This document shows positions 1 to 64,000 of a stretch of 64,000 nucleotides of DNA, one piece after another. The stretch lies in NCBI GenBank assembly GCA_045544275.1, contig JAZPYS010000084.1, forward strand, positions 1,471 to 65,470. The letters run 5' to 3'. Position 1 is the first letter of the stretch. Each line of letters begins with the position of its first letter. This stretch comes from Acetatifactor sp. (GTDB taxonomy: Bacteria > Bacillota > Clostridia > Lachnospirales > Lachnospiraceae). Position numbers and translations under genes: made by a program. The notes under the pieces are model-generated. The model did no database searches. It had not been told where the DNA came from and worked only from the letters and a program-made list of their open reading frames with translations.

Positions 1-40
1 TGAAAACACCATTGTAAAATGAGATTGGTAAAAGTGTAAA

Positions 41-79
41 AAAAAGAGTCGGAAATTTTTGAAAATCCGGCTCTTTTTT
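41..79. terminator. Bidirectional intrinsic terminator of the gene upstream of the window
   Basis: AAAAAAGAG-T-CGGA ... TCCG-G-CTCTTTTTT hairpin with A/T tracts on both sides. Confidence 0.7.
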
Positions 80-169
80 GTGTATATTTTTTGGAGAATA
101 TGTGTTATACTTTGTTCAATATAGGTAAAAGTATATGTTTTTTTAGTAATTATTCGGAGGAGAAGAAAA

Positions 170-1675
170 ATGGCGTATTATTTTAGTGAACCGTCACACA
201 CATTTAGTGAGTACTTGTTAGTACCAGGATACTCAGATAGCAGATGTCAACCACAGAATGTAAGTTTGAAAACTCCCTTAGTAAAATTCAAGAAGGGTGA
301 AGAACCTGCCTTATCTTTAAATATACCACTTGTTTCCGCAATCATGCAGTCCGTATCAAACGATACCATGGCAATCGCTCTGGCAAAGGAAGGCGGCGTT
401 TCCTTTATTTATGGTTCTCAGCCAATCGAAAAGCAGGCTGAAATGGTTAGAAAGGTAAAGAATTACAAAGCAGGTTTTGTTACCAGTGATTCTAACCTTG
501 TACCGGAAAATACTTTGGCGGATGTGCTTGCATTAAAGGAGAGAACCGGTCATGACACCATGGCTGTAACTGAAGATGGTTCTGCAAACGGTAAGCTGTT
601 AGGTATCGTAACGGCGAGAGATTATCGTGTTTCCCGTATGTCTCAGGATACTAAAGTGGCAGAGTTTATGACTCCATTTGAGAAGCTTGTTACCGCTAAG
701 GTAGGTGTTTCTTTAAAAGAAGCTAACGATATCATTTGGGATCACAAGCTCAATTCGTTGCCTGTTATTGATGAAGAAGGTAAATTGGATTCTTTCGTAT
801 TTAGAAAGGATTATGAATCTAAAAAGAACAATGTAAATGAACTCCTTGACAGTTCTAAGAGATATGTGGTTGGTGCCGGTATCAATACCAGAGACTATGC
901 AGAACGTGTACCTGCACTGGTAGAGGCTGGTGTTGATGTATTGTGTATTGACTCCAGTGAAGGCTTCAGTGAATGGCAGAAGCTTACCATTGAATGGATC
1001 AGAAAGAACTATGGTGATACCGTTAAGGTAGGTGCCGGCAATGTTGTAGACAGAGACGGCTTCAGATTCCTTGCAGAATGCGGCGCAGACTTTGTGAAGG
1101 TAGGTATCGGTGGCGGTTCTATCTGTATTACCCGTGAGACCAAGGGTATCGGCCGTGGACAGGCTACTGCAACCATCGATGTGGCGAAGGCAAGAGATGA
1201 GTATTTTGAAGAGACCGGTATTTATGTACCGATCTGTAGTGACGGTGGTATTGTTCATGATTATCATATGACTTTAGCTTTGGCTATGGGTAGTGATTTC
1301 ATCATGTTGGGAAGATATTTCTCAAGATTTGATGAATCTCCGACTAATAAAGTGATGATCAATGGTCAGTATATGAAAGAATATTGGGGTGAAGGCAGTG
1401 CCCGTGCAAGAAACTGGCAGCGTTATGACCTTGGCGGAGATGCAAAGCTTCATTTTGAAGAAGGTGTTGATTCTTACGTACCTTACGCAGGTTCCCTGAA
1501 GGATAACGTAGGATTATCTCTTGCAAAGGTAAAATCTACCATGTGTAACTGTGGTGCATTATCCATTCCTGAACTTCAGGAGAAGGCTAAGATCACGTTG
1601 GTGTCTTCTGTAAGTATTGTGGAAGGCGGTGCTCACGACGTAGTATTGAAAGAGAATACAGCTTCCCGCAATTAG
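170..1675 (+). CDS. guaB: IMP dehydrogenase with CBS subdomain
   Basis: Catalytic loop [34 protein letters not shown] motifs; CBS pair in the middle; GGAG RBS. Confidence 0.93.
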
Positions 1676-1695
1676 TTATCAGTAAATTAAGTATG

Positions 1696-1731
1696 AAGAG
1701 TCTTCTGCGGTATATTCAGAAGACTCTTTTT
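1696..1731 (+). terminator. Intrinsic terminator after guaB
   Basis: Perfect 12-bp stem AAGAGTCTTCTG/CAGAAGACTCTT followed by a T run. Confidence 0.85.
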
Positions 1732-1750
1732 ATATGAAAGGAATGAACAT

Positions 1751-2239
1751 ATGAGAGCAGCGATTATTATGGGATCTACCAGCGACCTGCCAAAGATGGA
1801 GCCGGCAGTTGGTATTTTAAAAGAATATGGTGTAACTGTAGATGTAAGATGCCTTTCCGCACATCGTGCACATGCAGGACTGTCTGCATTTTTAGAAGAG
1901 GCAAATAAAAATGGAACAGAAGTGATCATTGCAGCAGCAGGTATGGCAGCAGCACTTCCGGGGGTAGTGGCCTCCCAGACTGTGCTTCCGGTTATCGGTG
2001 TACCTCTTTCCGGTTCTGTGCTGGATGGTATGGATGCACTCATGTCTATCGTACAGATGCCGCCCGGAATTCCGGTAGCAACTGTGGCGATCAATGGTGG
2101 CAAGAATGCGGCACATTTAGCATTACAGATTATGGCAGTGTCCCGTCCCGAACTTCGGGAAAAACTGTTGGCAGCAAGAGTAAAAATGGAAGAAGACGCA
2201 ATGAAGGCCAACGCAGAAGTCATTGCGAAATTTCAGTAA
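1751..2239 (+). CDS. purE: N5-CAIR mutase (PurE)
   Basis: IIMGSTSD, SAHR, AGMAAALPG, PVIGVP, QMPPGIPVATV motifs. Confidence 0.96.
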   Translation: MRAAIIMGSTSDLPKMEPAVGILKEYGVTVDVRCLSAHRAHAGLSAFLEEANKNGTEVIIAAAGMAAALPGVVASQTVLPVIGVPLSGSVLDGMDALMSIVQMPPGIPVATVAINGGKNAAHLALQIMAVSRPELREKLLAARVKMEEDAMKANAEVIAKFQ

Positions 2240-2286
2240 TGCCTTATAGAAGACGTGTTTATGTAAATCAGGAGGAAAGATAAACT

Positions 2287-3693
2287 ATGGGCGGATTTTT
2301 TGGAGTGGCTTCTAAAAATGACTGTGTATTTGATCTGTTCTTTGGAACAGACTATCATTCACATTTGGGTACCAGAAGAGGTGGTATGGCAGTGTATGGA
2401 GAGAAAGGCTTTGAACGTGCCATCCATAATATTGAAAACTCACCATTCAGAACCAAATTTGACAAGGATGTACAGGAGATGGAAGGCAATCTGGGTATCG
2501 GATGTATTTCTGATTATGAACCGCAGCCTTTGCTGATCCGTTCTCATCATGGTACATATGCCATTGTAACTGTTGGTAAGATTTGCAATATGAGACAGTT
2601 AGAAAAGGATATTTTCGAGCATGGCAAGCCCCATTTTCAGGAGATGAGTACAGGAGAGATCAATGCCACAGAATTGGTGGCGGCATTGATTAACCAGAAA
2701 GACAATCTGATCGAAGGTATCATACATGCGCAGGAAGTTATCGAAGGATCCATGTCGATTCTACTGCTGACCCCGAAGGGAATCTATGCGGCAAGAGACC
2801 GCATGGGCAGGACGCCTTTGGCAATCGGTAAAAAAGAAGATGGTTTCTGCGTAAGTTTTGAAAGCTTTGCTTATTTAAATTTAGGCTATGAAGACTATAA
2901 AGAATTAGGGCCGGGAGAAATAGTGGTGATAACCCCGGAGAATGTACATACACTTTGCCAGCCTGGTAAGGATATGAAGATATGTACCTTTTTGTGGGTA
3001 TATTATGGATATTCACCCAGTGCCTATGAGGGTGTCAGCGTAGAGAAGATGCGTTATAATAATGGTATGAAGATGGCTCAGAGGGATGATGTAAAGGCAG
3101 ATATCGTTGCAGGTGTGCCGGATTCCGGTATTGCTCATGCGATCGGTTATGCAAATGAGTCAGGGATTCCTTATTCCAGACCATTTATCAAGTATACTCC
3201 TACCTGGCCCAGATCATTCATGCCTACCATGCAGAGTAAGCGTAAGATGATCGCAAAGATGAAGCTGATACCGGTGCATGATCTGATCAAGGATAAGAGT
3301 ATGATCCTGATCGACGACTCCATTGTAAGAGGTACCCAGCTTCGTGAGACAACCGAATTTTTGTATCAGAGCGGTGCGAAGGAGGTTCATATCAGACCGG
3401 CATGTCCGCCGATTATGTATGGATGTAAGTATCTGAACTTTTCCAGATCCAATTCGGATATGGATCTGATTGCCAGAAGAATGATTGCTAAATTAGAAGG
3501 GGAGAATGTATCTGAAGAGGTACTTGCTGAATATGCTGATCCTGACAGTGAGAGATATGCAATCATGGTAGAAGAGATCCGCAAGGAAATGAAGTTTTCT
3601 TCCTTAAAGTTCAATCGACTGGATGATATGTTGGACGCTGTGGGGATCGATCATTGTAAACTCTGTACATACTGTTGGAACGGTAAGGAATAG
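2287..3693 (+). CDS. purF: Amidophosphoribosyltransferase family protein (variant lacking Cys1)
   Basis: PRTase motif IDDSIVRGT, GVPDSG, ARDRMGRTPL, C-terminal Fe-S cysteines (CTYCWNG); N-terminus reads MGGFFG. Confidence 0.88.
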   Translation: MGGFFGVASKNDCVFDLFFGTDYHSHLGTRRGGMAVYGEKGFERAIHNIENSPFRTKFDKDVQEMEGNLGIGCISDYEPQPLLIRSHHGTYAIVTVGKICNMRQLEKDIFEHGKPHFQEMSTGEINATELVAALINQKDNLIEGIIHAQEVIEGSMSILLLTPKGIYAARDRMGRTPLAIGKKEDGFCVSFESFAYLNLGYEDYKELGPGEIVVITPENVHTLCQPGKDMKICTFLWVYYGYSPSAYEGVSVEKMRYNNGMKMAQRDDVKADIVAGVPDSGIAHAIGYANESGIPYSRPFIKYTPTWPRSFMPTMQSKRKMIAKMKLIPVHDLIKDKSMILIDDSIVRGTQLRETTEFLYQSGAKEVHIRPACPPIMYGCKYLNFSRSNSDMDLIARRMIAKLEGENVSEEVLAEYADPDSERYAIMVEEIRKEMKFSSLKFNRLDDMLDAVGIDHCKLCTYCWNGKE

Positions 3694-3695
3694 AA

Positions 3696-4355
3696 ATGAC
3701 GCTATCATTTATAATGATTATGGATATCATAGGAACCATTGCATTTGCTATTTCCGGTGCAATGGTGGCAATTCATAAACAGATGGATATCTTTGGTGTA
3801 AATATTTTGGCGATTACGACAGCTACCGGTGGTGGTGTGATCAGAGATTTGATCATCGGGCAGAATCCGCCGGTCATGTTCAGCAATCCTACGTATGTGT
3901 TTGTTGCGATAGTGACTGCCAATGTGGTCTTTTTAGTGGTGTATTTCAGCCGGAAATACTCTAAAAAGGAAGAGCATATGCTGGCGTTTTATGAGATCGT
4001 GTTGTTTTGGTGTGATACGCTTGGCCTGGCAGCGTTTTCGGTAGATGGTGTGAATGCAGGTGTGAGTGCCGGTTATGAAAGGAATTTATTTTTACTCGTA
4101 TTTTTAGGGGTGGTTACCGGTGTAGGCGGCGGTGTAATCAGGGACATGATGGCAAATGAAATGCCTTATATATTTGTAAAACACATCTATGCTTCTGCCT
4201 CTTTGATAGGAGCACTACTGGCGGCAGTTCTGTGGTCCACTGCAGGACAAAATGGTTCCATGTTGTGTGGGTTTGTAGTTGTACTTGTAATCAGGGCTTT
4301 AGCGAGACATTATAAGTGGAATTTGCCGAAGCTGCCTGACAGGATGGAGGAGTAA
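3696..4355 (+). CDS. Trimeric intracellular cation channel / YadS (UPF0126) membrane protein
   Basis: Duplicated GGGVIRD motif, GTIAFAISGA and DTLGLAAF segments, ~7 hydrophobic helices. Confidence 0.85.
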   Translation: MTLSFIMIMDIIGTIAFAISGAMVAIHKQMDIFGVNILAITTATGGGVIRDLIIGQNPPVMFSNPTYVFVAIVTANVVFLVVYFSRKYSKKEEHMLAFYEIVLFWCDTLGLAAFSVDGVNAGVSAGYERNLFLLVFLGVVTGVGGGVIRDMMANEMPYIFVKHIYASASLIGALLAAVLWSTAGQNGSMLCGFVVVLVIRALARHYKWNLPKLPDRMEE

Positions 4356-4357
4356 TT

Positions 4358-4978
4358 ATGCGTGGCTATATATGCAGTATGACTGCATACAGGCAAAATA
4401 GCCGAAATATAAAACTGCGTATGGCGGTTCCCGCAGATGCAGAAACGCTATTGGATATCTATGCACCATATGTAATGGAAACTGCGGTTTCATTTGAGTA
4501 TGATGTGCCAACGGTCGATGAATTTCGAAAAAGAATTGAAACAATATTGAAAAAATATCCTTATTTAGTGGCAGAAGTGGATGGTGAAGTCTGTGGGTAT
4601 GCCTATGCTTCCAGGTTTCATGTCAGAGCAGCGTGTGAGTGGTGCGCAGAGTCATCTATATATGTGAAGAAAGGATATGCCGGAATTGGAATCGGACGCA
4701 GGCTCTATGAAGCGTTGGAAGAGATATTGAAAAGGCAGCATATCATCAATCTGAATGCCTGTATTGCAGTAACGGACGAAGCAGATGCATATTTAGATGA
4801 TAACAGCAGAGAGTTTCATGAACATATGGGATATCGGTATGTGGGAACTTTTCAACAGTGTGGATATAAATTCGGCAAATGGTACAATTTGATTTGGATG
4901 GAGAAAGTGTTGGGGGAGCATCCGGCGGTGCCGGAGAAGATATTGACCTGGCAGGAAGCCTGTAAAACAGATGTATAG
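4358..4978 (+). CDS. GNAT N-acetyltransferase, phosphinothricin acetyltransferase-like
   Basis: IYAPYV..TAVSFE, GYAYA, ESSIYV, GxGxG acetyl-CoA loop, GYKFGKW. Confidence 0.85.
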   Translation: MRGYICSMTAYRQNSRNIKLRMAVPADAETLLDIYAPYVMETAVSFEYDVPTVDEFRKRIETILKKYPYLVAEVDGEVCGYAYASRFHVRAACEWCAESSIYVKKGYAGIGIGRRLYEALEEILKRQHIINLNACIAVTDEADAYLDDNSREFHEHMGYRYVGTFQQCGYKFGKWYNLIWMEKVLGEHPAVPEKILTWQEACKTDV

Positions 4979-5006
4979 AGTTGAGATGAGCAGGAGTGAT
5001 AATAGA

Positions 5007-5477
5007 ATGATAGGTTTAATCGTAGCATATTCTAAAAATCGGGTGATTGGTAAGGATGGACAGATTCCATGGAGGATCAAGGGAGAGCAGAAGCGCTTTC
5101 GTGAGTTGACCACCGGGAATGTAGTGATCATGGGCAGACGCTCTTATGAGGAAATCGGACGTCCCTTGCCAAACCGTTATACCATCGTAGTATCCAATAC
5201 ACAGAAATTTGAAGCAGAGAATTGTACAACAGTGGGTTCTTTAAGAGAAGCTTTGGAAGTTGCGGATAAGAGTAAGAATATTTATATCTCAGGCGGAGCA
5301 GGCCTTTATAAGGAGGCTATCAACCTTGTGGATAAAATGTTCATTACAGAGATAGATGCAATCGTAGAAGGGGATACTTACTTCCCGGAATTTGATGCGG
5401 ATGATTTTATTCGAGAGATAGATGAGCATATAGATGGAGACATGCCTTATGATTATGTGACATATACACGTAAATAA
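5007..5477 (+). CDS. folA: Dihydrofolate reductase
   Basis: LIVA..NRVIG.DGQIPW, VIMGRRSY, RPLPNR, GGAGLY, GDTYFP; start moved to ATG 5007 behind AGGAG. Confidence 0.95.
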   Translation: MIGLIVAYSKNRVIGKDGQIPWRIKGEQKRFRELTTGNVVIMGRRSYEEIGRPLPNRYTIVVSNTQKFEAENCTTVGSLREALEVADKSKNIYISGGAGLYKEAINLVDKMFITEIDAIVEGDTYFPEFDADDFIREIDEHIDGDMPYDYVTYTRK

Positions 5478-5488
5478 AAAGAACAATA

Positions 5489-5536
5489 AAAATACAGCGG
5501 ATTCAGATCTTTCATAATTTGAATCCGCTGTATTTT
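5489..5536. terminator. Bidirectional terminator between folA and degV
   Basis: Perfect 17-bp inverted repeat AAAATACAGCGGATTCA/TGAATCCGCTGTATTTT between convergent genes. Confidence 0.9.
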
Positions 5537-5543
5537 GGGGATA

Positions 5544-6380
5544 TTATTTCTCCACATAAATGATTCCGAATGTACCTGTACCTAAGTGGGCACCGATGGT
5601 AGAACCAATCTGGCATCGTTCGTCTATGGTATAGCCTAAGCTTATTAATTTTTCTTCCATTTTCTCGCAGTTTTCAGTACCTACACTATAGATGCTGTAC
5701 ATGGGGAAGAGGGTATCGATCATATGATCCTGAGCATATTTGGTAATGAATTGGATTGCTTTGTTGCGCCCGATACATTTACCGATTACAGTGAGGGTGC
5801 CGTCCTGCTTTAAGGTGAGCATTGGCTTTAGATTTGCCAATTCACCGATAGTGGCACTGGCTTTACTGAGACGCCCCCCCTTGTACAGATATTCCAGGGT
5901 GTCCACACCGGCCACAACACGGATACGGGGTTTCAGTGCTTCCATCCGAGCAACAATTTCTGCAGCAGAAAGACCATTTTCCTGAAGATTCAGACCATAA
6001 TCTACTAACAGACGTATGATATGGGTGGCTGCAAGAGAATCAATAATATGGACATTTTCATAGTCAACCATTGTTTTGGCTAAATGAGCACTCTGGCAGG
6101 TGCCGCTCAAAGCAGAGGAAAGCAGAACGCAGATCAGTTCATCTCCATTTTCCTTGGCTTCTAAAAATTTTTCTAAAAAGGCCTGAGGAGATGGCTGTGA
6201 GGTCTGAGGGAAATTGTTGCTGCTTAAGAGCAATTCATAAAATTGGCTTCGTTCTAATTCCTGCACATCTAAATAGGTGGCATTATCTAAAGTTATCGCA
6301 ATTGGAACAAGAGATAAATTCTTTTCTTTTATTTCTTCCAGCGTATAATCGGAAGAAGAGTCTACTAAAAATCTGATCAT
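5544..6380 (-). CDS. DegV/FakB family fatty-acid-binding protein
   Basis: VDSSSD, TSQPSP, LSSALSGT, LYKGGRLS, NLKP, IGAHLG motifs. Confidence 0.93.
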   Translation of the reverse strand: MIRFLVDSSSDYTLEEIKEKNLSLVPIAITLDNATYLDVQELERSQFYELLLSSNNFPQTSQPSPQAFLEKFLEAKENGDELICVLLSSALSGTCQSAHLAKTMVDYENVHIIDSLAATHIIRLLVDYGLNLQENGLSAAEIVARMEALKPRIRVVAGVDTLEYLYKGGRLSKASATIGELANLKPMLTLKQDGTLTVIGKCIGRNKAIQFITKYAQDHMIDTLFPMYSIYSVGTENCEKMEEKLISLGYTIDERCQIGSTIGAHLGTGTFGIIYVEK

Positions 6381-6412
6381 AGTAAAAGATTTCCTTTCCT
6401 GGGTGTATTGTG

Positions 6413-6877
6413 CTAATACAAAATTCCATCGGCAATATCAGCTATTTTGTTGAAAAGAGAGATTGTCTGGGCTGTTTCCTGGGGCTCCAGTTTACTTATA
6501 ATGTGGTCGATTAATGACAAAATATCCTCGTGCTGCTTTTCATATTGGTCAGCATGTTCCATATTGAAGGTGAGCTGTACTTGACGTTTGTCAGCAGCAG
6601 AACGATGTCGTAAAATCATTCCTTTTTCTTCCAGTTGATTCAAGGTGCGATTCATCTGGGATTTGAGCATTTTTGTGATTTGGCAAAGCTCTGTAGCAGT
6701 CAGGATTTTTCCTGCTTTGGAATGGGAGTAAAGTATTCCGCAGACAAGAGATTCATTGTATGACATCTCGGACACGATTCTGGAGTTAATGACAGACGTG
6801 GAGAGTCTCAGCCAGGCCTTCAACAGTGCTTCGTTTTCCGGGAGTGTATTGATCTGTGTTTCAGTTATCTGCGACAT
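6413..6877 (-). CDS. MarR family transcriptional regulator
   Basis: wHTH with KSQMNRTLNQLEEKG and DKRQ wing motif; 154 aa. Confidence 0.85.
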   Translation of the reverse strand: MSQITETQINTLPENEALLKAWLRLSTSVINSRIVSEMSYNESLVCGILYSHSKAGKILTATELCQITKMLKSQMNRTLNQLEEKGMILRHRSAADKRQVQLTFNMEHADQYEKQHEDILSLIDHIISKLEPQETAQTISLFNKIADIADGILY

Positions 6878-6906
6878 GGTAGTACTCCTTTCTCGAAAAA
6901 AAGTTC

Positions 6907-6958
6907 ACAATGTAAACAATTCACATTGTATACTACCACATTAGGTGGTGATTGTCAA
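6907..6958 (-). promoter_or_regulatory. Sigma-A promoter of marR-degV with adjacent palindromic operator
   Basis: Minus strand TTGACA-N17-TAGTAT; inverted repeat ACAATGT-N9-ACATTGT (6907-6929) just downstream of the -10. Confidence 0.65.
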
Positions 6959-6962
6959 TAAT

Positions 6963-7001
6963 AAAAAGAAGGGAAGTTTTCCGTTCGGAAGACTTCCCTT
7001 T
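6963..7001 (-). terminator. Intrinsic terminator downstream of the 128-aa gene
   Basis: AAGGGAAGTTTTCC-gttc-GGAAGACTTCCCTT hairpin with T run on the minus strand. Confidence 0.8.
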
Positions 7002-7031
7002 CAATAAATAGACTTTACACATTGTTCTTAT

Positions 7032-7418
7032 TTAGGAAATTTTTTGAAGCTTTTGACTGTGCTCAGTCACAACAGTCTTCAGGATAGTAACATCCTCTTG
7101 TATGGCTTCGATTTGTGTGACACCGCTTTTGTAGCGGTTGTAGGTAGATGTATAACAACTTTCGATATTCTGCAGACGTGGAATGAGCTGAGTTTCAAGT
7201 TGAAGCTCCAGCCTTCGTGTGCGTGTGTCTAAGGTGTCAATTTTGTCTTCCAGAGAGATCACCTTGGTTTCCAGAGAAGCCATTCTGTTCTCCAGAGAGA
7301 TCACTTTGGTTTCCAGAGAAGCTACTCTGTCCTTCAATTCAGAAATATCTTCTTTGATAGGTTGTAGTTTTTTGTCAAATAAATTGGATAAAGCTAATAG
7401 TAATTCATTATCTGTCAT
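7032..7418 (-). CDS. Small coiled-coil hypothetical protein with internal 14-aa repeat
   Basis: 128 aa, heptad pattern (SLETKVISLE twice); minus-strand promoter TTTACA-N17-TAAAAT upstream and terminator downstream. Confidence 0.8.
   Translation of the reverse strand: MTDNELLLALSNLFDKKLQPIKEDISELKDRVASLETKVISLENRMASLETKVISLEDKIDTLDTRTRRLELQLETQLIPRLQNIESCYTSTYNRYKSGVTQIEAIQEDVTILKTVVTEHSQKLQKIS
7249..7332. repeat. 42-bp tandem repeat x2 inside the coiled-coil gene
   Basis: tccagagagatcac(c/t)ttggtttccagagaagc.a.tctgt.c at 7249-7290 and 7291-7332. Confidence 0.9.
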
Positions 7419-7632
7419 GTATGATACCTCGCTAGTAAATAAATTTTATCATAGTTATAAAAGTGTGTAAAGTCTATTTAATTGCAAAATTCAAATTCTC
7501 AATAAGCAAATTCTAATAAGGAACTGTCACAGAAAAACAGAACATAAAGAAAATGGATATAGAATTTTTAGAAGGTCTGCGGCAGAGATCCTGCCGCAGC
7601 TTTTAGAATATTAAAAAAATTATGTCATAAAA

Positions 7633-8910
7633 TTACTTGCAAGCTTCCAGTGCCTGTGCAAGGTCATTAATGATATCATTTACATTTTCGATACCAACAG
7701 ACAAACGAACCAGATCAGGGCTTACGCCGGCAGCCATCAGTTCAGCGTCATTCATCTGGCGATGGGTAGCAGAAGCAGGATGAAGTACACAGGTATGAGC
7801 ATCTGCAACGTGAGTAGCGATCATAGCGATCTTTAAGCCGGCCATAAATTTCTCGGCTGCTTTGCGTCCGCCCTTTACGCCGAAGGAAACTACGCCGCAG
7901 GTACCGTTTGGCATATATTTCTGAGCAAGCTCATAGTATTTGTTTCCGGGAAGTCCGGGATAATTTACCCATTCCACGCATTCATGTGCCTGCAAAAATT
8001 CTGCAACCTTCTGAGCATTCTCGCAGTGGCGAGGCATACGAACATGAAGAGATTCAATACCCAAGTTCAGCAGATACGCGTTCATAGGAGCCTGGATAGA
8101 ACCCAGATCTCTCATAAGCTGAGCGGTTGCTTTGGTAATAAAAGCACCTTCCAGACCGAACTTCTCAGCGTAAGTTACACCGTGATAAGAATCATCGGGA
8201 GTGGTCAGTCCCGGGAACTTGTCTGCGTGTGCGAACCAGTCGAATTTACCGCTGTCAACGATACAGCCGCCTACGGTAGCATCGTGACCATCCAAATACT
8301 TTGTCGTAGAGTGTGTAACGATGTCAGCACCCCACTCAATGGGACGACAGTTGATGGGGGTTGCAAAAGTATTGTCAACGATCAAGGGAACACCATGAGC
8401 GTGAGCGGCTTTGGCAAATCTTTCGATGTCAAATACGATCAATGCAGGGTTCGCAATGGTCTCGCCGAATACTGCCTTGGTGTTGGGCTGGAATGCTGCT
8501 TCTAATTCTTCATCGGAGCAGTCGGGGTCAACAAATGTAAATTCGATGCCCATGCGTTTCATAGTCACTGCAAACAGGTTGTATGTACCGCCGTAAATGG
8601 TAGAAGAAGATACTACGTGATCTCCGGCACTGCAAATGTTAAATACGGAATAAAAGCTTGCAGCCTGTCCGGATGAGGTGAGCATTGCTGCGCTGCCGCC
8701 TTCCAATGCACAGATCTTTGCTGCAACATAGTCGTTAGTAGGATTCTGAAGTCTGGTGTAGAAATAGCCGCTTGCTTCAAGATCGAAGAGCTTGCCCATT
8801 TCCTCACTGGAATCATATTTAAAAGTTGTACTTTGAACAATAGGAATCATGCGGGATTCACCGTTTTTCGGTACATATCCGGCCTGAATACATTTCGTTT
8901 CTCTTTCCAT
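7633..8910 (-). CDS. metY: O-acetylhomoserine aminocarboxypropyltransferase / cysteine synthase family
   Basis: YTRLQNPT, SSGQAA, ETIANP, DNTFATP, PLP lysine in HSTTKYLDGH, HPASATHRQ, RLSVGIE. Confidence 0.9.
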   Translation of the reverse strand: MERETKCIQAGYVPKNGESRMIPIVQSTTFKYDSSEEMGKLFDLEASGYFYTRLQNPTNDYVAAKICALEGGSAAMLTSSGQAASFYSVFNICSAGDHVVSSSTIYGGTYNLFAVTMKRMGIEFTFVDPDCSDEELEAAFQPNTKAVFGETIANPALIVFDIERFAKAAHAHGVPLIVDNTFATPINCRPIEWGADIVTHSTTKYLDGHDATVGGCIVDSGKFDWFAHADKFPGLTTPDDSYHGVTYAEKFGLEGAFITKATAQLMRDLGSIQAPMNAYLLNLGIESLHVRMPRHCENAQKVAEFLQAHECVEWVNYPGLPGNKYYELAQKYMPNGTCGVVSFGVKGGRKAAEKFMAGLKIAMIATHVADAHTCVLHPASATHRQMNDAELMAAGVSPDLVRLSVGIENVNDIINDLAQALEACK

Positions 8911-8996
8911 AATGTGTCTCCTTTATGTGTGTATTATATTCCAAACCCGTGATGTCGCACTTACTGTCTGCGTCGCAGACGGTTTGCATACTTCAT

Positions 8997-9024
8997 ATTT
9001 TACCATATCTGAGCAATTCTTCAA
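8997..9024 (-). promoter_or_regulatory. Putative metY promoter
   Basis: Minus strand TTGAAG-N16-TAAAAT with TG extended -10. Confidence 0.55.
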
Positions 9025-9083
9025 CTGTTTTATTTGGAGAAAAAACTCTCTTTTCTGAATTGTGTGTTTGATATATAAACACA

Positions 9084-9112
9084 TTGACAAAAACGGACAT
9101 TTACGGTCTAAT
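9084..9112 (+). promoter_or_regulatory. Putative sigma-A promoter at the head of the 52-bp array
   Basis: TTGACA(9084)-N17-TCTAAT(9107). Confidence 0.55.
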
Positions 9113-9367
9113 TTTATATTTCTACAAATTAAGCCGAACTTATTTTTCAGGTTTACGGTCATATTTATATGTTTTTATCATTTAGCCGTACTATTTTAGG
9201 CATATTTTACGGTTGCTTTCTAACCATGTATCATTTAAATCTAATAAGCAATTATATTTACGGTTTAAATAGACAAAAATCAAAATGAACCGTAATTCTT
9301 ATACATTATTACGGTTGAATCAAACACAAGACCAATATTAACCGTAATCATTCGTTTTATATACAGC
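9101..9367. repeat. Degenerate ~52-bp periodic array of TTACGGT/ACCGTAA heptamers
   Basis: TTACGGT at 9101, 9153, 9207, 9258, 9309; ACCGTAA at 9289, 9341; GCCGAAC 9133 and GCCGTAC 9185. Confidence 0.8.
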
Positions 9368-9480
9368 CTATATTGAAGAAAAGGTAATACCAACCTATTA
9401 GAAACACAATTTCGAAAAGGGAGAAAAATAATGTTTGGGGGATTGTTTTTTAGAAGAGGTGTGGTATGATACGAGTGTGA

Positions 9481-10197
9481 CTGCGTTTTTTTGATATAAG
9501 GCAGGAACCATTTTGTATCCACGGTGTATTTTGGGAAAATGGGATGTTTCGCAGGATACCGGAAGCGGTAGCCCAGAGTGTGAACGAAGGGGTTTATGGT
9601 CTGCACAGCAACGGAGCCGGAGGCAGAGTGCGATTTGTAACGGATAGCCCTTATGTGGCGATTAAAACAGAGTATATACCGGGGAAAATGCCTCACTTTG
9701 CATTCAGTGGAAGTGCCGGCTTTGATATGTATGTCAAGAACGGGGGCGAAAATCGGTATATGGGAACCTTTATGCCTCCCCTTGATGTAAAAGACGGGTA
9801 TGAAAGTGTGATTGATTTTACTGAGGGTGGAGAGAGAGATTACCATTAACCTGCCCTTATACAGTTCTGTGAAAAAGCTCTATATCGGTCTGAAGGAAGG
9901 CTGTATGCTGAAGGATGCACCGGAATATCGTATAAAAAAGCCGGTGGTATATTATGGTTCCTCTATTACCCAGGGAGGATGTGCGTCCAAGCCGGGAAGC
10001 AGTTATGAAAGTATACTGTTCCGAAGATTTGAGAAGCCAAAGAAGCAGGGGATGAGAATGTGTACTTTATCAGCGGCAGGAAGTTGATGGAGTTGGTGGG
10101 TGACAATGGAACGGTGGATAATTGTCATCCTACGGACAGTGGTTTCTTCAGTATGGCATGTGCTGTTGCAGAGGTGTTTGAAGAGATTGGGGTGTAA
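9481..10197 (+). pseudogene. SGNH/GDSL hydrolase (GxDLY N-terminal domain type) pseudogene
   Basis: Three pieces: SAGFDMY domain (frame 1), YYGSSITQG block I after a frameshift at (GA)5 9830-9839, then C-terminal AGDENVYF...DNCHPTDSG..GV* in frame 1 from 10033; middle of the SGNH domain missing; in-frame TGA at 9478. Confidence 0.85.
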
Positions 10198-10277
10198 AGA
10201 ATAAATTTCAGAAGAAGTTTTTGGTGACCAGGCAGTTATGATAAGTAACGGCCTGTTTCTTTGTAATCACAATAGAC

Positions 10278-10306
10278 TTGACAGTGCGGGTTACATAGGC
10301 TATATT
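10278..10306 (+). promoter_or_regulatory. Near-consensus sigma-A promoter
   Basis: TTGACA-N17-TATATT. Confidence 0.55.
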
Positions 10307-10415
10307 ATAAATGTCTATAAAAATCTTATTTCTAATTTAAAATCTGATGGCTTTTCTGCTTAATATTTCAGAGATAATTTGATTTATAAGAAGGGGACTT
10401 AATAACTTATATGAC

Positions 10416-10444
10416 TTTACACTTTTGCAAAAATTCCCTATAAT
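10416..10444 (+). promoter_or_regulatory. Sigma-A promoter of the small ORF
   Basis: TTTACA-N17-TATAAT. Confidence 0.7.
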
Positions 10445-10480
10445 ATATGCATGGCTTATATAGAAAGGGGAAATGAAAGG

Positions 10481-10663
10481 ATGAATGAAGATTTGAATTT
10501 TGAAGAATTAAAACAGTTCAACATTGACTATTATATTAATCTTATAAGAATTAAAAGACATCAAAAAGAGGTGAATCCGGAACTTGAATTTCAGTTAAAA
10601 ACTCAAAGAAATAAACTCAGTACAATGGGTGTGAATACGAAGGATTTTGAATATGAAGAGTAA
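10481..10663 (+). CDS. Small hypothetical protein (60 aa; ORF could start at 10451)
   Basis: Own promoter, purine-rich RBS AAAGGGG, helical sequence NPELEFQLKTQRNKLSTMGVN, terminator downstream. Confidence 0.7.
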   Translation: MNEDLNFEELKQFNIDYYINLIRIKRHQKEVNPELEFQLKTQRNKLSTMGVNTKDFEYEE

Positions 10664-10724
10664 ATTGTAGCTTATAATTTAAAGGTGTAAACTCATAGAA
10701 AATTTAAGAAGTTCAGTAGACGAA

Positions 10725-10767
10725 AAAACATCAGATGATAACCTGTAGGGGAATCACCTGATGTTTT
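10725..10767. terminator. Bidirectional terminator between the small ORF and the activase gene
   Basis: AAAACATCAG ... CTGATGTTTT inverted repeat between convergent genes. Confidence 0.75.
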
Positions 10768-10778
10768 GTATTATATAT

Positions 10779-13700
10779 TTACTCCAAATTCTTTCCCGCC
10801 GTAGAAAGCATCAGCTTGATGCGGTTCAGCTGATTTACCTCACTTGCCCCGGGATCATAATCAATCGCTACGATATTGGACTCAGGGTAAGCCTTGCGGA
10901 GAGCCTTTACCACACCTTTGCCCACAATATGGTTAGGCAGACAGCCGAAGGGCTGTGTGCATACGATGTTGGGAACCCCGTCATGGATCAGTTCCACCAT
11001 TTCGCCGGTCAGGAACCATCCTTCACCGGTCTGGTTGCCGATGGACACGATGGGCTCTGCAAATTCTACTAACTTGTAGATGGACTCCGGCGGCGTAAAG
11101 TGTTTACTTTTCCGGAAAGCCTTCACGGCACTGCCACGTACAACCTTTTCGATTGTCCAAATGCCCAATTTGCTGAGCATGGAGGCTTTCTTTCCGGTGC
11201 CGAAATGTTCTGCTTTGTAAATCTGGTTGTAGAAGCAGTAAAGCATAAAACCGATCAGATCAGGTACTACAGCTTCGGCACCTTCAGCTTCCAATAGTTC
11301 AACCAGATGATTGTTTCCGGCAGGGGAGAATTTAACTAAGATCTCACCTACTACACCAACCCGGGGCTTTTTGATATCCTTCACCGGAATCATATCAAAG
11401 TCTTCAATGATCTTTCTGCAGAGGGAAGGGAACTGCAGTACATTTATATGCTTTGCGGATATAAATTCCTGAGCTTCCTTCAGCCATTTTGCGTGGATGG
11501 CATTGACACTGCCGGGCACTTCTTCGTAAGGACGCATGCGGTAGACACAGCGCATGAAAATGTCACCGATCATGGCACCTAAAGCCGCCCGAAGCAGCAG
11601 ATCTGCACTCAGCTTGAAGCCGGGGTTGGTTTCGATGCCGCCCATATTCAGGGAAATAACCGGAATGTGAGCCATGCCGGCTTTTTCCAGTGCACGACGG
11701 ATAAAGCCGATGTAGTTGGTGGCACGACAGCCGCCACCTGTCTGGGTAATGATGATGGCGATTTTGTTTAAGTCATATTTGCCGGAAAGCAGTGCTTCCA
11801 TAATCTGTCCCACTACTAAAAGAGAAGGATAACAGGCGTCATTATTTACATATTTCAGTCCCACATCCACAGAATGCTTGTTGTCGTTTTGCAGCACCTC
11901 AAAATGGTAACCGCAGGCATTGAAGGCAGGTTCTAAAATGTCAAAATGGATGGGCGACATCTGAGGGCAGAGGATGGTGTATTTTTTGCGCATTTCTTCC
12001 GTAAATTGTACCTTTGTGATGGCGCTTGACTGAATTTTGCGCTGTTTCGCTTTCTTTTCTTTTACCCGAAGGGCGGACAGCAGGGAGCGGATGCGGATGC
12101 GGGCTGCTCCTAAATTGTTGACTTCGTCGATTTTTAAACAGGTATATATCTTATCAGATCCTGTCAGGATATCACCTACCTGATCGGTGGTAACGGCATC
12201 CAGACCACAGCCGAAGGAATTCAATTGGATCAGGTCCAAATTATCCACGGTTTTTACATAGCTTGCGGCAGCATACAGTCTGGAATGGTACATCCATTGG
12301 TCGGAGACCATAAGCGGTCTTTCCGGTGCGGCCAGGTGGGAAATGGAATCTTCCGTCAGCACCGCAATATCATAAGAAGTAATCAACTCCGGAATACCGT
12401 GGTTGATCTCGGGATCTATATGGTAAGGGCGGCCTGCCAGTACAATGCCCCTTTTGCCGGTTTCTTTCAGGTAACGGAGGGTTTCTTCTCCTTTCAACTG
12501 CATGTCTTTGCGGGCAGATGCCTGTTCGGCCCATGCCTTCTGTACAGCCTGACGCACTTCATTTCCGGGAATCTCAGTGAATTCTTTCAACAGAGCATCC
12601 GTAATTGTATCCACATCCCGAAAGGACATGAAAGGATTGCGGAAAATGATCTGTCCACTGCTTATTTCTTCCATATTGTTCTTGATATTTTCAGAATATG
12701 AAGTCACGATAGGACAATTATAATGGTTGTTGGCATCTTCAAATTCGTTACGTTCGTAGAACAATGCCGGATAGAAGATGAATTTCACACCATTGTTGAT
12801 GAGCCATTTTACGTGACCATGTACCAGCTTGGCCGGATAACATTCGGACTCGCTGGGAATGGATTCAATGCCCAGTTCGTAAATTTTCCGGTTGGAGTTG
12901 GGAGAGACTACCACCCGATATCCTAATTCCGTGAAGAAGGTATGCCAGAATGGATAGTTTTCATACATGTTTAGGACTCTGGGAATACCTACAACACCTC
13001 TTGTTGCACTTTCTTCTGCCAGGGATTCATAACCGAAAATACGATTCAGCTTATATTCAAAAAGGTTCGGTACATTGTTTGCATTCTTTTTGCCGCCGAG
13101 GCCCTTTTCGCATCGGTTGCCGGATATGTACTGTCTGCCATCGGAAAAACGGTTGATGGTCAGGCGGCAGTTATTGGTGCAGCCACGACATTTTGCCATG
13201 CTGGTCTTGTATTTGAAATTGCAGACGTCTTCATAGGAAAGCATGGTGGATGGCTTGCCCTCAAAACGATCTCTGGCGATCAGCGCAGCACCGAAAGCTC
13301 CCATAATGCCTGCGATATCCGGACGGATAGCTTCACAGCCGGCGATCTTTTCAAAGCTTCGAAGAACCGCATCGTTGTAGAAGGTACCGCCCTGAACCAC
13401 TATCTGACGTCCCAGTTCAGAAGCATCTGACACCTTAATGACTTTAAAGAGTGCATTTTTAATAACGGAGTAAGCCAGTCCGGCAGAAATGTCTGCAACA
13501 GAGGCGCCTTCCTTCTGGGCCTGCTTTACTTTGGAATTCATGAATACAGTACAACGGGTACCCAGGTCGATAGGGTGTTTGGCAAAAAGTGCCTCTTTGG
13601 CAAAGTCCTGCACACTGTAGTTTAAGGATTTGGCAAAAGTTTCGATGAAGGAACCACAGCCGGAAGAGCAGGCTTCGTTTAGCTGTACACTGTCCACGGT

Positions 13701-15029
13701 ATGCTTTTTGATCTTGATACATTTCATGTCCTGGCCGCCGATGTCCAGGATGCAGTCTACCTCAGGGTTGAAAAATTCTGCTGCATAATAATGAGCAACA
13801 GTCTCTACTTCTCCATCATCCAGCATAAATGCAGCCTTCATCAGTGCCTCTCCATAACCGGTGGAGCAGGAGCGGACAATTTTCACATCTGCAGGCAGAT
13901 TTTCGTAGATTTCCTTGATGGATCGGATGGCGGTCTGCAGCGGACTGCCGTCGTTGTTACTGTAGAAGGAATAAAGCAGGGAGCCGTCCTCACCTACCAG
14001 TGCAATTTTGGTGGTGGTGGAACCGGCATCGATACCTAAATAGGCATTGCCCTTGTATGTGGACAAAGGTTTTTTTACTACCTGATGGGCCATATGACGC
14101 TTTACGAAAGCATCATATGCAGCTTCAGAATCAAAAAGCGGTTCCATACGTTCCACTTCGAATTCTAATTTAAAATCTGCAGTTAATTTTGCCAGGAGAT
14201 CCTCTAATGAAATGACTGCTTCATTTTTGGCACTCATTGCAGAACCGATGGCTGCAAACAGGTGTGGATAAGCCGGGGAGATGACATGTTCAGGGTCCAG
14301 TTTCAGTGTCCGTATAAAGGCTGCTTTTAATTCAGATAAAAAGTGCAGAGGGCCGCCTAAAAATGCTACATGGCCACGGATTGGCTTACCGCAGGCAAGT
14401 CCGCTGATGGTTTGGTTTACCACTGCCTGAAAAATGGAAGCGGACAAATCCTCCTTGGTTGCACCGTCATTGATCAGGGGCTGGATGTCTGTTTTGGCAA
14501 AAACACCGCAACGTGCAGCGATGCTGTATAAAGAAGAATACTTTTTGGCATACTCATTTAATCCGCAGGCATCTGTCTGAAGCAAAGATGCCATCTGATC
14601 GATAAAAGAACCGGTACCGCCGGCACAAATACCGTTCATTCGTTGTTCTACGCTGCCATTCTCGAAATAAATGATCTTGGCATCCTCCCCGCCCAGTTCG
14701 ATGGCAACGTCAGTTTCAGGTGCCATTTCTTTTAAGGAAACAGCAACAGCGATCACTTCCTGGGTAAAAGGAACTTGCAGGTGGTTTGCAAGGGCCAGCC
14801 CACCGGAACCGGTGATCATAGGGGACAGGGTCACATTGCCCAAAGCATCCTTGGCTCTGTTGAGTAAAGCGGCAAGAGTCTCTTTGATATTGGCAAAATG
14901 CCTTTCATAGTCTGAAAAAAGGATTGTTTGTACGTCGTCTAAAATTGCAATTTTGACTGTTGTGGAACCGATGTCGATACCCAGAGAGTATTGCGGTTTA
15001 CAAGCAGCTTTATGATTCTCTATATTCAT
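10779..15029 (-). CDS. Large 2-hydroxyacyl-CoA dehydratase activase-related protein (two BadF/BadG/BcrA/BcrD ATPase domains plus DUF2229-type domains)
   Basis: GIDIGSTT and [14 protein letters not shown] and CSSGCG, C-terminal PFGCLPNH; start set at ATG 15029 behind GGAGG. Confidence 0.88.
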
Positions 15030-15310
15030 GTGTAAAACCTCCATGCACATCGCCATAAAAAGCATTAGGTGCTTAGCGAAAAAAGCATAACTGATATAGA
15101 TTATGTATATAAATAAAAAACAATACATGAAATTATACGACTTTATATATTTAAAATCAAATCAAATAAAAAATCTTAGCTGTAAATTTACCGCAAAAAA
15201 AATATTAAATTATTATGAAAGTCATGAAAAAATTTTTGCTTTATTTACTTATGCGGTACAAAATGGTAAAATAATTGGGCAATACTAAATTATATTACGC
15301 TGGAGGCTTT

Positions 15311-16186
15311 ATGAGTTGGTTTGAGAAAAAATTTGGAAAATATGCGATTTCGAATATTTCGTTGATGTTGATCCTTTGCTATGGGGTGGGATATGTGCTG
15401 CAGCTGGTCAGTCCGGCATTTTTGAATTTTCTGACACTGGATCCCTACGCAATCCTCCATGGACAGATTTGGCGATTGTTCACCTGGATATTGGTTCCGC
15501 CGGATTCTCTGGATATTTTCACATTATTAATGTTGTATTTTTACTATTCGGTGGGAACATCCCTGGAAAGATATTGGGGCACATACCAGTACAATGTTTA
15601 TCTGCTGCGAGGCATGGTTTTAACAGTGCTGACAAGTTTTCTGGTTATGGGTGCAAGCTATCTTTTCTATGGTGAAATGCTGGCCACACCGGAGGTGGCA
15701 GAGGCTGTTTTTGCCATGTGCAGCTCCCTGTTCAGCACATATTATATCAATATGTCCATTCTGCTGGCGTTTGCTGCAACCTTTCCGGATGTACAGGTGC
15801 TGCTGATGTTCGTGATCCCGGTAAAAATGAAATGGCTGGGTGTTGTTTATGGTGTGATGTTGATACTCCAGCTTGTAAGTGGGACCGGTTTCCCTATGGG
15901 AGATTTGTTCTACAGATCTGCCATTGTGGTGTCATTGCTTAATTTTGCTATATTCTTCCTGATGAGCAAGAACAAGATCCACATGACACCAAAGCAGATG
16001 AAGCGCAGACAGCAGTTCAAACAGGAAGTAAAGCGCAATACTCGCATTACCCAGCATAAATGTGCCATCTGCGGACGCACAGATGAGGATGATGAGACAT
16101 TAGAGTTTAGATTCTGCTCTAAATGTGAGGGGAATTATGAATATTGCCAGTATCATCTGTTTACCCATGAACATGTGAAAAAATAG
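15311..16186 (+). CDS. Rhomboid/Derlin-like membrane protein with C-terminal Cys/His zinc finger
   Basis: GQIWRLFT (WR motif), multiple TM helices, C-terminal CAIC...CSKC...YCQYH...H.H; no GxSG seen. Confidence 0.7.
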   Translation: MSWFEKKFGKYAISNISLMLILCYGVGYVLQLVSPAFLNFLTLDPYAILHGQIWRLFTWILVPPDSLDIFTLLMLYFYYSVGTSLERYWGTYQYNVYLLRGMVLTVLTSFLVMGASYLFYGEMLATPEVAEAVFAMCSSLFSTYYINMSILLAFAATFPDVQVLLMFVIPVKMKWLGVVYGVMLILQLVSGTGFPMGDLFYRSAIVVSLLNFAIFFLMSKNKIHMTPKQMKRRQQFKQEVKRNTRITQHKCAICGRTDEDDETLEFRFCSKCEGNYEYCQYHLFTHEHVKK

Positions 16187-16243
16187 TGTAACGGTTGGAT
16201 TGGAAAATATTACTATATTTATGAAGGGGAAAGTGTAGGATAC

Positions 16244-16984
16244 ATGAATAAAGAACTTTTATTTGCCAAAACTCTGGAAAGAGTAAAGGAAATTGCCAAG
16301 GATCAGGGAAATTGTATCAGCGAAGAGCAGGTGCAGAAGGAGTTTGAGGTGCTGGGGCTGAACAATGATCAGCTGCAGATGGTCTATGATTATCTGATAA
16401 AGCACAAGATCGGTATCGGCCAGCCAGTGAACATAGACGATTATCTTTCGGATGAGGAAAAGGATTATCTGCAGACCTATTTAGATGAGATTGCCGGTCT
16501 GCCCCAGGTAAGCGAAGGAGAGAAGGAAGCTATTACCCTTTCTGCCATGGCGGGAGATCCGGATGCACAGGGGAGACTTACGGAAATCTATCTGCCGGAT
16601 GTGATTGAGATTGCGAAGCTCTACACAGGACAAGGTGTGCTGTTGGAGGACTTGATCGGAGAAGGCAATGTAGCAGTGGCCATCGGTGTGACTATGCTGG
16701 GATGTTTGGAAAATGCATCTGAAGCGCAGGGGATGCTGGGCAAGATGATCATGGATGCTATGGAGAATTATATTGAAGAAACTGCATCTAATGAGAAAGC
16801 CGACCAGAAGATCGTGGACAAGGTCAATAAGGTGTTGGATGTAGCGAAGGAATTGTCCGATGAACTGAAGCGCAAGGTGACGGTAGAAGAATTGATGCAG
16901 GAAACCGGCATGTCCCGAAGCAAGATCATGGAAGCCATCCGTTTCAGCGGAAATAATATAGAGTACATTGAGGTGGAAGAGTAA
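16244..16984 (+). CDS. Degenerate sigma-70-like protein (regions 1.1, 2.1-2.2, 3; no region 4)
   Basis: GDPDAQGRL, IAKLYTGQGVLLEDLIGEGN and ELKRKVTVEELMQETG align by eye with SigA regions 1.2/2.2/3. Confidence 0.7.
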   Translation: MNKELLFAKTLERVKEIAKDQGNCISEEQVQKEFEVLGLNNDQLQMVYDYLIKHKIGIGQPVNIDDYLSDEEKDYLQTYLDEIAGLPQVSEGEKEAITLSAMAGDPDAQGRLTEIYLPDVIEIAKLYTGQGVLLEDLIGEGNVAVAIGVTMLGCLENASEAQGMLGKMIMDAMENYIEETASNEKADQKIVDKVNKVLDVAKELSDELKRKVTVEELMQETGMSRSKIMEAIRFSGNNIEYIEVEE

Positions 16985-16987
16985 CAT

Positions 16988-17413
16988 ATGATGAAGCAGG
17001 TTTATGAAGATTATAAATATGTCATGATGGACACTAGCTATTTGTATATCGGTTCGAAGTACAGTTACGGGGAGCTGATGGAGCTGGATACGGTGCCTTT
17101 TAAATTCATGACAGTGATTGAACGGTATATTTTGCCGGATATGGGATCAGATACTTCGGTAGAAGGACACTTGTATTATATGAAGGCTGAAGATTTTACT
17201 TGTAGGACATTGCTGCAGCTGAAAGCAAAGGTCAAGATCAATCGCCTGACCGTCAAAAAGAGTCTGTTCGGTAAACAGGAAAGAGTTTATAAGACAGAAG
17301 TGTTGCCGCTGCAGGATTTTGTGAAGATGACGCCGGATGAAAAGGAACGGGAAGGCATTTTCATTCAGGAGTTGATAATCAGCAAGATGGGACTGATGAC
17401 ATTTATTGTGTAA
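16988..17413 (+). CDS. Hypothetical protein
   Basis: 141-aa ORF tightly packed in the operon (3 bp after the previous stop). Confidence 0.7.
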   Translation: MMKQVYEDYKYVMMDTSYLYIGSKYSYGELMELDTVPFKFMTVIERYILPDMGSDTSVEGHLYYMKAEDFTCRTLLQLKAKVKINRLTVKKSLFGKQERVYKTEVLPLQDFVKMTPDEKEREGIFIQELIISKMGLMTFIV

Positions 17414-17439
17414 ATAGACAGACAGGAACGTTTAAGGAG

Positions 17440-20367
17440 ATGACGAACATGAGAATAGAAGACTTAGCAGCATATCAGGTGCTGGAAAAAAGAGAGATTG
17501 CAGATTTAAATTCAACCGGCTTCTTGCTGAAGCATAAAAAATCAGGCGCAAGAATTGCCCTGATTTCCAATGATGACGAGAACAAAGTATTTTACATCGG
17601 TTTCAGGACCACTCCTGCAGATTCCACCGGTGTTGCCCATATTCTTGAGCATTCTGTGCTTTGTGGTTCACGGGAATTTCCTATCAAGGATCCTTTTGTG
17701 GAGTTGGTAAAGGGGTCACTGAACACATTTTTGAATGCTATGACTTATCCGGACAAGACTGTATATCCGGTGGCAAGCTGCAACGACAAGGATTTTCAGA
17801 ATCTGATGCATGTTTATCTGGATGCGGTATTTTATCCAAATATCTATAAAAATGAAAAGATCTTCCGTCAGGAAGGCTGGCATTATGAAATGGAGAATCT
17901 GGATGATGAACTGAAGATCAATGGTGTTGTTTACAATGAAATGAAGGGAGCATTTTCTTCCGCAGATGATGTGATGATGCGTGAGATGATGAACTCTCTG
18001 TATCCGGACACTACTTACGGTTTTGAATCCGGCGGGGATCCGGATTGTATTCCGGACCTGACCTATGAAGACTTTATGAATTTCCACAGTAGATATTATC
18101 ATCCCTCCAATTCCTATATTTACCTGTATGGTAATATGGACATGGCAGAAAAGTTACAGTTTATCGACGAAAAGTATCTTTCCAATTTTGAGGCGATTCA
18201 GGTGGACAGCCGGATTCAGACACAGCAGCCGTTTGAAGCAGTTAACCGTGTGGTAAAGGAGTACCCCATCAGCGACAATGAAAAGGAAGAAGAGACGGCA
18301 TACTTGAGTTTGAATATGGCAGTGGGCGATAGTCTGGACAAGGAGTTGTATGTGGGCTTCCAGATCGTTGATTACGCCCTGTGTACCGCACCGGGTGCAC
18401 CGCTAAAGCAGGCGCTTCTGGACAAAAATATCGGCAGGGATGTATACAGTACTTATGACAATGGCATCAAGCAGCCATCCTTTAGTATTGTAGCGAAGGA
18501 TACTAGCATGGATAAAGAAGAAGCCTTCTTAACAACGATCCAGGATGTTCTGACCGATATCTGCCAAAATGGTTTTGACCACAAGGCACTGCTGGCAGGT
18601 ATTAATTATTATGAATTCAAATACAGAGAAGCAGACTTTGGCTCTGCACCCAAGGGGTTGATGTATGGTCTGCAGATTTTGGACAGTTGGCTGTATGATG
18701 ATACCAAGCCTTTTGTGCATATTGAGGCAAATGAGACTTTTAAGAAGCTCCGTGAAAAGGTGGAAGAAGGATATTTTGAGGAACTGGTAAGAAGATATCT
18801 GCTTGGAAATACCCATAAGTCCATCGTTATTCTAAAGCCTAAGAAAGGTCTGACAGAAGAAAGAGACAACGCATTAAAAGTAAAGCTGGCAGAAAAAAGA
18901 GCTTCCATGACGGCAGAAGAACTGGAAAAAATCGTGACAGATACGAAAGAACTGCAGGCATATCAGGAGTCTGAAGACAGCAAAGAAGATCTGGAGAAGA
19001 TTCCGCTTCTGTCAAGAGAAGACATTGGCAGAGATGCCCGGAAACTTATTTATGAGGAAAGAAGGTTCGGAGATATTCCGGTGCTCTATCATCCGATTTT
19101 TACCAACGGTATCGGATATTTGCGCATGATATTTAAGGTACAGGATATCCCACAGGAGCTGTTCCAGTATGTTGGTATCCTGAAAGGTGTGTTGGGACTG
19201 CTGAATACAAAGAATTATCAATATGGAGATCTTTTCAATGAGGTCAATATCATGACTGGTGGTATGTCAGTTGTGAACAATGCCTATGCTAACGTAGACG
19301 ATTTGAATCAGTATCAGCTGACTATGGAAGTAAAGACTAAGGTGCTTTATCAGAATATTGGCAAGGCAACCCGACTGATGCAGGAAATTCTGATGACATC
19401 CGACTTTGCAGATACCAAGCGACTGAGTGAGATTATTGCAGAGGGCAAGTCCAGAATGCAGGGACAGATGATATCAGCAGGGCATAATGTGGCAGTAAAC
19501 AGAGCGTTGTCCTACGGAAGTGCGTCGGGAGAAGTCAGCGAACTCATTTCCGGCATTCCGTTCTATCGCTTCAGCACAGAGTTGATCGAGAATTTTGAAG
19601 GGAAGAAGGAGGAGTTGGTAACTGCACTGCAGACATTGGCAAAGATGATCTTCCGCAAAGAAAATCTGATGGTAGATTTTATCGGAACCGAGGAAGGTCT
19701 TGGGAAGGTGGAAACTGCGACAGCAGACTTTGCTGCCGGCTTATATGATTGTCCTGTAGAAAAAGGAACTTTAAATCTGGAAATCAGCAGGAAAAATGAG
19801 GCATTCATGACCTCGGGTCAGGTACAGTATGTGTGTCGTGCCGGCAATTTCCGCAGAGCCGGGCTGCCGTATACAGGTGCTCTGCGTATGTTGAAAGTTA
19901 TGATGGGCTATGATTATCTGTGGAACAATATCCGAGTGAAGGGTGGTGCTTACGGTTGTATGTGCAATTTCGGCAAGTCCGGTGAAAGTTATTTTGTATC
20001 TTACAGAGATCCGAATCTGACGAAAACCATCGATGTCTATGAGAAGGCAGCAGATACCATCGCAGCATTTGATGCGGATGAAAGAACCTTGACCCAATAC
20101 CTGATCGGTGCCATCAGTGATCTGGACAACCCCATGAATCCTTCGGCAGCAGGTTTGTTCTCATTGAGTGCATATATGACCGGGTTGACCCAGGAAATGC
20201 TGCAGAAAGAAAGAGACGAGCTGATTGCGGCTACTGCAGAGGATATCAGAGGATTGGCAGAGTATATCCGCGCATTTATGAGTGAAGACTTCCTTTGCGT
20301 TGTAGGAAATGCAGAGAAGATCAAGGAAGTGAAGGAGATTTTCGGGAAGGTAGAGAATTTGGTATAG
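17440..20367 (+). CDS. M16C (presequence protease / insulinase family) zinc peptidase
   Basis: HILEH inverted zinc motif, TFLNAMTYPDKTVYP, GVVYNEMKG, IRVKGGAYG, SYRDPN. Confidence 0.93.
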   Translation: MTNMRIEDLAAYQVLEKREIADLNSTGFLLKHKKSGARIALISNDDENKVFYIGFRTTPADSTGVAHILEHSVLCGSREFPIKDPFVELVKGSLNTFLNAMTYPDKTVYPVASCNDKDFQNLMHVYLDAVFYPNIYKNEKIFRQEGWHYEMENLDDELKINGVVYNEMKGAFSSADDVMMREMMNSLYPDTTYGFESGGDPDCIPDLTYEDFMNFHSRYYHPSNSYIYLYGNMDMAEKLQFIDEKYLSNFEAIQVDSRIQTQQPFEAVNRVVKEYPISDNEKEEETAYLSLNMAVGDSLDKELYVGFQIVDYALCTAPGAPLKQALLDKNIGRDVYSTYDNGIKQPSFSIVAKDTSMDKEEAFLTTIQDVLTDICQNGFDHKALLAGINYYEFKYREADFGSAPKGLMYGLQILDSWLYDDTKPFVHIEANETFKKLREKVEEGYFEELVRRYLLGNTHKSIVILKPKKGLTEERDNALKVKLAEKRASMTAEELEKIVTDTKELQAYQESEDSKEDLEKIPLLSREDIGRDARKLIYEERRFGDIPVLYHPIFTNGIGYLRMIFKVQDIPQELFQYVGILKGVLGLLNTKNYQYGDLFNEVNIMTGGMSVVNNAYANVDDLNQYQLTMEVKTKVLYQNIGKATRLMQEILMTSDFADTKRLSEIIAEGKSRMQGQMISAGHNVAVNRALSYGSASGEVSELISGIPFYRFSTELIENFEGKKEELVTALQTLAKMIFRKENLMVDFIGTEEGLGKVETATADFAAGLYDCPVEKGTLNLEISRKNEAFMTSGQVQYVCRAGNFRRAGLPYTGALRMLKVMMGYDYLWNNIRVKGGAYGCMCNFGKSGESYFVSYRDPNLTKTIDVYEKAADTIAAFDADERTLTQYLIGAISDLDNPMNPSAAGLFSLSAYMTGLTQEMLQKERDELIAATAEDIRGLAEYIRAFMSEDFLCVVGNAEKIKEVKEIFGKVENLV

Positions 20368-20397
20368 TAAACACGTAATTACGAAGGGAGGAGCAGT

Positions 20398-21402
20398 ATG
20401 AGAAGCAAGAAATTAACTGTGTGGTTGATGGCGTTGTCAATGATGCTTGTATTGTCCGGTTGTGGAAGCAATATGGCCAAAAGTGATATGGCTATGACAG
20501 AATCCATGAGTGCGCAAAGTGCACCTCAGATTGAGGCCGGTGCAGAAATCTTCTATGACAATGTCATGTATGAGGAAAAAGCCAACGAAGAACCTGCAGT
20601 GGAAGCGGAGAAGGTGAATGAATCTGCGGCTGCAATGCAGGAGAGGAAACTGATCAAGACAGTGGACATGAATGTGGAGACCAAAGAGTTCGATGCTGCC
20701 ATGGCAGCTGTGGAGGAAAAGGTTACTGAACTGGGCGGTTATATTGAGAATATGGAGACCTACAACGGCAGCAGTTATTCCGGCTACCGCTCCTCACGGA
20801 ATGTGAACATGACCGTTCGCATTCCAAGACAGCATCTGGAGACATTTTTAGATACTGTGGCAGGTATCAGTAATGTAGTCAGACGCAGTGAAAGTGTGGA
20901 GGATGTAACCCTTACATATGTGGATTTGGAAAGCCATAAAAAAGTGCTTCAGGCAGAGCAGGAAACCCTTATCGAACTAATGAAGAAAGCGGAAGCTATC
21001 GAGGATATCATCACCATTGAAAGCAGACTTTCTGAGGTCAGATACCAGATTGAGAGCATGGAATCTCAACTGCGGACTTTCGACAACAAGGTAAATTATA
21101 GTACGGTGTACCTTTATGTGGAAGAAGTGAAGGAACTGACTCCTATCGTAGAAGAAACTGTGTTGGAGCGTATCGGAAACGGCTTTATAGACAGTGTAGA
21201 GGAAATCCGTGATGGTTTGACTGAGTTTGCAGTCTGGTTCGTAGTGAATATCCCCTATTTCATCCTGTGGATCCTTGTGCTTATCGTAGTGATCCTGGTT
21301 TGCAAGGTATTTATAAAGGTGCTGCAGGGGAGGAATGACCGGTGGAAAGATAAGGAGATCAGCCGGGGAAAGCGTGAAGAGGAAGAAAAAAACAGGAAAT
21401 AA
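20398..21402 (+). CDS. DUF4349-type lipoprotein with C-terminal TM helix
   Basis: Lipobox LSGC, RKLIKT, TVRIP, EDVT..YVD, RL.EVRYQIE, VNYSTVYL. Confidence 0.8.
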   Translation: MRSKKLTVWLMALSMMLVLSGCGSNMAKSDMAMTESMSAQSAPQIEAGAEIFYDNVMYEEKANEEPAVEAEKVNESAAAMQERKLIKTVDMNVETKEFDAAMAAVEEKVTELGGYIENMETYNGSSYSGYRSSRNVNMTVRIPRQHLETFLDTVAGISNVVRRSESVEDVTLTYVDLESHKKVLQAEQETLIELMKKAEAIEDIITIESRLSEVRYQIESMESQLRTFDNKVNYSTVYLYVEEVKELTPIVEETVLERIGNGFIDSVEEIRDGLTEFAVWFVVNIPYFILWILVLIVVILVCKVFIKVLQGRNDRWKDKEISRGKREEEEKNRK

Positions 21403-21498
21403 TCCCCAGTTAAATTTCCGCATACTCACAGGGGAAAATGCTCAACCTAATGTCAGACATACTTTAGTATGTGACAGATGAAGAAAGCGAGGAGTATG

Positions 21499-21750
21499 CG
21501 GATGAAAGAAAAAGAACCCTGGGACAGATTTTGGGGAAGCGGGCGGATTGATGATTATCTGCTTTATGCGGGAAGTGCGGAGACGCCGGATATTGGTGTG
21601 CCGGAGATGGTAGCCATGAACAATGCAGCAGAAATGTCCGGTATCGGCGGAGTAGATACCTTCGGAATCAATCTCCTGCCTGCCATTGCACTGCAGCAGG
21701 AGATGAATGCAGATGCAGCTGTGCGGGATGAAGAGGATTTCCCAAGATAG
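21499..21750 (+). CDS. YqzL-like small protein
   Basis: WDRFWGSGRIDDYLLY resembles the YqzL motif; position upstream of era-recO. Confidence 0.55.
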   Translation, partial: RMKEKEPWDRFWGSGRIDDYLLYAGSAETPDIGVPEMVAMNNAAEMSGIGGVDTFGINLLPAIALQQEMNADAAVRDEEDFPR

Positions 21751-21756
21751 TGGAAT

Positions 21757-21800
21757 AAACGATAGATATTTGCCGAAACGGTGAGTAGCTATCGTTTTTT
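21757..21800 (+). terminator. Intrinsic terminator
   Basis: AAACGATAG ... CTATCGTTT plus T run. Confidence 0.65.
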
Positions 21801-21877
21801 AGTGTTTTTTGACAAAAGCCTTAGGGTATGTTAAACTATAAAAAATAAAACTAATGGATATAAAGAAGAGGAACAAC

Positions 21878-22786
21878 ATGAACGAAAATTCATCCTATAA
21901 AGCTGGTTTTGCGACCTTGATCGGACGACCAAATGTGGGCAAGTCAACATTAATGAATAAATTGATCGGACAGAAGATTGCTATCACCAGCAATAAACCC
22001 CAGACTACCAGAAATCGTATTCAGACGGTGTATACTTCTGAAGAGGGACAAATTGTATTTCTGGATACTCCGGGAATTCACAAGGCAAAGAATAAGCTGG
22101 GCAATTATATGGTGGGTATAGCGGAACGCACATTGTCAGAGGTAGATGTAATCCTCTGGTTAGTGGAACCCACCAACTACATCGGTGCCGGTGAACAGCA
22201 CATACTCTCGCAGTTGAAAAAGACGAAGACACCGGTGATTCTGGTCATCAACAAAGTGGATAAGGTGAAGAAGGAAGAGATTTTAGAGTATATTGATACT
22301 TATCGCAAAGAGTTGGAGTTTGCGGAGATCGTACCGGTTTCGGCATTGAAGGGTGATAATTGTGAGACATTGATCAAATGCATCATGAAGTATCTGCCTT
22401 ATGGACCAGCATTTTATGATGAGGATACGATTACTGATCAGCCTATGCGGCAGATTGTAGCTGAGTTGATTCGGGAAAAAGCACTGAGATGTCTGGACGA
22501 GGAGATTCCTCATGGTGTGGCAGTCAGTATTGACAGTATGAAGTATCGTAAGAATATCTGTGATATTGATGCTACCATTGTATGTGAGAGGGATTCTCAC
22601 AAGGGCATCATTATTGGTCGGGGCGGCAGTATGCTAAAGAAAATTGGATCTACAGCCAGACCGGATATTGAGGATTTGTTGGAGATGCAGGTAAATCTTC
22701 AGCTTTGGGTGAAGGTCAAGAAAGACTGGAGAGACAGTGATTTCCTTTTGAAGAACTTCGGGTATAATCCACAGGATATAAAATAA
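21878..22786 (+). CDS. era: GTPase Era
   Basis: GRPNVGKST, DTPG, NKVD, KH domain with IIIGRGG. Confidence 0.97.
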   Translation: MNENSSYKAGFATLIGRPNVGKSTLMNKLIGQKIAITSNKPQTTRNRIQTVYTSEEGQIVFLDTPGIHKAKNKLGNYMVGIAERTLSEVDVILWLVEPTNYIGAGEQHILSQLKKTKTPVILVINKVDKVKKEEILEYIDTYRKELEFAEIVPVSALKGDNCETLIKCIMKYLPYGPAFYDEDTITDQPMRQIVAELIREKALRCLDEEIPHGVAVSIDSMKYRKNICDIDATIVCERDSHKGIIIGRGGSMLKKIGSTARPDIEDLLEMQVNLQLWVKVKKDWRDSDFLLKNFGYNPQDIK

Positions 22787-23433
22787 TGCAGGATTTTATT
22801 TATGTAACGGGAATTATTTTGAAGCAGACGCCTGTGGGGGAGTATGACAGACTTATCTGCCTTCTGACCACGGATCGTGGAAAAATATCAGCTTTTGTAA
22901 AGGGATGCCGGCGCAGCGGCAACAGACTTGCTGGTGCTGCCAATCCCTTTTCTTTTGGTGTATTCAAATTGTATGAAGGGAAAAATTCTTATACCGTTGC
23001 AGAAGCGGACATTAAGAATTATTTTGAAGAGCTTCGCAAGGATTATATGGCGGCTTATTACGGCATGTATTTTGCGGAGATTGCAGATTACTATACCCGG
23101 GAGAACAATGATGAGCGGGAGATGATGAAATTACTGTACCAGTCCCTGCGGGCATTGTGTGTGGAGTCCATTCCCAATCCACTTGTCAGGTGTATTTTTG
23201 AAATCAAGAGCATTGTAGTAAATGGGGAGTTTCCGGGAGTCCCTGTGGACTGGGTGCTGGATGAGTCTACAGCTTATGCTGTGAATTTTATCCTGGAAAG
23301 TCCTATAGAAAAACTTTTTACATTTGCAGTCAGTGAGACTGTGCTGACAGAGCTGGAGCAGTTGGCTCATTATTATTGCAGCAAGGTCTTCGACCGGCAG
23401 TTCAAGAGTCTGGAAGTGTTGGAGGGAATTTGA
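22786..23433 (+). CDS. recO: DNA repair protein RecO
   Basis: GEYDRL..LLT...GKI OB-fold start; TAATG coupling to era. Confidence 0.9.
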   Translation: MQDFIYVTGIILKQTPVGEYDRLICLLTTDRGKISAFVKGCRRSGNRLAGAANPFSFGVFKLYEGKNSYTVAEADIKNYFEELRKDYMAAYYGMYFAEIADYYTRENNDEREMMKLLYQSLRALCVESIPNPLVRCIFEIKSIVVNGEFPGVPVDWVLDESTAYAVNFILESPIEKLFTFAVSETVLTELEQLAHYYCSKVFDRQFKSLEVLEGI

Positions 23434-23455
23434 ATGAAAATATAAAAACTTCATA

Positions 23456-23484
23456 TTGAAAAAACCTCCACTCTCATATATAAT
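23456..23484 (+). promoter_or_regulatory. Sigma-A promoter
   Basis: TTGAAA-N17-TATAAT; implies that the ORF-track start at 23456 is too early. Confidence 0.65.
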
Positions 23485-23524
23485 AGATAAATCATGGGTT
23501 AGTATGTTTTTTGAAAGGATTAAA

Positions 23525-24157
23525 ATGAGAAGATACGCTAAATTAATGACAACAATTTTAATACTTACGTTATTCATGATCTTAGGTCTTACCGGATGTG
23601 GTGAGAAGGAAGTGATTCCTGTGACTGAGCCTACGGTGGAGATTACGGCGGATGGAGAGATGATCGCATATCTGGTGGAAGATTTCGACAAGGAATATTA
23701 TGACCTTTCGGAATTGGATGCTATGGTAAGAGAAGAGGTTGCCGAGTATGTAAAAGAGCAGGCACTGGTAACTGAGACCGGCAAGGAAGGTCTTACAGTG
23801 GAATCTGTGTCCATGGCCGCAGACGGCAGCAAAAAGGCAGTCGTAGCATTGAAATTTGCAAATAGCGAGATCTATGGGGAGTATTTTGATGTGGAAGCTT
23901 TCTATGGTACAGTGGCAGAAGCAGAGGCAGCTGGTTATGGTCTCAGTGCAGCACTTATTAGTGTGAAAGACGGCGAGATTTTCACAGATGAACAGGCAAA
24001 AAAACACAGCAAGAAGAAGATTCTTGTAATCCAGGAGGCTGTCATCGTAAGATGCCCGAAAGAAGTTCTTTATGTGGGAACGAATGCAAGTCTTACTGAG
24101 GAAGGATTTGTAGATTGTACCCAGGGCGAAGGTTTGAATTTGATAATTATGAAATAA
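23525..24157 (+). CDS. Hypothetical lipoprotein
   Basis: Signal peptide ending in lipobox LTGC; GAAAGGA RBS before ATG 23525. Confidence 0.75.
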
Positions 24158-24191
24158 CATAAACGCCGGAAAACGGCAGAAAGAGGACATT

Positions 24192-25580
24192 ATGGAAAAA
24201 ACAATGGAAAAAATCGTAGCATTGGCGAAGGCGAGAGGATTTGTATATCCCGGTTCTGAAATCTATGGTGGTTTGGCGAATACATGGGACTATGGTAACC
24301 TGGGTGTAGAACTGAAGAACAATGTGAAAAAAGCATGGTGGCAGAAGTTTGTACAGGAAAATCCTTACAACGTAGGTGTAGACTGTGCCATCCTTATGAA
24401 CCCTCAGACATGGGTAGCCAGCGGACATCTTGGTGGTTTCTCAGACCCTTTGATGGACTGTAAGGAATGTCATGAACGTTTCCGTGCAGATAAGCTGATC
24501 GAAGATTATTGTGAAGAAAACGGCATCACTTTAGAGGAAAGTGTTGACGCATGGAGTCAGGAGCAGATGAAGGCCTTTGTGGAAGAAAAGAATATTCCAT
24601 GTCCTACCTGCGGCAAACATAATTTTACAGACATCCGTCAGTTCAACTTGATGTTCAAAACATTTCAGGGTGTAACAGAAGATGCTAAGAATACTGTATA
24701 CTTAAGACCTGAAACAGCGCAGGGTATTTTTGTTAACTTCAAGAACGTACAGAGAACTTCCCGTAAGAAGGTTCCTTTCGGTATCGCACAGATCGGTAAG
24801 TCTTTCCGTAACGAGATCACTCCCGGCAACTTTACTTTCCGTACCAGAGAGTTTGAACAGATGGAATTGGAATTCTTCTGCGAACCGGGTACAGATCTTG
24901 AATGGTTCCAGTACTGGAGAAGCTTCTGCCATAACTGGCTGCTTTCTCTTGGTATGAAAGATGAAGAATTGCGTCTGCGTGACCACAGCCCTGAAGAACT
25001 CAGCTTCTACAGCAAGGCTACTACCGATTTCGAATTCTTATTCCCATTCGGTTGGGGTGAGCTTTGGGGTATCGCTGACAGAACTGATTATGACCTGACA
25101 CAGCATCAGAATGTTTCCGGCGAGGATATGTCATATTTTGATGATGAGAAGAAACAGAAGTATGTTCCTTATGTAGTAGAGCCTTCATTGGGAGCTGACC
25201 GTGTGGTTCTGGCATTCCTTTGTGCTGCTTATGATGAAGAAGAGCTGGAAGGCGGCGATATGCGTACCGTGCTTCGTTTCCATCCTGCACTGGCACCTGT
25301 TAAGATCGGTGTGCTTCCTTTAAGTAAGAAGTTGAATGAAGGTGCTGAAAAGGTCTATGCACAGCTCTGCAAGAAATATAATTGTGAATTTGATGACAGA
25401 GGCAATATCGGTAAGAGATATCGTCGTCAGGACGAAATCGGTACTCCTTTCTGTGTAACTTATGACTTTGAATCTGAGAATGATGGTTGTGTAACTGTTC
25501 GTTTCCGTGATTCTATGGAACAGGAAAGAGTGGCAATTGCTGATCTGGATGCTTATTTCGCTGACAAGTTTGTATTTTAG
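24192..25580 (+). CDS. glyQS: Glycine--tRNA ligase (homodimeric type)
   Basis: [43 protein letters not shown]. Confidence 0.97.
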
Positions 25581-25652
25581 TTCAGCCATGCAAAAAATTA
25601 GTGTAAGACACTCGTGTGAGTGTCTTGCACTCTTATATTAGGAGGAAAAACC

Positions 25653-28307
25653 ATGAAAGCATATGGTGTAAACGAATTGCGTAGAATGTACCTTGAGTTC
25701 TTTGAAAGCAAAGAACATCTGAGAATGAACAGTTTCTCACTGGTACCTCATAATGATAATTCTTTGTTGATTATTAACTCCGGTATGGCTCCTTTGAAGC
25801 CTTACTTCACCGGACAGGAAATTCCCCCTCGTCGCAGAGTGACTACATGCCAGAAGTGTGTAAGAACCGGTGATATTGAAAATGTAGGTAAAACAGCAAG
25901 ACATCTTACTTTCTTTGAAATGCTGGGTAACTTCTCTTTTGGAGATTATTTTAAGCACGAAGCGATTGCCTGGAGCTGGGAGTTTTTAACGCAGGTGATC
26001 GGTATGGAGCCGGAACGTCTGTATCCATCTATCTATTGCGAAGATGATGAAGCTTTTGATATTTGGGTAAATGAAATTGGTGTGGCACCGGAAAAGATTA
26101 CCCGTTTCTACCGGGATGAGAATGGTAAGTGTGACAACTTCTGGGAACACGGTGCAGGTCCCTGCGGTCCTTGTTCAGAAATTTATTATGACAGAGGCGA
26201 GAAGTACGGGTGCGGTAATCCAGATTGTAAGGTGGGCTGTGAATGTGATCGTTTCATGGAAGTATGGAACAATGTATTTACCCAGTTCGAAAGCGATGGT
26301 GCAGGTAATTATACAGAGCTTGTTCAGAAGAACATCGATACCGGTATGGGTCTGGAACGTCTGGCAGCAGTGGTGCAGGATGTAACCAGTGTATTTGATA
26401 TTGATACCATGAAGGCAATACGTGACCGTATCTGCGAGATTGCAGGCGTAACCTATCAGACTGATGAAGCAAAGGATGTTTCTATTCGTCTGATTACAGA
26501 TCATATCCGTTCTTCAACCTTTATGATCAGTGATGGCATCATGCCTTCCAATGAAGGTCGTGGTTATGTGCTCAGAAGATTGATCCGTCGTGCTGCAAGA
26601 CATGGCAGATTACTGGGCATTGACGGCAAGTTCCTTGCAAACTTGTCTCAGACAGTTATCGCAGAATGCAAGGACGGTTACCCGGAACTGGAAGATAAGA
26701 AGGCATTTATCCTGAATGTTCTCACTCAGGAAGAGGATAAATTTGACAAGACTATCGATCAGGGCTTATCCATTTTGGGTGAAATGGAAGAAGCTATGGC
26801 AGCGAAGGGAGTTACTGAGCTGTCCGGCGAAGATGCATTTAAGCTGTACGATACTTACGGATTCCCTACAGATCTGACAGAAGAGATTCTTGCAGAAAAA
26901 GGATTTACCATTGATCATGCCGGTTTTGCAGTATGTATGCAGGAACAGAAGGAAAAGGCTCGTAAGGCAAGAAAAGTAACCAACTATATGGGTGCTGATG
27001 TTACTGTATACGAGTCTATTGATCCAAGTATTACAACTGAATTTGTAGGTTATGACAGACTGGTACACGATTCCAAAGTGACTGTGTTGACAACGGAAAC
27101 AGAGTTAGTGGAAGCTCTGACTGATGGACAAGTTGGTACTGTGATCGTGGAGGAAACTTGCTTTTATGCTACCATGGGTGGCCAGTGTGGTGATATCGGT
27201 GTGATTGAGACAGCAGACGGCAGCTTCGAAGTGAAAGATACTGTGAAGCTTTTGGGCGGCAAGGTTGGACATATTGGTGTCGTTACTAAGGGTATGATTA
27301 AAGTCGGTGACGTGGCTACTTTGAAAGTGGATGTGTCCAGAAGAACAGATACCTGCAAGAACCATTCAGCAACTCACCTGCTCCAGAAAGCACTCCGTGA
27401 AGTACTGGGCACACATGTGGAACAGGCTGGTTCCTATGTGGATGGCGAAAGACTTCGTTTTGACTTCTCTCACTTTGCTGCAATGACTGCAGAAGAATTG
27501 AAGAAAGTGGAAGAAATCGTTAACAGCAAGATTGAAGAGAATATGAGCGTTGTTACCAAAGTGATGACCATCGAAGAAGCGAAGAAGACCGGTGCTATGG
27601 CACTGTTCGGAGAGAAGTATGGTGAAACTGTTCGTGTGGTACAGATGGGGGATTTCTCTACTGAACTTTGCGGCGGTACTCATGTGTCAAATACCGGTGT
27701 GATCAATGCGTTTAAGATTCTTTCCGAAAATGGTGTTGCTGCCGGTGTCAGAAGAATCGAAGCACTGACAGGTAAGGGTGTATTTAACTATTACAAGGAT
27801 ATGGAAGCGCGTGTGGAAGCAGCTGCTAAGGCACTGAAGACAACACCTGCAAACCTTGTGGAACGCTGCGAACATGTGATGGCTGAGATGAAGGCTCTTG
27901 CATCAGAGAACGAGTCCTTAAAGAGCAAGGCTGCTAAGGATGCACTTGGTGATGTAATGAATCAGGTGGTAGAAGTGAAGGGTGTGAAGCTTTTGGCTGC
28001 AAGTGTAGATGGCGTAGATATGAACGGACTTCGAGATCTGGGAGACCAGTTGAAGGAAAAACTTGGCGAAGGTGTTGTGGTTCTGCTCTCTAATATGGAC
28101 GGCAAGGTAAATATCATTGCTATGGCTACAGATGCTGCTTTGAAGGCAGGTGCTCATGCAGGCAATTTGATCAAAGGCATCGCTGCATTGGTTGGCGGCG
28201 GTGGCGGCGGTCGTCCTAACATGGCACAGGCTGGCGGCAAGAATCCGGCTGGCATATCGGCTGCAATTGCAGAAGCTGCTAAGGTGCTGGAAGGACAGAT
28301 AAAGTAA
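25653..28307 (+). CDS. alaS: Alanine--tRNA ligase
   Basis: NSGMAP, FFEMLGNFSFGDYFK, DTGMGLER, HSATHLL, ELCGGTH, GGGGRP. Confidence 0.98.
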   Translation: MKAYGVNELRRMYLEFFESKEHLRMNSFSLVPHNDNSLLIINSGMAPLKPYFTGQEIPPRRRVTTCQKCVRTGDIENVGKTARHLTFFEMLGNFSFGDYFKHEAIAWSWEFLTQVIGMEPERLYPSIYCEDDEAFDIWVNEIGVAPEKITRFYRDENGKCDNFWEHGAGPCGPCSEIYYDRGEKYGCGNPDCKVGCECDRFMEVWNNVFTQFESDGAGNYTELVQKNIDTGMGLERLAAVVQDVTSVFDIDTMKAIRDRICEIAGVTYQTDEAKDVSIRLITDHIRSSTFMISDGIMPSNEGRGYVLRRLIRRAARHGRLLGIDGKFLANLSQTVIAECKDGYPELEDKKAFILNVLTQEEDKFDKTIDQGLSILGEMEEAMAAKGVTELSGEDAFKLYDTYGFPTDLTEEILAEKGFTIDHAGFAVCMQEQKEKARKARKVTNYMGADVTVYESIDPSITTEFVGYDRLVHDSKVTVLTTETELVEALTDGQVGTVIVEETCFYATMGGQCGDIGVIETADGSFEVKDTVKLLGGKVGHIGVVTKGMIKVGDVATLKVDVSRRTDTCKNHSATHLLQKALREVLGTHVEQAGSYVDGERLRFDFSHFAAMTAEELKKVEEIVNSKIEENMSVVTKVMTIEEAKKTGAMALFGEKYGETVRVVQMGDFSTELCGGTHVSNTGVINAFKILSENGVAAGVRRIEALTGKGVFNYYKDMEARVEAAAKALKTTPANLVERCEHVMAEMKALASENESLKSKAAKDALGDVMNQVVEVKGVKLLAASVDGVDMNGLRDLGDQLKEKLGEGVVVLLSNMDGKVNIIAMATDAALKAGAHAGNLIKGIAALVGGGGGGRPNMAQAGGKNPAGISAAIAEAAKVLEGQIK

Positions 28308-28343
28308 TTACTGCAATATTACACTAATTTTCCAAAAAAATAG

Positions 28344-28371
28344 TTGACGAGAGAAAAAAATGTGATATAAT
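28344..28371 (+). promoter_or_regulatory. rpsU promoter
   Basis: TTGACG-N16-TATAAT with TG extended -10. Confidence 0.75.
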
Positions 28372-28463
28372 ATCAGATGTGTATCAGGCGGTAAGCTTGA
28401 AAACATATAATAACCCATATCAGTCGAGATACGAGAAAGGGACTGAAGGGAGGTCGGGTGTAA

Positions 28464-28640
28464 ATGTCAAACGTAATCGTAAAAGAAAACGAAACTTTAG
28501 ATAGTGCTTTACGTCGTTTTAAGAGAAGTTGCGCAAAAGCTGGTATTCAGCAGGAAATTCGTAAGAGAGAACATTACGAAAAGCCAAGCGTAAGACGTAA
28601 GAAAAAATCTGAAGCAGCTAGAAAACGTAAATATAACTAA
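28464..28640 (+). CDS. rpsU: 30S ribosomal protein S21 (not in ORF track, 58 aa)
   Basis: [58 protein letters not shown]; GGGAGG RBS. Confidence 0.97.
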
Positions 28641-28665
28641 TTTTTCGAATTTAGTGAATGTGCGA

Positions 28666-28698
28666 AAAGCTCTTGGTCCATGGACTGAGAGCTTTCTT
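28666..28698 (+). terminator. Terminator after rpsU
   Basis: AAAGCTCTTGGTC-catg-GACTGAGAGCTTT hairpin. Confidence 0.75.
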
Positions 28699-28749
28699 AC
28701 GTTGTATGAATAAATTTGTCTTCATCTCCATATTTATAGTCATAAGGAT

Positions 28750-29961
28750 ATGAATTGGGGGAATATTATGTTCAAGAGATTGCAGAGAGTGATTGGTCTC
28801 CTTCTCATGACCATATTGCTGTGTACAGAATGGGGCAGCATGTATGCATTTGCAGAAGAAACGGTGCAGGTATCGGCACCGGCAGCTATTTTGCTGGAAG
28901 CATCCACCGGTCAGGTGATTTATGAAAAGAATGCTGATGAGAGGAGAAGTCCGGCCAGTATTACTAAGATAATGACCATGCTTCTTACAATGGAAGCGTT
29001 GGCAGAGGGGGAGATTTCTTTGGAAGACGAGATTGTGACCAGTGAGTATGCAAGTTCTATGGGCGGCAGTCAGGTATATTTGGCAGCTGGGGAAATACAG
29101 ACATTGGATACGTTGTTGAAGTGTATTGCAGTAGCATCCGGTAATGATGCATCGGTGGCAGTTGCAGAGCATATTTCCGGAACAGAAGAAGCGTTTGTTG
29201 CACTGATGAATAAGAGAGCTGAACAGCTCGGTATGCAGAATACCCATTTTATGGATTGTTGTGGTTTGAGTGATTCGGATGAGCATTATACATCTGCCCG
29301 GGATGTGGCAGTTATGAGCCGGGAATTGATTAATCATTTTCCGGAAATACATAAATATACTATGATCTGGATGGAGGATATTACCCATGTTACAAGGCAG
29401 GGCAGTTCAATTTTTACCTTGTCCAGTACCAATAAACTCCTGAAGTGGTATCCCTATACAACGGGCCTTAAAACGGGTTCTACTTCCAAAGCAAAGTACT
29501 GTATTTCAGCCACCGCATCAAAGGATGATTTAAATATGATCGCAGTAGTCATGGGGGCAGAGGATCCCAAAAAGCGATTTCAGGACGCCCAGACATTGCT
29601 GGCTTATGGGTTTGGTGTCAGTGATATTTATATAGATGAGAATAAGGATGTGCTGCCTCCGTATGATGTAGAAGGCGGTATTTCAGATACAGTACAATTG
29701 GTATATGAGAAGGAGTTCCGATATCTGGATGTGACCGGGAAAAGACTGGAGAATGTGGAGAAGTCAATTCATATAGAGGAACCCCTGCAGGCACCGCTTT
29801 CAGAAGGTCAGATTGTGGGAATGGCTGTCTATACCCTGGATGGCCGGGAGATTGGCTCTGTGGATATTCTATGTGCAGAAGACGTAGAGGAAGCGAAGTA
29901 TCCGGATTATCTTTTCAAAGCTTTTCAGCATTTTCTTTTAGGAGAAAGTGTGATACAATAA
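28750..29961 (+). CDS. dacF: D-alanyl-D-alanine carboxypeptidase (peptidase S11, DacF-like)
   Basis: SITK, SGN, KTG motifs, signal peptide, HEKASSMGGSQ-like EYASSMGGSQ segment. Confidence 0.85.
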   Translation: MNWGNIMFKRLQRVIGLLLMTILLCTEWGSMYAFAEETVQVSAPAAILLEASTGQVIYEKNADERRSPASITKIMTMLLTMEALAEGEISLEDEIVTSEYASSMGGSQVYLAAGEIQTLDTLLKCIAVASGNDASVAVAEHISGTEEAFVALMNKRAEQLGMQNTHFMDCCGLSDSDEHYTSARDVAVMSRELINHFPEIHKYTMIWMEDITHVTRQGSSIFTLSSTNKLLKWYPYTTGLKTGSTSKAKYCISATASKDDLNMIAVVMGAEDPKKRFQDAQTLLAYGFGVSDIYIDENKDVLPPYDVEGGISDTVQLVYEKEFRYLDVTGKRLENVEKSIHIEEPLQAPLSEGQIVGMAVYTLDGREIGSVDILCAEDVEEAKYPDYLFKAFQHFLLGESVIQ

Positions 29962-29995
29962 GCAATAGTGGTTTAGGACCCTTCGGAGGAATAAA

Positions 29996-30856
29996 ATGGT
30001 CTGGAATGTGATATTGACCTGTATAGTTGCCATTGCTTTGATTCTGTTATGGTTCTGTATTTATGACAGCAATCGATTTGTGGTGGTACACTATCAGATA
30101 AAGAACAATAAAATTAAAAAAAGATTCAGGGCAGTGGTTTTGGCTGATCTGCATAATAGACAGTACGGTAAGGATAACAGGCTGTTGCTGGCTGAAATTG
30201 AGCAATGTAGGCCGGATGGTATTTGGATCGCCGGGGATATTCCTACGGCGGTACCGGGAAAGAAACTGGATACAGCAATACGCTTTATAGAAGAACTTGC
30301 GGCGAGATATCCGATTTTTTATGGAAACGGGAATCATGAGCAGAGAATGAAGTTATATCCGGAAAAGTATGGGGATATGGCATTGAAGTATGCGGAAGGG
30401 CTTGAACAAGCAGGTGTGACTCCGTTGGTGAATGCCAGAAGAAGAATTGCGGAATCCAATATTACCGTCTGTGGTGTGGAAATCGGAAGAGAATATTATA
30501 AAAGATTTAAGACGCCGGATATGGATGCGGAATATCTGAATGAATTGCTGGGAAAAGCAGGACAGGAGGACTTTATTGTTCTTCTAGCTCATAATCCGGA
30601 TTATTTTAAGACTTATGCAGAGTGGGGAGCTGATCTGGTGCTTTCTGGGCATGTGCATGGGGGGATGGTTAGAATTCCGGGATGGAAAGGTATCGTATCT
30701 CCACGTGTAAGGTTGTTTCCCAAGTATGACGGCGGTATATTTACAACAGGAAACAGTACCATGATCTTGAGCAGAGGGCTGGGGATGCACACCATACCCA
30801 TCAGGCTGTTCAATCCGGCAGAGATTGTGGTAGTGGATCTGGAAGGAGAAATGTGA
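29996..30856 (+). CDS. Metallophosphoesterase (YkuE-like)
   Basis: DLH, GD, GNHE, HNP, GHVHGG motifs; N-terminal TM anchor. Confidence 0.9.
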   Translation: MVWNVILTCIVAIALILLWFCIYDSNRFVVVHYQIKNNKIKKRFRAVVLADLHNRQYGKDNRLLLAEIEQCRPDGIWIAGDIPTAVPGKKLDTAIRFIEELAARYPIFYGNGNHEQRMKLYPEKYGDMALKYAEGLEQAGVTPLVNARRRIAESNITVCGVEIGREYYKRFKTPDMDAEYLNELLGKAGQEDFIVLLAHNPDYFKTYAEWGADLVLSGHVHGGMVRIPGWKGIVSPRVRLFPKYDGGIFTTGNSTMILSRGLGMHTIPIRLFNPAEIVVVDLEGEM

Positions 30857-31617
30857 TGGCAATACAGGTTAAGCTGGAAGCATTTGAGGGGCCTTTGGAC
30901 CTGCTTCTGCATTTGATCGATAAAAATAAAATAGATATATATGATATACCAATTGTGGAAATCACGGAACAATATCTGGATTATATCAGACAGATGGAAA
31001 CGGAAGATATGAACGTCATGAGTGAATTTTTGCTGATGGCGGCAACGCTTCTGGATATTAAGTGTCAGATGCTTCTTCCGAAGGAAATAGATGAGAATGG
31101 TGAGGAGGAGGACCCTAGGGCAGAATTGGTGCAGAAATTGTTGGAGTACAAGATGTATAAATATATGTCTTTTGAGCTTAGGGATAAGCATTCTAATGCC
31201 CAGAAATTCTTTTACAGGGATCAAAATCTTCCGGAAGAGGTGGTCGGATACAGACCGCCCCTGAATTATGAAGAATTGTTGGGAGACATGACCTTGAACA
31301 AGCTTCATGATGTTTTTAAATCTGTGGTAAGAAAGCAGGAAGACAAGATAGACCCTATTCGAAGCACTTATGGAAATATCGAAAAGGATGAAGTCGATAT
31401 GGACGAAAGGATGCTTTATGTGGAAAATTATTTAAAATGTCACAAGCATTTTAGTTTTAGGGAATTGTTGGAAAGACAGACGGGCAAGCTGAATGTGATT
31501 GTTACATTTTTAGTGATGTTGGAATTGATGAAGGTAGGCAAGATCACAATATATCAGGAAGAGATTTTTGATGATATTATCATCGAATCTCAAGTATTTG
31601 AGGGAGAATACAAGTGA
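30856..31617 (+). CDS. scpA: Segregation and condensation protein A
   Basis: FEGPLDLLLHLI, DIPI..IT.QYL, DPR.ELV..LLEY. Confidence 0.95.
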   Translation: MAIQVKLEAFEGPLDLLLHLIDKNKIDIYDIPIVEITEQYLDYIRQMETEDMNVMSEFLLMAATLLDIKCQMLLPKEIDENGEEEDPRAELVQKLLEYKMYKYMSFELRDKHSNAQKFFYRDQNLPEEVVGYRPPLNYEELLGDMTLNKLHDVFKSVVRKQEDKIDPIRSTYGNIEKDEVDMDERMLYVENYLKCHKHFSFRELLERQTGKLNVIVTFLVMLELMKVGKITIYQEEIFDDIIIESQVFEGEYK

Positions 31618-32189
31618 TGGAATGGACGAAAGCAAAGGCAGTCATTGAATCTGTACTGTTTGCCATGGGTGAGACTGTGGAAATCAGTAAATTAGCAGAA
31701 CTGATTGAGGAAGACGTAAGGACTACAAAGAAAATATTGGCAGAGATGGCAGAAGAGTATGTGGCAGAGGACAGAGGAATCGAGCTGGCACAGTTTGAAA
31801 CTTCCGTGCAGCTTTGCACCAAGGCGGAATATTATGAATATTTGATCAAGCTTGCCAAATCTCCGAGAAAGATGGTGTTGTCTGATGCAGTGCTGGAGAC
31901 CTTGTCCATCGTTGCATATAAGCAGCCGGTTACCCGTCTGGAGATTGAAAAGGTCAGAGGAGTGAGCTGTGATTTTGCCATAAATAAATTGCTGGAATAT
32001 GATCTGATCACGGAGCTGGGACGTCTGGATGCACCGGGCCGACCGATTCTGTTCGGGACCACAGAACAGTTCCTGCGCAGCTTTGGAGTGAAGAGTCTGG
32101 AAGAGCTTCCGGAAATGAGTACTGTGCAGTTGGAAGAATTTAAGGCACAGGCGGAGGCGGAAGTGCAGCAGCTGAAGCTGGATATATAG
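31614..32189 (+). CDS. scpB: Segregation and condensation protein B
   Basis: LETLSIVAYKQPVTR, GRPILFGTT..FL..FG. Confidence 0.95.
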   Translation: MMEWTKAKAVIESVLFAMGETVEISKLAELIEEDVRTTKKILAEMAEEYVAEDRGIELAQFETSVQLCTKAEYYEYLIKLAKSPRKMVLSDAVLETLSIVAYKQPVTRLEIEKVRGVSCDFAINKLLEYDLITELGRLDAPGRPILFGTTEQFLRSFGVKSLEELPEMSTVQLEEFKAQAEAEVQQLKLDI

Positions 32190-32276
32190 TATGCAGGCTG
32201 CGGCAGTGCCTCGTGCTGTAGATGCAGGGCTGTAGCTGAGAATTCACTGATGTGGGGAGCTGGAGTCGCTGGTAGT

Positions 32277-32470
32277 GGTTTTAGGCATCAGAACCTTTCG
32301 GATAAGTGTGATGCCTAAAGCCGATGAAAAAATTTGGGAAACATGCGATTTGGGTTTACATAAATTTGTTATTTTCTATAGAGAGACACAGGCCTTAAAG
32401 AAGCATTTTTATGCAAGTTGTCCCGGTGTTTTAGGCATGGGAAGATGAGAAGGCATTACCATGCCTAAAG
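32277..32470. repeat. Two GTG(G)TTTTAGGCAT-N22-ATGCCTAAAG palindromic elements
   Basis: Perfect 11-bp stems at 32280-32319 and 32430-32469, 150 bp apart. Confidence 0.8.
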
Positions 32471-32536
32471 TAGTATAAACATCAGGAATGAAATTTTCCG
32501 GTGTGAATATATATGTAAAAAAGTCCGGAATAAATC

Positions 32537-33895
32537 ATGAAGAAAATAAAAAGTAAATTAGTATGGGCATTTTTACTGATGATATGGGCATTTCTGGTGG
32601 TGATCGGGCATGCAGATGCGGAAGAAATGGACGAAACGCAGTTGTACGCGCAGGCGGCAGTTCTGATGGATGCAGATTCAGGAAGGGTGCTGTACGGCAA
32701 AAATGAAGATGAGGTGCTTGCCATGGCCAGCACCACCAAGATCATGACCTGTATCATTGCATTAGAAAATGCACAACCGGAGGAAATGGTGGATATCTCT
32801 TCCTATGCAGCCGGTATGCCGGCGGTGAAGCTTGGTGTACGAAAAGGAGAGCAGTATCAGCTGCAGGACCTGCTGTATTCACTGATGTTAGAGTCCCACA
32901 ATGATGTGGCAGTTGCCATTGCGGAGCATGTGGGAAAACAGCTTATTTTGGATGAACCGAAAAAGTGGAGTGTATCCGAAGAAATGTTGAGCAAATGTGC
33001 AGCAGATTATACTGCCGAAGAAAGTAAACAGGCTGTTGCCGCCTTTGCGGAGCTGATGAATCAAAAGGCAAAAGAGTTGGGCTGCGAAAATACCTGGTTC
33101 ATCACCCCCAATGGTCTGGATGCGGAGGAAGCGGTGCAGACAGAGGGCGGAGAGACTCAGGAGAAGTTTCATTCCACAACAGCGAAGGAGTTGGCCTTGA
33201 TCATGTCTTACTGTGTGCTGGATTCCCCGAAATCGGATGTATTTTTAGAAATTACACAGACACCTACCCATACATTTTCCAGTGAAAACGGCAGGTCCTT
33301 TGCCTGCTATAATCACAATGCGTTTTTAAATATGATGCCGGATACCATCAGTGGTAAGACCGGTTTTACCAACCGTGCCGGATATTGTTATGTGGGAGCA
33401 CTGGAAAACGACGGCAGGACATTTATTGTAGCACTGCTTGCCTGTGGCTGGCCTAACAATAAGAACTATAAATGGTCAGATACTCGGAAACTGATGGAAT
33501 ATGGTATGGATAATTATTATTACAGAAGTTTTTTGGATGAAGGAACAGTATTTGACAGGAAATGGCTGGAACCCGTAAAGGTGATAAATGGACAGACGGA
33601 CGTGCTTGGAGAGCAGGCATATATACAATTGAAAGTAGCGGAACCGGATGCCGATGATTGCGAAGAAATGTCCGGGCTTCTCATGAAAGCGGGCGAAGAA
33701 ATTGTGGTGGAATATTCTCAGAAGGATATTCTGACTGCACCTGTGGAAGCTGACACACCGGTGGGAGAGGTACGATACATAGTGGATGATATCATATATC
33801 GTACAGAGGAAATTGTAACAGCAGGGTGTGTAGAGGCAATCGACTGGCAGTGGTGTCTGGAACAGATTTTTGGTCGATATTTCAGATATGACTAA
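32537..33895 (+). CDS. D-alanyl-D-alanine carboxypeptidase (peptidase S11, DacB-like)
   Basis: STTK, SHN, KTG motifs, TPNGLD, signal peptide. Confidence 0.88.
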   Translation: MKKIKSKLVWAFLLMIWAFLVVIGHADAEEMDETQLYAQAAVLMDADSGRVLYGKNEDEVLAMASTTKIMTCIIALENAQPEEMVDISSYAAGMPAVKLGVRKGEQYQLQDLLYSLMLESHNDVAVAIAEHVGKQLILDEPKKWSVSEEMLSKCAADYTAEESKQAVAAFAELMNQKAKELGCENTWFITPNGLDAEEAVQTEGGETQEKFHSTTAKELALIMSYCVLDSPKSDVFLEITQTPTHTFSSENGRSFACYNHNAFLNMMPDTISGKTGFTNRAGYCYVGALENDGRTFIVALLACGWPNNKNYKWSDTRKLMEYGMDNYYYRSFLDEGTVFDRKWLEPVKVINGQTDVLGEQAYIQLKVAEPDADDCEEMSGLLMKAGEEIVVEYSQKDILTAPVEADTPVGEVRYIVDDIIYRTEEIVTAGCVEAIDWQWCLEQIFGRYFRYD

Positions 33896-34062
33896 GATGA
33901 AACAAAAATATTGTAGAAATATTTCAAAAAATAAATTTTCAGCTTTGCTTGTTGACAATTTTGTGCTATACTATTGAGGACAATGAAAATGGGGGTCTAT
34001 GGGATGATAGGCCTCTTATGAACCTTTGTTAGTACATATTTATTATAAATGGAGGGCTGAAA

Positions 34063-35493
34063 ATGAGTACTACTTCAAAAGCGAGTCAAAGAATCGAAGC
34101 TTTACTCGATGCAAACAGTTTCGTTGAAATCGGCGCACTTGTGACTGCAAGAGCAACTGATTTTGATTTGAAACAAACCGAAACTCCTTCAGACGGTGTT
34201 ATCACCGGTTACGGAGTGATCGACAACAACCTTGTGTATGTATACAGCCAGGACGCTTCCGTATTAAACGGTTCCGTAGGTGAAATGCATGCTAAGAAAA
34301 TTGCTAAGCTGTATGACCTTGCAATGAAAACAGGAGCTCCGGTAATCGGACTGATTGATTCGGCAGGTCTTAGATTACAGGAAGCAACAGATGCATTAAA
34401 TGCATTTGGAGAAATTTATATGAAGCAGACATTAGCTTCCGGCGTGATTCCTCAGATTACTGCAATCTTTGGTACTTGCGGCGGTGGACTTGGTCTGTTC
34501 CCTACCCTTACTGACTTCACTTTCATGGAAGAAAAGAATGCAAAACTGTTCGTAAATGCTCCTAATGCATTAGACGGCAACACTGTAGCAAAGTGTGATT
34601 CTGCATCTGCTAAATTCCAGTCAGAAGAAAGCGGTATCGTAGATGTTGTTGCTGACGAAGCAGGTATCCTTGCTCAGATCAGAGAATTGGTAGGTTTTCT
34701 TCCTGCTAACTGTGAAGATGAAGGCAGTTTTGATGAATGCACAGATGATCTGAACAGAGTAAATCCTGAAATTGCTAATTGTGTAGGTGATACATCTATT
34801 GCTTTGTCCATCCTTGCAGATGACAACAGATTTTTCGAAGTAAAAGCAAACTATGCAAAGAGCATGGTAACCGGATTTATCAGATTAAACGGTACAACCG
34901 TTGGCTGTGTAGCTAATCGTACAGAAGTTGTTGATGAAGAAGGTAAAGTTGCTGAAAAGTTTGACGCAGTTCTCACGAAGAAGGGCTGTGACAAGGCAGC
35001 AGATTTTGTTAACTTCTGTGACGCATTCGGTATTCCTGTACTGACTCTGACAAACGTTAAGGGTTATGAAGCTACCATGTGCTCAGAAAAAGGCATCGCA
35101 AAGGCAGCAGCTAAGCTTACATATGCGTTCGCTAACGCTACCGTTCCTAAGGTAAATGTAGTGATCGGTAAGGCTTACGGTACTGCTTATACAGTAATGA
35201 ACTCTAAGGCAATCGGTGCTGACATTACCATGGCATGGCCTACCGCTGAGATCGGAACCATGGATGCGAAATTAGCAGCTAAGATTATGTATGATGGCAA
35301 GGGCGCTGAAATGATTAATGAAAAGGCAGCAGAATATGCAGCTCTTCAGACAAGCGTAGTAAGCGCAGCTAAGAGAGGTTATGTAGATCAGGTTGTGGAT
35401 GCAGCTGATACCAGAAAATATGTTATCGGTGCATTTGAAATGTTGTTCACTAAAAGTGAAGACAGACCTGTTAAAAAACACGGAACCGTATAA
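34063..35493 (+). CDS. Acyl-CoA carboxyltransferase (methylmalonyl-CoA decarboxylase alpha-like)
   Basis: DGVITGYG, VYSQD.SVLNGSVG, FCDAFGIP, C-terminal KKHG; first gene of a Na+-decarboxylase operon. Confidence 0.85.
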   Translation: MSTTSKASQRIEALLDANSFVEIGALVTARATDFDLKQTETPSDGVITGYGVIDNNLVYVYSQDASVLNGSVGEMHAKKIAKLYDLAMKTGAPVIGLIDSAGLRLQEATDALNAFGEIYMKQTLASGVIPQITAIFGTCGGGLGLFPTLTDFTFMEEKNAKLFVNAPNALDGNTVAKCDSASAKFQSEESGIVDVVADEAGILAQIRELVGFLPANCEDEGSFDECTDDLNRVNPEIANCVGDTSIALSILADDNRFFEVKANYAKSMVTGFIRLNGTTVGCVANRTEVVDEEGKVAEKFDAVLTKKGCDKAADFVNFCDAFGIPVLTLTNVKGYEATMCSEKGIAKAAAKLTYAFANATVPKVNVVIGKAYGTAYTVMNSKAIGADITMAWPTAEIGTMDAKLAAKIMYDGKGAEMINEKAAEYAALQTSVVSAAKRGYVDQVVDAADTRKYVIGAFEMLFTKSEDRPVKKHGTV

Positions 35494-35513
35494 AAGAAAG
35501 GGTGATTATTAAA

Positions 35514-36302
35514 ATGAAGAAATTTTTAGCTTTAATTTGTATGATTACCTGTATCTTTGGATTGACAGCATGCGGAAGCGAAGAAGCATTGAACGAGTAT
35601 GAACAGCAGAAGGTTGAATATGCCAAGCAGATGGCTGCCCAAGCTGTAGTTCCTTTCCTTGCAGAAGCAAATATGGATGATTTCAGCGTATATACAGCAG
35701 AAGAAGTGGCATATGTTGTAGGTCAGTCTTACAGCTTAAATGTTGATGGCAATGCCGTTATCAGTGCAATTACTTCTTTTGATACTGCTATTGAAAACAT
35801 CGGTGCAATCACCGGCATCGGTGAAGCCAGTGCTGTGATCGACGATAAAACCATTATCGTAACTATACCTGTAACAGGTGAAACTAAGAATGCAAATGCA
35901 GAAGTGATCTTCTCCAATGATATGTTCATGGTATTGAAGTCAGCTGCATTAAACGAAGAATCAAGCTTTGGCGATTCTATGAAGAAAGCTGGTCTGAACA
36001 CTTTGATCGGTATGGGTGTTGTATTCGCTGTATTGATTTTGATCAGCTTTATTATTTCCCTGTTTGGTTATATTCCTAAGATTCAGGCGGCATTTAGTAA
36101 GAAGAAAGCCAGCACACCTGCACCAAAGGCAGCACCTGCACCAGCTGCAGCGCCTGCTCCTATGGTGGAAGAAGTGGTTGACTATTCAGATGATTTAGAA
36201 CTGGTTGCTGTTATTGCAGCTGCGATTGCTGCATACGAAGGCGAAACCTCTACTGACGGTTTTGTTGTAAGAAGCATCCGTAAAGTAAATAAAAGAAGAT
36301 AA
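35514..36302 (+). CDS. OadG/delta-family subunit with an N-terminal lipoprotein domain
   Basis: Lipobox LTAC, TM GMGVVFAVLILI, Ala/Pro linker, ELVAVIAAAIAAY. Confidence 0.8.
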   Translation: MKKFLALICMITCIFGLTACGSEEALNEYEQQKVEYAKQMAAQAVVPFLAEANMDDFSVYTAEEVAYVVGQSYSLNVDGNAVISAITSFDTAIENIGAITGIGEASAVIDDKTIIVTIPVTGETKNANAEVIFSNDMFMVLKSAALNEESSFGDSMKKAGLNTLIGMGVVFAVLILISFIISLFGYIPKIQAAFSKKKASTPAPKAAPAPAAAPAPMVEEVVDYSDDLELVAVIAAAIAAYEGETSTDGFVVRSIRKVNKRR

Positions 36303-36319
36303 GTATGGAGGATATAAAA

Positions 36320-36712
36320 ATGAAAAATTATACCATTACCGTTAACGGCAACGTATATGATGTAGTAGTAGAAGAAGGCGCATCTACCGGTGCTCCTGTA
36401 GCAAGACCTGCAGCTCCTGCACCTAAGGCAGCACCTGCAGCAGCACCCAAGGCAGCTCCTGCACCAGCAGCAGCACCTAAAGCAGCTGGTGCAGCTGGTT
36501 CTGTAAAGGTAGAAGCAGGTGCAGCTGGTAAGATTTTTAAGATCGAAGCAAATGTTGGACAGGCTGTTAAGGCTGGCGATCCTGTAGTGATCCTTGAAGC
36601 TATGAAGATGGAAATCCCTGTAGTAGCTCCTCAGGATGGTACTGTAGCAAGCATCGACGTAGCTGTTGGTGATTCTGTTGAAGCAGGTGCTGTACTTGCA
36701 ACTTTGAACTAA
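36320..36712 (+). CDS. Biotin carboxyl carrier protein
   Basis: EAMKM biotinylation motif, Ala/Pro linker, YTITVNGNVYDV N-terminus. Confidence 0.95.
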   Translation: MKNYTITVNGNVYDVVVEEGASTGAPVARPAAPAPKAAPAAAPKAAPAPAAAPKAAGAAGSVKVEAGAAGKIFKIEANVGQAVKAGDPVVILEAMKMEIPVVAPQDGTVASIDVAVGDSVEAGAVLATLN

Positions 36713-36755
36713 TACGAATTTTTCGTGTCAATCGATAACAACAGGAGGTCAACAA

Positions 36756-37907
36756 ATGGATTACATAACTAATACGCTTAGTAACCTTCTCCATCAGACA
36801 GCGTTTTTAAACCTGACCTGGGGAAACTTCATTATGATTGCGGTTGCGTGCGTTTTCCTTTATTTAGCTATTGCTAAAGGGTTTGAGCCTCTGCTTTTAA
36901 CCCCGATAGCATTCGGTATGCTGCTGGTTAACATCTATCCGGACATCATGCTCCATGCAGAAGATGCATCCAATGGTGTGGGCGGTTTACTGTATTATTT
37001 CTATCTCTTGGATGAATGGGCAATCTTACCTTCCCTGATCTTCATGGGTGTAGGTGCACAGACTGACTTCGGTCCTTTGATTGCAAATCCTAAGAGTTTC
37101 CTGCTGGGTGCAGCAGCGCAGTTTGGTATTTATGCAGCTTACTTTGGAGCAATCTTCCTTGGCTTCAACGATCAGGCAGCAGCAGCGATTTCCATCATCG
37201 GTGGTGCAGACGGTCCGACCTCTATCTTCCTTGCAAGTAAATTAGGTCAGACTGCATTACTGGGACCGATTGCAGTGGCAGCATATTCTTATATGTCACT
37301 GGTTCCGATCATCCAGCCGCCTATTATGAAGCTTTTAACAACGGAAGAAGAAAGAAAAATCAAAATGGGCATGCTTCGTCCTGTATCCAAATTGGAGAAG
37401 ATTCTCTTCCCTATCGTTGTTACCATCGTGGTATGTATGATCCTTCCAAGTACTGCTCCGCTGGTTGGTATGCTCATGCTTGGTAACCTGTTCAAAGAAT
37501 CTGGTGTGGTAAGACAGTTAACCGATACTGCTTCTAACGCAATGATGTACATCGTAGTTATCTTACTTGGTACTTCAGTAGGTGCTACTACAAGTGCAGA
37601 AGCATTCCTGAACATGACTACTATTAAGATTGTAGTTCTTGGTCTGATCGCATTTGCATTCGGTACTGCAGCAGGTGTTGTATTCGGTAAGATCATGTGC
37701 AAGTTCTCCGGCGGCAAGATCAACCCGCTGATCGGTTCGGCAGGTGTATCTGCGGTTCCTATGGCAGCACGTGTATCCCAGAAGGTTGGTGCAGAATATG
37801 ATCCTACCAACTTCCTTCTCATGCATGCAATGGGCCCTAACGTAGCAGGTGTTATCGGTACTGCAGTAGCTGCAGGTACCTTTATGGCTATATTTGGAGT
37901 ATTTTAA
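36756..37907 (+). CDS. oadB: Na+-transporting decarboxylase beta subunit
   Basis: FEPLLL.PI.FG, IIGGADGPT, AYSYMSLVP, AMGPNVAGVIG. Confidence 0.95.
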   Translation: MDYITNTLSNLLHQTAFLNLTWGNFIMIAVACVFLYLAIAKGFEPLLLTPIAFGMLLVNIYPDIMLHAEDASNGVGGLLYYFYLLDEWAILPSLIFMGVGAQTDFGPLIANPKSFLLGAAAQFGIYAAYFGAIFLGFNDQAAAAISIIGGADGPTSIFLASKLGQTALLGPIAVAAYSYMSLVPIIQPPIMKLLTTEEERKIKMGMLRPVSKLEKILFPIVVTIVVCMILPSTAPLVGMLMLGNLFKESGVVRQLTDTASNAMMYIVVILLGTSVGATTSAEAFLNMTTIKIVVLGLIAFAFGTAAGVVFGKIMCKFSGGKINPLIGSAGVSAVPMAARVSQKVGAEYDPTNFLLMHAMGPNVAGVIGTAVAAGTFMAIFGVF

Positions 37908-37933
37908 ATAATAATTTTGGAGGAAATTCGTAA

Positions 37934-39361
37934 ATGTCAGAACAAGTTAAAAAACCGATTAAAATTACGGAAACCATTTTACGTGATGCTCATCAGTCTC
38001 TGATTGCTACCAGAATGCCTACCGATCTGATGCTTCCTATCCTGGAAAAAATGGATAAGGTTGGATATCATTCAGTAGAGTGCTGGGGCGGTGCTACATT
38101 CGATGCATCTCTTCGTTTCTTAAAGGAAGATCCATGGGATAGATTAAGAAAGATCCGTGATGGTTTCAAAAATACAAAATTACAGATGTTATTCCGTGGT
38201 CAGAACATTTTGGGTTACAGACCATATGCAGATGACGTAGTAGAATACTTCGTACAGAAGTCTATTTCTAACGGTATCGATATCATCCGTATTTTCGACT
38301 GTTTAAATGACCTTCGTAACTTGCAGGCAACAGTAGATGCTACCAACAAGTTCAAGGCACAGGAAGGTAGAGGTCATGCACAGATCGCTCTTTCTTATAC
38401 ATTAGGTGATGCTTATACCCTTGAGTACTGGGCAGATATGGCTAAGAAGATCGAGGAAATGGGTGCAGACTCTATCTGTATCAAGGATATGGCTGGTTTG
38501 TTAGTTCCTTACAAGGCAACTGAATTAGTTACTGCTATGAAGAGCCAGACCAAGCTTCCTATCCAGTTACATACTCACTACACCTCAGGTGTTGCAAGTA
38601 TGACCTACCTTAAGGCTGTAGAAGCAGGTGTTGACGTAATCGATACTGCTATGTCTCCTTTCGCATTAGGTACCTCACAGCCTGCAACAGAAGTTATGGT
38701 TGAAACCTTCCGTGGTACTGAATATGATACCGGATTCGATCAGAACTTACTGGCAGAAATCGCTGATTACTTCAGACCTTACAGAGATGAAGCTCTTGCA
38801 AGCGGTCTCTTAAATCCTAAGGTAATGGGTGTTGATATCAAGACCTTATTATATCAGGTACCGGGCGGTATGCTTTCTAACATGGTTAGCCAGTTGAAAG
38901 AACAGAACGCAGAAGATAAGTACTATGATGTATTAAATGAAATTCCAAGAGTTCGTAAAGATCTTGGTGAACCACCTCTGGTTACTCCTTCATCCCAGAT
39001 CGTTGGTACTCAGGCTGTATTTAACGTACTTATGGGTGAAAGATACAAGATGGCTACTAAGGAAACCAAGGCAGTTCTTCGTGGTGAATACGGTCAGACC
39101 GTTAAGCCTATGAGCCAGGAAGTTATCGACAAAGTTATTCCTGGTGAAGAAAGAATCACCTGCCGTTACGCAGACCTGATTCCTAACGAATTAGAGAAGC
39201 TTGAAAGCGAAATGGCTGAGTGGAAGCAGCAGGATGAAGACGTATTGTCTTACGCTTTATTCCCTCAGGTTGCTAAGGACTTCTTCAAGTATCGTCAGGC
39301 TCAGCAGGAAAAGGTTGATATGACCGAAGCTGATACCAAGAATGGTGCATACCCGGTGTAA
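37934..39361 (+). CDS. oadA: Oxaloacetate decarboxylase alpha / pyruvate carboxyltransferase domain protein
   Basis: RDAHQSL, WGGATFD, IKDMAG, HTH, PGGM.SN, PLVTPSSQIVG. Confidence 0.9.
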   Translation: MSEQVKKPIKITETILRDAHQSLIATRMPTDLMLPILEKMDKVGYHSVECWGGATFDASLRFLKEDPWDRLRKIRDGFKNTKLQMLFRGQNILGYRPYADDVVEYFVQKSISNGIDIIRIFDCLNDLRNLQATVDATNKFKAQEGRGHAQIALSYTLGDAYTLEYWADMAKKIEEMGADSICIKDMAGLLVPYKATELVTAMKSQTKLPIQLHTHYTSGVASMTYLKAVEAGVDVIDTAMSPFALGTSQPATEVMVETFRGTEYDTGFDQNLLAEIADYFRPYRDEALASGLLNPKVMGVDIKTLLYQVPGGMLSNMVSQLKEQNAEDKYYDVLNEIPRVRKDLGEPPLVTPSSQIVGTQAVFNVLMGERYKMATKETKAVLRGEYGQTVKPMSQEVIDKVIPGEERITCRYADLIPNELEKLESEMAEWKQQDEDVLSYALFPQVAKDFFKYRQAQQEKVDMTEADTKNGAYPV

Positions 39362-39376
39362 GCCACAAGCCATGCA

Positions 39377-39443
39377 CATGAATAAATAAAAGGAAGCCGA
39401 AAGAGCATTTATGTTCTTTTCGGCTTCCTTTTATTTATTCATG
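39377..39443. terminator. Long bidirectional terminator ending the decarboxylase operon
   Basis: ~32-bp near-perfect inverted repeat CATGAATAAATAAAAGGAAGCCGAA.../...TTCGGCTTCCTTTTATTTATTCATG. Confidence 0.9.
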
Positions 39444-39560
39444 TATATGGCGTCGGCACGAGCCCCACGAAGCTTTGCTTCGCAAGAGGTGCATGGTTTG
39501 TGGCGTATGCAAGGTGCATGCTTGTGGTGCGTGGTGTTGGCTTAAGAATTAGTCATGGAA

Positions 39561-39715
39561 GGGTCTATGCAAAAAAATATTGTTGCCAGACCCCAAAATG
39601 AAGCATATATAGTCATTTATTAGTTGTTTCAGGGTCTCTATAAATAAAATATTATTGTAGACCCCGGAAAATGGTTGCTGCGGGGTCTGAGTAAGTTTTT
39701 TTTACCTATAGGCCC
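39561..39715. repeat. Three GGGTCT-N21-AG(A/G)CCC palindromic units
   Basis: Units at 39561-39593, 39632-39664, 39683-39715, each with a 21-nt spacer. Confidence 0.8.
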
Positions 39716-39887
39716 TGATAATTAAATAAATTGATACTGGTTCACTTTAAAAATAAAATGATATAGTCCATCAACTATAAGCATATAAAAACATCCAATA
39801 AGAAAAAAGGTATCTTCACTTGACGATGTTCTATCAGAAGTTTAAAGTAATAAAGAAGTCTACAAATAGAAGCAGGAGGTTGATCAA

Positions 39888-40002
39888 ATGAAGACAACTG
39901 ACAGGAAATAGTATTGATTTCATCGGATTTAGGGATCTGGATGAGGCTGTTACGGATGAGGAATATGAGATTGCGAAGGTAGCTGTGAAGATGGTTTTAT
40001 AG
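39888..40002 (+). pseudogene. Frameshifted micro-ORF or gene remnant with promoter, RBS and terminator
   Basis: TTGACG-N17-TAAAGT (39820-39848), AGGAGG, ATG then stop after 7 codons; a second frame stays open to TAG at 40000. Confidence 0.4.
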
Positions 40003-40016
40003 AAATGAATGAAAGT

Positions 40017-40046
40017 AATCGCTGATTTTTATCAGCGGTTATTTTT
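40017..40046 (+). terminator. Intrinsic terminator
   Basis: AATCGCTGAT-tttt-ATCAGCGGTT plus ATTTTT. Confidence 0.75.
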
Positions 40047-40149
40047 GTGCACTTTTTTAGAGAATCGACACACTTTTTTGGATTGAGGTTTTTGAGTGGA
40101 AATGTAAAAATATATATGTGTTAGAGAGAAATATCAAGGAGGATGCTCC

Positions 40150-42057
40150 ATGAAATATCCTGTAAATTGTAAAAATATAATTGACGTAACAAAACCACCC
40201 TATCACGTAGACAATACCGGAAAAGTAGATTGTACGGAAAGTTTATGTCAGATATTTGATGATATCCTGATCCGAGAAGTGAAAGGGGTGGAAGAAATCA
40301 AAAAGAAGCTGTTAAGAATGGGAAAGGTACCGGCCTACATCGGTTTCGAGTCCCGTATTACGGATGAATTAAATGTAATATTCCCGGAATATGTTCCTTC
40401 ATCGAAGATCATTTATTTTCCGGCAGGTATCTATTGGGTAAGTGATACGATTAGCTACCGTTTGAAAAATCTACAGAATATCTTCTTATCAAAGCCCTTT
40501 TCAGAGCTTTGCCGAGGGATACATATCCTTGGAGAGAGCAAGGACAGTGTGGTAATTCGTTTGGCGGATCATGCCCGGGGCTTTGAGAAGGAAGCAAAAA
40601 AGCCGGTAATAAGCTTCAATAATGCACCTAACTGTTGCCTTGAGGAGAAAACAAATGTGGCACAGATGAATACCATTGAAGATTTGACTATTGACTGTGG
40701 CAGTGGAAATCCGGGAGCAGTGGGTATTCGATTCAGTGCCAGCAACAGCGGAAGGATCGAGAATGTTACCTTGCGTGCACAGGAAGGATATTGCGGCATC
40801 CATATGGCCTATGGAGCAGAGGGAAGCTTTGTAAACATTAAAGCAGATGGCTTTGATTACGGAGTAGATACTTTTGTTAGTTCATTGTGCGTATTTGAGG
40901 ATATGCAGTTGGCAGGTAATAGACGAAGTGCTATAAAATTGGGAGATGGAAAAGTTTTATTTCACAGAATAAAAAGTGAACCACTTCCACTGTTTGAGTT
41001 TTACGATGGTCCTCTGGGAAAAGGCAAAGGAGCATATTACTGTAGTGATTGTGATAGTGTACCTACAGAGGATGCGAAAGGCAATAAAGTATATGTGGCA
41101 GAGGAAGGAGTGGACACCACAGGCAGATTGGAAATTCCTTGGAATCCAAGAAGCAAAAATCCTTTGGACTATGTCTGCGTGGACGATTTCGGGGCTGTTG
41201 GAGATGGCTTAACAGATTCGACCGCAGCTATTCAGGCGGCATTTGACAGCGGAAAGCCAATCATTCTTTTTGGAGAAGGACATTATTTAGTGGATGGAGA
41301 AATCACCATACCGGCTACGGTAAAAACCATTGATTTTATGTTTTGCGATCTGTTTGCAGGGAAGAAGTTAAAATTTACCAGAGGTGGTGCATTGTTCCAT
41401 ATCAATGAGGATTCATCGGATCTGCTCTTTATGGAGAATTTGTACACATTTGAACAGTTTCATGGACATTTCCGTCTGATAAAGCATGGTGCCGTAAGGG
41501 ATCTTTGCTTGAGTGATCTGCATACTCAGACTGCCGCTATGTATTTTAATACAGTATCCGGAAGTAAGGTGTACATAGACAATTGTGCCTGTACTACAGG
41601 TTCCTACAGTCAGAATATTATCCTGGAAAAGGAAGGGGAAGATCCGGAGTATACCTATGTGATCCCCTTTGAATTCCATGGACAGTGTGTTTACGGCAGA
41701 CAGGTTAATCCGGAAAGAGCAGATGTGGAGATCCTTAATAATGGATCCACAGTTTATCTGGATGGATTTAAGGTAGAGGGGCCGGGAACGGCCATGAAGA
41801 CCATAAATGGGGGACATACGGTGATTAATGTATTTTCAGCAGGCATTGGGAATGCAGAGGCTAGCAATGCACTGATTGAGACCAAGGATGGTACGACTAT
41901 TCTGACTGGTGGGCTTATTGGTTCGTTTGAGGAAGAAACCATGTATCACATAGTTTACGAGAGCGATAAGGATGGAAAGGTTTCAAAGATAATGAGTAAG
42001 GAAGTGCCTGATCATGTGGGGCCGTATACTCTTCGACTGGGCCGTTATCAGGTATAA
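40150..42057 (+). CDS. Right-handed beta-helix glycosidase/lyase (Pectate_lyase_3 / GH55-like), no signal peptide
   Basis: DFGAVGDGLTDSTAAIQAAFD motif, degenerate first copy VDNTGKVDCTESL, IYFPAGIY, DCGSGNPGAVGI. Confidence 0.75.
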   Translation: MKYPVNCKNIIDVTKPPYHVDNTGKVDCTESLCQIFDDILIREVKGVEEIKKKLLRMGKVPAYIGFESRITDELNVIFPEYVPSSKIIYFPAGIYWVSDTISYRLKNLQNIFLSKPFSELCRGIHILGESKDSVVIRLADHARGFEKEAKKPVISFNNAPNCCLEEKTNVAQMNTIEDLTIDCGSGNPGAVGIRFSASNSGRIENVTLRAQEGYCGIHMAYGAEGSFVNIKADGFDYGVDTFVSSLCVFEDMQLAGNRRSAIKLGDGKVLFHRIKSEPLPLFEFYDGPLGKGKGAYYCSDCDSVPTEDAKGNKVYVAEEGVDTTGRLEIPWNPRSKNPLDYVCVDDFGAVGDGLTDSTAAIQAAFDSGKPIILFGEGHYLVDGEITIPATVKTIDFMFCDLFAGKKLKFTRGGALFHINEDSSDLLFMENLYTFEQFHGHFRLIKHGAVRDLCLSDLHTQTAAMYFNTVSGSKVYIDNCACTTGSYSQNIILEKEGEDPEYTYVIPFEFHGQCVYGRQVNPERADVEILNNGSTVYLDGFKVEGPGTAMKTINGGHTVINVFSAGIGNAEASNALIETKDGTTILTGGLIGSFEEETMYHIVYESDKDGKVSKIMSKEVPDHVGPYTLRLGRYQV

Positions 42058-42082
42058 ATAATAGATGTCGGAGGAATAAGTC

Positions 42083-42883
42083 ATGGATATGTATCATTAT
42101 TATGCGGATAAGACAGAAAAGCCGTTGGATAAAATTCCTGCAAACGGAGGTTTTTGCCGGATATTTCGAAAGATAGGATGTATCGGAGATAGTCTGTCTT
42201 CCGGTGAGTTTCAGATCTTTTTAGAGGACGGAACACCTGACTTTTTCGATATGTATGAGTATTCGTGGGGACAGCATATGGCCCGTATGACAGGTAGTAT
42301 CGTATACAATTTTTCCAGAGGCGGTATGACTGCAAAGGAGTATTGTGAAGAGTTTGCGGAGCATTATGGCTACTGGAACCCGGACAAGGCCTGTCAGGCA
42401 TATATCATTGCCTTGGGTTGCAACGACATAAGATTTCCGGAAGAGATAGGCTCCATTGAGGATATTGATTTTGAGAATTATCACAATAATAAACCTACCT
42501 TTGTGGGATATTATGGGAAGATTATCCAGCGGCTAAAGGAGATTCAGCCCCGGGCAAAATTTTTTTTAGTGACCATTCCCAGGGATGATGATTTGGGGAA
42601 ATATGATGTAGAAGAAAGAGTGAATGAGCTAATTGCAGAGATGGCTGAGCGGTTTGAAAACACCTATCTGATTGATCTTCATACTTATGCACCGGCTTAT
42701 GATAAAGAGTTTAGGAAAATGTTCTTCTTGGAAGGGCATATGAATCCGGCAGGATATGTGTTTACAGCAGATATGATTGCTGCATATATAGATTATATCA
42801 TCCGTAGCCGTATGGATGAATTTAAGGAGATTGGCTTTATCGGTACTCAGATCGTAAACTATCCGCAAAAGGTGCAGGATTAA
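42083..42883 (+). CDS. SGNH/GDSL hydrolase (probable acetylesterase)
   Basis: GDSLSSG (block I), RGG (II), LGCND (III), GHMNPAGY (V). Confidence 0.85.
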   Translation: MDMYHYYADKTEKPLDKIPANGGFCRIFRKIGCIGDSLSSGEFQIFLEDGTPDFFDMYEYSWGQHMARMTGSIVYNFSRGGMTAKEYCEEFAEHYGYWNPDKACQAYIIALGCNDIRFPEEIGSIEDIDFENYHNNKPTFVGYYGKIIQRLKEIQPRAKFFLVTIPRDDDLGKYDVEERVNELIAEMAERFENTYLIDLHTYAPAYDKEFRKMFFLEGHMNPAGYVFTADMIAAYIDYIIRSRMDEFKEIGFIGTQIVNYPQKVQD

Positions 42884-42898
42884 AGGAGGGTGTGGAGA

Positions 42899-43681
42899 AT
42901 GGATTATAACTATCATACCCATACCTGCAGATGCGGGCATGCAAGCGGAAGTTCGGAAGCTTACATAGAGCGAGCCATTGAATGTGACATAAAATATATG
43001 GGTTTTTCAGATCATATGCCTTATATCTGTTCTGACGGATATGAATCCGGTTTCAGAGTACCGGTTGCGGAGGCGGAGGCATATTTTCAAGAGCTGTCCG
43101 CCTTGCGGGAAAAATACCAATTACAGATCGATATTAAGATTGGTTTTGAAATGGAATATTATCCCCGTCATTTTCAGAAGATGCTAAAAAGTGCCATTTC
43201 TTTTGGAGCAGAGTATTTGATCTTGGGACAACATTTTAACAGGGAAGAACATCCGGTCGGGATTCACAATATTACAGGAACGGACGGTGTGAATGTATTA
43301 CGCGAGTATGTAGACTGCGTGGTCAGTGCAATAAAAAGCGGTGTTTTTACATATATTGCACATCCTGATATGTTTTATTTCACAGGTTCGGAGGATATGT
43401 ACCGAACGGAGATGAGAAAGATTTGCAGAGCCTCTAAAACATACGATGTACCTCTTGAGATTAATTTTTTAGGTATTCGGGAAGGAAGAATCTATCCCAA
43501 TGAAGTGTTCTGGAAAATTGCCGGAGAGGAAGGTTCCCCTGTAACCTTCGGTTTTGATGCCCATGATGTGGAGAGTGCTTTTGATAGCAGAAGCCTTAAG
43601 ATGGCAGAGGCACTTGTGAAAAAGTATGGTCTGAATTACGTAGGGAGGCCGAAGACAATCGGGTTGAGGTATTTTGTATGA
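42899..43681 (+). CDS. PHP-family phosphatase (HisJ histidinol-phosphatase-like)
   Basis: YHTHT..CGHA, SDH, GFEMEY, AHPD, GFDAH. Confidence 0.88.
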   Translation: MDYNYHTHTCRCGHASGSSEAYIERAIECDIKYMGFSDHMPYICSDGYESGFRVPVAEAEAYFQELSALREKYQLQIDIKIGFEMEYYPRHFQKMLKSAISFGAEYLILGQHFNREEHPVGIHNITGTDGVNVLREYVDCVVSAIKSGVFTYIAHPDMFYFTGSEDMYRTEMRKICRASKTYDVPLEINFLGIREGRIYPNEVFWKIAGEEGSPVTFGFDAHDVESAFDSRSLKMAEALVKKYGLNYVGRPKTIGLRYFV

Positions 43682-45270
43682 GAATAATGACAAGCAATAT
43701 CTGGGGCGATTATTTTGATAATGAAGTACAGATACGAGAGGAACAATTATTTAATGTTTATAAAAAGTATGATCCCGATATAATCGGATTTCAGGAGGTA
43801 ACCTCCGGATGGTATGAAAGCAGCCTTTTTACAAGACTCTCCGAAAACTACAAATTAATTGGCACAGAGCTTTTTGATAAATGTAATTTTGTGCCCATTG
43901 CAGTAAAAAAGAGTTTTCGATTAATTGCAAAAGGATTTGAATATTTCGAAAATACACCGGATGAGTCAAAGGCGATTACCTGGGCTGTTATGGACGATGG
44001 GCAGAATAGATTTGCTGTCTGCAACACCCACTTCTGGTGGATGCGAGGCAGCGAATCGGAGGCGGATAGGAAACTGTTGGAGCCGGTGATCGGGCAGATG
44101 ATTTATTGGAATCAAGATAAACATGATGATCTGAGAGCACAGAATGCAGCACAGTTGACTCAATTGATGAAATTTCTTCAGGAGAAATATGCCTGTCCGG
44201 TATTTGCCTTTGGCGATATGAATTCAACCATTACAGAAAGCGTCTTTGATGTTTATAAAGCTAATGGTATACAAAAACTTTTTGAAGTGGCAAAGCAGAG
44301 GGATAGGATTTGTACTACACATGGCAATCCCGTGCGTGGATCAGATGGTGTATTTCATGGAGTAAAATCTACGGATGCGTATATTAATTCTTTCAGACAA
44401 GTGCTGGGCCTGCCTGAAAGAAAAGACCAGGAAGGTTACTATACCTCAATTGATCATATGATTGGTCTGGGAGAGGGATTCAAAGTAATGCAATATCGTG
44501 TTGTGGAGGATCAGGAGGCATTGGACGCAACAGATCATTCCCCGGTGTATGCGGATATTTTTTTGACATCTTCGGAGTATGCACAAGTTAAGAAGAACAC
44601 CGTAGACGCACAAAATCAACTAAAGGAAGATGAGTTCGTACGATTTTTTAATGCAGATGAAAGAGGACCAAGAATTATGTTTGTAGGTAATTCCATCACG
44701 CTTCATGGGGTGAGACCTGAGATTGGATGGTATAACGAATGCGGAATGGCTGCATCCTCTGCAGACAAAGATTATGTTCATCTTTTGATGACAGAAACAA
44801 AGAAAAGATACAAAAATGCAGCTTTTTGTATCTGTCAGGTAGCTGCATGGGAGAGACAGTATAAAGACGGAGAGAATTTGCATTATTTATTTAAAAATGC
44901 GCAGGAATTTGATGCTGATATTATCATCATGCGTTTTATAGAAAATTGTTCTCAGGAAGATTTTGATGAGGAAATTTTTAAAAAAGAAGCAATAACCCTT
45001 TTGCAGTATTTAAACAATTCTAACTCAGCAAAAATAATATTGACAACAAGCTTCTGGCATCATCCCGGGGATGTGGCTATTGCAGACCTTGCTGAAAGAT
45101 ACAATTTTCCGATAGTTTCACTTGGCGATTTGGGTGAAAAAGATGAAATGAAAGCAATTGGATTGTTTAAACATGAAGGTGTTGCAATTCATCCGGGAGA
45201 TTTGGGAATGAAAAATATTGCAGATAGAATTTGGAGCGAATTAGAAAAAATCTTAACAACAAAAGATTAA
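43678..45270 (+). CDS. Fusion of an endonuclease/exonuclease/phosphatase (EEP) domain and an SGNH hydrolase
   Basis: MTSNI, GFQEV, NTHF, GDMNS, IDH, TDHSPV in the N-terminal half; FVGNSITLHG and IHPGDLGM in the C-terminal half. Confidence 0.8.
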   Translation: MRIMTSNIWGDYFDNEVQIREEQLFNVYKKYDPDIIGFQEVTSGWYESSLFTRLSENYKLIGTELFDKCNFVPIAVKKSFRLIAKGFEYFENTPDESKAITWAVMDDGQNRFAVCNTHFWWMRGSESEADRKLLEPVIGQMIYWNQDKHDDLRAQNAAQLTQLMKFLQEKYACPVFAFGDMNSTITESVFDVYKANGIQKLFEVAKQRDRICTTHGNPVRGSDGVFHGVKSTDAYINSFRQVLGLPERKDQEGYYTSIDHMIGLGEGFKVMQYRVVEDQEALDATDHSPVYADIFLTSSEYAQVKKNTVDAQNQLKEDEFVRFFNADERGPRIMFVGNSITLHGVRPEIGWYNECGMAASSADKDYVHLLMTETKKRYKNAAFCICQVAAWERQYKDGENLHYLFKNAQEFDADIIIMRFIENCSQEDFDEEIFKKEAITLLQYLNNSNSAKIILTTSFWHHPGDVAIADLAERYNFPIVSLGDLGEKDEMKAIGLFKHEGVAIHPGDLGMKNIADRIWSELEKILTTKD

Positions 45271-45334
45271 TTCTCCCCAACCAAAGCTGGAGAGTTTTAA
45301 TAAAAACAAATTAAAATCATGGAGGTAGGAAACG

Positions 45335-46708
45335 ATGAAGAAGAAAATGTTAGCCGTATTGCTTGCAGGAACTATGGTTGTAGCAGCACTTGCAGGATGT
45401 GGCAAAGAGGAAGCAACTAAGACTTCCGAATCTTCCAAGGTGGAAGAATCCAAAGTGGAGGAGTCCAAAACTGAGGAATCAACGATTGAAGAGTCAAAGG
45501 AAGAAGTGGTAGATTACACTGGTAAGACCCTTCGTATCGGCTGGTGGGGCGGTGATGCCAGACATGAGAGTACCATGACTATTATCGAAGAATTTGAAAA
45601 GCAGTATCCCGGATTAACTGTAGAGGTTGAATTTGCCGGATTTGGTGATTATTTTACAAGACTGAATACACAGGCGGCAGGAGGTGAGCTTCCTGACGTT
45701 ATGCAGATGTCGTATGCTAAGATTTATAATTTTGCTGAAAATGATCAGTTGCTTGACCTGACACCATATATTGCAGATGGAAGCATCGATATGACAAATG
45801 TATCTGAAAACGCTGTGAAAATGGGTGAAGTATGCGGCGGTAATTACGGTGTAGCATGTGGTATGAATGGTCTGTCACTTATGTACAATCCGGCTATACT
45901 TGAAGAGGCTGGTTGTACACTGAGCATGGAACCATCTCTCAGTGAGTTTATGGAAGTAGGCAGAACGGTATACGAAAAGACTGGTTCAAGAATTCACCTT
46001 CTGGGTGCGGAGAATGGTCAGATTTTCTACAGAAGTCTGGGTGGAGATACCTGGACAGACGGAGAGGATGTTTTAGGTTATACAGAAGAGATGCTGTTAG
46101 AATGGCTTTCTGCTAACCTGAAAGGTGTAGAAGAGGATATTCTTCGTGTTCCTAATAACATGGTAGAAGACAATAATGCAAGTGCATTGGCGACAGGAGA
46201 AATGTGGTGCATTTTAGAAACCTGTAATGCTATTACTAGCCATGAAACTGCTGCAGGAATTGAACTTGAAATTGTTTCACAACCTCATGCAGATAACGCA
46301 ACCGTAGAGTATCCTACATTCTTACAGCCTTCTATGCTTTGGAGTGTGGCTGCTGATACAGAATTGGCAGAGGTGGCAGCTGCTTTCATTGATTATTATA
46401 CAAACAATACTTATGTATATGATGTATGTGGTATGGACAGAGGGTTACCTATCAGTTCAGCGATTCATGAGTATTTGGCTCCAAGCTTGACAGAAGCAGA
46501 TAAAAAGGCTATAGCATACTTAGAGTATTTGGGTGAACACAGTACACCTATGAATATTTATGCGCCGGCAAAGAGTGCAGAGGCGGCAGCAGTTATCTTT
46601 GAATTGTATGAAAAGGTTACTTATGCAGCGGTAACACAGGAAGAACTTCCTGCATTGGTACATGAAGCATATGAAAAAGCAAATGCAATTTTAAGTTCTG
46701 CAGAATAA
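45335..46708 (+). CDS. Carbohydrate ABC transporter substrate-binding lipoprotein
   Basis: Lipobox LAGC, SKVEE repeats, WWGG..RH, AAGGELPDV, YNPAILEEAG. Confidence 0.9.
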   Translation: MKKKMLAVLLAGTMVVAALAGCGKEEATKTSESSKVEESKVEESKTEESTIEESKEEVVDYTGKTLRIGWWGGDARHESTMTIIEEFEKQYPGLTVEVEFAGFGDYFTRLNTQAAGGELPDVMQMSYAKIYNFAENDQLLDLTPYIADGSIDMTNVSENAVKMGEVCGGNYGVACGMNGLSLMYNPAILEEAGCTLSMEPSLSEFMEVGRTVYEKTGSRIHLLGAENGQIFYRSLGGDTWTDGEDVLGYTEEMLLEWLSANLKGVEEDILRVPNNMVEDNNASALATGEMWCILETCNAITSHETAAGIELEIVSQPHADNATVEYPTFLQPSMLWSVAADTELAEVAAAFIDYYTNNTYVYDVCGMDRGLPISSAIHEYLAPSLTEADKKAIAYLEYLGEHSTPMNIYAPAKSAEAAAVIFELYEKVTYAAVTQEELPALVHEAYEKANAILSSAE

Positions 46709-46714
46709 AATCAA

Positions 46715-46751
46715 AAAAAGGATGTCATGCCAATGGCATGGCATCCTTTTT
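46715..46751 (+). terminator. Stem-loop after the binding-protein gene (partial terminator or mRNA stabiliser)
   Basis: AAAAAGGATGTCATGCCA-A-TGGCATGGCATCCTTTTT. Confidence 0.75.
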
Positions 46752-46771
46752 GGGAAAGGAGTGCTTTTGAC

Positions 46772-47656
46772 ATGAAAAAGAAAAAGAGAAGAGATTTAAT
46801 CCATGGATATTTATTCATTGCACCATTTCTGATAGGATTATTTGTTTTTACCATATTTCCAATTGGCTATTCCTTATATCTTTCTTTTACAGATTATAAT
46901 GTTTTAAGTCCGGCCAAATGGATTGGTATCAAAAATTATATTAAAATGTTTACGATGGACGAAACAGTAAGGATATCTTTAAAAGTAACTTTTAATTTTG
47001 CACTGGTACAGGTTCCATTAAGGTTATCAGTGGCTCTTTTTGTGGCTGTGTTAATGGCAAAAAAGACTAAATTGACAGGTGTTTATCGTGTGGCCTTTTA
47101 TATTCCATCCTTGTTAGGTGGAACAGTGGCGGTAGCGATTACATGGAAAAAGTTGTGGGACAACCATGGTGTGATCAATGCTATTTTAGAAAGAATAGGA
47201 TTGCCAACGCATAACTGGCTCAATGATGTGCATACGGCATTATATGTATTGATTTTGTTGGGAGTGTGGCAGTTTGGCAGTACTATGTTAATTTTCCTTG
47301 CGGGATTGAATGATATTCCTTCTTCCTTAGTAGAAGCTGCAATTATCGATGGTGCTGGCCCCATAGCTTGTTTTTTCAAAGTAAAGTTGCCTATGCTGAC
47401 GCCTGTTTTGTTTTATAATTTGGTCAACTCAATAATCGGAAGTCTGCAGGCATTTAATTCCGCATATTTGATTTCTAGTGGAGCACCTATGAATTCAACT
47501 ATGTATTATGGATTGTATCAATATAAACAGGGCTTTGAATATATGAACATGGGATATGCTTCTGCGATGGCCTGGGTTATGATGTTGATCATTTTGGCAA
47601 TGACTGCATTGGTATTTAAGTCTTCATCTGCCTGGGTATATTATCAGGGTGAGTAA
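46772..47656 (+). CDS. Carbohydrate ABC transporter permease
   Basis: EAA loop LVEAAIIDGAG, MGYASAMAW. Confidence 0.92.
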   Translation: MKKKKRRDLIHGYLFIAPFLIGLFVFTIFPIGYSLYLSFTDYNVLSPAKWIGIKNYIKMFTMDETVRISLKVTFNFALVQVPLRLSVALFVAVLMAKKTKLTGVYRVAFYIPSLLGGTVAVAITWKKLWDNHGVINAILERIGLPTHNWLNDVHTALYVLILLGVWQFGSTMLIFLAGLNDIPSSLVEAAIIDGAGPIACFFKVKLPMLTPVLFYNLVNSIIGSLQAFNSAYLISSGAPMNSTMYYGLYQYKQGFEYMNMGYASAMAWVMMLIILAMTALVFKSSSAWVYYQGE

Positions 47657-47672
47657 GCAGGAGGTAAATTGA

Positions 47673-48506
47673 ATGAAAAGAACAATTAAAAGATACATTT
47701 ATCATATATGTATGATTTTGATTAGCCTTGTAATGCTTTATCCGTTGCTTTGGATGATATTTTCATCTTTTAAGCCGGAGCAGCAGATTATGTTGTCCAA
47801 GGGTTCATTAATCCCTAAGGAATGGACATTGGATCATTACATAAGAGGGTGGGGTGGTTCTAATCGGTACAGTTTTGCGGTTTTCTTTAAAAATTCTTTT
47901 TATATAGGAATTGTGAGAACTATTGGTAATACTTTGTCCTGTACATTGGCAGCATATGGTTTTTCCAGAATAAGCTTCAAATTGCGTAAGTTTTGGTTTG
48001 CTATTATGATTTCATGCATGTGTTTGCCGGGGATGGTATTGCAGATCCCTACTTACCTGATGTTCAACAAATTCGGATGGGTAGGCACATTCTTACCGTT
48101 ACTGGTTCCGGCCTTCTTTACAGAGTCTCACGGTATCTTTCTGCTAATGCAATTTATGAAGACGGTACCCAGAGAAATGGATGAAGCAGCAATGATCGAC
48201 GGTTGCGGACGTTTCAGAATGTTTTACAATATTATGCTGCCATTAATTCGTCCTTGTGTGGTAATGACAGCGGTAAATACCTTTATCGGTTCTTGGGGAG
48301 ATTTCTATAGTGCATTGATCTATCTGAACAAGCCAGATATGTATCCTGTGGCTTATGCTTTGAAATTGTTTACTGATGACTCCGGAAATGTTGTGGGACC
48401 ACCTTTGGCGATGAGTGTATTGTCTTTGGTTCCAATTATTATTTTGTTTGCATTTTTCCAGAAGCAGCTGGTAGAAGGTATCAGCACTACCGGCGTAAAA
48501 GGATAA
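47673..48506 (+). CDS. Carbohydrate ABC transporter permease
   Basis: EAA loop MDEAAMIDGC, AAYGFSR, FQKQLVEGI. Confidence 0.92.
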   Translation: MKRTIKRYIYHICMILISLVMLYPLLWMIFSSFKPEQQIMLSKGSLIPKEWTLDHYIRGWGGSNRYSFAVFFKNSFYIGIVRTIGNTLSCTLAAYGFSRISFKLRKFWFAIMISCMCLPGMVLQIPTYLMFNKFGWVGTFLPLLVPAFFTESHGIFLLMQFMKTVPREMDEAAMIDGCGRFRMFYNIMLPLIRPCVVMTAVNTFIGSWGDFYSALIYLNKPDMYPVAYALKLFTDDSGNVVGPPLAMSVLSLVPIIILFAFFQKQLVEGISTTGVKG

Positions 48507-48583
48507 AGCAGGGTGCGTTAGGAAAATTCTACAAAGAAGCTGGAATACTGACATTTGAAATTAGGTATGGTAAAATGTAAAGT

Positions 48584-50335
48584 ATGAAAAAGTTAAGGCT
48601 AAAAATACAAAATTTAAAATTATCAATAAAATTAACGTGCATGATCATTTTTACCTGCTTCGTTCTTTTAATTATGGAACTTTTGAGCAGGCAGAATGTT
48701 TATGATGCCTATGATGAACAACTGTACTTAAAGACGGCACAGGTGTGTATTTCTTATGCCAATCAATTGGAGACCGAGATTGACAAGATAGAAAATCTTT
48801 CTTTTTCGATTGTAGGAGATAAGGGAATACAGGAGAAACTGACCATTATAAAAAAGGATGCGAAGCCATATTATTTCGATGAGATGTCAGAGATAAGTGA
48901 TACTTTATATGGTTACTGCAGTGTAATGGAAAACAATGTTATTGCAGGGATTTTATCCGCAGACAGGGAGTGGATCGGAACGACGATAGAGCGTGAAAAC
49001 CTGGAAGAATATGTGGAAACCGCCTTGGAGAAAAAAGGTAAGATAACCATTTATTCGCAGAATAATAAGATGGGCATCTTTCGTGAAATACGTCAAATCA
49101 GTGGTCTTACCATGAAGCATCTGGGCATTCTTTTCATAGAGGTAAATCTACAGGAGTTGTTGCGTGATATAGAATACAGCTATGCTAAGAATAATGTGGT
49201 TCCGGATATGACTATATTTGATGGGGAAGAGTGTATTTATTCCTCTTCCAAAGAGGTGGTACAGACGCTTGTTGCAGAGAATGCAAGATTGATGGGGGAC
49301 CACTTTGTGATTTCCCACACCTCATCAAAGTTGGGATGGACATTTGTGTTAAGCATTCCTTACAGTGAGATCAACCAGTCCATTAAACAGGCAAATATGA
49401 GAGCTACCATATCCTGTGTTTTAGTTGCTGTCTTGGTTTGTATATTAAGCAGTAGTTTTGTATATTCATTGATGCCACATATTAATTATCTGATGAAGAA
49501 GTTTGAATTGTTTGGCAGCGGCATCATGCCTAAAGCAGAGGATTATCCATCCTATGAAGGACGTACGGATGAGTTTGGCCGGCTGCATAATCAGTTTGAT
49601 CGGATGTCCCAGGAGTATCAACGCCTGACTCAGGAGTCGTATGACAATATGCTTCTACTAAAGGAGGCACAGTTTCAACAGCTTCAACAGCAGATTCGAC
49701 CTCATTTTCTATTTAATACTTTATCTACAATTGTATGGACGGCATCGGAAAATGACGATGTGGAAACTGCCAAAATTGCAGACGCATTGGGGCGGATTTT
49801 AAGAAGTTCTTTCCGAAATGTGGATAAACTGGTTACCGTTCGGGAAGAAATAAAGGTAGTAAGGGACTATATGTATATTCAGAAGCTTCGCTATCAGGAA
49901 CGGTTACAGATGGAAGAGGAAATAGATGAAGAGGTTATGGAAGTAGTGATTCCTTCCTTTACGATACAGCCGATTGTTGAAAATGTGATTGTACATGTGG
50001 TAGAAAATAGCCTGGAAACTTGCAAAATCAGAATTACCGGACATGTTTTGGAGGATGAAGTACAGATTGTTGTGGAGGATAATGGTGGCAATCTGGACGA
50101 AGAGATTTTGAAAAAGCTGGAAGATGGTGAGATTTGCCCTAAGGGAAATGGGGTGGGTCTGAGTAATGTAAATAAACGAATCCAACTTGCGTTTTCCAAA
50201 GAGTATGGACTATCTGTTTCTACCCAAAGGCAATTCAGCAGAGTGACCATTCATCTTCCAAAGGATGATGTTGCAAAGGGGGGCATTGCTTTTTTATTTT
50301 CAAAGAGCAGAGAATTCCTTGAAAAAGGTTTTTAA
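48584..50335 (+). CDS. YesM-like sensor histidine kinase
   Basis: Two TM helices, HAMP (DEFGRL), QQIRPHFLFNTL H-box, QPIVEN, GVGLSNV. Confidence 0.92.
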   Translation: MKKLRLKIQNLKLSIKLTCMIIFTCFVLLIMELLSRQNVYDAYDEQLYLKTAQVCISYANQLETEIDKIENLSFSIVGDKGIQEKLTIIKKDAKPYYFDEMSEISDTLYGYCSVMENNVIAGILSADREWIGTTIERENLEEYVETALEKKGKITIYSQNNKMGIFREIRQISGLTMKHLGILFIEVNLQELLRDIEYSYAKNNVVPDMTIFDGEECIYSSSKEVVQTLVAENARLMGDHFVISHTSSKLGWTFVLSIPYSEINQSIKQANMRATISCVLVAVLVCILSSSFVYSLMPHINYLMKKFELFGSGIMPKAEDYPSYEGRTDEFGRLHNQFDRMSQEYQRLTQESYDNMLLLKEAQFQQLQQQIRPHFLFNTLSTIVWTASENDDVETAKIADALGRILRSSFRNVDKLVTVREEIKVVRDYMYIQKLRYQERLQMEEEIDEEVMEVVIPSFTIQPIVENVIVHVVENSLETCKIRITGHVLEDEVQIVVEDNGGNLDEEILKKLEDGEICPKGNGVGLSNVNKRIQLAFSKEYGLSVSTQRQFSRVTIHLPKDDVAKGGIAFLFSKSREFLEKGF

Positions 50336-50389
50336 TAAAAAACGGGGTGTCAAACTTGACACTACCAAAAAGAAATGAGGAATATTGAT

Positions 50390-51364
50390 ATGAAAAGAAA
50401 CTATTCTGTATTTATTTCTAATGTAGCATCCTGTATGGATCGCTATTGTGCTGCGTATGGCAGGGAGTTCTCTATTGAGGAGATGTTTGACCGGGTAAAA
50501 AGCATACCGCTTTTATCCGCAGTTGACATTGTGCTTACACAGGATTTTAAAAACAATCTTGATACCGTAAGAAAGTGTCTGGAAAAGACAGGTTTAAAGC
50601 TTGCTTCCGTGGCTGTAGATACATTTGCAAACCCAATCTACCAGAAAGGGAGCTTGTCTTCCGTTCATCCTGATGTTCGCAGACAGGCAATCAGTGATGC
50701 TAAATTCGCGGTTGACTTTGCAGCAGAAATGAACTGCAACATTGTAACGTTGTGGCCTGGACAGGATGGATATGATTATTTATTTCAGGCTGATTATATC
50801 AAGGAGCGCACACTCTTTTCAGACGCCTTAAAGGAAATTTGTGAATACAACCAAGATATTACCATTACATTAGAATACAAGCTGAAAGAGCCAAGAACAC
50901 ATTCCTACATAAACACGGTGGGTTCTGCCTTACTTATGTTAAATCATATCGGATGTGAAAATGCCGGAATTGCCCTTGATTATGGTCATGCTGCACTGGG
51001 GTATGAGACTCCAGCAGAAGCGGTTTCTATGTGCAAGATGTATGGAGACCGGCTGAAACATATCCACATCAACGATAACTACCGCCTTTGGGATGATGAT
51101 ATGATTGTCGGAAGTGTTCATACACTTGAATATCTGGAATTCATTTATTGGTTAAGAAGAACAGGTTACGCTGGTTACATGACGCTGGACCAGTTCCCTT
51201 ATCGTGAAGATGGTCGCGAGGCCGTAGAAGAGAGTGCCAAGTGGCTGGATGCCCTTGAGACTGTCATCGATCATGCTGATATGGAAGAGATTGGTGCGGT
51301 TATCAGCAAAAATGATGCCATCGAAGCAAGCAGACTGATGCGAAAAATATTGTTGGGAGTGTAA
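50390..51364 (+). CDS. Xylose-isomerase-family TIM barrel sugar isomerase
   Basis: LWPGQDG, EYKLKEPR, LDYGH, HIHIND...DDDM, LDQFP metal-site motifs. Confidence 0.8.
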   Translation: MKRNYSVFISNVASCMDRYCAAYGREFSIEEMFDRVKSIPLLSAVDIVLTQDFKNNLDTVRKCLEKTGLKLASVAVDTFANPIYQKGSLSSVHPDVRRQAISDAKFAVDFAAEMNCNIVTLWPGQDGYDYLFQADYIKERTLFSDALKEICEYNQDITITLEYKLKEPRTHSYINTVGSALLMLNHIGCENAGIALDYGHAALGYETPAEAVSMCKMYGDRLKHIHINDNYRLWDDDMIVGSVHTLEYLEFIYWLRRTGYAGYMTLDQFPYREDGREAVEESAKWLDALETVIDHADMEEIGAVISKNDAIEASRLMRKILLGV

Positions 51365-51409
51365 AACGGCTGATATGACATCATCATGTTATCAGGAATG
51401 GAGGATATT

Positions 51410-52135
51410 ATGGACAAATTACAAGAAAAGTACAAGGAGCAGATAGAGCAATTAGTAGAAGCGTGCCATCGTGTGGCAGAATTAAATTATGTTACATCCT
51501 CAGGTGGAAATCTATCTGTTTGTGTAGATGATAATACTATGCTCATCACGCCTACAAAGACTTTAAAAAGAAAAATGCGCTTTGAGGATATCTGTATTAT
51601 TGATTTAGACGGAAATATCTTGTTCGCACCGGAAGGTAAAAAACCTACTGGAGAATGGCCGTTTCACACAGCTATCATGAGAAAAAGAACGGATATCAAC
51701 GCAATTGTCCATGCACATCCACCAATTCTTACCGGATATGCAATTGCAAAAACAGGACAGATGGAGCTCCCTATCTTGCCTGAGCCGATTATTGAGGTTG
51801 GTCCGCTTCTAACTGTAAAATATGCGACACCATTGTCCCAGGAGCTGTCAGATAATTTTAAGGAAATGATTGACTTATCTAATGGTTTTTTGATGGAGAA
51901 TCATGGAGCTCTTTTTGTAAGCCAGAATGGAATTGAAGATGCAGTTGAACTACTTCATATGTCAGAATGCATGGCAGAATCGGCTTTTGTTGCACAGCTC
52001 CTTGGAAATATGAATCCAATTTCGCCGGAAGCTGTCAAAGGAATGGATGAAGTAATTCAGATTAGAAATCTGAATATTCCGGGAGCAAAAGGGAAGTATT
52101 CTTCTGCATTTGAATTATATCAACTGGGCAAATAA
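51410..52135 (+). CDS. Class II aldolase/adducin family (fuculose/rhamnulose-phosphate aldolase-like)
   Basis: GGNLS, PTGEWPFH, HAHP, ENHG zinc ligands. Confidence 0.85.
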   Translation: MDKLQEKYKEQIEQLVEACHRVAELNYVTSSGGNLSVCVDDNTMLITPTKTLKRKMRFEDICIIDLDGNILFAPEGKKPTGEWPFHTAIMRKRTDINAIVHAHPPILTGYAIAKTGQMELPILPEPIIEVGPLLTVKYATPLSQELSDNFKEMIDLSNGFLMENHGALFVSQNGIEDAVELLHMSECMAESAFVAQLLGNMNPISPEAVKGMDEVIQIRNLNIPGAKGKYSSAFELYQLGK

Positions 52136-52167
52136 TTATGACCGATACGAGAAAGGGGATTGAGTAC

Positions 52168-53817
52168 ATGGGAACTTTTTTACAAGGTAAGCTTACAGAT
52201 GGAATTTTGGCAGAATGTTATGAAAAAGTAATCCATACCTTAGTAGATACAATAGATACAAATGAACATGTCAGATCTTATATGGGGAAATATGATGAAA
52301 ATATATATTATTTCGCAGAACCAGAATTTTCTGGAAAATATCTCGATTTATGTTCTAAGATATATGGTAGATATAAGGATCAAAAAGCATTGGCAAATGC
52401 TACAAAAGTTGTAGAGAGCATTCTTGAAAATATGGATCAGGACGGATATATCGGATGTTATATTAAGGAGCAGGAATTTAAAGCATTTTCTGTCTGGAAT
52501 CAAATGTTCACGGTCATGGGGCTTCTCTCTTATTATAGAGTCACTGGTTATGAAGAAAGTATTAAAGCAAGTGAAAAATGTGTTTGTTATATCATGGATC
52601 ATTTTGTCGAAAAAGGAGTCGATATTTTTGATTGCCTCAATAATGGAACACAGCATAGCTGCATCTTGTTTGTACTAAGCGACTTATATCAAATAACAGG
52701 CAAGGAAAAATATAAAGATTATATGCTTTATATAATTGAAAGATTCAAGAATTCAGATCTGAATTTTTTGGAATTCAATGATATTTTTGAACTTAGAAGC
52801 CAAAAGGGAATCGAAATTTTGATTATCCTTATCGCAATCTTGAAATATGCCGAATTATTTGATGATAAAAAAGCAATTGAGAGTGTAAAAAAATACTGGC
52901 AGCAAGTCCATGATACGCAGATTCGTAATACTGGAAATGCGACCATGAATGAGGTATGGACAAAAAATGGAAATACCGCAGCAATGCTGGGCAAGGATCA
53001 AAAGCCAAATGAAACCTGCGTTGCTGTGGGGTGGATTGAAATCTCTTTATATCTGTTCAAATTGACGCGGGAAGCCAAATATTTGAATGTAATTGATAAA
53101 ACCATATATAACCATATTCTTGCTTCAATCTCTGAGAGTGGTGATGATTTTGCATATTATCAGCCAAATTACGGAAGCAAGGAAAGAGCAACGTACACAG
53201 AGCAGTACAAATGTTGCCGTTATAGAGGATTTACTTTATTCACGTATATGCCAGAGATGCTTTGCTACGAGGATGATGAGTATATAATCCCTTTGTTATA
53301 TACGAATGCTGAAATATTTTCTAATGGAGTTAAAATTGTAGAAAAGACGGGATATCCTTTTGGCAATGATTTAGAGTTTACCATTGATTCTGACAAATTG
53401 ATAAACAAAAAGTTAAAGTTAAGACTTCCTGAAGGTTATGAACTTACAGAATTTATAGTGAATGGAGCTGCCGTTCTTCCTGATGCAGAAGGCGGATATG
53501 TGGTATTCAATTTAAATGAAGGGCAGCATTATGATGTTAGATTGTGTTTTAAAGCTAAAATTATAGTTGAGAAGGGAACGATCGATCAAAAGGAAGTTGC
53601 AGCAATCAGTTATGGTCAGGTTTTACTCGCGATAAAGGACGAAAACGGGGATATTTGTATTAGCAAGGATAATATAGCTATTGAGCAATTAGATAATAGT
53701 GACTTGGCATATATCCGTTTTGGTGGCAAGGGGATAAAAAATGGAGCAAAAATCAATATCGAATTTACAGACTATGCTTCTGCAGATGGGTATAGAGTGT
53801 GGATCCCATTATTATGA
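52168..53817 (+). CDS. GH127/GH146-like glycoside hydrolase (beta-L-arabinofuranosidase clan)
   Basis: SGKYLD, DGYIG, NEVW, ETCVAVGW and CCRYRG cysteine motifs, TGYPFG; no signal peptide (ORF could start at 52138). Confidence 0.8.
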   Translation: MGTFLQGKLTDGILAECYEKVIHTLVDTIDTNEHVRSYMGKYDENIYYFAEPEFSGKYLDLCSKIYGRYKDQKALANATKVVESILENMDQDGYIGCYIKEQEFKAFSVWNQMFTVMGLLSYYRVTGYEESIKASEKCVCYIMDHFVEKGVDIFDCLNNGTQHSCILFVLSDLYQITGKEKYKDYMLYIIERFKNSDLNFLEFNDIFELRSQKGIEILIILIAILKYAELFDDKKAIESVKKYWQQVHDTQIRNTGNATMNEVWTKNGNTAAMLGKDQKPNETCVAVGWIEISLYLFKLTREAKYLNVIDKTIYNHILASISESGDDFAYYQPNYGSKERATYTEQYKCCRYRGFTLFTYMPEMLCYEDDEYIIPLLYTNAEIFSNGVKIVEKTGYPFGNDLEFTIDSDKLINKKLKLRLPEGYELTEFIVNGAAVLPDAEGGYVVFNLNEGQHYDVRLCFKAKIIVEKGTIDQKEVAAISYGQVLLAIKDENGDICISKDNIAIEQLDNSDLAYIRFGGKGIKNGAKINIEFTDYASADGYRVWIPLL

Positions 53818-53949
53818 TTTTTACTTTAGTTTCATGCAGGAAGGATAATTATTCCTGATGGGATTGGCAGATATGTAAATATGCAACTTTTCGCAAACGA
53901 AATTTAAATACAAAGAAGTTATATCTGGTGATTATGAAGTGACGATTAA

Positions 53950-54099
53950 TGGCATGGAAATTCCATTATAAATATAGTAAATGAGCGATTCCGAAAATTG
54001 TACGAAAATAGTATCTGGCAGGTTGTGTGCCACCACCTGGGAGATAAGGGAATGCGTACGATAGCTGAACGCATCTGGTCTGTTACAAAGGAGAAATAA
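53950..54099 (+). pseudogene. Collapsed SGNH hydrolase remnant
   Basis: Frame reads WHGNSII...VCHHLGDKGMRTIAERIWSVTKEK*, resembling GNSI and HPGDLGMKNIADRIW of the SGNH domain at 43678-45270; no start codon. Confidence 0.6.
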
Positions 54100-54129
54100 A
54101 GTTGATTGTTGTAGGCAGGAGATAGGATA

Positions 54130-55146
54130 ATGATTAAAGTAATGTTAGTGGATGACGAGGCAATTGGCAGGCAGGCCATACGGCGATTGGTGCCCTGGGA
54201 AGAACTGGGGCTTAGCTTGATCGGGAATTGTGCCAATGCAGTGGAAGCGTTGCATGAGATGACCGAAGAAATGCCGGATATATTAATAACAGATATCAAA
54301 ATGCCCATTATAAATGGTATTGAATTGATCGGTAAAGCGAAAGCTATGTATCCATTACTTCAATGTGTGATTATATCCGGATATGATGAGTTCCCATTGG
54401 CTCAGGCTGCCATGATGGAAGGTGTAAAGCATTACTTGTTAAAGCCTTGTATGAAAGATGATGTGGTTGAGGTTCTTAAGAAGTGTATTGAGGAAATTAG
54501 CAAATTAAAGAAAGACTCTTTGGTGCATGGAGATGCAAGAAATGCCATCTTGGATAAGCTGGTGTGGGATTTTAAGAATCTGTCACTGGAGAATGATGCA
54601 GAAGAACAGATCAGACAACTGATGCTCCACTATGGCGAAGATAAAAGTCTGCTTCGAGAGGCGGCAGTGGCATTGATTGTAAGATATTGGCCAGAGGCAC
54701 AGGGTGAGAAGGCCATGAGTCTGATGAGCAAGCTATTTAATGACCGGGAGGATATTTATGCTTATGTGGCAAAGATTCTTACGGAAAGCGAGATACTTGT
54801 CGGAGAGAAGGAGTCTTTTGTAGTCAAGGTGAAGAGCTATGTGGACAGCAATTACGGACAAAGCAATCTTTCGTTACAATATGTTGCCGATAATGTGGTA
54901 AATATGGACGCAAAGCATGTTGGCAGGAAATTTCGTCAAGAAGTAGGAGTTAAATTTAATGACTATCTTTTGAAAGTAAGAATTGAACAGGCCATTCACA
55001 TGCTGGGTTCTCCAAATAACTACAAAATGTATGAGATTGCGGAAACAGTAGGTCTTGGAAATAATGTGCAGTATTTTTATCAGCTTTTCAAACGCTATAC
55101 CGGAATGACACCCCGGGAATATAAAGAAGATGTGTTCCGACTTTGA
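54130..55146 (+). CDS. YesN-like response regulator (REC + AraC HTH)
   Basis: VDDE, ITDIKMP phospho-Asp, K in LLKP, C-terminal AraC HTH (YEIAETVG...FKRYTGMTP). Confidence 0.92.
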   Translation: MIKVMLVDDEAIGRQAIRRLVPWEELGLSLIGNCANAVEALHEMTEEMPDILITDIKMPIINGIELIGKAKAMYPLLQCVIISGYDEFPLAQAAMMEGVKHYLLKPCMKDDVVEVLKKCIEEISKLKKDSLVHGDARNAILDKLVWDFKNLSLENDAEEQIRQLMLHYGEDKSLLREAAVALIVRYWPEAQGEKAMSLMSKLFNDREDIYAYVAKILTESEILVGEKESFVVKVKSYVDSNYGQSNLSLQYVADNVVNMDAKHVGRKFRQEVGVKFNDYLLKVRIEQAIHMLGSPNNYKMYEIAETVGLGNNVQYFYQLFKRYTGMTPREYKEDVFRL

Positions 55147-55165
55147 ATAAGGGAAAGGAATTATA

Positions 55166-56308
55166 ATGAAATATACAATTTATGCAGAAAAAATGCTGCT
55201 AAATGATGAATGGCAGAAGGATGTAGTTGTGGATATTTGCGATGGCAAGATTCAAAATATAGCAGTTGGACAAAGGATGGATACAGACTATCATGTTGCA
55301 TATCTTACGCCGGGAATCATAGATAATCATATTCATGGAGGCAATTTGTTTCATATTCATGAAGCAAGCGTAGCGTCTATGGAGGAGTGGTTGGTACATT
55401 TGACAAAGGCAGGGGTGGCGGCGGTTATGTCAACGCCTTATGGAAGCTACGAGCAAATCAGACATGGACTTGCGATTACCAAAGCAGTTATGGAGCGTCA
55501 GATAGCGGGAGAGTGTGGAGGTGCACTGCTTTTAGGAGTTCATTTAGAGGGGCCTTTTTTTAATGTTTCTCGCAAAGGAGCAATCGAGGAAAACACCATA
55601 TTAAATCCGTCTGTAGCAGAGTATAATCTGTTGGTGCAGGGATATGAGGATATTGTTAAAGAGATGTCTATTGCTCCGGAGAGGGAGGGGGCAGAAGAGT
55701 TGATCCAATACCTTCGTAAACACAATGTTAAGGTACTTGCCGGCCATACTGACTGTACATATGATAAGGCTCTTCAGGCATTTTCCTGGGGAGTGGGAGC
55801 TATCTGCCATACCTTTAATGGTGCGAGACCAATCCATCATCGGGAGCCGGGGATTGTTGCGGCAGCACTCAGTACTCCCCAAATTTACTGTGAGATGATT
55901 GGTGATCTTGAGCATCTGCATCCGGGAACGATTCAGGTTATGATGCATTGTAAAGGGAATAAAAAGCTTATGTTAATTTCTGATGCTGTAAAGACAACAA
56001 ATTGCCCGGATGGCATTTATAAAAATGGATCGGAGCTGGTAGAGGTCAGAGAGGGGGTCTCCAGAGATAAGGAGATGGGATGCCTCTGCGGTGGTGGATG
56101 TTACAGCGCAAAGTCTGTAAAAAAGCTGGTAGAGATCGGTATTGATTTTAAAGATGCTGTTATGGCAGCCAGTACAAATCCAGCAAGGTGGCTTGGATTG
56201 GATTGCATGCCGGAAACAGGCAAGAGAGCATTCTTACAGGGATGGTCGGATAAATACCAGCCGGAGAATGTAATTTTGGGAGACAATATATATGAATGTA
56301 CTATATAA
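55166..56308 (+). CDS. nagA: N-acetylglucosamine-6-phosphate deacetylase family
   Basis: PGIIDNHIHG, HLEGPF, GHT, HTFNG, LISDA, NPAR. Confidence 0.85.
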   Translation: MKYTIYAEKMLLNDEWQKDVVVDICDGKIQNIAVGQRMDTDYHVAYLTPGIIDNHIHGGNLFHIHEASVASMEEWLVHLTKAGVAAVMSTPYGSYEQIRHGLAITKAVMERQIAGECGGALLLGVHLEGPFFNVSRKGAIEENTILNPSVAEYNLLVQGYEDIVKEMSIAPEREGAEELIQYLRKHNVKVLAGHTDCTYDKALQAFSWGVGAICHTFNGARPIHHREPGIVAAALSTPQIYCEMIGDLEHLHPGTIQVMMHCKGNKKLMLISDAVKTTNCPDGIYKNGSELVEVREGVSRDKEMGCLCGGGCYSAKSVKKLVEIGIDFKDAVMAASTNPARWLGLDCMPETGKRAFLQGWSDKYQPENVILGDNIYECTI

Positions 56309-57206
56309 GAGAAATTCTTTACAGAATATGTATGCAATTACTGCAATATGTATTTGGTCCACATCGGCAGCTTTGATAAAAAGTCTTTTAAACAGTATTC
56401 CGAATTTTCAGGTGTTAGCTATAAGCAGCCTATGTGCTTCTGTTTTCTTGCTGATCATAAACATGTTTAGCGGAGATATCCGAGAATTAAAAAGATGTAC
56501 ATATAAGGATTACTTTTCCATGGCTTTATTGGGATTTTTAGGACTCTTTCTGTATTATGGCTTTTATTATTATGGTTTGTCTCAACTGTCATCTCAGGAG
56601 GCTTGCATTTTAAATTACCTTTGGCCCATTATGCTGGTGTTATTTTCTTATGTGATATTGAAGGAGAAGTTAACGACAAAAAAGATTGTTGCTATGGCAT
56701 TATCTTTTTTGGGAGTTGTTGTATTAACCATGGGAAGTAAAGATGCAGTAAATGGCAACAGACTTTTGGGCATCATCAGCTGTATTTTAGGTGCTGTTTG
56801 TTATGGCATATTTTCTGTGTTGAACAAAAAGCGAAATATGAACCAAAATATAACAATGATGGTTGCCTGGTCTATGACTGCTGTATGTGCATTTGTGTCC
56901 GGATGTCTGTTTGAAAAATGGGTAACCATTCAAGGTGTACAATGGATGGGTATTGCTTGGATCGGAGTAGGGATCAATGCATTGGCTTATTTGCTTTGGG
57001 CGTTGGCTTTAAAAGACGCAGGTAATACAGCAGTGATCGCGAATTTAGCTTTTTTAACACCTTTTATTTCTATCGTGATATCAGCTGTCTTTTTGAAAGA
57101 AGAGATCGGGATACAGGCAATCGCAGCTTTGGTGTTAATTGTCAGCGGCATATTGTTACAGAATATAAAGGTAAAGGGAAAAAATAGTGTATTGCATAGG
57201 AATTGA
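56292..57206 (+). CDS. EamA/DMT family transporter
   Basis: Ten hydrophobic segments in two repeats, ILNYLWP..LKEK, FLTPF..LKEE. Confidence 0.85.
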   Translation: MNVLYKRNSLQNMYAITAICIWSTSAALIKSLLNSIPNFQVLAISSLCASVFLLIINMFSGDIRELKRCTYKDYFSMALLGFLGLFLYYGFYYYGLSQLSSQEACILNYLWPIMLVLFSYVILKEKLTTKKIVAMALSFLGVVVLTMGSKDAVNGNRLLGIISCILGAVCYGIFSVLNKKRNMNQNITMMVAWSMTAVCAFVSGCLFEKWVTIQGVQWMGIAWIGVGINALAYLLWALALKDAGNTAVIANLAFLTPFISIVISAVFLKEEIGIQAIAALVLIVSGILLQNIKVKGKNSVLHRN

Positions 57207-58122
57207 TATCGGAGGAACCACTGTGAAAGCAGGAGTGGTTTCGGAAGAAAGAAAAATTGTACATAAAGCAAATGCACCTACGGTAAGAGGAGATGTGGAT
57301 AGTTTTGTAAAAAGTATTATTGATCTACTGAATGAGCTATTGGCGGGTGCACAGCTCAAGTTACAGGATATCCATAGGATTGGAGTAGGATGCCCCGGGA
57401 TTGTTGATTCAGAGACGGGGACCGTAGTGGATGCCGATAATCTGGAATTAGTATATATACCTTTAAAGGCGCGGTTGGAGAGAGCGCTTATGATGCCGGT
57501 GACGGTCAATAATGATGCCAACTGTGCAGCATGGGGAGAGTATCTGGCTCTTTCCGATGATAGTATCAACAGTCTGGTCATGGTAACATTGGGAACAGGG
57601 ATCGGCGGAGGTATCATTCTGAACAAACGGTTATATACCGGTTGTGATGGATCTGCAGGTGAATGGGGATGCATGATTATGGAAACCAGTAGCTCGGAAG
57701 CATCATTAGGACCGAAGCAATACTGGGAGAATTATGCCTCTGCATCAGCGTTGGTAAGAGCTGCAGAGGAAGCAGCAGCAAAATGTCAGGATTCTCTGTT
57801 GAATGTGTTAATAAAGCAGAATGAAGGTAAGGCAGATGGTAAGCTGTTTTTTCAAGCGTTGGAGCAAAAAGATGAGACTGCAGTAACTGTTTTTGAAGAA
57901 TATATACATCGATTGGGTGATGGTCTTATTAATATTTTATATATTTTTCGACCGGATGTACTTGTTATTGGAGGCGGCTTAAGCCAAGCTGATTTGTTGT
58001 GGGAACCATTGAAGCAATATCTGGCTAAAAACAGTGATTGTTTTCAGAGAAACAGGCAAACCCGGATATGTAAAGCAGTACTGGGAAATGATGCAGGAAT
58101 TATTGGAGCTGCGTTTTTGTAA
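57187..58122 (+). CDS. ROK family sugar kinase (atypical)
   Basis: IDIGGT, NDANCAAWGE, TLGTGIGGG, LGNDAGIIGAA. Confidence 0.88.
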   Translation: MYCIGIDIGGTTVKAGVVSEERKIVHKANAPTVRGDVDSFVKSIIDLLNELLAGAQLKLQDIHRIGVGCPGIVDSETGTVVDADNLELVYIPLKARLERALMMPVTVNNDANCAAWGEYLALSDDSINSLVMVTLGTGIGGGIILNKRLYTGCDGSAGEWGCMIMETSSSEASLGPKQYWENYASASALVRAAEEAAAKCQDSLLNVLIKQNEGKADGKLFFQALEQKDETAVTVFEEYIHRLGDGLINILYIFRPDVLVIGGGLSQADLLWEPLKQYLAKNSDCFQRNRQTRICKAVLGNDAGIIGAAFL

Positions 58123-58175
58123 TTATGTATGTTGAAGATGATGTTTTGAAGCAGAGATGAAAGGAAGCGATAAAT

Positions 58176-59117
58176 ATGAAAATTTGTTTCATAGGAGACT
58201 GCGGACATGCATTTCAAACTTACAATGAAATGAAAATGTGTGAAGAGGCTGAGTTTGTAGGAGTTGCTCCTGCAAGTGAACATGATGATATAGAAGCGTT
58301 AAAGAAATATGAAATACCGATTTTTGATTCATATGAGAAAATGATAAAAGATGCTTTACCGGATATTGCAGTGATTTCGCCGGTGTTTGGTTTGACTGGA
58401 AGAATAATACAATATTGTGCAAAGCGGAAATTAGATATTTTTGCAGAAAAGCCAATTGCGTCAAATCTTACTGAACTAGTATCCGTTGAGAAAGCAATAA
58501 GGGAGAATAATGTACATTTCTCGGCTATGCACTTTTTGCGTTTTCACCCATCTTTTTATCATGCTCAAAAACAAGTGGATGGTGGTGCAATTGGTGAAGT
58601 GAGAATGATAACTGCTCAAAAAAGCTATAAATATGGTATTCGCCCGGAATGGTATAAAGAACGTGAATTATACACCGGGACGATTCCCTGGGTTGGAATT
58701 CATGCGATTGATTGGATTTCCTTTATTGCAAAAAAAAAGTTTAGGTCTGTAAGAGCTTTACATTGCGGTAATCCGGAAATGGTAGCCCTTTGTCAGTTTG
58801 AGTTAGAAGAAGATGTCATTGCTTCTATTAATATTGATTATATGAGACCGCAAACCGCTATGACACATGGGGATGATCGTTTGAGAGTAGTGGGGAGTAA
58901 AGGTGTAATTGAGGTGTTCAGTGATAAATATGTACTGATTAATGAAGAGGGAATACAAGAGTACCGCCCTACGGAAGCACCCAAACTGGCTTATGATTAT
59001 TTGTTAAGAAAAGAAGAAATTTCACCTGAAGAAATTTTTGAGATTACAAGGGTAGCACTTTGTACAAGGGAATCCGCAGATACCCATAAGGTTATAGAAA
59101 ATTTGACAGGCATGTAA
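58176..59117 (+). CDS. Gfo/Idh/MocA oxidoreductase
   Basis: AEKPIA, GAIGEV, WVGIHAID, VVGSKG. Confidence 0.85.
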   Translation: MKICFIGDCGHAFQTYNEMKMCEEAEFVGVAPASEHDDIEALKKYEIPIFDSYEKMIKDALPDIAVISPVFGLTGRIIQYCAKRKLDIFAEKPIASNLTELVSVEKAIRENNVHFSAMHFLRFHPSFYHAQKQVDGGAIGEVRMITAQKSYKYGIRPEWYKERELYTGTIPWVGIHAIDWISFIAKKKFRSVRALHCGNPEMVALCQFELEEDVIASINIDYMRPQTAMTHGDDRLRVVGSKGVIEVFSDKYVLINEEGIQEYRPTEAPKLAYDYLLRKEEISPEEIFEITRVALCTRESADTHKVIENLTGM

Positions 59118-59147
59118 AAATTTGCTTTTTCAGGGGATGAGGGAAAT

Positions 59148-60344
59148 ATGTTAACTGAAAAAAGTATTTTAGAATTGGCAGAAAAGAATGAAACGTATGT
59201 AAAAGAAATCTTTCGATGGCTGCATCAGCATCCGGAAGTGGCACATAAAGAACAGGGCACAAATCAATATCTACGGGAGCGGTTAGATGAATTAGGTGTT
59301 CCGTATGATATGCCAAAGGATAATATTACCATTGCAGTGATTGATAGTGGCAAAACGGGATGTACTGTGGGATTGAGATGTGATACCGATGCACTTCCCG
59401 TACAGGAAGAAACAGGATTACCATATGCTTCTGTTTATGATGGTGTGATGCATGCTTGTGGACATGATGCACATATGGCAATCGGAATGGGGACTGCAAA
59501 AATTTTAATAGAGAATATAGAACAATGGTCCGGCAAAGTGAAAATCATTTTTCAACCAGCGGAAGAAGGGGAAAATGGTTCAGATCAAGTGATTGGAACA
59601 GGATTAGTTGATGATGTGGATGTTTTTTTCGCAATTCATGTGTGGAGTCCTTATCCGAGTGGGGAGTTTCATGTATCCCCCATAACTGTCAGTGCCGCAG
59701 TAAATATGTTTACGATTCGCATTACAGGAAAAGGTGGGCATGGTGCGACTCCGGAAAAATGCGGCGATGCGATTGTGGCAGGTGCGGCGTTAGTTTCTTC
59801 TTTGCAGACAGTAGTTTCCAGAGCAATATCCCCAATGGAATCCGCAGTGCTGACAATTGGAAGCTTCCATGCCGGATCGGCAGGGAATATCATTGCACAG
59901 GAGGCTGTGCTTCAGGGCACACTACGGACATTAAATGAAGAAACGCGACAGAAAGCTTCGGAATTACTTTGCTCTTTTGCAGAACACACGGCAATGATGT
60001 ACGGATGCGAAGCAGAGGTGACGGATATACGTGTAAGTGATGCCGTTACTAATAATAAAACAGTGACGGAAATCGCTTTGAAATGTGCGAAAGAGCTGGT
60101 AGTATCGGATTTGATCAGGGAACAAAAGACAATGATGTTGGGGGATAATTTTGCCAATTATGGTTCAATTGCGCCATACTGTTATGTGCAGGTGGGAATT
60201 GCAAATAAAGAGAAGCGGACAGATTTTGCACATCATAACGGAAGATTTGCGGTAGATGAAGATGTACTGTGTCCATGTGTGGCATGGATGACAAGTTTTG
60301 CGATTGACAGTGCAAAAGAGATGGAAGCAGGATGGAGGAGATGA
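59148..60344 (+). CDS. M20D amidohydrolase (N-acyl amino acid hydrolase-like)
   Basis: LHQHPE, DTDALP, HACGHDAH, FQPAEE, GGHGA, AHHN. Confidence 0.9.
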   Translation: MLTEKSILELAEKNETYVKEIFRWLHQHPEVAHKEQGTNQYLRERLDELGVPYDMPKDNITIAVIDSGKTGCTVGLRCDTDALPVQEETGLPYASVYDGVMHACGHDAHMAIGMGTAKILIENIEQWSGKVKIIFQPAEEGENGSDQVIGTGLVDDVDVFFAIHVWSPYPSGEFHVSPITVSAAVNMFTIRITGKGGHGATPEKCGDAIVAGAALVSSLQTVVSRAISPMESAVLTIGSFHAGSAGNIIAQEAVLQGTLRTLNEETRQKASELLCSFAEHTAMMYGCEAEVTDIRVSDAVTNNKTVTEIALKCAKELVVSDLIREQKTMMLGDNFANYGSIAPYCYVQVGIANKEKRTDFAHHNGRFAVDEDVLCPCVAWMTSFAIDSAKEMEAGWRR

Positions 60345-60348
60345 TAAG

Positions 60349-61377
60349 ATGATGCAGGAAAATTGGACAGAAGAAAAGTTAAATAGCCTTTTGACAACAC
60401 CGAGTGATAATTTGGTGGAAGATATTCAAAAGATAAAAGGGGATATAATGGTGCTTGGTGCAGGTGGCAAGATGGGACCAACTCTTTGTGTACTTGCAAA
60501 AAATGCAGTCAAAAAAGCCGGAATTGAGAAGCGAATCATTGCAGTATCACGAGGAAGTGACAAAATTGCAACGAAATTGATGGTGGATAATGGCGTAGAA
60601 GTCATTGCCATGGATTTGCTTGATAGAAAGAAATTAGATGAGCTTCCTGATGTGGAAAATATTATTTACATGGCGGGCAAGAAGTTTGGCACAAATGGGA
60701 ATGAATGGCAGACATGGGCGATGAATTCCGTTGTACCGGCATTTGTTGCAGATCGTTTTCGCGGGAAAAATATTGTGGTTTTTTCATCTGGTAATATTTA
60801 TCCCATTGTCCCTATAAACAGCGGTGGATGTACGGAGACAGATAAACCTATTCCAAATGGAGAGTATGGAATGAGTACTCTGGCAAGAGAACGTATCTTT
60901 GAACATGCCTCTCATGAATATGGTACAAAAGTTCTTATGTATCGTCTGAATTTTGCGGTTGATTTACGGTATGGAGTTTTATTTGATGTGGCAAAGAATA
61001 TTTTAAATGAAGAGAAGATCCGGCTTTCAACACCATGCTTTAATTTTATTTGGCAGGGACATGCAAATGAAATTGCAATCAGAGGGTTACTTCATGCAAC
61101 TTCGCCGGCATGTGTTATGAATGTAACGGGTCCGGAAACTGTTTCTATTAAGAAAGCAGCTATTGAGCTGGGACAGTATCTGGGAAAAGAGCCAATGTTT
61201 GAAGGCGAGGAAGGTACTGATGCATATTTGAATGATGCATCCAAAGCAATGGAAATTTTTGGTTACCCGGAAGTTAGTGCAAAAACTTTGATAAAATGGC
61301 AGGCACAATATCTTTTGGATGGAGGACGTACTTTGGATAAACCCACACATTTTGAAGAACGAGGAGGAAGTTACTAA
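60349..61377 (+). CDS. NAD-dependent epimerase/dehydratase (extended SDR)
   Basis: LGAGGKMG Rossmann loop, SSGNIY, EYGMSTLARE; start moved to ATG 60349 behind GGAGG. Confidence 0.82.
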   Translation: MMQENWTEEKLNSLLTTPSDNLVEDIQKIKGDIMVLGAGGKMGPTLCVLAKNAVKKAGIEKRIIAVSRGSDKIATKLMVDNGVEVIAMDLLDRKKLDELPDVENIIYMAGKKFGTNGNEWQTWAMNSVVPAFVADRFRGKNIVVFSSGNIYPIVPINSGGCTETDKPIPNGEYGMSTLARERIFEHASHEYGTKVLMYRLNFAVDLRYGVLFDVAKNILNEEKIRLSTPCFNFIWQGHANEIAIRGLLHATSPACVMNVTGPETVSIKKAAIELGQYLGKEPMFEGEEGTDAYLNDASKAMEIFGYPEVSAKTLIKWQAQYLLDGGRTLDKPTHFEERGGSY

Positions 61378-62438
61378 TGGGTAGAAGTCAGAAAGCAATG
61401 GAGATTTTGCAGAAAGGGACAGTGATTCCGGCAACCCCGTTGGCACTTGATGAAAATAGAAAATTTGATGAAGCACAGCAGCGTATTTTAATGCGGTACT
61501 ACTTAGACTGTGGTGTGGGAGGAATAGCAACTGCTGTACATACGACTCAATTTGAGATTCGCGAACCGGAAGTAAATCTATTAGAACCCGTCTTAAAGGT
61601 GGTTTCTGAAGAAATTGAATCGTACGAAATGAAAACAGGAAAAGTCATTGTAAAAGTATCCGGTGTTTGTGGTCCAAAAGAACAAGCTGTGAAAGAAGCA
61701 AAACTTGCAAAGGCATATGGTTACGATGCAGTACTTTTAAGCCCAGGCGGATTAAATGATTTATCGGAAGATGAGCTGATAGAACGTACAGAAGCTGTTG
61801 CAAAAATTATGCCGGTTATTGGATTTTATCTGCAGACCGCAGTGGGAGGCAGAGCGTTTAGTTATAACTATTGGGAACGTTTGGCTGCGATCAATAATGT
61901 GGTTGCTATTAAATGTGCATCTTTCAATCGTTACCAGACACTTGATGTGGTACGTGCTGTAGCAATGTCTGACAGATGCGATGATATTACTCTTTACACA
62001 GGAAATGATGATAATATCGTAATAGACCTTTTAACCAAATATAAATTTGATAAAAACGGAAAGCTGGTAGAAAAATCATTTCAGGGCGGATTATTGGGGC
62101 ATTACTCAGTATGGACAAGAAAAGCTGTGGAAATTTTTGAACGTATACAGGAAGCAAAAAAGAAGGATGTGATTCCGGAAGGATTTCTTACATTAGCGGC
62201 AGAAGTTACAGATGCAAATAGTGCATTCTTTGATACTGCAAATGGTTTTGCAGGGTGTATTGCAGGGCTTCATCATGTATTAGTCGGACAAGGGTTGATG
62301 AGAAATATTTATTGTTTAAATCCACAGGAAACTTTGTCAGCAGGGCAACAAGAAGAAATTGCGAGAGTATATCGTATGTACTCACACTTAAATGATGATG
62401 ATTTTGTGAAGGAAAATTTAAAAAGCTGGAGTGAATAG
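61377..62438 (+). CDS. DapA/NanA-like (DHDPS family) class I aldolase/lyase
   Basis: VIPATPL, HTTQF, GFYLQ (Tyr), AIKCASF (Schiff-base Lys), LYTGNDD; TAATG coupling to the epimerase. Confidence 0.8.
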   Translation: MGRSQKAMEILQKGTVIPATPLALDENRKFDEAQQRILMRYYLDCGVGGIATAVHTTQFEIREPEVNLLEPVLKVVSEEIESYEMKTGKVIVKVSGVCGPKEQAVKEAKLAKAYGYDAVLLSPGGLNDLSEDELIERTEAVAKIMPVIGFYLQTAVGGRAFSYNYWERLAAINNVVAIKCASFNRYQTLDVVRAVAMSDRCDDITLYTGNDDNIVIDLLTKYKFDKNGKLVEKSFQGGLLGHYSVWTRKAVEIFERIQEAKKKDVIPEGFLTLAAEVTDANSAFFDTANGFAGCIAGLHHVLVGQGLMRNIYCLNPQETLSAGQQEEIARVYRMYSHLNDDDFVKENLKSWSE

Positions 62439-62440
62439 CA

Positions 62441-63388
62441 ATGGATAAAATTAAGATTGCGGTTGTGGGAACTGGGAGCATCGGAATAAGTCACTTGATA
62501 GCGATCGATCAGTCTGAAGTATGTGAATTGAGAGTGGTTTGTGATATTAATGAGAAGATTGCAAAGGAATTTGGAGAACAGTATAAGGTATCATATTGCA
62601 CTGATTACAAAGAAATTGCTTTAATGTCGGATGTGGATGCAGTAATCTTAAATCTACCTCATTGGCTTCATTGTGAAGTGACAGAATTTTTCTTGAATTC
62701 GGGGAAGCATGTACTTGTAGAAAAACCCATGGCCAATACAGTGGAAGAATGCGACAGAATGATAGCTGCTTCGGAAAAAAATGGAAAAAAACTAGCAGTT
62801 GGACATGTACAAAGATATTTCATGGCCAACCGCTTGGTTAAGGAGATTTGCCAATCCGGTCAGCTAGGGAAATTATGCCTTTATGAGGAATATCGTAGTG
62901 TTAACTATTTTGATGAGCGGCGACCAAAATGGTTTTTGGACAAAAAACTTTCAGGTGGCGGTATTGTTATGAATTATGGTGCACATGCATTTGACAAACT
63001 TTTTTATATCTTAGATTGTGATCCAAAAGAGATATGGGCAAATGTAGATAATATAAAAAATAGCGAGACGATAGAAGGACATGCACAGATTTTGGCAAAA
63101 TTTGAAAATGATGTCAGTGCAGCAATAACTTTTTGTGGATATGTGGGAAGTGGATATGAAGCAAGATATTATTTTACAGAAGGAACATTAAAAGTTGTTG
63201 ATGGAATGCATTTATATCAAAATGATGGAAAAGACGGGTGGAAGGAAATTCACAACATAGAAGATGGTGAATTTATGAAGAGGCAGTTAGAGGGTTTTTG
63301 TGCATTAATACGTGGCGAGAGTACAGATATTCCCACTGGTAAATATGGTAAAAAAGTAATTCAGACAATTGCACAAATTTATGATTAA
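62441..63388 (+). CDS. Gfo/Idh/MocA oxidoreductase
   Basis: VGTGSIG, PHWLH, HVLVEKPMA, SGGGIVMNYGAHAFD. Confidence 0.9.
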   Translation: MDKIKIAVVGTGSIGISHLIAIDQSEVCELRVVCDINEKIAKEFGEQYKVSYCTDYKEIALMSDVDAVILNLPHWLHCEVTEFFLNSGKHVLVEKPMANTVEECDRMIAASEKNGKKLAVGHVQRYFMANRLVKEICQSGQLGKLCLYEEYRSVNYFDERRPKWFLDKKLSGGGIVMNYGAHAFDKLFYILDCDPKEIWANVDNIKNSETIEGHAQILAKFENDVSAAITFCGYVGSGYEARYYFTEGTLKVVDGMHLYQNDGKDGWKEIHNIEDGEFMKRQLEGFCALIRGESTDIPTGKYGKKVIQTIAQIYD

Positions 63389-63541
63389 GATTTGGGGGCT
63401 GTCGCACTAAGTAATTAGTGCCCAGCTCCTTTTCTGCGAAAAACGTTTTTGGCATAAATTTTGCAGCAGAAAGTCCTATTCCACTTCATCCGCCATAGGA
63501 GAAATGAAATATAAAATGTGCCAAAATAAAAATATATCCTA

Positions 63542-63571
63542 TTGACACAAAAACAAAAGATAAGTTATAAT
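63542..63571 (+). promoter_or_regulatory. Sigma-A promoter
   Basis: TTGACA-N18-TATAAT followed by GAGGTG RBS. Confidence 0.75.
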
Positions 63572-63589
63572 ATCATTGAGGTGGTAACG

Positions 63590-64000
63590 ATGCTGGATTA
63601 TTCAAAGTATCCCGATGGCGGAAGATTCTATTCGGGGGCGGAACGAAAAAAGTCAATTATAATAAATGGAAATGCTTATCTTGTCAAATTTCAAAAAAAT
63701 TCCAGAGAAGGTCTGCGGTTTAATCATGTTTCCGAATTTTTAGGCAGCCACATATTTTCTTTGCTTGGAATGGAAGCACAGGAAACACAGCTTGGATTGT
63801 ATCATGGAGAAAATGTGGTTGTGATAAAGGATTTTCTGGGTGAGGATGAGGTGTTTGTTCCCTTTAATGGAGTTGGGGACAGTTCTCTTGAGCAAGATAA
63901 AGAAAAGTACCAATATTCTTATGAAGATATCATTAGAATGTTAAAAGAAAATGTGAAGCTGACGGATGTGGAGCAAACCATGCATCAATTCTGGGATATG
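63590..64000 (+). CDS. HipA/CtkA-like kinase, N-terminal part (cut by the window end; not in ORF track)
   Basis: Open frame MLDYSKY...YSGAERK...YLVKFQK...SEFLGSHIFSLLG...V..KDFL: Gly loop, VKF lysine, helix C Glu and hinge typical of HipA-like kinases. Confidence 0.7.
   Translation, partial: MLDYSKYPDGGRFYSGAERKKSIIINGNAYLVKFQKNSREGLRFNHVSEFLGSHIFSLLGMEAQETQLGLYHGENVVVIKDFLGEDEVFVPFNGVGDSSLEQDKEKYQYSYEDIIRMLKENVKLTDVEQTMHQFWDM

What the first reader, a model, noticed from the sequence alone, without database searches (positions are those of the whole stretch)
9081..9367. Promoter-headed ~52-bp phased array of ACCGTAA-N13-TTACGGT palindromes
Seen: TTACGGT recurs at 9101, 9153, 9207, 9258 and 9309 (spacings 52, 54, 51, 51). 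Complementary half-sites occur 20-22 bp upstream in several units (GCCGAAC 9133, GCCGTAC 9185, ACCGTAA 9289) and again at 9341. Loops (13-15 nt) and linkers (~24-25 nt) vary in sequence, and the minus-strand frame that would read the repeats as protein is broken by stops. A TTGACA-N17-TCTAAT promoter sits at the head. Inference: either a helically phased (about 5 turns) protein-binding or nucleoprotein array, or a transcribed array of stem-loops with constant arms and variable inserts, loosely like guide-RNA arrays. It is not a CRISPR (no long repeat, no cas genes), and no effector gene is adjacent.
Basis: partly seen in the sequence, partly recalled or inferred. Interest (0 to 1): 0.68.

Follow-up and report, generated by a model that had tools for sequence, protein, structure and literature searches.

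The report
Nuclease-linked phased palindrome repeat array
The evenly spaced short palindromes between two genes are real, and they are one copy of a repeat family scattered through Lachnospiraceae genomes that is tied to an uncharacterised nuclease-like gene which nearly always has such an array in front of itself, a repeat-plus-enzyme partnership I could not find described.

Summary
TTACGGT/ACCGTAA occurs 7 times in 250 bp, against 3.5 expected in the whole 64 kb, with a 51-54 bp period. Degenerate half-sites extend the array, and homology to other copies puts the element at about 9043-9423.

It is not a local curiosity. The same design (AACCGTAA-N13-15-TTACGGTT, then a 23-25 nt linker, with linker lengths compensating so the period stays 52-53 bp) occurs in about 55 arrays in Lachnospiraceae MAGs, several per genome, in unrelated intergenic contexts. 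The window's copy is 70-79% identical over about 300 nt, linkers included, to copies next to unrelated genes. One MAG holds two 350-bp copies that are 91% identical with unrelated flanks.

A Pfam-less protein of about 263 aa (at least 6,600 homologues) has a coiled-coil N-terminus and a TnsA/Vsr/DUF559-like endonuclease fold. Its gene is preceded by a 52-53 bp periodic inverted-repeat array in 56 of 68 loci, against 3 of 401 control windows. The half-site motif changes with the protein clade.

Best reading: a decaying solo copy of a REP/BIME-RAYT-like repeat system whose partner is this nuclease-like protein, which the window does not encode. The promoter "head" and the guide-RNA-like reading are not supported. 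Binding and cleavage are untested.

The parts
9043..9423 (.). Full extent of the repeat element: about 13 alternating half-site positions, roughly 7 palindromic units at a 51-54 bp period. The ends are approximate.
   Evidence: Homology to copies in unrelated contexts (L180, 78.6% over 309 nt = window 9047-9351; L184 = window 9100-9395). A metatranscriptome contig from a variant copy loses similarity at 9043. Between-strain indel at about 9045.
9101..9107 (+). Exact half-site TTACGGT (unit 1). Its partner at 9081-9087, ACATTGA, is decayed.
9133..9159 (+). Palindrome 2: GCCGAAC-N13-TTACGGT (left arm degenerate).
9185..9213 (+). Palindrome 3: GCCGTAC-N15-TTACGGT. In sister strains it reads ACTGTAC ... 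CTACGGT.
9238..9264 (+). Palindrome 4: ATCTAAT-N13-TTACGGT. The left arm is decayed here but is AACCGTAA in homologous copies.
9289..9315 (+). Palindrome 5: perfect ACCGTAA-N13-TTACGGT. The right arm is TTACGTT in sister strains.
   Evidence: (I18)
9341..9367 (+). Palindrome 6: ACCGTAA-N13-ATACAGC (right arm decayed).
9383..9389 (+). Last, decayed half-site AACCTAT (AACCGTA in the consensus of other copies).
7633..8910 (-). Left neighbour: O-acetylhomoserine sulfhydrylase-like gene (Cys_Met_Meta_PP). It is not part of the element. A promoter-like site for it lies at 9024-8997, outside the array.
9481..10197 (+). Right neighbour: decayed GxDLY/SGNH esterase pseudogene. It is not part of the element.

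Best explanation
The array is a solo, partly decayed copy of a dispersed repeat family of Lachnospiraceae. Each element is about 350 bp of alternating inverted half-sites (AACCGTAA / TTACGGTT). Their centres lie about 21 and about 31 bp apart, so every site sits on one face of the helix at a 52-53 bp (five-turn) period. Inferred: the sites are recognised on DNA by a single-copy protein of about 263 aa encoded elsewhere in the genome, here called AAP (array-associated protein). AAP has an N-terminal coiled coil for oligomerisation and a C-terminal TnsA/Vsr/DUF559-like endonuclease domain with invariant acidic residues. Its own gene carries a matching array directly upstream. More speculative: oligomers of AAP coat the array cooperatively, which would autoregulate its own gene, and its nuclease activity nicks the arrays. 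Nicking would drive gain and loss of units, homogenisation between copies, and occasional copying of whole arrays to new intergenic sites. This is the logic of REP/BIME elements and their RAYT enzyme, but with a different enzyme fold. At this locus the copy sits passively between the divergent metY and esterase promoters and is drifting. Shown: family membership, geometry, dispersal, and the association with the protein gene. Inferred: that AAP binds these sites. Speculative: nicking and mobilisation.
For: Family and geometry. A scan for three phased half-sites found 79 loci, about 60 of them in Lachnospiraceae/Eubacteriales MAGs, with up to 9 contigs per MAG. 55 arrays have at least 5 half-sites. 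Short linkers are 13-15 nt and long linkers 23-25 nt, and they are anticorrelated, so the period is 52 (74-78 cases) or 53 (42-44 cases).

Dispersal. Arrays lie in all kinds of intergenic context, including between convergent gene ends. The window's copy is homologous, linkers included and with the same unit order, to copies beside unrelated genes. In one MAG, two 350-bp copies are 91% identical (318/350) with unrelated flanks. In MAG SVFQ01, three arrays at different loci, one of them the array in front of the AAP gene, are 83-85% identical over 377-619 nt.

Protein link. In all 8 MAG and NCBI loci examined and most of the metagenome loci, the AAP gene has a 52-53 bp periodic array ending about 40-120 nt before its start. 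56 of 68 upstream regions, against 3 of 401 control windows, have at least 2 periodic 7-mer pairs. The half-site motif differs between AAP clades (ACCGTAA, AACCGT, ACGTAA, GCTGTA/TACAGC, GTCAA/TTGAC, TCATCC/GGATGA) while the geometry stays the same.

Protein fold. The AlphaFold2 model has pLDDT 87.5. PDB matches are to PD-(D/E)xK nucleases: Bax1, DrdV and the R2 endonuclease domain. Viral-library matches, at E down to 1.7e-5, include endonuclease I, TnsA_N, DUF559, Vsr and Holliday junction resolvase. E160, D191, E206, H207 and K223 are invariant even in a 30%-identical member.

Array dynamics. Unit number varies from 5 to 8 between near-identical loci, and a 53-bp unit indel is seen between public samples. 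The family is chromosomal rather than phage-borne.
Against: No AAP gene lies in the 64-kb window, and I could not link one to this organism. The motif-clade correlation could partly reflect co-inheritance of a gene with its upstream DNA. A very divergent AAP (L173, 30% identity) uses the same ACCGTAA motif. Dispersal away from the AAP gene was shown only for the ACCGTAA class; a look at one GCTGTA-class locus showed none. Arrays taper into decayed units, with no terminal inverted repeats or target duplications, so no transposition signature was found. Between the window and its sister strains the half-sites are no better conserved than the linkers (2/49 against 13/218, Fisher p = 1). No positions that determine specificity stood out in the protein. 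Binding, cleavage and any phenotype are untested.
Confidence: 0.55

Rival explanations
1. Structural or regulatory binding array only. AAP, or another host DNA-binding protein, coats the phased sites to organise the chromosome, insulate neighbouring genes or silence them, much as ParR does on parC. The arrays are copied by ordinary recombination and slippage, with no nuclease-driven mobility.
For: Five-turn phasing with compensating linkers. An array directly upstream of the AAP gene fits autoregulation. No transposition signature. Prefoldin-like coiled-coil N-terminus suited to oligomerisation.
Against: Endonuclease-type residues are invariant across the family. Discrete 350-bp copies have unrelated flanks within one genome. 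This copy is drifting without visible constraint.
Confidence: 0.25
2. Transcribed hairpin array. The units are RNA stem-loops that a nuclease processes or binds, as in CRISPR repeats or the ToxI repeats of type III toxin-antitoxin systems. AAP would be the RNA endonuclease.
For: The repeat array lies immediately upstream of a nuclease-fold gene, as in toxIN. Both arms of the inverted repeat change together between clades. Some PD-(D/E)xK enzymes are RNases, for example the arenavirus cap-snatching endonucleases among the fold hits. Arrays upstream of AAP genes are purine-rich on the gene's sense strand. Metatranscriptome contigs cover the window array.
Against: RNA folding of the window array is no better than shuffles, and the minimum-free-energy fold does not form the local hairpins. 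Stems are only 7-9 bp. Arrays occur in both orientations and between convergent genes. An integral number of helical turns between half-sites has no rationale in RNA. No Rfam family matches. The RNA contigs carry no strand information and may include DNA.
Confidence: 0.1
3. Local operator array. A transcription factor uses the sites to control the divergent metY and esterase genes.
For: Position between two divergent genes. The TTTACG half-sites resemble -35 boxes, with TATCAT 17-18 nt downstream.
Against: Homologous copies sit beside unrelated genes and behind gene ends. Promoter-like hits do not exceed shuffles (4 against 3.5). Sites decay between strains. Other motif classes do not resemble promoters.
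Confidence: 0.05
4. Non-autonomous element mobilised by an unrelated transposase (a MITE or BOX-like element). The association with AAP would be incidental.
For: Discrete copies of about 350 bp are dispersed within genomes. In the window a 28-nt inverted repeat brackets the array (I1). An IS605 TnpB lies near this locus in a sister strain.
Against: The bracket repeat is not conserved in other copies. No TIR or TSD was found. No transposase recurs next to arrays. The array in front of the AAP gene belongs to the same within-genome sequence family as the dispersed ones.
Confidence: 0.05

Closest known systems
REP/BIME elements and their RAYT (REP-associated tyrosine transposase), e.g. in E. coli and Pseudomonas (PMC2817692, PMC3116915, PMC3337134)
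   Same: Both are short palindromic repeats in intergenic DNA, clustered in regularly spaced arrays of alternating orientation, with many copies per genome. In both, a single-copy, vertically inherited gene is flanked by its own repeat class, and repeat sequence and enzyme lineage change together.
   Different: The partner protein here is not an HUH/Y1 transposase. It has a coiled coil plus a TnsA/Vsr/DUF559-like PD-(D/E)xK fold. Half-sites are 7-9 bp, split by a 13-15 nt linker, rather than compact 20-40 bp hairpins with a GTAG/CGTC tag. The period is strictly 52-53 bp. Copy number is in the tens, not hundreds. The host is a Firmicute family. Mobilisation is not demonstrated.
Pneumococcal BOX elements (boxA-boxB(n)-boxC)
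   Same: Both are dispersed intergenic elements of Firmicutes with an internal module of about 45-53 bp in variable tandem number.
   Different: BOX elements have distinct terminal modules and no known cognate protein gene that carries its own copy. I found no terminal modules here. This comparison rests on my own knowledge and was not tested with the tools.
Plasmid partition centromeres and iterons bound by an autoregulating protein (ParR/parC of R1, omega of pSM19035)
   Same: An array of short repeats lies directly upstream of the gene for the protein presumed to bind it, and the sites are phased for cooperative coating.
   Different: Those repeats are contiguous at 7-22 bp periods, confined to one plasmid locus, and bound by ribbon-helix-helix proteins. 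Here the period is five helical turns, the arrays are chromosomal and dispersed, and the protein has a nuclease fold.
Type III toxin-antitoxin systems (ToxIN, CptIN), the latter found in Lachnospiraceae
   Same: A tandem repeat array lies immediately upstream of a nuclease gene.
   Different: ToxI-type repeats are 36-45 nt direct RNA repeats with pseudoknots, and ToxN is a small Kid/MazF-like RNase on mobile DNA. Here the gene is a conserved chromosomal gene, often directly after rplM-rpsI, and arrays also occur far from it.
CRISPR arrays
   Same: Both have regularly spaced partly palindromic repeats.
   Different: There are no long repeats, no unique spacers (the linkers are homologous between units and between copies), no cas genes and no leader.

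Membership tests
Lachnospiraceae phased-palindrome arrays (the family defined here) | Alternating inverted half-sites AACCGTAA / TTACGGTT with a 13-15 nt short linker and a 23-25 nt long linker | tested here: met
   Window spacings are 13/15/13/13/13 and 24-25.
Lachnospiraceae phased-palindrome arrays (the family defined here) | Period of 52-53 bp held by compensating linker lengths | tested here: met
   Window periods are 52, 54, 51 and 51. In the family, 52 or 53 accounts for about 87% of cases.
Lachnospiraceae phased-palindrome arrays (the family defined here) | Sequence homology, linkers included, to other copies in unrelated genomic contexts | tested here: met
   70-79% identity over 200-309 nt to L180, L184, L146, L161, L192, L185 and L148. 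No MetY homologue lies beside any of them.
Lachnospiraceae phased-palindrome arrays (the family defined here) | The same genome encodes an AAP (about 263-aa nuclease-fold protein) with a matching array upstream of its gene | not testable with these tools
   No AAP in the 64-kb window. An attempt to reach the organism's other contigs failed because the runs are metagenomes. Shown for four other MAGs that carry ACCGTAA arrays.
REP/BIME-RAYT | Partner enzyme is an HUH/Y1 tyrosine transposase (RAYT) | tested here: not met
   No Y1_Tnp-like protein flanks any array. The recurrent partner has a PD-(D/E)xK fold and no Pfam hit.
REP/BIME-RAYT | Compact 20-40 bp palindromic unit with a conserved GTAG or CGTC tag | tested here: not met
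   The units are 7-9 bp arms split by 13-15 nt, and the consensus shows no such tag.
REP/BIME-RAYT | Regularly spaced repeats in alternating orientation, many copies per genome, and a single-copy partner gene flanked by its own repeats | tested here: met
CRISPR | Identical repeats of 24-48 bp separated by unique spacers, with cas genes or a leader nearby | tested here: not met
   Only 7-bp arms are constant. Linkers are homologous between units and between copies. The neighbours are metY, an esterase, a MarR regulator and DegV.
Type III toxin-antitoxin (ToxIN-like) | Direct RNA repeats directly upstream of a ToxN/AbiQ-family RNase gene | tested here: not met
   No such gene lies next to the window array. 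AAP has no Pfam, NCBIfam or PADLOC-type family name (PADLOC was not run) and has a PD-(D/E)xK fold.
Known RNA families (Rfam 15) | Match to a covariance model at the gathering score | tested here: not met
   0 hits in the window and in 16 array loci. Only chance-level hits at E > 4 in the region.
Sigma-70 promoter at the head of the array | TTGACA-like and TATAAT-like hexamers 16-18 nt apart, more frequent than chance | tested here: not met
   The scan did not report TTGACA(9085)-N17-TCTAAT. It found 4 promoter-like sites against 3.5 expected.

The most novel reading that the evidence does not exclude
AAP and its arrays form a previously undescribed, Lachnospiraceae-wide repeat-enzyme system. 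It would be a non-HUH counterpart of REP/RAYT, in which a domesticated homing-type (TnsA/Vsr/DUF559-fold) endonuclease with a coiled-coil oligomerisation arm reads lineage-specific split palindromes set five helical turns apart. The enzyme would autoregulate through the array in front of its own gene, and would maintain, resize and occasionally seed such arrays around the chromosome. The window's array would be one seeded copy.
Probability: 0.4. Interest if true: 0.85.

Novelty: new variant of a known kind. Interest (0 to 1): 0.72.

Why it matters
Lachnospiraceae are among the most abundant gut bacteria, yet this repeat family and its partner protein carry no annotation. The protein has at least 6,600 homologues, all called 'hypothetical', with no Pfam, NCBIfam or PDB relative by sequence.

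If the link holds, it gives three things:
- A second, mechanistically different example of the REP/RAYT type of long-term partnership between a genome and a repeat-enzyme pair.
- A natural set of protein clades with different split-palindrome specificities and fixed geometry, useful for studying how DNA recognition evolves.
- An explanation for a recurrent cause of contig breaks in gut metagenome assemblies: many contigs end 50-700 nt upstream of this gene.

The arrays also vary in steps of one unit between strains, so they could serve as strain markers.

Tried and rejected
1. Scanning for three direct TTACGGT at 50-54 bp spacing in viral contigs returned only coding hexamer repeats (TTACGG/TNCCGG) and was useless. 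Adding the inverted half-site made the pattern specific.
2. blastn of the intergenic region against plasmids and phages found no match.
3. Rfam at the gathering threshold and at a relaxed threshold found nothing.
4. RNA folding of either strand was not better than shuffles.
5. I looked for a Y1/RAYT-like or any other transposase next to arrays. The ~130-aa neighbours turned out to be ribosomal proteins S9 and L19, ArsR and the like.
6. The first AlphaFold model, built from 23 close homologues, had too low confidence (pLDDT 64) and its fold search was meaningless. It was redone with 60 more diverse sequences.
7. Sequence searches of AAP against PDB, Pfam and NCBIfam found nothing. PHROGs gave only weak endonuclease and resolvase hits.
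8. A search for specificity-determining positions in AAP gave no clustered signal.
9. I tried to find the AAP gene of the window's own organism by laying 'organism A' runs on an AAP locus. The runs are metagenomes, so the result was uninformative.
10. I looked for dispersal of a GCTGTA-class array in public runs. Only a 53-bp unit indel appeared, with no extra loci.
11. Literature searches by motif string and by concept found nothing relevant beyond the REP/RAYT papers.
12. The 28-nt inverted repeat bracketing the array (9046-9073 / 9396-9423) was considered as invertible-promoter or MITE ends. It was rejected because the right arm is not conserved in other copies.

Full report
**1. The observation**

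The window sequence shows TTACGGT at 9101, 9153, 9207, 9258 and 9309 on the + strand, and its complement ACCGTAA at 9289 and 9341. The whole 64-kb window has 13 exact hits, against 3.5 +/- 1.9 in dinucleotide-preserving shuffles (largest 8), and 7 of the 13 lie within 250 bp.

I ran a stricter test that favours chance. It generated 20,000 random 633-nt regions with the intergenic region's own dinucleotide make-up. None gave more than 4 hits, and no non-AT 7-mer of any kind reached 7 in 3,000 regions. The spaced palindrome ACCGTAA-N13-TTACGGT with up to 3 mismatches is found 6 times against 1.28 expected, and five of the six are in register in the array.

Comparison with other copies adds decayed half-sites at 9081, 9238, 9361 and 9383, and extends the element to roughly 9043-9423.

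**2. Surroundings**

The array lies in a 625-nt divergent intergenic region.
- On the left is an O-acetylhomoserine sulfhydrylase-like gene (7633-8910, - strand).
- On the right is a GxDLY/SGNH esterase.

In this window the esterase is a pseudogene. Its 5' end is replaced, it has one frameshift, and it has a 271-nt internal deletion. Eight metagenome contigs encoding the identical MetY protein carry it intact at 355 aa.

The claimed head promoter was not called by the promoter scan, which found no more promoter-like sites than in shuffles. A promoter-like site for metY (9024-8997) lies outside the array. By my own reading, a TGnTATGAT extended -10 at 9462-9470 could serve the esterase, and it also lies outside the array.

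No Rfam family matches anywhere in the window or, at relaxed thresholds, in the region.

**3. A family, not a singleton**

A scan of one genome per species (185,579 species) for TTACGGT-N22-26-ACCGTAA-N11-15-TTACGGT returned 79 loci. I estimate roughly 7 would be expected by chance.

About 60 loci come from Lachnospiraceae or related Eubacteriales MAGs: Blautia, Butyrivibrio, Roseburia, Acetatifactor, Agathobacter, Faecalimonas and others. Up to 9 contigs come from a single MAG, often at contig ends. The hits from other phyla are isolated triplets of half-sites. Fifty-five arrays have at least 5 exact half-sites, and the longest has 31.

Across the family:
- The constant part is (A)ACCGTAA / TTACGGT(T).
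- The short linker is 13, 14 or 15 nt.
- The long linker is 23, 24 or 25 nt.
- The two linker lengths compensate (15 goes with 23, 13 with 25), so the period is 52 or 53 bp in about 87% of cases.

Half-site centres are therefore about 21 and about 31 bp apart, which is two and three helical turns. All sites face one side of B-DNA. That is a property of double-stranded DNA. I take it as the main argument for recognition on DNA rather than in RNA, with the caveat that tandem copies are not independent observations.

**4. Dispersed and copied as a block**

Arrays sit upstream of genes, downstream of genes and between convergent gene ends, next to housekeeping genes of all kinds. No transposase recurs beside them.

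The window's copy is 70-79% identical over 200-309 nt, linkers included and with the units in the same order, to arrays in L180, L184 (behind spoIVA), L146, L161, L192, L185 and L148. None of these lies next to a MetY homologue. In that alignment the half-site columns are the invariant ones.

Within one MAG (JAZSMO), two copies are 318/350 identical with unrelated flanks, and one of the two has an orthologue with matching flanks in a related MAG. In MAG SVFQ01, three arrays at separate loci are 83-85% identical over 377-619 nt.

Arrays fade into decayed units at both edges, and I found no terminal inverted repeats or target duplications. The 28-nt inverted repeat that brackets the window copy is not shared by other copies.

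**5. The partner gene**

The only protein recurring next to arrays was a Pfam-less protein of about 263 aa, here called AAP (array-associated protein). Each time, the array lay 36-210 nt upstream of its start.

- AAP has 3,189 homologues by single-sequence search and at least 6,637 by profile search. All are called 'hypothetical protein', in Blautia, Dorea, Muricoprocola, Sporofaciens, Lachnoclostridium and others.
- The gene usually follows rplM-rpsI.
- It is absent from the viral contig collection.
- Four further genome loci all have arrays upstream. One of them uses the variant half-site AACGTAA.
- Among 80 metagenome loci, many contigs break 50-700 nt upstream of the gene.
- Of the loci with at least 250 nt of upstream sequence, 56 of 68 have at least two same-strand 7-mer pairs spaced 50-55 bp. 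Only 3 of 401 control windows from the same loci do.

The repeated units are always built from inverted half-sites at a 52-53 bp period, but the half-site differs:
- ACCGTAA/ACGTAA
- AACCGT..ACGGTT
- GCTGTA..TACAGC
- (A)GTCAA..TTGAC(T)
- TCATCC..GGATGA
- GGCGAT..ATCGCC

These motif classes follow the clades of an AAP tree. Unit number differs (5, 6, 7 or 8) between near-identical loci, and a 53-bp unit indel separates public samples.

**6. What AAP looks like**

Sequence searches against PDB, Pfam and NCBIfam find nothing. PHROGs gives weak endonuclease and resolvase hits for residues 150-234.

An AlphaFold2 model from 60 diverse homologues has mean pLDDT 87.5. It shows:
- a long helix, a three-stranded sheet and a second long helix, resembling prefoldin's coiled coil;
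- a helical linker;
- an alpha-beta-beta-beta-alpha-beta core.

The best PDB matches of the core are PD-(D/E)xK nucleases: Bax1, DrdV, the R2 restriction-like endonuclease, arenavirus endonucleases and BamHI. The E-values are weak, 0.009 and above. Against predicted viral structures the matches are stronger (E 1.7e-5 to 1e-2) and include endonuclease I, TnsA N-terminal domain, DUF559, Vsr-type mismatch endonuclease, Holliday junction resolvase and homing endonucleases.

E160, D191 (in a P-D-F motif), E206, H207 and K223 are invariant, even in a member only 30% identical. This speaks for a working active site, although nothing about activity has been tested.

**7. Mechanism, and how sure each step is**

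- *Shown:* the window array belongs to a multi-copy, multi-genus family with a fixed five-turn geometry. Arrays are copied between loci as blocks of about 350 bp and change by whole units. A conserved nuclease-fold gene almost always has such an array in front of it, and the motif tracks the protein clade.
- *Inferred (about 0.6):* AAP is the factor that reads the half-sites.
- *Speculative (about 0.35):* AAP oligomers coat one face of the array and so control their own promoter. Nicking by the endonuclease domain would drive unit gain and loss, homogenisation between copies, and seeding of new copies, as RAYT does for REP/BIME elements (PMC2817692, PMC3116915).

At this locus the copy appears to be drifting. 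Between the window and its sister strains, exact half-sites changed at 2/49 positions, linkers at 13/218 and already-degenerate half-sites at 6/42 (Fisher p = 1 for exact sites against linkers). Two sites that are perfect here are broken in the sister strains.

**8. Evidence against, and rival readings**

- No AAP gene lies in the window, and I could not tie one to this organism.
- Co-inheritance of a gene with its upstream DNA could produce part of the clade-motif pattern.
- One very divergent AAP uses the same ACCGTAA motif.
- Dispersal was shown only for the ACCGTAA class.

The RNA reading is weakened by several results. Folding energies are no better than shuffles (z -1.68 and -0.77), and the minimum-free-energy folds ignore the local hairpins. 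Arrays occur in either orientation and between convergent genes. There is also the helical-turn arithmetic above.

The RNA reading is not excluded. Arrays upstream of AAP genes are purine-rich on the sense strand (mean 0.61, similar to coding sequence). Metatranscriptome contigs do cover the window array, but they carry no strand information and may contain DNA.

A purely local operator role is unlikely, given the unrelated contexts of homologous copies.

**9. Comparison with known systems, and novelty**

The closest analogue in logic is REP/BIME plus RAYT. Membership fails on the defining enzyme (no HUH/Y1 transposase) and on the repeat unit (no compact tagged hairpin).

It is not a CRISPR, not a type III toxin-antitoxin locus, not a plasmid centromere and not an Rfam family (see the membership table). 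Literature searches by motif and by concept found no description. The library is incomplete, so prior description cannot be excluded.

I rate it a new variant of a known kind: a dispersed palindromic repeat with a co-evolving single-copy enzyme, here with a new enzyme fold, a new repeat geometry and a new host group.

Noticed in passing
window 9481-10197: The GxDLY/SGNH esterase next to the array is a pseudogene here. The first ~21 codons are replaced, there is a frameshift around codons 143-169, and a 271-nt internal deletion lies at about 10032. It is intact (355 aa) in eight metagenome contigs that encode the identical MetY.
   Followed up: yes
window 7032-7418 (- strand): A 128-aa coiled-coil ORF contains 21/42-nt tandem repeats. 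In sister strains it is 128 aa, 83 aa or missing, so it is a strain-variable small gene of unknown function.
   Followed up: partly
window 9431-9469: A 12-codon ORF (MFGGLFFRRGVV) sits behind a strong GGGAG ribosome-binding site just right of the array. It is 8 codons in sister strains. It may be a leader peptide for the esterase, or nothing.
   Followed up: no
window 9046-9073 and 9396-9423: A 28-nt inverted repeat (79% complementary) brackets the array, and a variant RNA-derived contig loses similarity exactly at 9043. The right arm is not conserved in other copies of the element.
   Followed up: partly
L122:510-1613: A sister strain carries an IS605-type OrfB/TnpB gene about 700 bp beyond the esterase. 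The region downstream of the esterase differs between strains (rhamnosidase, TnpB, or the 1449-aa BcrAD/DUF2229 gene as in the window).
   Followed up: no
L129:5460-5540 and L130:10130-10195: Two GC-rich phage contigs have their own clusters of TTACGGT/ACCGTAA palindromes (for example TTTACCGTAAGATCGGCGGGTTTTACGGTAA, twice). They are unrelated in context and are probably a phage operator or iteron.
   Followed up: no
L283:2250-2480: A second, different repeat of about 45 nt (AAGAAAGCAAC.CAAAGGAAGA.CGG...) lies between the GGGATGA-type array and the AAP gene.
   Followed up: no
L262:2273-2327: Public samples differ from this contig by exactly one 53-bp unit of the array upstream of the AAP gene. 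Related contigs carry 5 to 8 units, so the arrays behave like variable-number tandem repeats.
   Followed up: partly
L001-L120 (viral contigs): More than 120 phage contigs carry long coding runs of the hexamer repeat TTACGG/TNCCGG (period 6), presumably repetitive structural proteins. They swamp any search for direct TTACGGT repeats.
   Followed up: no
window 10451-10663: A 70-aa ORF without any Pfam match sits between the esterase pseudogene and the 1449-aa BcrAD_BadFG/DUF2229 gene. A 70-aa gene is called at the same place in L128 and a 60-aa gene in L123.
   Followed up: no

What the first reader, a model, noticed from the sequence alone, without database searches (positions are those of the whole stretch)
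10411..10696. Second unrelated small gene bracketed by the same inverted motif
Seen: ATGACTTTACAC (10411-10422) and GTGTAAACTCAT (10685-10696, 11/12 inverted match) enclose the 60-70-aa ORF. The core GACTTTACAC is identical to the one around the gene at 7032-7418, giving three exact copies and one single-mismatch copy within 3.7 kb, always pointing inward in pairs. Here both ends also read as inward promoters (TTTACA-N17-TATAAT sense; TTTACA-N16-TACAAT antisense). Inference: a shared gene-cassette system in which the recombination site carries the -35 box for its passenger gene. Alternatively, a sense/antisense (type I TA-like) unit.
Basis: partly seen in the sequence, partly recalled or inferred. 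Interest (0 to 1): 0.7.

Follow-up and report, generated by a model that had tools for sequence, protein, structure and literature searches.

The report
Shuffled small-gene cassette with promoter-terminator boundaries
The inverted motif around this 60-residue gene is the promoter (-35 region) on one side and the leftover half of a terminator hairpin on the other, the two boundaries of a conserved, apparently undescribed self-expressing small-gene cassette that gut Lachnospiraceae carry singly or in arrays and swap by recombination at those boundaries.

Summary

Both window genes also occur in other Lachnospiraceae MAGs inside one conserved module. It has a sigma-A promoter, CCTTGAcAAyTTAATAAArGaCTTTACAyC-N12/13-TATAAT. 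A short leader and strong ribosome site follow, then a 46-128 aa ORF. It ends in the hairpin GGTGTAAAGTCTTTTATTAAnTTATCAAGACTTTACACC-T run. The promoter's upstream/-35 segment (about 30 nt) is the reverse complement of the hairpin's 5' arm plus loop.

In this window both cassettes have lost the hairpin's 3' arm and end at unrelated terminators.

Metatranscriptome contigs over a canonical array are one per cassette. They start about 21-24 nt after the -10 and stop about 10 nt before the hairpin.

Near-identical arrays differ by replacement of one whole cassette, with breakpoints at the hairpin end, the promoter spacer and the stop codon. No recombinase, target duplication or phage context was found.

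The closest analogue is the PeSL promoter/stem-loop cassettes of T4-like phages. The type I toxin-antitoxin alternative is not supported. What the proteins do is unknown.

The parts
10271..10306 (+). Extra upstream promoter-like site P1 (AATAGACTTGACA-N17-TATATT); probable start of the longer transcript seen in RNA
   Evidence: Promoter scan 11/12. Its -35 context matches the 128-aa gene's boundary 12/13 (D14/I17). RNA contigs begin at 10339-10347, upstream of the module promoter. Invariant in other strains of the species.
10397..10444 (+). Left cassette boundary and module promoter P2: ACTTAATAA...TATGACTTTACAC (upstream/-35 segment; -35 TTTACA at 10416-10421), 17-nt spacer, TATAAT at 10439-10444
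   Evidence: Promoter scan. Corresponds to the conserved module promoter of homologues, e.g. L007 CCTTGACAACTTAATAAGGCTTTACACC...TTATAATATAAGTAT.
10445..10480 (+). Leader with conserved ribosome-binding region (AGAAAGGGG...GAAAGG-ATG)
   Evidence: Read from the sequence. The same leader is seen in all cassettes.
10481..10663 (+). 60-aa ORF: soluble two-helix hairpin protein of unknown function
   Evidence: 37 homologue clusters with 22 invariant residues. 194 representative clusters at E<=1e-3. AF2 pLDDT 91.6, helices 2-27 and 33-48. No Pfam, NCBIfam or PHROG family. No informative PDB fold match.
10681..10697 (+). Right cassette boundary: remnant of the 5' arm of the family's terminator hairpin (AAAGGTGTAAACTCATA); the 3' arm is lost
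   Evidence: Homologues have AAGGTGTAAAGTCTTTTATTAA..AAGACTTTACACC at this position after the stop codon. No complementary arm follows in the window.
10664..10691 (-). Antisense promoter-like site (TTTACA-N16-TACAAT), specific to this lineage and of doubtful function
   Evidence: Scan 10/12. The -10 is not conserved in about 20 other cassettes.
10725..10772 (.). Substitute bidirectional intrinsic terminator (AAAACATCAGATGAT / ATCACCTGATGTTTT), shared with the convergent 1449-aa gene
   Evidence: Inverted repeat I9, 15 nt at 93%. RNA contigs end at 10715-10721, just before its stem.
7443..7480 (-). Left boundary and promoter of the sister cassette (TAAATAGACTTTACACA; -35 at 7471-7466; TG-extended -10 TAAAAT at 7448-7443)
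7032..7418 (-). 128-aa coiled-coil ORF with 21-nt repeats (sister cassette)
   Evidence: Homologues in L018, L021, L022 and L023 lie in the canonical module.
7005..7026 (-). Right boundary of the sister cassette: hairpin 5'-arm remnant (minus strand TGTGTAAAGTCTATTTA), followed by a substitute terminator at 6969-7000
   Evidence: Inverted repeats I3 and I8. Sequence read.

Best explanation
Window 10397-10697 is a diverged, partly decayed copy of a self-contained small-gene expression cassette found in Lachnospiraceae.

The canonical cassette has:
- a strong sigma-A promoter whose upstream element and -35 box lie in a conserved ~30-bp left boundary;
- a short leader with a strong ribosome-binding site;
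- one small ORF;
- a conserved 15-bp-stem intrinsic terminator hairpin (H) as the right boundary.

The left boundary is an inverted, outer-arm-truncated copy of H, so each ORF is bracketed by ~30-bp inverted repeats. The upstream GACTTTACAC is the -35 region. The downstream GTGTAAACTC is what remains of H's 5' arm.

Shown:
- Promoter and hairpin behave as start and stop of monocistronic RNAs in a canonical array.
- The window gene is transcribed in bovine gut samples.
- Related genomes carry different ORFs between the same boundaries.
- Near-identical arrays differ by replacement of a whole cassette, with junctions at the boundaries.

Inferred:
- Cassettes are gained, lost and exchanged by recombination between the conserved promoter and hairpin sequences, most simply homologous recombination as proposed for phage PeSL elements.
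- The two inverted copies in a cassette are kept alike by gene conversion or template switching.

In this species the cassette is fixed and has lost the 3' arm of H. It terminates at the neighbour's bidirectional terminator and has gained an upstream promoter, so here both motif copies are inside the RNA.

The proteins are soluble helical hairpins of unknown role. Their turnover and high expression suggest small protein-binding modulators, which is a guess.
For: Family and anatomy:
- Homologues of the 60-aa protein lie in different genomic contexts, always with the same promoter and hairpin.
- A scan of 185,579 species genomes for the hairpin 20-mer gave 18 loci, all labelled Lachnospiraceae genera except L016 (Ruminiclostridium). 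By my count 16 of them have the module promoter upstream: about 280-340 nt for cassettes with 44-79-aa ORFs, further in L018 and L023.
- The promoter motif is absent from 545 kb of control loci.
- The cassette ORFs match no Pfam or NCBIfam family. By eye they fall into at least 5 groups, and both window families are among them.
- The promoter consensus equals the reverse complement of the hairpin over ~30 nt.
- The hairpin stem is 96.6% paired, with compensatory changes at 2 pairs.
- The sense -10 is near perfect, 5.8/6.

Transcription:
- RNA contigs over array L015 run 6351-6552, 6750-6963 and 7557-7740, with zero depth between cassettes.
- Window RNA contigs cover 10339-10721 in 4 runs. Depth is zero immediately either side in all four, and across the whole upstream flank in three.

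Exchange:
- L002 and L003 share 100%-identical blocks on either side of a replaced cassette. Each form occurs in several independent assemblies.
- L013 and L020 have a 98%-identical right flank and hairpin but different ORFs.
- L040 has a different cassette, in the opposite orientation, at the site corresponding to the window's.

Co-divergence:
- A cassette's own left and right copies are more alike than non-partners: 18.7 against 14.9, 0 of 50,000 permutations.
Against: - No polymorphism of the cassette exists within the window's own species, so mobility is inferred only from relatives.
- All comparative loci are metagenome-assembled.
- RNA data are unstranded contigs without true ends.
- Why the promoter should be an inverted copy of the terminator is unexplained.
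- The own-versus-cross similarity test does not fully control for shared ancestry.
- The window transcript starts upstream of the module promoter, so use of that promoter here is not shown.
- Solitary hairpins without the promoter exist (L016, L025).
Confidence: 0.75

Rival explanations
1. The hairpin and inverted boundary are sites of a dedicated recombination system, integron-like in logic or directed at single-stranded hairpins. A recombinase encoded elsewhere excises and inserts the cassettes.
For: - A conserved structured palindrome with a conserved loop sits at the 3' end of each cassette.
- Cassettes occur in tandem arrays and in many unrelated contexts.
- One replacement junction lies exactly at the hairpin end.
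- The 5' arm plus loop is kept even where the 3' arm is lost.
Against: - No recombinase or any other gene family is shared by the 23 neighbourhoods.
- Other junctions lie in the promoter spacer and right after a stop codon, not at one fixed point.
- There is no GTTRRRY-type core, and each cassette has its own promoter.
- There are no target duplications.
Confidence: 0.1
2. The inverted pair works at the RNA level. When the left copy is transcribed, by read-through or from an upstream promoter as in this window, it pairs with the right copy. This forms a panhandle around the ORF that blocks the terminator hairpin, creates an RNase III site, or stabilises the mRNA.
For: - Window RNA contigs include both copies.
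- The 17-bp long-range helix appears in both the MFE and the centroid fold.
- In canonical cassettes, RNAs that include the left copy fold into a ~29-bp panhandle that displaces the terminator, z = -4.5 and -4.2.
- Partner copies co-diverge.
- Recurrent consensus differences (G against A, U against C) would mostly be G-U compatible.
Against: - In the canonical array the inter-cassette regions, left copies included, have zero RNA depth. Normal transcripts therefore lack the left copy.
- The whole-transcript fold of the window RNA is not unusual (z = -1.1).
- Gene conversion would give the same co-divergence.
Confidence: 0.2
3. The shared ~30-bp sequence is the binding site of one DNA-binding regulator. 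The small genes form a regulon, with sites at both ends of each gene (looping or roadblock).
For: - The sequence, not only the structure, is conserved across genera, including the hairpin loop.
- The same sequence occurs in non-transcribed promoter DNA and in the terminator.
- The G variant at the fourth position of the -35-like hexamer (TTTGCA instead of TTTACA) appears at both ends in one lineage.
Against: - No candidate regulator is linked to the cassettes.
- From memory, the motif matches no Firmicute operator I know of; this was not tested.
- Compensatory changes in the stem indicate selection on pairing.
- A regulon does not explain the replacement of ORFs between identical flanks.
Confidence: 0.15
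4. The cassettes are non-autonomous transposable elements (MIC/MITE-like). They are bounded by ~30-bp terminal inverted repeats and moved in trans by a transposase, with the promoter inside the left repeat as in many insertion sequences.
For: Inverted ~30-bp ends; a promoter inside the left end; insertion in many unrelated intergenic sites.
Against: - No consistent target-site duplication: own 4.1 against cross 3.6 nt shared.
- No transposase nearby.
- The cassettes form head-to-tail arrays with conserved spacers.
- Exchange junctions lie inside the unit rather than at the repeat tips.
Confidence: 0.06
5. This is a sense/antisense (type I toxin-antitoxin-like) unit. The downstream motif is the -35 of an antisense RNA that controls a toxic peptide.
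For: The window has TTTACA-N16-TACAAT on the minus strand. The RNA contigs carry no strand information.
Against: - The protein is highly charged, has no hydrophobic segment, and is predicted as a soluble helical hairpin.
- The antisense -10 is not conserved in the family.
- RNA contigs extend to 10715-10721, beyond any antisense start near 10657.
- The sister 128-aa cassette has no antisense -10 (3/6).
Confidence: 0.03

Closest known systems
PeSL (promoter-early stem-loop) regulatory cassettes of T4-like phages (Arbiol et al. 2010, PMC2839356; Comeau et al. 2014, PMC4122927)
   Same: - Small ORFs of mostly unknown function are each flanked by a conserved composite of a sigma-70-type promoter and a terminator stem-loop.
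- They occur in series, transcriptionally insulated.
- Close relatives differ by insertion, deletion or replacement of ORFs, with crossovers inside the conserved regulatory sequence. Junctions between -10 and ATG or SD are reported there. Here they lie in the -35/-10 spacer, at the hairpin end and after the stop codon.
- Degraded 'half' elements are common in both (window, L011, L017, L019).
   Different: - These cassettes are in bacterial chromosomes of Lachnospiraceae, not in phage hyperplastic regions. The one viral-contig hit is a chance match inside a coding region.
- Hairpin and next promoter are about 100 nt apart rather than adjacent.
- The promoter's upstream/-35 part is itself an inverted, truncated copy of the hairpin, so each ORF is bracketed by inverted repeats. 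This is not described for PeSLs.
- Circles were not tested.
Integron gene cassettes with attC sites
   Same: One small ORF per unit, arrays of units, and a structured imperfect palindrome at the 3' end of each unit.
   Different: Each unit has its own promoter. There is no integrase or attI next to the arrays and no R/L core motifs. Exchange junctions are not at one fixed point.
Mobile insertion cassettes / insertion sequences with the promoter in the left inverted repeat (from my own knowledge: MIC231 of Bacillus cereus; IS10- and IS911-type pIRL promoters)
   Same: A passenger gene lies between terminal inverted repeats, and the -35 lies inside the left repeat.
   Different: No target duplications and no cognate transposase. 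The right repeat is part of a functional terminator hairpin. The units form tandem arrays with conserved spacers.
Type I toxin-antitoxin loci
   Same: A small ORF with a convergent promoter-like site at its 3' end, in this window only.
   Different: The protein is hydrophilic and not membrane-active. The antisense promoter is not conserved.

Membership tests
Lachnospiraceae promoter-sORF-hairpin cassette (defined here) | Left boundary (CTTGAyAAyTTAATAAArGaCTTTACAyC) followed at 17 nt by TATAAT | tested here: met
   The window has ACTTAATAA-(7-nt insert)-TATGACTTTACAC-N17-TATAAT. It is diverged upstream of the -35 but corresponds to L007 and L009.
Lachnospiraceae promoter-sORF-hairpin cassette (defined here) | Complete terminator hairpin GGTGTAAAGTCTT-loop-AAGACTTTACACC after the ORF | tested here: not met
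   Only the 5' arm (GGTGTAAACTC) remains, and termination is taken over by the 10725-10767 hairpin. Other cassettes also lack the 3' arm (L011, L017, L019, L040, and partly L018).
Lachnospiraceae promoter-sORF-hairpin cassette (defined here) | The passenger ORF belongs to a family found in canonical cassettes elsewhere | tested here: met
   The 60-aa family is in L002/L003, L007, L009, L014 and L027. The 128-aa family is in L018, L021-L023.
PeSL cassettes of T4-like phages | Composite conserved promoter plus terminator stem-loop flanking small ORFs | tested here: met
PeSL cassettes of T4-like phages | Located in hyperplastic regions of T4-like phage genomes | tested here: not met
   The contexts are chromosomal housekeeping genes. 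The viral-contig scan gave one spurious coding-region hit.
PeSL cassettes of T4-like phages | Indels or replacements between close relatives with crossovers in the element | tested here: met
   Met in relatives: L002 against L003 and L013 against L020. Not seen in the window's own species.
PeSL cassettes of T4-like phages | Excised mini-circles | not testable with these tools
   Only assembled contigs of public runs were available.
Integron cassette / attC | attC with conserved core sites, promoterless cassette, adjacent IntI/attI | tested here: not met
   Every cassette has its own promoter. No gene family is shared by the neighbourhoods. No GTTRRRY core is visible in the hairpin.
Type I toxin-antitoxin | Small hydrophobic membrane toxin | tested here: not met
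   The sequence is charged, and the AF2 model is a soluble helical hairpin with pLDDT 91.6.
Type I toxin-antitoxin | Conserved antisense RNA promoter | tested here: not met
   The antisense -10 averages 3.4/6 across cassettes, and the window is the single 5/6 case.
IS / MITE / MIC transposable cassette | Terminal inverted repeats | tested here: met
   About 30 nt; 17 and 22 nt in the window.
IS / MITE / MIC transposable cassette | Target-site duplications | tested here: not met
Invertible-promoter switch (inverton) | Both orientations of the segment between the inverted repeats present in one population | not testable with these tools
   No raw reads were available. Contigs drop rare variants.

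The most novel reading that the evidence does not exclude
Lachnospiraceae chromosomes host a hairpin-directed cassette system. A ~39-bp palindrome serves as terminator and, in inverted truncated form, as promoter. It is also the recombination site of a dedicated trans-acting recombinase. The system would assemble and reshuffle arrays of self-expressed small-protein genes, a Firmicute counterpart to integrons in logic but unrelated in parts.
Probability: 0.1. Interest if true: 0.9.

Novelty: new variant of a known kind. Interest (0 to 1): 0.66.

Why it matters
Small proteins of gut bacteria are numerous and mostly unexplained.

This is a portable unit of promoter, ribosome site, ORF and terminator. 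It is strongly expressed in vivo, carries unrelated small ORFs, and is swapped between and within genomes. Modular promoter/terminator shuffling of this kind has been documented only in T4-like phages. Here it would operate in bacterial chromosomes.

It gives a simple sequence handle for finding fast-turnover small genes in Lachnospiraceae: the hairpin plus the promoter about 300 nt upstream.

It also poses a clear mechanistic question: why the promoter is an inverted copy of the terminator.

The boundary elements are compact natural parts for gene expression in Clostridia. The RNA data are consistent with their working as promoter and terminator, but reporter assays are still needed.

Tried and rejected
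- Chance: rejected by the motif statistics and family-wide conservation.
- Known RNA families: Rfam found nothing in 6000-12000 at E<=1.
- Known protein families: Pfam, PHROGs and NCBIfam gave nothing for the 60-aa protein or the other cassette ORFs. The 128-aa protein gives only generic coiled-coil hits below cut-off.
- Fold search of a confident model: only generic helical hairpins, E>1.
- Phage origin: one viral-contig hit, inside a coding region and without a hairpin.
- Linked recombinase or regulator: all-against-all comparison of neighbour ORFs in 23 loci found no shared family beyond local synteny.
- Empty-site search through SGNH-esterase relatives in metagenomes: the closest were only 72% identical. 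This gave no empty site, but it revealed a different cassette at the corresponding position.
- Target duplications: none.
- Conserved antisense promoter: none.
- Literature search for the motif sequence: only chance primer matches. A search for cassette-type descriptions in Firmicutes found nothing.
- RNAalifold on the leader found no consensus structure. A named 6-bp palindrome just after the -10 shows some covariation, but its 5' half probably lies upstream of the transcription start, so its nature is open.
- A first own-versus-cross similarity test was mis-registered and picked wrong partners. It was redone on curated pairs.
- The 128-aa family outside this clade (Roseburia sp. 499, common human-gut Lachnospiraceae, strain ZAX-1) lacks the module, so the module is not a property of the protein family.

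Full report
**1. The observation**

- GACTTTACAC is exact at 7011(+), 7474(-) and 10413(+). GAGTTTACAC is at 10694(-).
- The degenerate pattern GASTTTACAC has 4 hits in 64 kb against 0.19 expected, and no shuffle reaches 4. The pattern was chosen after the fact.
- Of the 15 TTTACAC sites in the window, only these four have the GAs context, and all four are intergenic.
- The repeats are longer than reported: 22 nt at 91% around the 128-aa gene (7005-7026 / 7459-7480) and 17 nt here (10410-10426 / 10681-10697, 15/17).
- The consensus scan returns both promoter readings: + 10416-10444 TTTACA-N17-TATAAT and - 10691-10664 TTTACA-N16-TACAAT. It also returns the promoter of the 128-aa gene (7471-7443, with TG extension) and a further site at 10278-10306.

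**2. The genes**

*The 60-aa protein*
- The ORF most likely starts at ATG 10481, giving 60 aa. Thirty-seven homologue clusters align from there, with 22 invariant residues.
- A profile search of 1.84 billion representatives finds 194 clusters, nearly all small proteins.
- AlphaFold2 gives a confident helical hairpin, pLDDT 91.6.
- The sequence is highly charged. No family or informative fold match exists.

*The 128-aa protein*
- It is a coiled coil with 21-nt repeats and more than 700 homologue clusters in Lachnospiraceae.

**3. What the motif is**

Homologues of the 60-aa gene lie in unrelated neighbourhoods: after other small genes and before a Mur ligase, between a DNA-alkylation-repair gene and PolC, and between BipA and a phosphomutase.

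In all of them the flanks are the same.
- Upstream: CCTTGACAAyTTAATAAAgGaCTTTACAyC, 12-13 nt, TATAAT, then a leader ending GAAAGGGGTG..GAAAGG-ATG.
- Downstream: AAGGTGTAAAGTCTTTTATTAAnTTATCAAGACTTTACACC followed by a T run. This is an intrinsic terminator hairpin.

In L002 and L003, three or four such units stand head to tail, each with a different small ORF.

Scanning one genome of each of 185,579 species for the hairpin's 5' arm plus loop gave 18 loci.
- All are labelled Lachnospiraceae genera (Acetatifactor, Lachnospira, Butyrivibrio) or unnamed Lachnospiraceae, except L016, which is labelled Ruminiclostridium.
- By my count 16 of the 18 have the module promoter upstream. It lies about 280-340 nt upstream for cassettes with 44-79-aa ORFs, and further in L018 and L023.
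- The promoter motif is absent from 545 kb of unrelated control loci.

The ORFs inside match no Pfam or NCBIfam family and fall by eye into at least five groups (46-96 aa). They include homologues of both window genes: the 60-aa family in L007, L009, L014 and L027, and the 128-aa family in L018 and L021-L023.

Both are members of one cassette type.
- The upstream copy of the motif is the -35 region.
- The downstream copy is the 5' arm of the terminator hairpin.
- In the window both cassettes have lost the hairpin's 3' arm and are followed by unrelated terminators (6969-7000 and 10725-10767).

**4. The inverted relation is a property of the family**

Anchored on the hexamer, the two consensus sequences are:
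- promoter: acCTTGAcAAyTTAATAAAgGaCTTTaCAyCtt
- reverse complement of the hairpin: AGGTGtAAAGtCTTgAtAAnTTAATAAAAGACTTTaCACCtT

They coincide over about 30 nt. A cassette is therefore: an inverted hairpin lacking its outer arm, then the -10, leader, ORF and the full hairpin.

The hairpin stem is under structural selection. It is 96.6% paired, with compensatory changes at two pairs.

The sense -10 is almost always a perfect TATAAT at 17 nt. The matching antisense position scores at background (5.8 against 3.4 of 6). The window's TACAAT is the exception.

A cassette's left copy resembles its own right copy more than those of other cassettes: mean score 18.7 against 14.9, 0 of 50,000 permutations.
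- The clearest cases are diverged cassettes whose two ends share the same derived sequence. These are the window's 128-aa cassette (AAATAGACTTTACACA at both ends), L019 (GGATAAATAAC at both ends) and L040 (TTTTrCAGTTTAAyAG at both ends).
- Shared ancestry is not fully controlled in this test. Even so, the two window cassettes differ from each other while each matches its own partner.

**5. Transcription**

*Canonical array L015 (same contig as L002)*

| RNA contig (three gut metatranscriptomes) | Start relative to the end of the TATAAT | End |
|---|---|---|
| 6351-6552 | 21 nt after | 10 nt before the hairpin |
| 6750-6963 | 24 nt after | 12 nt before the hairpin |
| 7557-7740 | 21 nt after | inside the ORF (stop near 7753); no canonical hairpin before the contig end |

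- Depth between cassettes is zero. One of the four cassettes has no RNA coverage.
- This supports the promoter and terminator assignments. It also shows that the left copies are not normally transcribed.

*The window*
- Four bovine-gut metatranscriptomes each contain a contig that matches 10339/10344/10346/10347 to 10715/10716/10721/10721 without mismatch.
- Depth is zero immediately either side in all four runs, and across the whole upstream flank in three of them.
- The gene is therefore expressed in vivo well above its neighbours.
- The RNA ends just before the substitute terminator and starts upstream of the module promoter, most simply from the 10278-10306 site.
- Consequently both motif copies lie inside this RNA. 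They pair in both the minimum-energy and the centroid folds.
- The contigs carry no strand information and no true ends.
- The 128-aa gene is also represented in RNA contigs, 7101-7445.

**6. Turnover**

Within the window's species the cassette region is nearly invariant. One codon of the ORF differs between strains, and the boundary motifs are identical.

In relatives there is clear modular exchange.
- L002 and L003 are 100% identical through one cassette up to the T run after its hairpin.
- They then differ completely in the next cassette: a 46-aa ORF against a 64-aa ORF.
- They become 100% identical again from the -35/-10 spacer of the following cassette to its stop codon, after which they diverge again.
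- Both forms are seen in several independent assemblies.
- L013 and L020 share a 98%-identical right flank and hairpin but carry different ORFs and different left flanks.
- In L040, whose SGNH esterase is 72% identical to the window's neighbour, the corresponding intergenic site holds a different cassette in the opposite orientation. It too has a decayed hairpin.

The following were looked for and not found:
- No gene family is shared by the neighbourhoods.
- There is no consistent target duplication.
- There is no phage context.

The 128-aa family in more distant Lachnospiraceae lacks the module. The module is therefore attached to genes, not inherited with one family.

**7. Mechanism**

*Shown*
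- Cassette anatomy.
- RNA coverage of canonical cassettes consistent with start at the promoter and stop at the hairpin.
- Expression in vivo.
- Mosaic exchange with junctions at the boundaries.

*Inferred*
- Exchange occurs by recombination between the conserved regulatory sequences, as proposed for PeSL elements of T4-like phages. There, crossovers between -10 and ATG and excised mini-circles were demonstrated.

*Open: why the promoter is an inverted copy of the terminator*
- The simplest reading is that the palindrome is a dual-use element. Its arms contain TTTACA and its A/T-rich loop can serve as an upstream element. Gene conversion or template switching would keep nearby inverted copies alike.
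- An RNA panhandle is thermodynamically strong whenever the left copy is transcribed. It displaces the terminator in L009 and L012 (z = -4.5 and -4.2), and it may matter in this window. The array RNA data argue against it as the general function.
- A common DNA-binding protein or a dedicated recombinase cannot be excluded.

**8. Comparison and novelty**

- The unit works like a PeSL cassette but is not one. It is chromosomal and bacterial, and its promoter derives from the hairpin in inverted orientation.
- It fails the defining tests for integron cassettes, type I toxin-antitoxin loci and transposable cassettes (see the membership table).
- I found no description of the motif or of such cassettes in Firmicutes in the searchable literature.
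- I rate it a new variant of a known kind. It is of real interest for small-protein biology and genome plasticity in gut Clostridia.
- The window copy itself is an old, fixed and partly decayed member.

Noticed in passing
window 9101-9347: Seven TTACGGT/ACCGTAA sites lie within 250 nt, spaced about 52 nt apart, between divergent metY and the SGNH esterase. They include two TTACGGTT-N22/23-AACCGTAA palindromes. The whole window has 13 sites against 3.5 expected. This looks like an array of regulator binding sites.
   Followed up: partly
window 9430-10197: The SGNH/GDSL esterase gene is broken. Compared with the intact 355-aa gene of another strain (L028) it has a 15-nt deletion, a 2-nt frameshift and a 271-nt internal deletion. 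The part upstream of the large deletion is only about 90% identical, while the last ~240 nt and the small-gene cassette are 100% identical. This suggests a recombination junction.
   Followed up: partly
window 7240-7323: The 128-aa coiled-coil gene contains 21/42-nt tandem repeats. Homologues come in lengths differing by multiples of 7 aa (86, 107, 114, 121, 128, 135, 142, 149). One RNA contig skips exactly 42 nt (7248-7291). The coiled coil therefore varies in length.
   Followed up: partly
window 10445-10468 and the corresponding place in other cassettes (alignment A5): A short palindrome directly after the -10 (for example TATAAGTA-N3-TACTTATA) shows compensatory changes at 5 of 6 pairs. 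Its 5' half probably lies before the transcription start. It is unclear whether it is a 5' RNA stem, a DNA structure or an operator.
   Followed up: partly
window 10271-10306: An additional promoter-like site with the same -35 context as the 128-aa gene's promoter (AATAGACTTGACA) has no ORF of its own downstream. It may be the remnant of a lost cassette or a duplicated promoter. RNA contigs start about 35 nt after it.
   Followed up: partly
window 6903-6935: There is an ACAATGT-N10-ACATTGT palindrome between the -10 and the start codon of the MarR-family gene (6413-6877, minus strand). It is probably that gene's own operator.
   Followed up: no
L016 1246-1275; L025 2529-2559: Short solitary versions of the hairpin occur without the module promoter. 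In L025 it terminates a 96-aa gene that has a different promoter. The palindrome can therefore exist apart from the cassette.
   Followed up: partly
L002 2640-3950 (spacers between cassettes): Within one array, about 100 nt upstream of each promoter is also conserved (GGTATTTCACCAAATATTCC...). Across genomes, conservation begins at CCTTGA. Arrays therefore carry longer direct repeats than single cassettes.
   Followed up: no

What the first reader, a model, noticed from the sequence alone, without database searches (positions are those of the whole stretch)
40150..63388. ~23-kb catabolic island for an unidentified acylated sugar, built like a non-canonical nonulosonate/rare-sugar pathway
Seen: about 19 co-oriented genes covering ABC uptake, two SGNH esterase domains, NagA, M20 amidohydrolase, ROK kinase, DapA/NanA-like aldolase, class II aldolase, XI-like isomerase, SDR epimerase, two Gfo/Idh/MocA enzymes, GH127, a beta-helix enzyme and two phosphatase-type domains. 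Only the binding protein is clearly exported. Established: sialic acid loci combine O-acetylesterase, NanA, ROK-type NanK, NagA and, in Ruminococcus gnavus, a Gfo/Idh/MocA oxidoreductase. Here NanE and a sialidase are not seen, and the aldolase and kinase are divergent. Inference: a pathway for an O- and N-acylated, possibly phosphorylated sugar such as a bacterial nonulosonic acid (pseudaminic/legionaminic type), another microbial glycan component, or rare plant pectin sugars. The substrate cannot be read from sequence.
Basis: partly seen in the sequence, partly recalled or inferred. Interest (0 to 1): 0.75.

Follow-up and report, generated by a model that had tools for sequence, protein, structure and literature searches.

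The report
Mosaic sugar-utilisation locus, substrate unknown
This 23-kb stretch of a gut Clostridia-type genome is an ordinary kind of sugar-uptake-and-breakdown locus, pieced together from gene cassettes that occur separately in other bacteria; it is not a dedicated sialic-acid-like pathway, and two of its cassettes are common but unstudied.

Summary
Only the binding protein is exported.

The island fits the definition of a Gram-positive polysaccharide-utilisation locus (glycosidase, ABC importer, regulator) with cytoplasmic processing, and the substrate cannot be read from sequence. It is not a conserved unit in any of 141 related loci. Three parts recur on their own:
- The binding protein, two permeases, kinase and regulator are 72-90% identical in a relative that carries GH88 and GH78 instead.
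- The isomerase, FucA-type aldolase and GH127-like glycosidase form a cassette. In this island it sits between the kinase and regulator genes.
- The atypical SDR and NanA-like lyase are adjacent in 69 of 80 metagenome loci. Their usual neighbours are an M20 amidohydrolase, a 2-hydroxyacid dehydrogenase and L-serine dehydratase, not sialic-acid genes.

The nan-cluster tests fail: NanA and NanK score far below cut-off, and NanE and a sialidase are absent. Verdict: a new member of a known kind, of modest interest. The two uncharacterised cassettes are the useful leads.

The parts
40150..42057 (+). g01: cytoplasmic protein with two tandem beta-helix domains, GH55-like; candidate exo-glycosidase
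   Evidence: Pfam Pect-lyase_RHGA_epim matches in both halves. Best PDB sequence hits are GH55 beta-1,3-glucanases 3eqn (E = 2.7e-9) and 5m5z (E = 6e-9), which is weak. No signal peptide. The family has 163 representatives at E <= 1e-30. No homologue in any fetched locus.
42083..42883 (+). g02: SGNH/GDSL esterase; candidate O-acetyl esterase
   Evidence: Lipase_GDSL_2, E = 6.3e-15. A 50%-identical homologue lies in L056 near another GH127 and a g18-g19 pair.
42890..43681 (+). g03: PHP-domain phosphoesterase of the HisJ family
   Evidence: PHP, E = 1.8e-16. The histidinol-phosphatase models all score below cut-off, for example 124 bits against 202.
43678..45270 (+). g04: fusion of an N-terminal EEP phosphoesterase with a C-terminal SGNH-like domain
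   Evidence: Exo_endo_phos scores 24.5 bits, which equals the cut-off. The C-terminal half gives Lipase_GDSL_2 at E = 0.026 over the full profile, plus a GNSIT motif. No PDB sequence hit.
45335..46708 (+). g05: lipoprotein solute-binding protein of a CUT1-type ABC importer; the only exported product
   Evidence: SBP_bac_1 and SBP_bac_8. Lipobox LAGC. The family is rare, with 36 proteins at E <= 1e-10. Orthologues are 72% identical in L062, 49% in L064 and 37% in L066.
46727..48506 (+). g06 and g07: the two ABC permeases. No ATPase gene is present in the island.
   Evidence: BPD_transp_1 in both. They are 80% and 90% identical to the L062 permeases.
48584..50335 (+). g08: YesM-type membrane sensor histidine kinase
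   Evidence: His_kinase PF06580 plus HATPase_c. 77% identical over 578 residues to the L062 kinase.
50375..51364 (+). g09: xylose-isomerase-like TIM barrel; candidate aldose-ketose isomerase of the cassette
   Evidence: AP_endonuc_2, E = 3e-28. PDB 3ktc, E = 1.9e-49. Xylose and L-rhamnose isomerase models match well below their cut-offs. 64-82% identical next to GH127-like genes in 19 loci.
51386..52135 (+). g10: class II aldolase of the FucA type
   Evidence: Aldolase_II, E = 2.8e-36. FucA structures match at E = 1e-16. The alignment with E. coli FucA and AraD keeps the FucA Glu73, Tyr113 and three His equivalents, and lacks the AraD Asp.
52138..53817 (+). g11: cytoplasmic GH127-like glycosidase
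   Evidence: GH127 catalytic and middle domains. E292, C294, C359 and C360 are invariant in 40 homologues and align with the ETC and CC motifs of 6ex6. The AlphaFold model has pLDDT 92.5. It superposes on GH127/GH146 beta-L-arabinofuranosidases at TM 0.77-0.80, and on the aceric acid hydrolase BT_1003 at TM 0.72.
53818..54129 (.). 312-bp spacer, the only long gap in the island. It probably separates two transcription units.
   Evidence: Gap table, sequence. No convincing + strand terminator; the pattern scans are at chance level.
54130..55146 (+). g12: YesN-type response regulator (receiver domain plus AraC DNA-binding domain)
   Evidence: Response_reg, HTH_18 and HTH_AraC. 78% identical to the L062 regulator. 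That regulator, like those of L064 and L066, directly follows its kinase.
55166..56308 (+). g13: NagA-like amidohydrolase; candidate amino-sugar-phosphate de-N-acetylase
   Evidence: TIGR00221 nagA scores 220.2 bits against a cut-off of 225.65. Amidohydro_1.
56292..57206 (+). g14: EamA/DMT transporter; its reading frame overlaps both neighbours
   Evidence: EamA, E = 1.5e-39. The YddG exporter model scores 126 bits against a cut-off of 300. Overlaps of 17 and 20 bp.
57187..58122 (+). g15: ROK-family sugar kinase
   Evidence: ROK, E = 5.5e-63. ROK_glcA_fam scores 217 against 260, and the NanK and NagK models are far below cut-off.
58176..59117 (+). g16: Gfo/Idh/MocA oxidoreductase
   Evidence: GFO_IDH_MocA N- and C-terminal domains.
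59148..60344 (+). g17: M20 amidohydrolase of the aminoacylase type
   Evidence: TIGR01891 scores 320 bits against a cut-off of 153.75. Only 22-33% identical to the M20 that usually accompanies the g18-g19 pair.
60349..61377 (+). g18: atypical extended SDR (GalE-like fold family); obligate partner of g19
   Evidence: Epimerase, E = 1.7e-9. No PDB hit with the single sequence. The profile hits GalE-1 3ehe at E = 2.8e-7, with the Tyr conserved but the Lys of YxxxK replaced by Cys/Thr. 49-81% identical and adjacent to g19 in 69 of 80 metagenome loci.
61377..62438 (+). g19: DHDPS/NAL-superfamily enzyme, NanA-like fold; candidate pyruvate-dependent lyase
   Evidence: DHDPS, 37 bits. K179, Y151 and T56-T57 are invariant. 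AlphaFold model pLDDT 90.6, with NanA structures as best matches at TM 0.71/0.83. At least 8000 relatives, the listed ones 71-77% identical.
62441..63388 (+). g20: Gfo/Idh/MocA oxidoreductase; last gene of the island
   Evidence: GFO_IDH_MocA, E = 1.2e-26. Best PDB hit is DgpA (E = 1.5e-25), with RgNanOx 6z3b at E = 5e-17. Homologues of 24-58% identity lie near the pair in 8 of 80 metagenome loci, and a 53% homologue in L057.

Best explanation
The island is a Gram-positive polysaccharide-utilisation-type locus that was assembled from separate modules.

Proposed mechanism, all inferred:
1. A YesM/YesN-type two-component system (g08, g12) senses an extracellular oligosaccharide.
2. A CUT1 ABC importer (g05-g07) takes it up, powered by an ATPase encoded elsewhere.
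3. All breakdown is cytoplasmic:
   - SGNH esterases (g02, the g04 C-terminal half) remove O-acyl groups.
   - PHP and EEP phosphoesterases (g03, the g04 N-terminal half) remove phosphate or cut phosphodiesters.
   - A GH55-like beta-helix enzyme (g01) and a GH127-like enzyme (g11) cut glycosidic bonds.
4. The sugar released by g11 (beta-L-arabinofuranosyl-type or another rare sugar) is isomerised by g09. After phosphorylation by a kinase not identified here, the FucA-type aldolase g10 splits it into DHAP and a short aldehyde.
5. An N-acetylhexosamine part is phosphorylated by g15 and de-N-acetylated by g13.
6. The g16-g20 block (two Gfo/Idh/MocA oxidoreductases, an M20 amidohydrolase, an atypical SDR, a NanA-like lyase) degrades an N-acylated amino(sugar) acid-like part to pyruvate.

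Shown here: gene content, cellular location, conserved catalytic residues, folds, and which genes travel together. Inferred: every substrate and the order of the steps.

The units that evolution keeps together are the modules, not the island:
- the transport and sensor core;
- the g09-g10-g11 cassette, which sits here between the kinase and regulator genes that are adjacent in relatives;
- the g18-g19 pair.
For: Locus type:
- The B. subtilis yes locus has the same regulator and transporter architecture (PMC2788870).
- Genes are tightly packed and co-oriented. Only g05 is exported.

Transport and sensor core:
- L062 is 72%, 80%, 90%, 77% and 78% identical for g05, g06, g07, g08 and g12.
- L064 is 49-70% identical, and L066 35-67%.
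- Each of these relatives has a different enzyme set.
- The kinase and regulator are adjacent in all three.

Cassette g09-g11:
- Of 52 non-redundant GH127-anchored loci, 19 carry the XI-like gene, 17 a class II aldolase and 16 both.
- 16 carry an RpiR/SIS regulator and 13 an AraC regulator.

Enzyme-level evidence for the cassette:
- g11 has the GH127 fold and the Glu/Cys/Cys/Cys site.
- g10 has the FucA catalytic set.

Pair g18-g19:
- The two genes are adjacent in 69 of 80 metagenome loci.
- In the 30 loci of at least 12 kb, an M20 is present in 18, a 2-hydroxyacid dehydrogenase in 11 and L-serine dehydratase in 6.
- g19 keeps the Schiff-base Lys and the Tyr, and has a NanA-like fold.
Against: - No experiment or expression data. 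No RNA run holds the sequence, and only two older metagenome runs hold 5-11% of its 31-mers.
- No ketose-1-kinase (FGGY or PfkB type) for the g09/g10 route, no NagB, and no ABC ATPase is present in the island.
- g01, g03 and g04 have no homologue in any fetched locus, so nothing is known about their associations.
- Tight packing could mean one substrate-specific operon that simply has no sequenced close relative. The nearest homologues of g11 and g05 are only 69-74% identical, and I could view the contexts of only a few of them.
- Most family assignments are below the curated equivalog cut-offs.
Confidence: 0.55

Rival explanations
1. The 20 genes form one dedicated pathway for an O- and N-acylated, possibly phosphorylated nonulosonic acid of the pseudaminic or legionaminic type. 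In this reading g19 is the lyase, g17 and g13 are de-N-acylases, g02 and g04 are O-acetyl esterases, and g16 and g20 are NanOx-like oxidoreductases.
For: NanA is the best sequence and structure match of g19. The island also has a NagA-like enzyme, a ROK kinase, SGNH esterases and two Gfo/Idh/MocA enzymes. g20 matches RgNanOx 6z3b at E = 5e-17.
Against: - nanA and NanK equivalog scores are far below cut-off.
- No NanE and no sialidase.
- g20 is closer to DgpA and GFOR than to RgNanOx.
- In 85 loci the g18-g19 pair never sits with sialic-acid genes. Its neighbours are M20, TetR, 2-hydroxyacid dehydrogenase, L-serine dehydratase and Nramp.
- The transporter-core orthologues go with GH88 and GH78.
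- The GH127 cassette and the beta-helix glycosidase have no role in a monosaccharide-acid pathway.
Confidence: 0.06
2. The island salvages rare sugars from plant pectin or hydroxyproline-rich glycoprotein fragments (RG-II, arabinogalactan protein, extensin). g11 would release beta-L-arabinofuranose or aceric acid, g09 and g10 would catabolise it, g19 would split Kdo or Dha-type 3-deoxy acids, and the esterases would remove the acetyl groups.
For: - GH127 enzymes are known as beta-L-arabinofuranosidases and as the RG-II aceric acid hydrolase BT1003 (PMC13501991, PMC10850190).
- The only NCBIfam hit of g11 is the aceric acid hydrolase model, at 55.7 bits.
- Relatives of the cassette sit with GH29, GH2, an SGNH esterase and GH10.
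- The closest transporter-core relative has GH78, GH88 and GH29.
- The source genomes of relatives come from herbivore and Hadza guts.
Against: - The g11 model superposes better on beta-L-arabinofuranosidases (TM 0.77-0.80) than on BT_1003 (TM 0.72). The aceric acid model score is 55.7 bits against a cut-off of 950.
- NagA, the ROK kinase, M20 and the two phosphoesterases have no obvious pectin role.
- The usual neighbours of the g18-g19 pair are amino-acid-type enzymes.
Confidence: 0.15
3. The island scavenges fragments of a microbial cell-envelope polymer, such as a teichoic-acid-like, capsular or fungal wall glycan that carries phosphodiester links, O-acetyl groups, GlcNAc and amide-linked amino acids.
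For: The island combines two phosphoesterases, two esterase domains, a NagA-like enzyme with a ROK kinase, an aminoacylase-type M20, and a GH55-like enzyme whose nearest structures are beta-1,3-glucanases. The neighbours of the g18-g19 pair are amino-acid-type enzymes.
Against: All of this is family-level only. EEP sits at threshold, the GH55 link is weak (E about 1e-9 over roughly 100 residues), and no relative locus shows this combination. The GH127 cassette points to plant-type furanosides.
Confidence: 0.12
4. There is no common substrate. The stretch is two or more unrelated operons that happen to be adjacent and co-oriented: the g01-g11 sugar locus, and g12 or g13 to g20 as a separate amino-sugar or amino-acid-derivative operon.
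For: A 312-bp spacer precedes g12. The modules recur independently elsewhere, and the M20-SDR-DHDPS unit can stand alone among housekeeping genes (L060).
Against: The response regulator g12 belongs with kinase g08, yet it heads the second block only 19 bp before g13. That ties the two halves together in regulation. L064 also has a NagA-like amidohydrolase directly after its regulator. L056 brings together M20, SDR, DHDPS, GFO, a g02-like SGNH esterase and a GH127 within 21 kb.
Confidence: 0.15

Closest known systems
Gram-positive polysaccharide-utilisation loci (gpPULs) of Lachnospiraceae, and the Bacillus subtilis yes rhamnogalacturonan locus (yesMN two-component system, yesOPQ ABC importer, cytoplasmic hydrolases and acetylesterases)
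   Same: The architecture matches: a PF06580 histidine kinase, a receiver-AraC regulator, a CUT1 binding protein with two permeases and no ATPase, and cytoplasmic glycosidases and SGNH esterases in one orientation (PMC5320581; PMC2788870).
   Different: The enzyme set is different: no GH105, GH88 or lyases. It has a GH127-like enzyme, a GH55-like enzyme, phosphoesterases and an amino(sugar) acid-type block. The kinase and regulator genes are separated by a three-gene cassette. No sequence comparison with the yes proteins was made.
Bifidobacterium longum HypBA1 system (cytoplasmic GH127 beta-L-arabinofuranosidase fed by an ABC importer of beta-arabino-oligosaccharides)
   Same: A cytoplasmic GH127-fold enzyme with the conserved Glu/Cys/Cys/Cys site, next to an ABC importer (PMC7263609 abstract).
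   Different: g11 is about 100 residues shorter and only 13-17% identical in the structural alignment. It belongs to a Clostridia clade coupled to an isomerase and an aldolase, not to GH121 and GH43 partners. Its specificity is untested.
Isomerase-kinase-aldolase routes for L-fucose, D-arabinose and L-rhamnose (FucI/K/A, RhaA/B/D)
   Same: g10 keeps the FucA Glu, Tyr and three zinc-binding His. g09 is a xylose/rhamnose-isomerase-type TIM barrel.
   Different: No FGGY or PfkB kinase lies in the island or, in most cases, in the cassette elsewhere. All equivalog scores are far below cut-off. The sugar is unknown.
Sialic acid (nan) clusters, including the Ruminococcus gnavus 2,7-anhydro-Neu5Ac cluster
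   Same: The families overlap: a NAL-like lyase, a ROK kinase, NagA, a Gfo/Idh/MocA oxidoreductase, an esterase and an ABC importer.
   Different: The defining genes fail the tests or are absent (see the membership test). The lyase belongs to a separate, highly conserved family whose genomic partners are not nan genes.
ong pathway for oxidised chitin (GlcNAc1A is deacetylated by OngB, deaminated by OngC to KDG, then KdgK) in Pseudoalteromonas
   Same: It is a precedent for an amino sugar acid being degraded 'akin to amino acid catabolism' (PMC9537276; PMC12017989). The mix around g18-g19 looks similar: an aminoacylase, a serine-dehydratase-type deaminase, and a 2-keto-3-deoxy-acid-type lyase.
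   Different: The protein families differ: M20 rather than a D-aminoacylase fold, an Fe-S L-serine dehydratase rather than a PLP deaminase, and a NAL-like lyase rather than KdgK plus a KDPG aldolase. This is an analogy only; nothing was tested.

Membership tests
Sialic acid / nonulosonate (nan) catabolic cluster | N-acetylneuraminate lyase NanA | tested here: not met
   g19 scores 20.8 bits against a cut-off of 382 (TIGR00683) and 23.2 against 281 (NF003164). Only superfamily-level likeness: PDB NanA at E = 3.5e-5 and a NanA-like fold.
Sialic acid / nonulosonate (nan) catabolic cluster | ManNAc kinase NanK | tested here: not met
   g15 scores 134.9 bits against 283 (NF003461) and 112.9 against 450 (NF047821). 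Its best match is the generic ROK glucokinase family.
Sialic acid / nonulosonate (nan) catabolic cluster | ManNAc-6-P epimerase NanE and a sialidase | tested here: not met
   None of the 20 products gives a NanE or sialidase/BNR Pfam match.
Sialic acid / nonulosonate (nan) catabolic cluster | NanOx-type Gfo/Idh/MocA oxidoreductase | tested here: inconclusive
   g20 hits RgNanOx 6z3b at E = 5e-17 and YjhC 6o15 at E = 3.4e-11. It hits DgpA (E = 1.5e-25) and GFOR (E = 1e-23) better. g16 was not searched.
Gram-positive PUL (definition of PMC5320581) | [quoted passage not shown] | tested here: met
   The GH127-like g11 (and the beta-helix g01), the ABC importer g05-g07, and the g08/g12 two-component system.
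GH127 glycoside hydrolases | (alpha/alpha)6 catalytic domain plus beta-sandwich domains | tested here: met
   AlphaFold model with pLDDT 92.5. TM 0.77-0.80 to Ara127N, BT3674, HypBA1 and GH146 structures.
GH127 glycoside hydrolases | Zinc-binding Glu/Cys/Cys/Cys site including the cysteine nucleophile | tested here: met
   E292, C294, C359 and C360 are invariant in 40 homologues. They align with the ETC and CC motifs of 6ex6. The mapping to HypBA1 residue numbers is from my own knowledge.
GH127 glycoside hydrolases | Acid/base glutamate, and actual hydrolysis of a beta-L-arabinofuranoside or other glycoside | not testable with these tools
   E272 is invariant but lies three residues off the aligned Glu of 6ex6. 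Activity needs an assay.
DHDPS/NAL class I aldolase superfamily | TIM barrel with a Schiff-base lysine and the Tyr/Thr catalytic residues | tested here: met
   K179, Y151 and T56-T57 are invariant in 24 sequences. Model pLDDT 90.6, with NanA and DHDPS structures at TM about 0.7/0.83.
FucA-type class II aldolases | Three zinc-binding His, the catalytic Glu (FucA Glu73) and Tyr (FucA Tyr113) | tested here: met
   Alignment with E. coli FucA and AraD. The His residues are invariant. Glu is present where AraD has Asp. Tyr is conserved in g10 and its close homologues, and is Trp in a second subgroup. The residue roles are from my own knowledge. The fucA equivalog score is not met, at 73.6 bits against 400.
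Extended SDR (GalE-like) enzymes | Rossmann GxxGxxG motif and the catalytic Ser...YxxxK | tested here: not met
   The Gly-rich motif, Ser146 and Tyr173 are conserved. The Lys of YxxxK is replaced by Thr/Cys in all 22 sequences: YGASK in 3ehe aligns with YAMSC. g18 is therefore an atypical member.
NagA (GlcNAc-6-phosphate deacetylase) | Score above the curated equivalog cut-off | tested here: inconclusive
   g13 scores 220.2 bits against a cut-off of 225.65 for TIGR00221, and 136 against 483 for NF008371.
GH55 exo-beta-1,3-glucanases | Two tandem beta-helix domains with the family's catalytic residues | tested here: inconclusive
   Two Pect-lyase_RHGA_epim stretches. GH55 structures are the best PDB hits, but only at E = 2.7e-9 over about 100 residues. 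Catalytic residues were not examined.

The most novel reading that the evidence does not exclude
The tail of the island (g17-g20) would be one instance of a widespread, undescribed catabolic module of anaerobic gut Clostridia. The module combines an aminoacylase-type M20, an atypical SDR that lacks the YxxxK lysine, and a NanA-like lyase. It would convert an N-acylated amino acid-like compound to pyruvate; that compound may be an N-acyl 2-amino-aldonic (amino sugar) acid made by the adjacent Gfo/Idh/MocA oxidoreductases. This would be a non-phosphorylative counterpart of the aerobic GlcNAc1A pathway. Separately, the GH127-like, isomerase and FucA-type aldolase cassette would be a self-contained unit that releases and catabolises a rare plant furanosyl sugar.
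Probability: 0.2. Interest if true: 0.6.

Novelty: new member of a known kind. Interest (0 to 1): 0.3.

Why it matters
As a whole the island is one more Gram-positive sugar-utilisation locus of unknown specificity. Such loci are very common in gut Clostridia, and the mosaic build is what that class is known for.

The value lies in two by-products.

First, the SDR and NanA-like lyase pair, usually with an M20 amidohydrolase, is highly conserved. The listed homologues are 71-81% identical, and there are at least 8000 proteins and at least 556 metagenome stretches. It matches no curated equivalog and has no close solved structure. A common gut-bacterial pathway therefore appears to be unassigned.

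Second, the GH127-like, isomerase and aldolase cassette links a glycosidase of a family with three known specificities to a dedicated downstream route. That link could reveal how a rare plant sugar is fermented.

Both cassettes are small, soluble and easy to express, so they can be tested directly.

Tried and rejected
1. Nonulosonate or sialic acid cluster. Rejected on the equivalog scores, the missing NanE and sialidase, and the genomic company of g18-g19.

2. The g18-g19 pair as an alternative route for unsaturated uronates. The first three contexts suggested this because they showed PL8 and heparinase-like genes. Rejected: PL8, GH88 and heparinase homologues occur in only 1 of 30 pair loci of at least 12 kb. 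M20 occurs in 18, a 2-hydroxyacid dehydrogenase in 11 and L-serine dehydratase in 6.

3. g11 as an aceric acid hydrolase with g09/g10 as an isomerase and decarboxylase route. Chemically attractive but weakened. BT_1003 ranks below the beta-L-arabinofuranosidases in both sequence (E = 3e-4 against 7e-15) and structure (TM 0.72 against 0.77-0.80). g10 also has FucA-type aldolase residues. Kept only as a minor rival.

4. g10 as an AraD-type epimerase. Rejected because Glu replaces the AraD Asp.

5. The 715-residue protein of L064 as a homologue of g01. No similarity; it is Melibiase-like.

6. Operon boundaries from promoter and terminator scans. The counts are at chance level and not informative.

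7. Riboswitch or other RNA elements. No Rfam match at gathering score in 39300-64000.

8. Expression evidence. No RNA run holds the sequence.

9. Literature. No paper joins GH127 with a class II aldolase and an isomerase. The searches on the DHDPS-family, M20 and epimerase module and on GH127 in Lachnospiraceae turned up no description of either cassette.

10. An exact-match look-up of g19 in the assembly collection found nothing.

Full report
**Observation**

Window 40150-63388 holds 20 co-oriented + strand ORFs (g01-g20). Inter-gene distances run from -20 to +77 bp, apart from one 312-bp spacer before g12.

- a two-domain beta-helix protein (g01);
- an SGNH esterase (g02);
- a PHP phosphoesterase (g03);
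- an EEP phosphoesterase fused to a sub-threshold SGNH-like domain (g04);
- a CUT1-type binding protein and two permeases (g05-g07);
- a xylose-isomerase-like TIM barrel (g09);
- a class II aldolase (g10);
- a GH127-like protein (g11);
- a NagA-like amidohydrolase (g13, 220.2 bits against a cut-off of 225.65);
- a ROK kinase (g15);
- two Gfo/Idh/MocA oxidoreductases (g16, g20);
- an M20 amidohydrolase (g17, TIGR01891 at 320 bits);
- an SDR 'epimerase'-type protein (g18);
- a DHDPS/NAL-type protein (g19).

Only g05 has a lipoprotein signal, and the enzymes are cytoplasmic. No ABC ATPase, NagB, NanE or sialidase is present.

The flanks are housekeeping genes: AlaRS, penicillin-binding proteins, ScpAB and a Na+-decarboxylase operon upstream. 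Downstream is a HipA_C-like ORF with its own consensus promoter. Island GC is 0.396, against 0.431 upstream.

**Is it one conserved unit?**

I anchored searches on three genes.

GH127-like g11. It has 238 relatives at E <= 1e-10, the closest 69% identical. An alignment-based scan of 185,579 species genomes gave 49 loci. tblastn of all 20 window proteins against these loci and the context loci shows that only g09 (64-82% identity) and g10 travel with g11. No locus has g01-g04 or g13-g19; one carries a 24%-identical NagA-like gene and two a 28-31% Gfo/Idh/MocA gene.

Binding protein g05. Its family is rare, with 36 proteins at E <= 1e-10.
- L062, the closest relative: g05, g06, g07, g08 and g12 are 72, 80, 90, 77 and 78% identical. 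The enzymes are GH88 and GH78, with GH29 upstream.
- L064: the core is 49-70% identical. It carries GH88, an SGNH esterase, a fucose-isomerase-like gene, another XI-like gene, an esterase and a distant NagA-like gene.
- L066: it carries GH31, GFO and ThuA.

In all three the kinase and regulator genes are adjacent. In the window the g09-g11 cassette sits between them.

NanA-like g19. At least 8000 relatives exist, and the listed ones are 71-77% identical. In the 80 loci kept, g18 is adjacent in 69; the rest are mostly cut contigs. No window gene outside g13, g16-g20 and the generic permeases recurs.

The caveat is that no close relative of this organism is available, and I could view only some contexts.

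**The cassette g09-g10-g11**

Among 52 non-redundant GH127-anchored loci:
- 19 have the XI-like gene, 17 a class II aldolase and 16 both;
- 16 have a divergently placed RpiR/SIS regulator and 13 an AraC regulator.

Neighbouring glycosidases vary: GH3, GH20, GH2, GH29, GH10 and large SGNH proteins.

g11 has the GH127 fold. The AlphaFold model has pLDDT 92.5 and superposes at TM 0.77-0.80 on Ara127N, BT3674, HypBA1 and GH146. E292, C294, C359 and C360 are invariant and align with the ETC and CC motifs of a solved GH127. The aceric acid hydrolase BT_1003 matches less well, at TM 0.72 and sequence E = 3e-4.

g10 keeps the Glu, Tyr and three His of E. coli FucA and lacks the Asp of AraD. g09 is 1.9e-49 to the uncharacterised 'xylose isomerase' 3ktc, and only distantly like xylose or rhamnose isomerases.

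The likeliest logic is the classical isomerase-kinase-aldolase route for a sugar that g11 releases. The kinase is not identified, and the sugar is unknown. GH127 has at least three known specificities: beta-L-arabinofuranose, aceric acid and 3,6-anhydro-D-galactose (PMC10850190, PMC13501991, PMC5698469).

**The pair g18-g19 and its company**

g19 keeps the Schiff-base Lys (K179), the Tyr (Y151) and the Thr-Thr motif. Its model (pLDDT 90.6) is most like NanA structures at TM 0.71/0.83, with DHDPS structures just behind. It fails the nanA equivalogs by a wide margin.

g18 has no PDB hit as a single sequence. A 22-sequence profile reaches archaeal GalE-1 at E = 2.8e-7. The catalytic Tyr is kept, but the Lys of YxxxK is replaced.

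I clustered the neighbours in 83 loci and annotated cluster representatives. The partners are:
- an aminoacylase-type M20 (TIGR01891; 32 loci, directly before g18 or after g19);
- a TetR regulator (11 loci);
- a D-2-hydroxyacid dehydrogenase (10);
- L-serine dehydratase subunits (6 and 5);
- Gfo/Idh/MocA (9);
- an Nramp-type transporter (6);
- CUT1 permeases (11-14);
- occasionally a D-aminoacylase-like amidohydrolase, an M32 carboxypeptidase or a glutamate dehydrogenase.

In L060 the M20-SDR-lyase trio stands alone among housekeeping genes.

A follow-up count in the 30 loci of at least 12 kb gives M20 in 18, a 2-hydroxyacid dehydrogenase in 11 and serine dehydratase in 6. PL8, GH88 and heparinase-like genes occur in 1 each. 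That removes my earlier idea of an unsaturated-uronate route.

The company is of the amino-acid type but often sits inside sugar loci. That mix is what one would expect for an N-acylated amino sugar acid. [quoted passage not shown] This is inference only.

**Working model**

The island meets the published definition of a Gram-positive PUL (PMC5320581). It shares the regulator and transporter architecture of the B. subtilis yes locus (PMC2788870).

1. An extracellular oligosaccharide is sensed by g08/g12 and imported by g05-g07.
2. In the cytoplasm it is de-esterified (g02, g04), dephosphorylated (g03, g04) and cut (g01, g11).
3. The parts are fed into three short routes: g09/g10; g15/g13; g16-g20.

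Because regulator g12 heads the second block, 19 bp before g13, both halves are probably under the same control.

The substrate is not identifiable. The GH88, GH78 and GH29 enzymes of the nearest transporter-core relatives, and the herbivore and Hadza gut origin of relatives, lean towards a plant-derived, acetylated hetero-oligosaccharide. A microbial envelope glycan is not excluded.

**Limits**

- No expression data exist. No RNA run holds the sequence, and two metagenome runs hold 5-11% of the words.
- No Rfam element is present.
- The promoter and terminator scans are at chance level.
- g01, g03 and g04 have no homologue in any fetched locus. g01 belongs to a modest family of 163 representatives at E <= 1e-30.
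- Most assignments are at family level, not equivalog level.

**Verdict**

It is a new member of a known kind of locus. Interest is modest, and the two conserved, uncharacterised cassettes are the parts worth following.

Noticed in passing
L062 1-16716 and L063 1-7360 (relatives of the transporter/sensor core): The orthologous sugar locus (AraC, GH29, MatE, binding protein, permeases, GH88, GH78, kinase, regulator) lies after secY. In L062, the only contig long enough to show it, adk and map follow. The locus is therefore inside the normally compact ribosomal-protein/secY/adk/map gene string. This fits the idea that these loci move between genomic sites.
   Followed up: no
window 48584-55146: The sensor kinase (g08) and its response regulator (g12) are separated by the three-gene g09-g11 cassette and a 312-bp spacer. 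In L062, L064 and L066 the two genes are adjacent. g11 has the lowest GC of the island, at 0.343.
   Followed up: partly
window 60349-61377 and alignment A3: The whole g18 family lacks the lysine of the SDR YxxxK motif (Y173-x-x-S-T/C). It keeps the Gly-rich motif, Ser146, Tyr173 and several invariant Arg and Lys residues. It is an atypical SDR with no solved close relative.
   Followed up: partly
window 39362-40149: This is a 788-bp gene-free stretch before the island. A 34-nt-arm hairpin (39369-39451, 94% complementary) follows the decarboxylase operon. A second terminator-like hairpin lies at 40009-40048. Between them are several GGGTCT...AGACCCC-like short palindromes around 39550-39700, and a Shine-Dalgarno-preceded 7-codon ORF at about 39889. 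There is no Rfam match in the part scanned, from 39300.
   Followed up: partly
window 63590-64000: An ORF running off the window end gives a sub-threshold HipA_C match (21.3 bits against a cut-off of 30.5). It is preceded by a perfect 12/12 sigma-70-type promoter at 63542-63571.
   Followed up: no
window 10779-15128 (- strand): A 1449-residue protein with two BcrAD/BadFG ATPase domains and DUF2229 (CoA-enzyme-activase type). It also gives a weak N-terminal match to an IS110 transposase domain.
   Followed up: no
L056 1-21068: One metagenome locus brings together, within 21 kb, an M20, the SDR/NanA-like pair, a Gfo/Idh/MocA gene, a 50%-identical homologue of g02 and a different GH127. It also has heparinase-like/SLH proteins and a polysaccharide deacetylase. 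This is the only relative in which several of the window's families recur together.
   Followed up: partly
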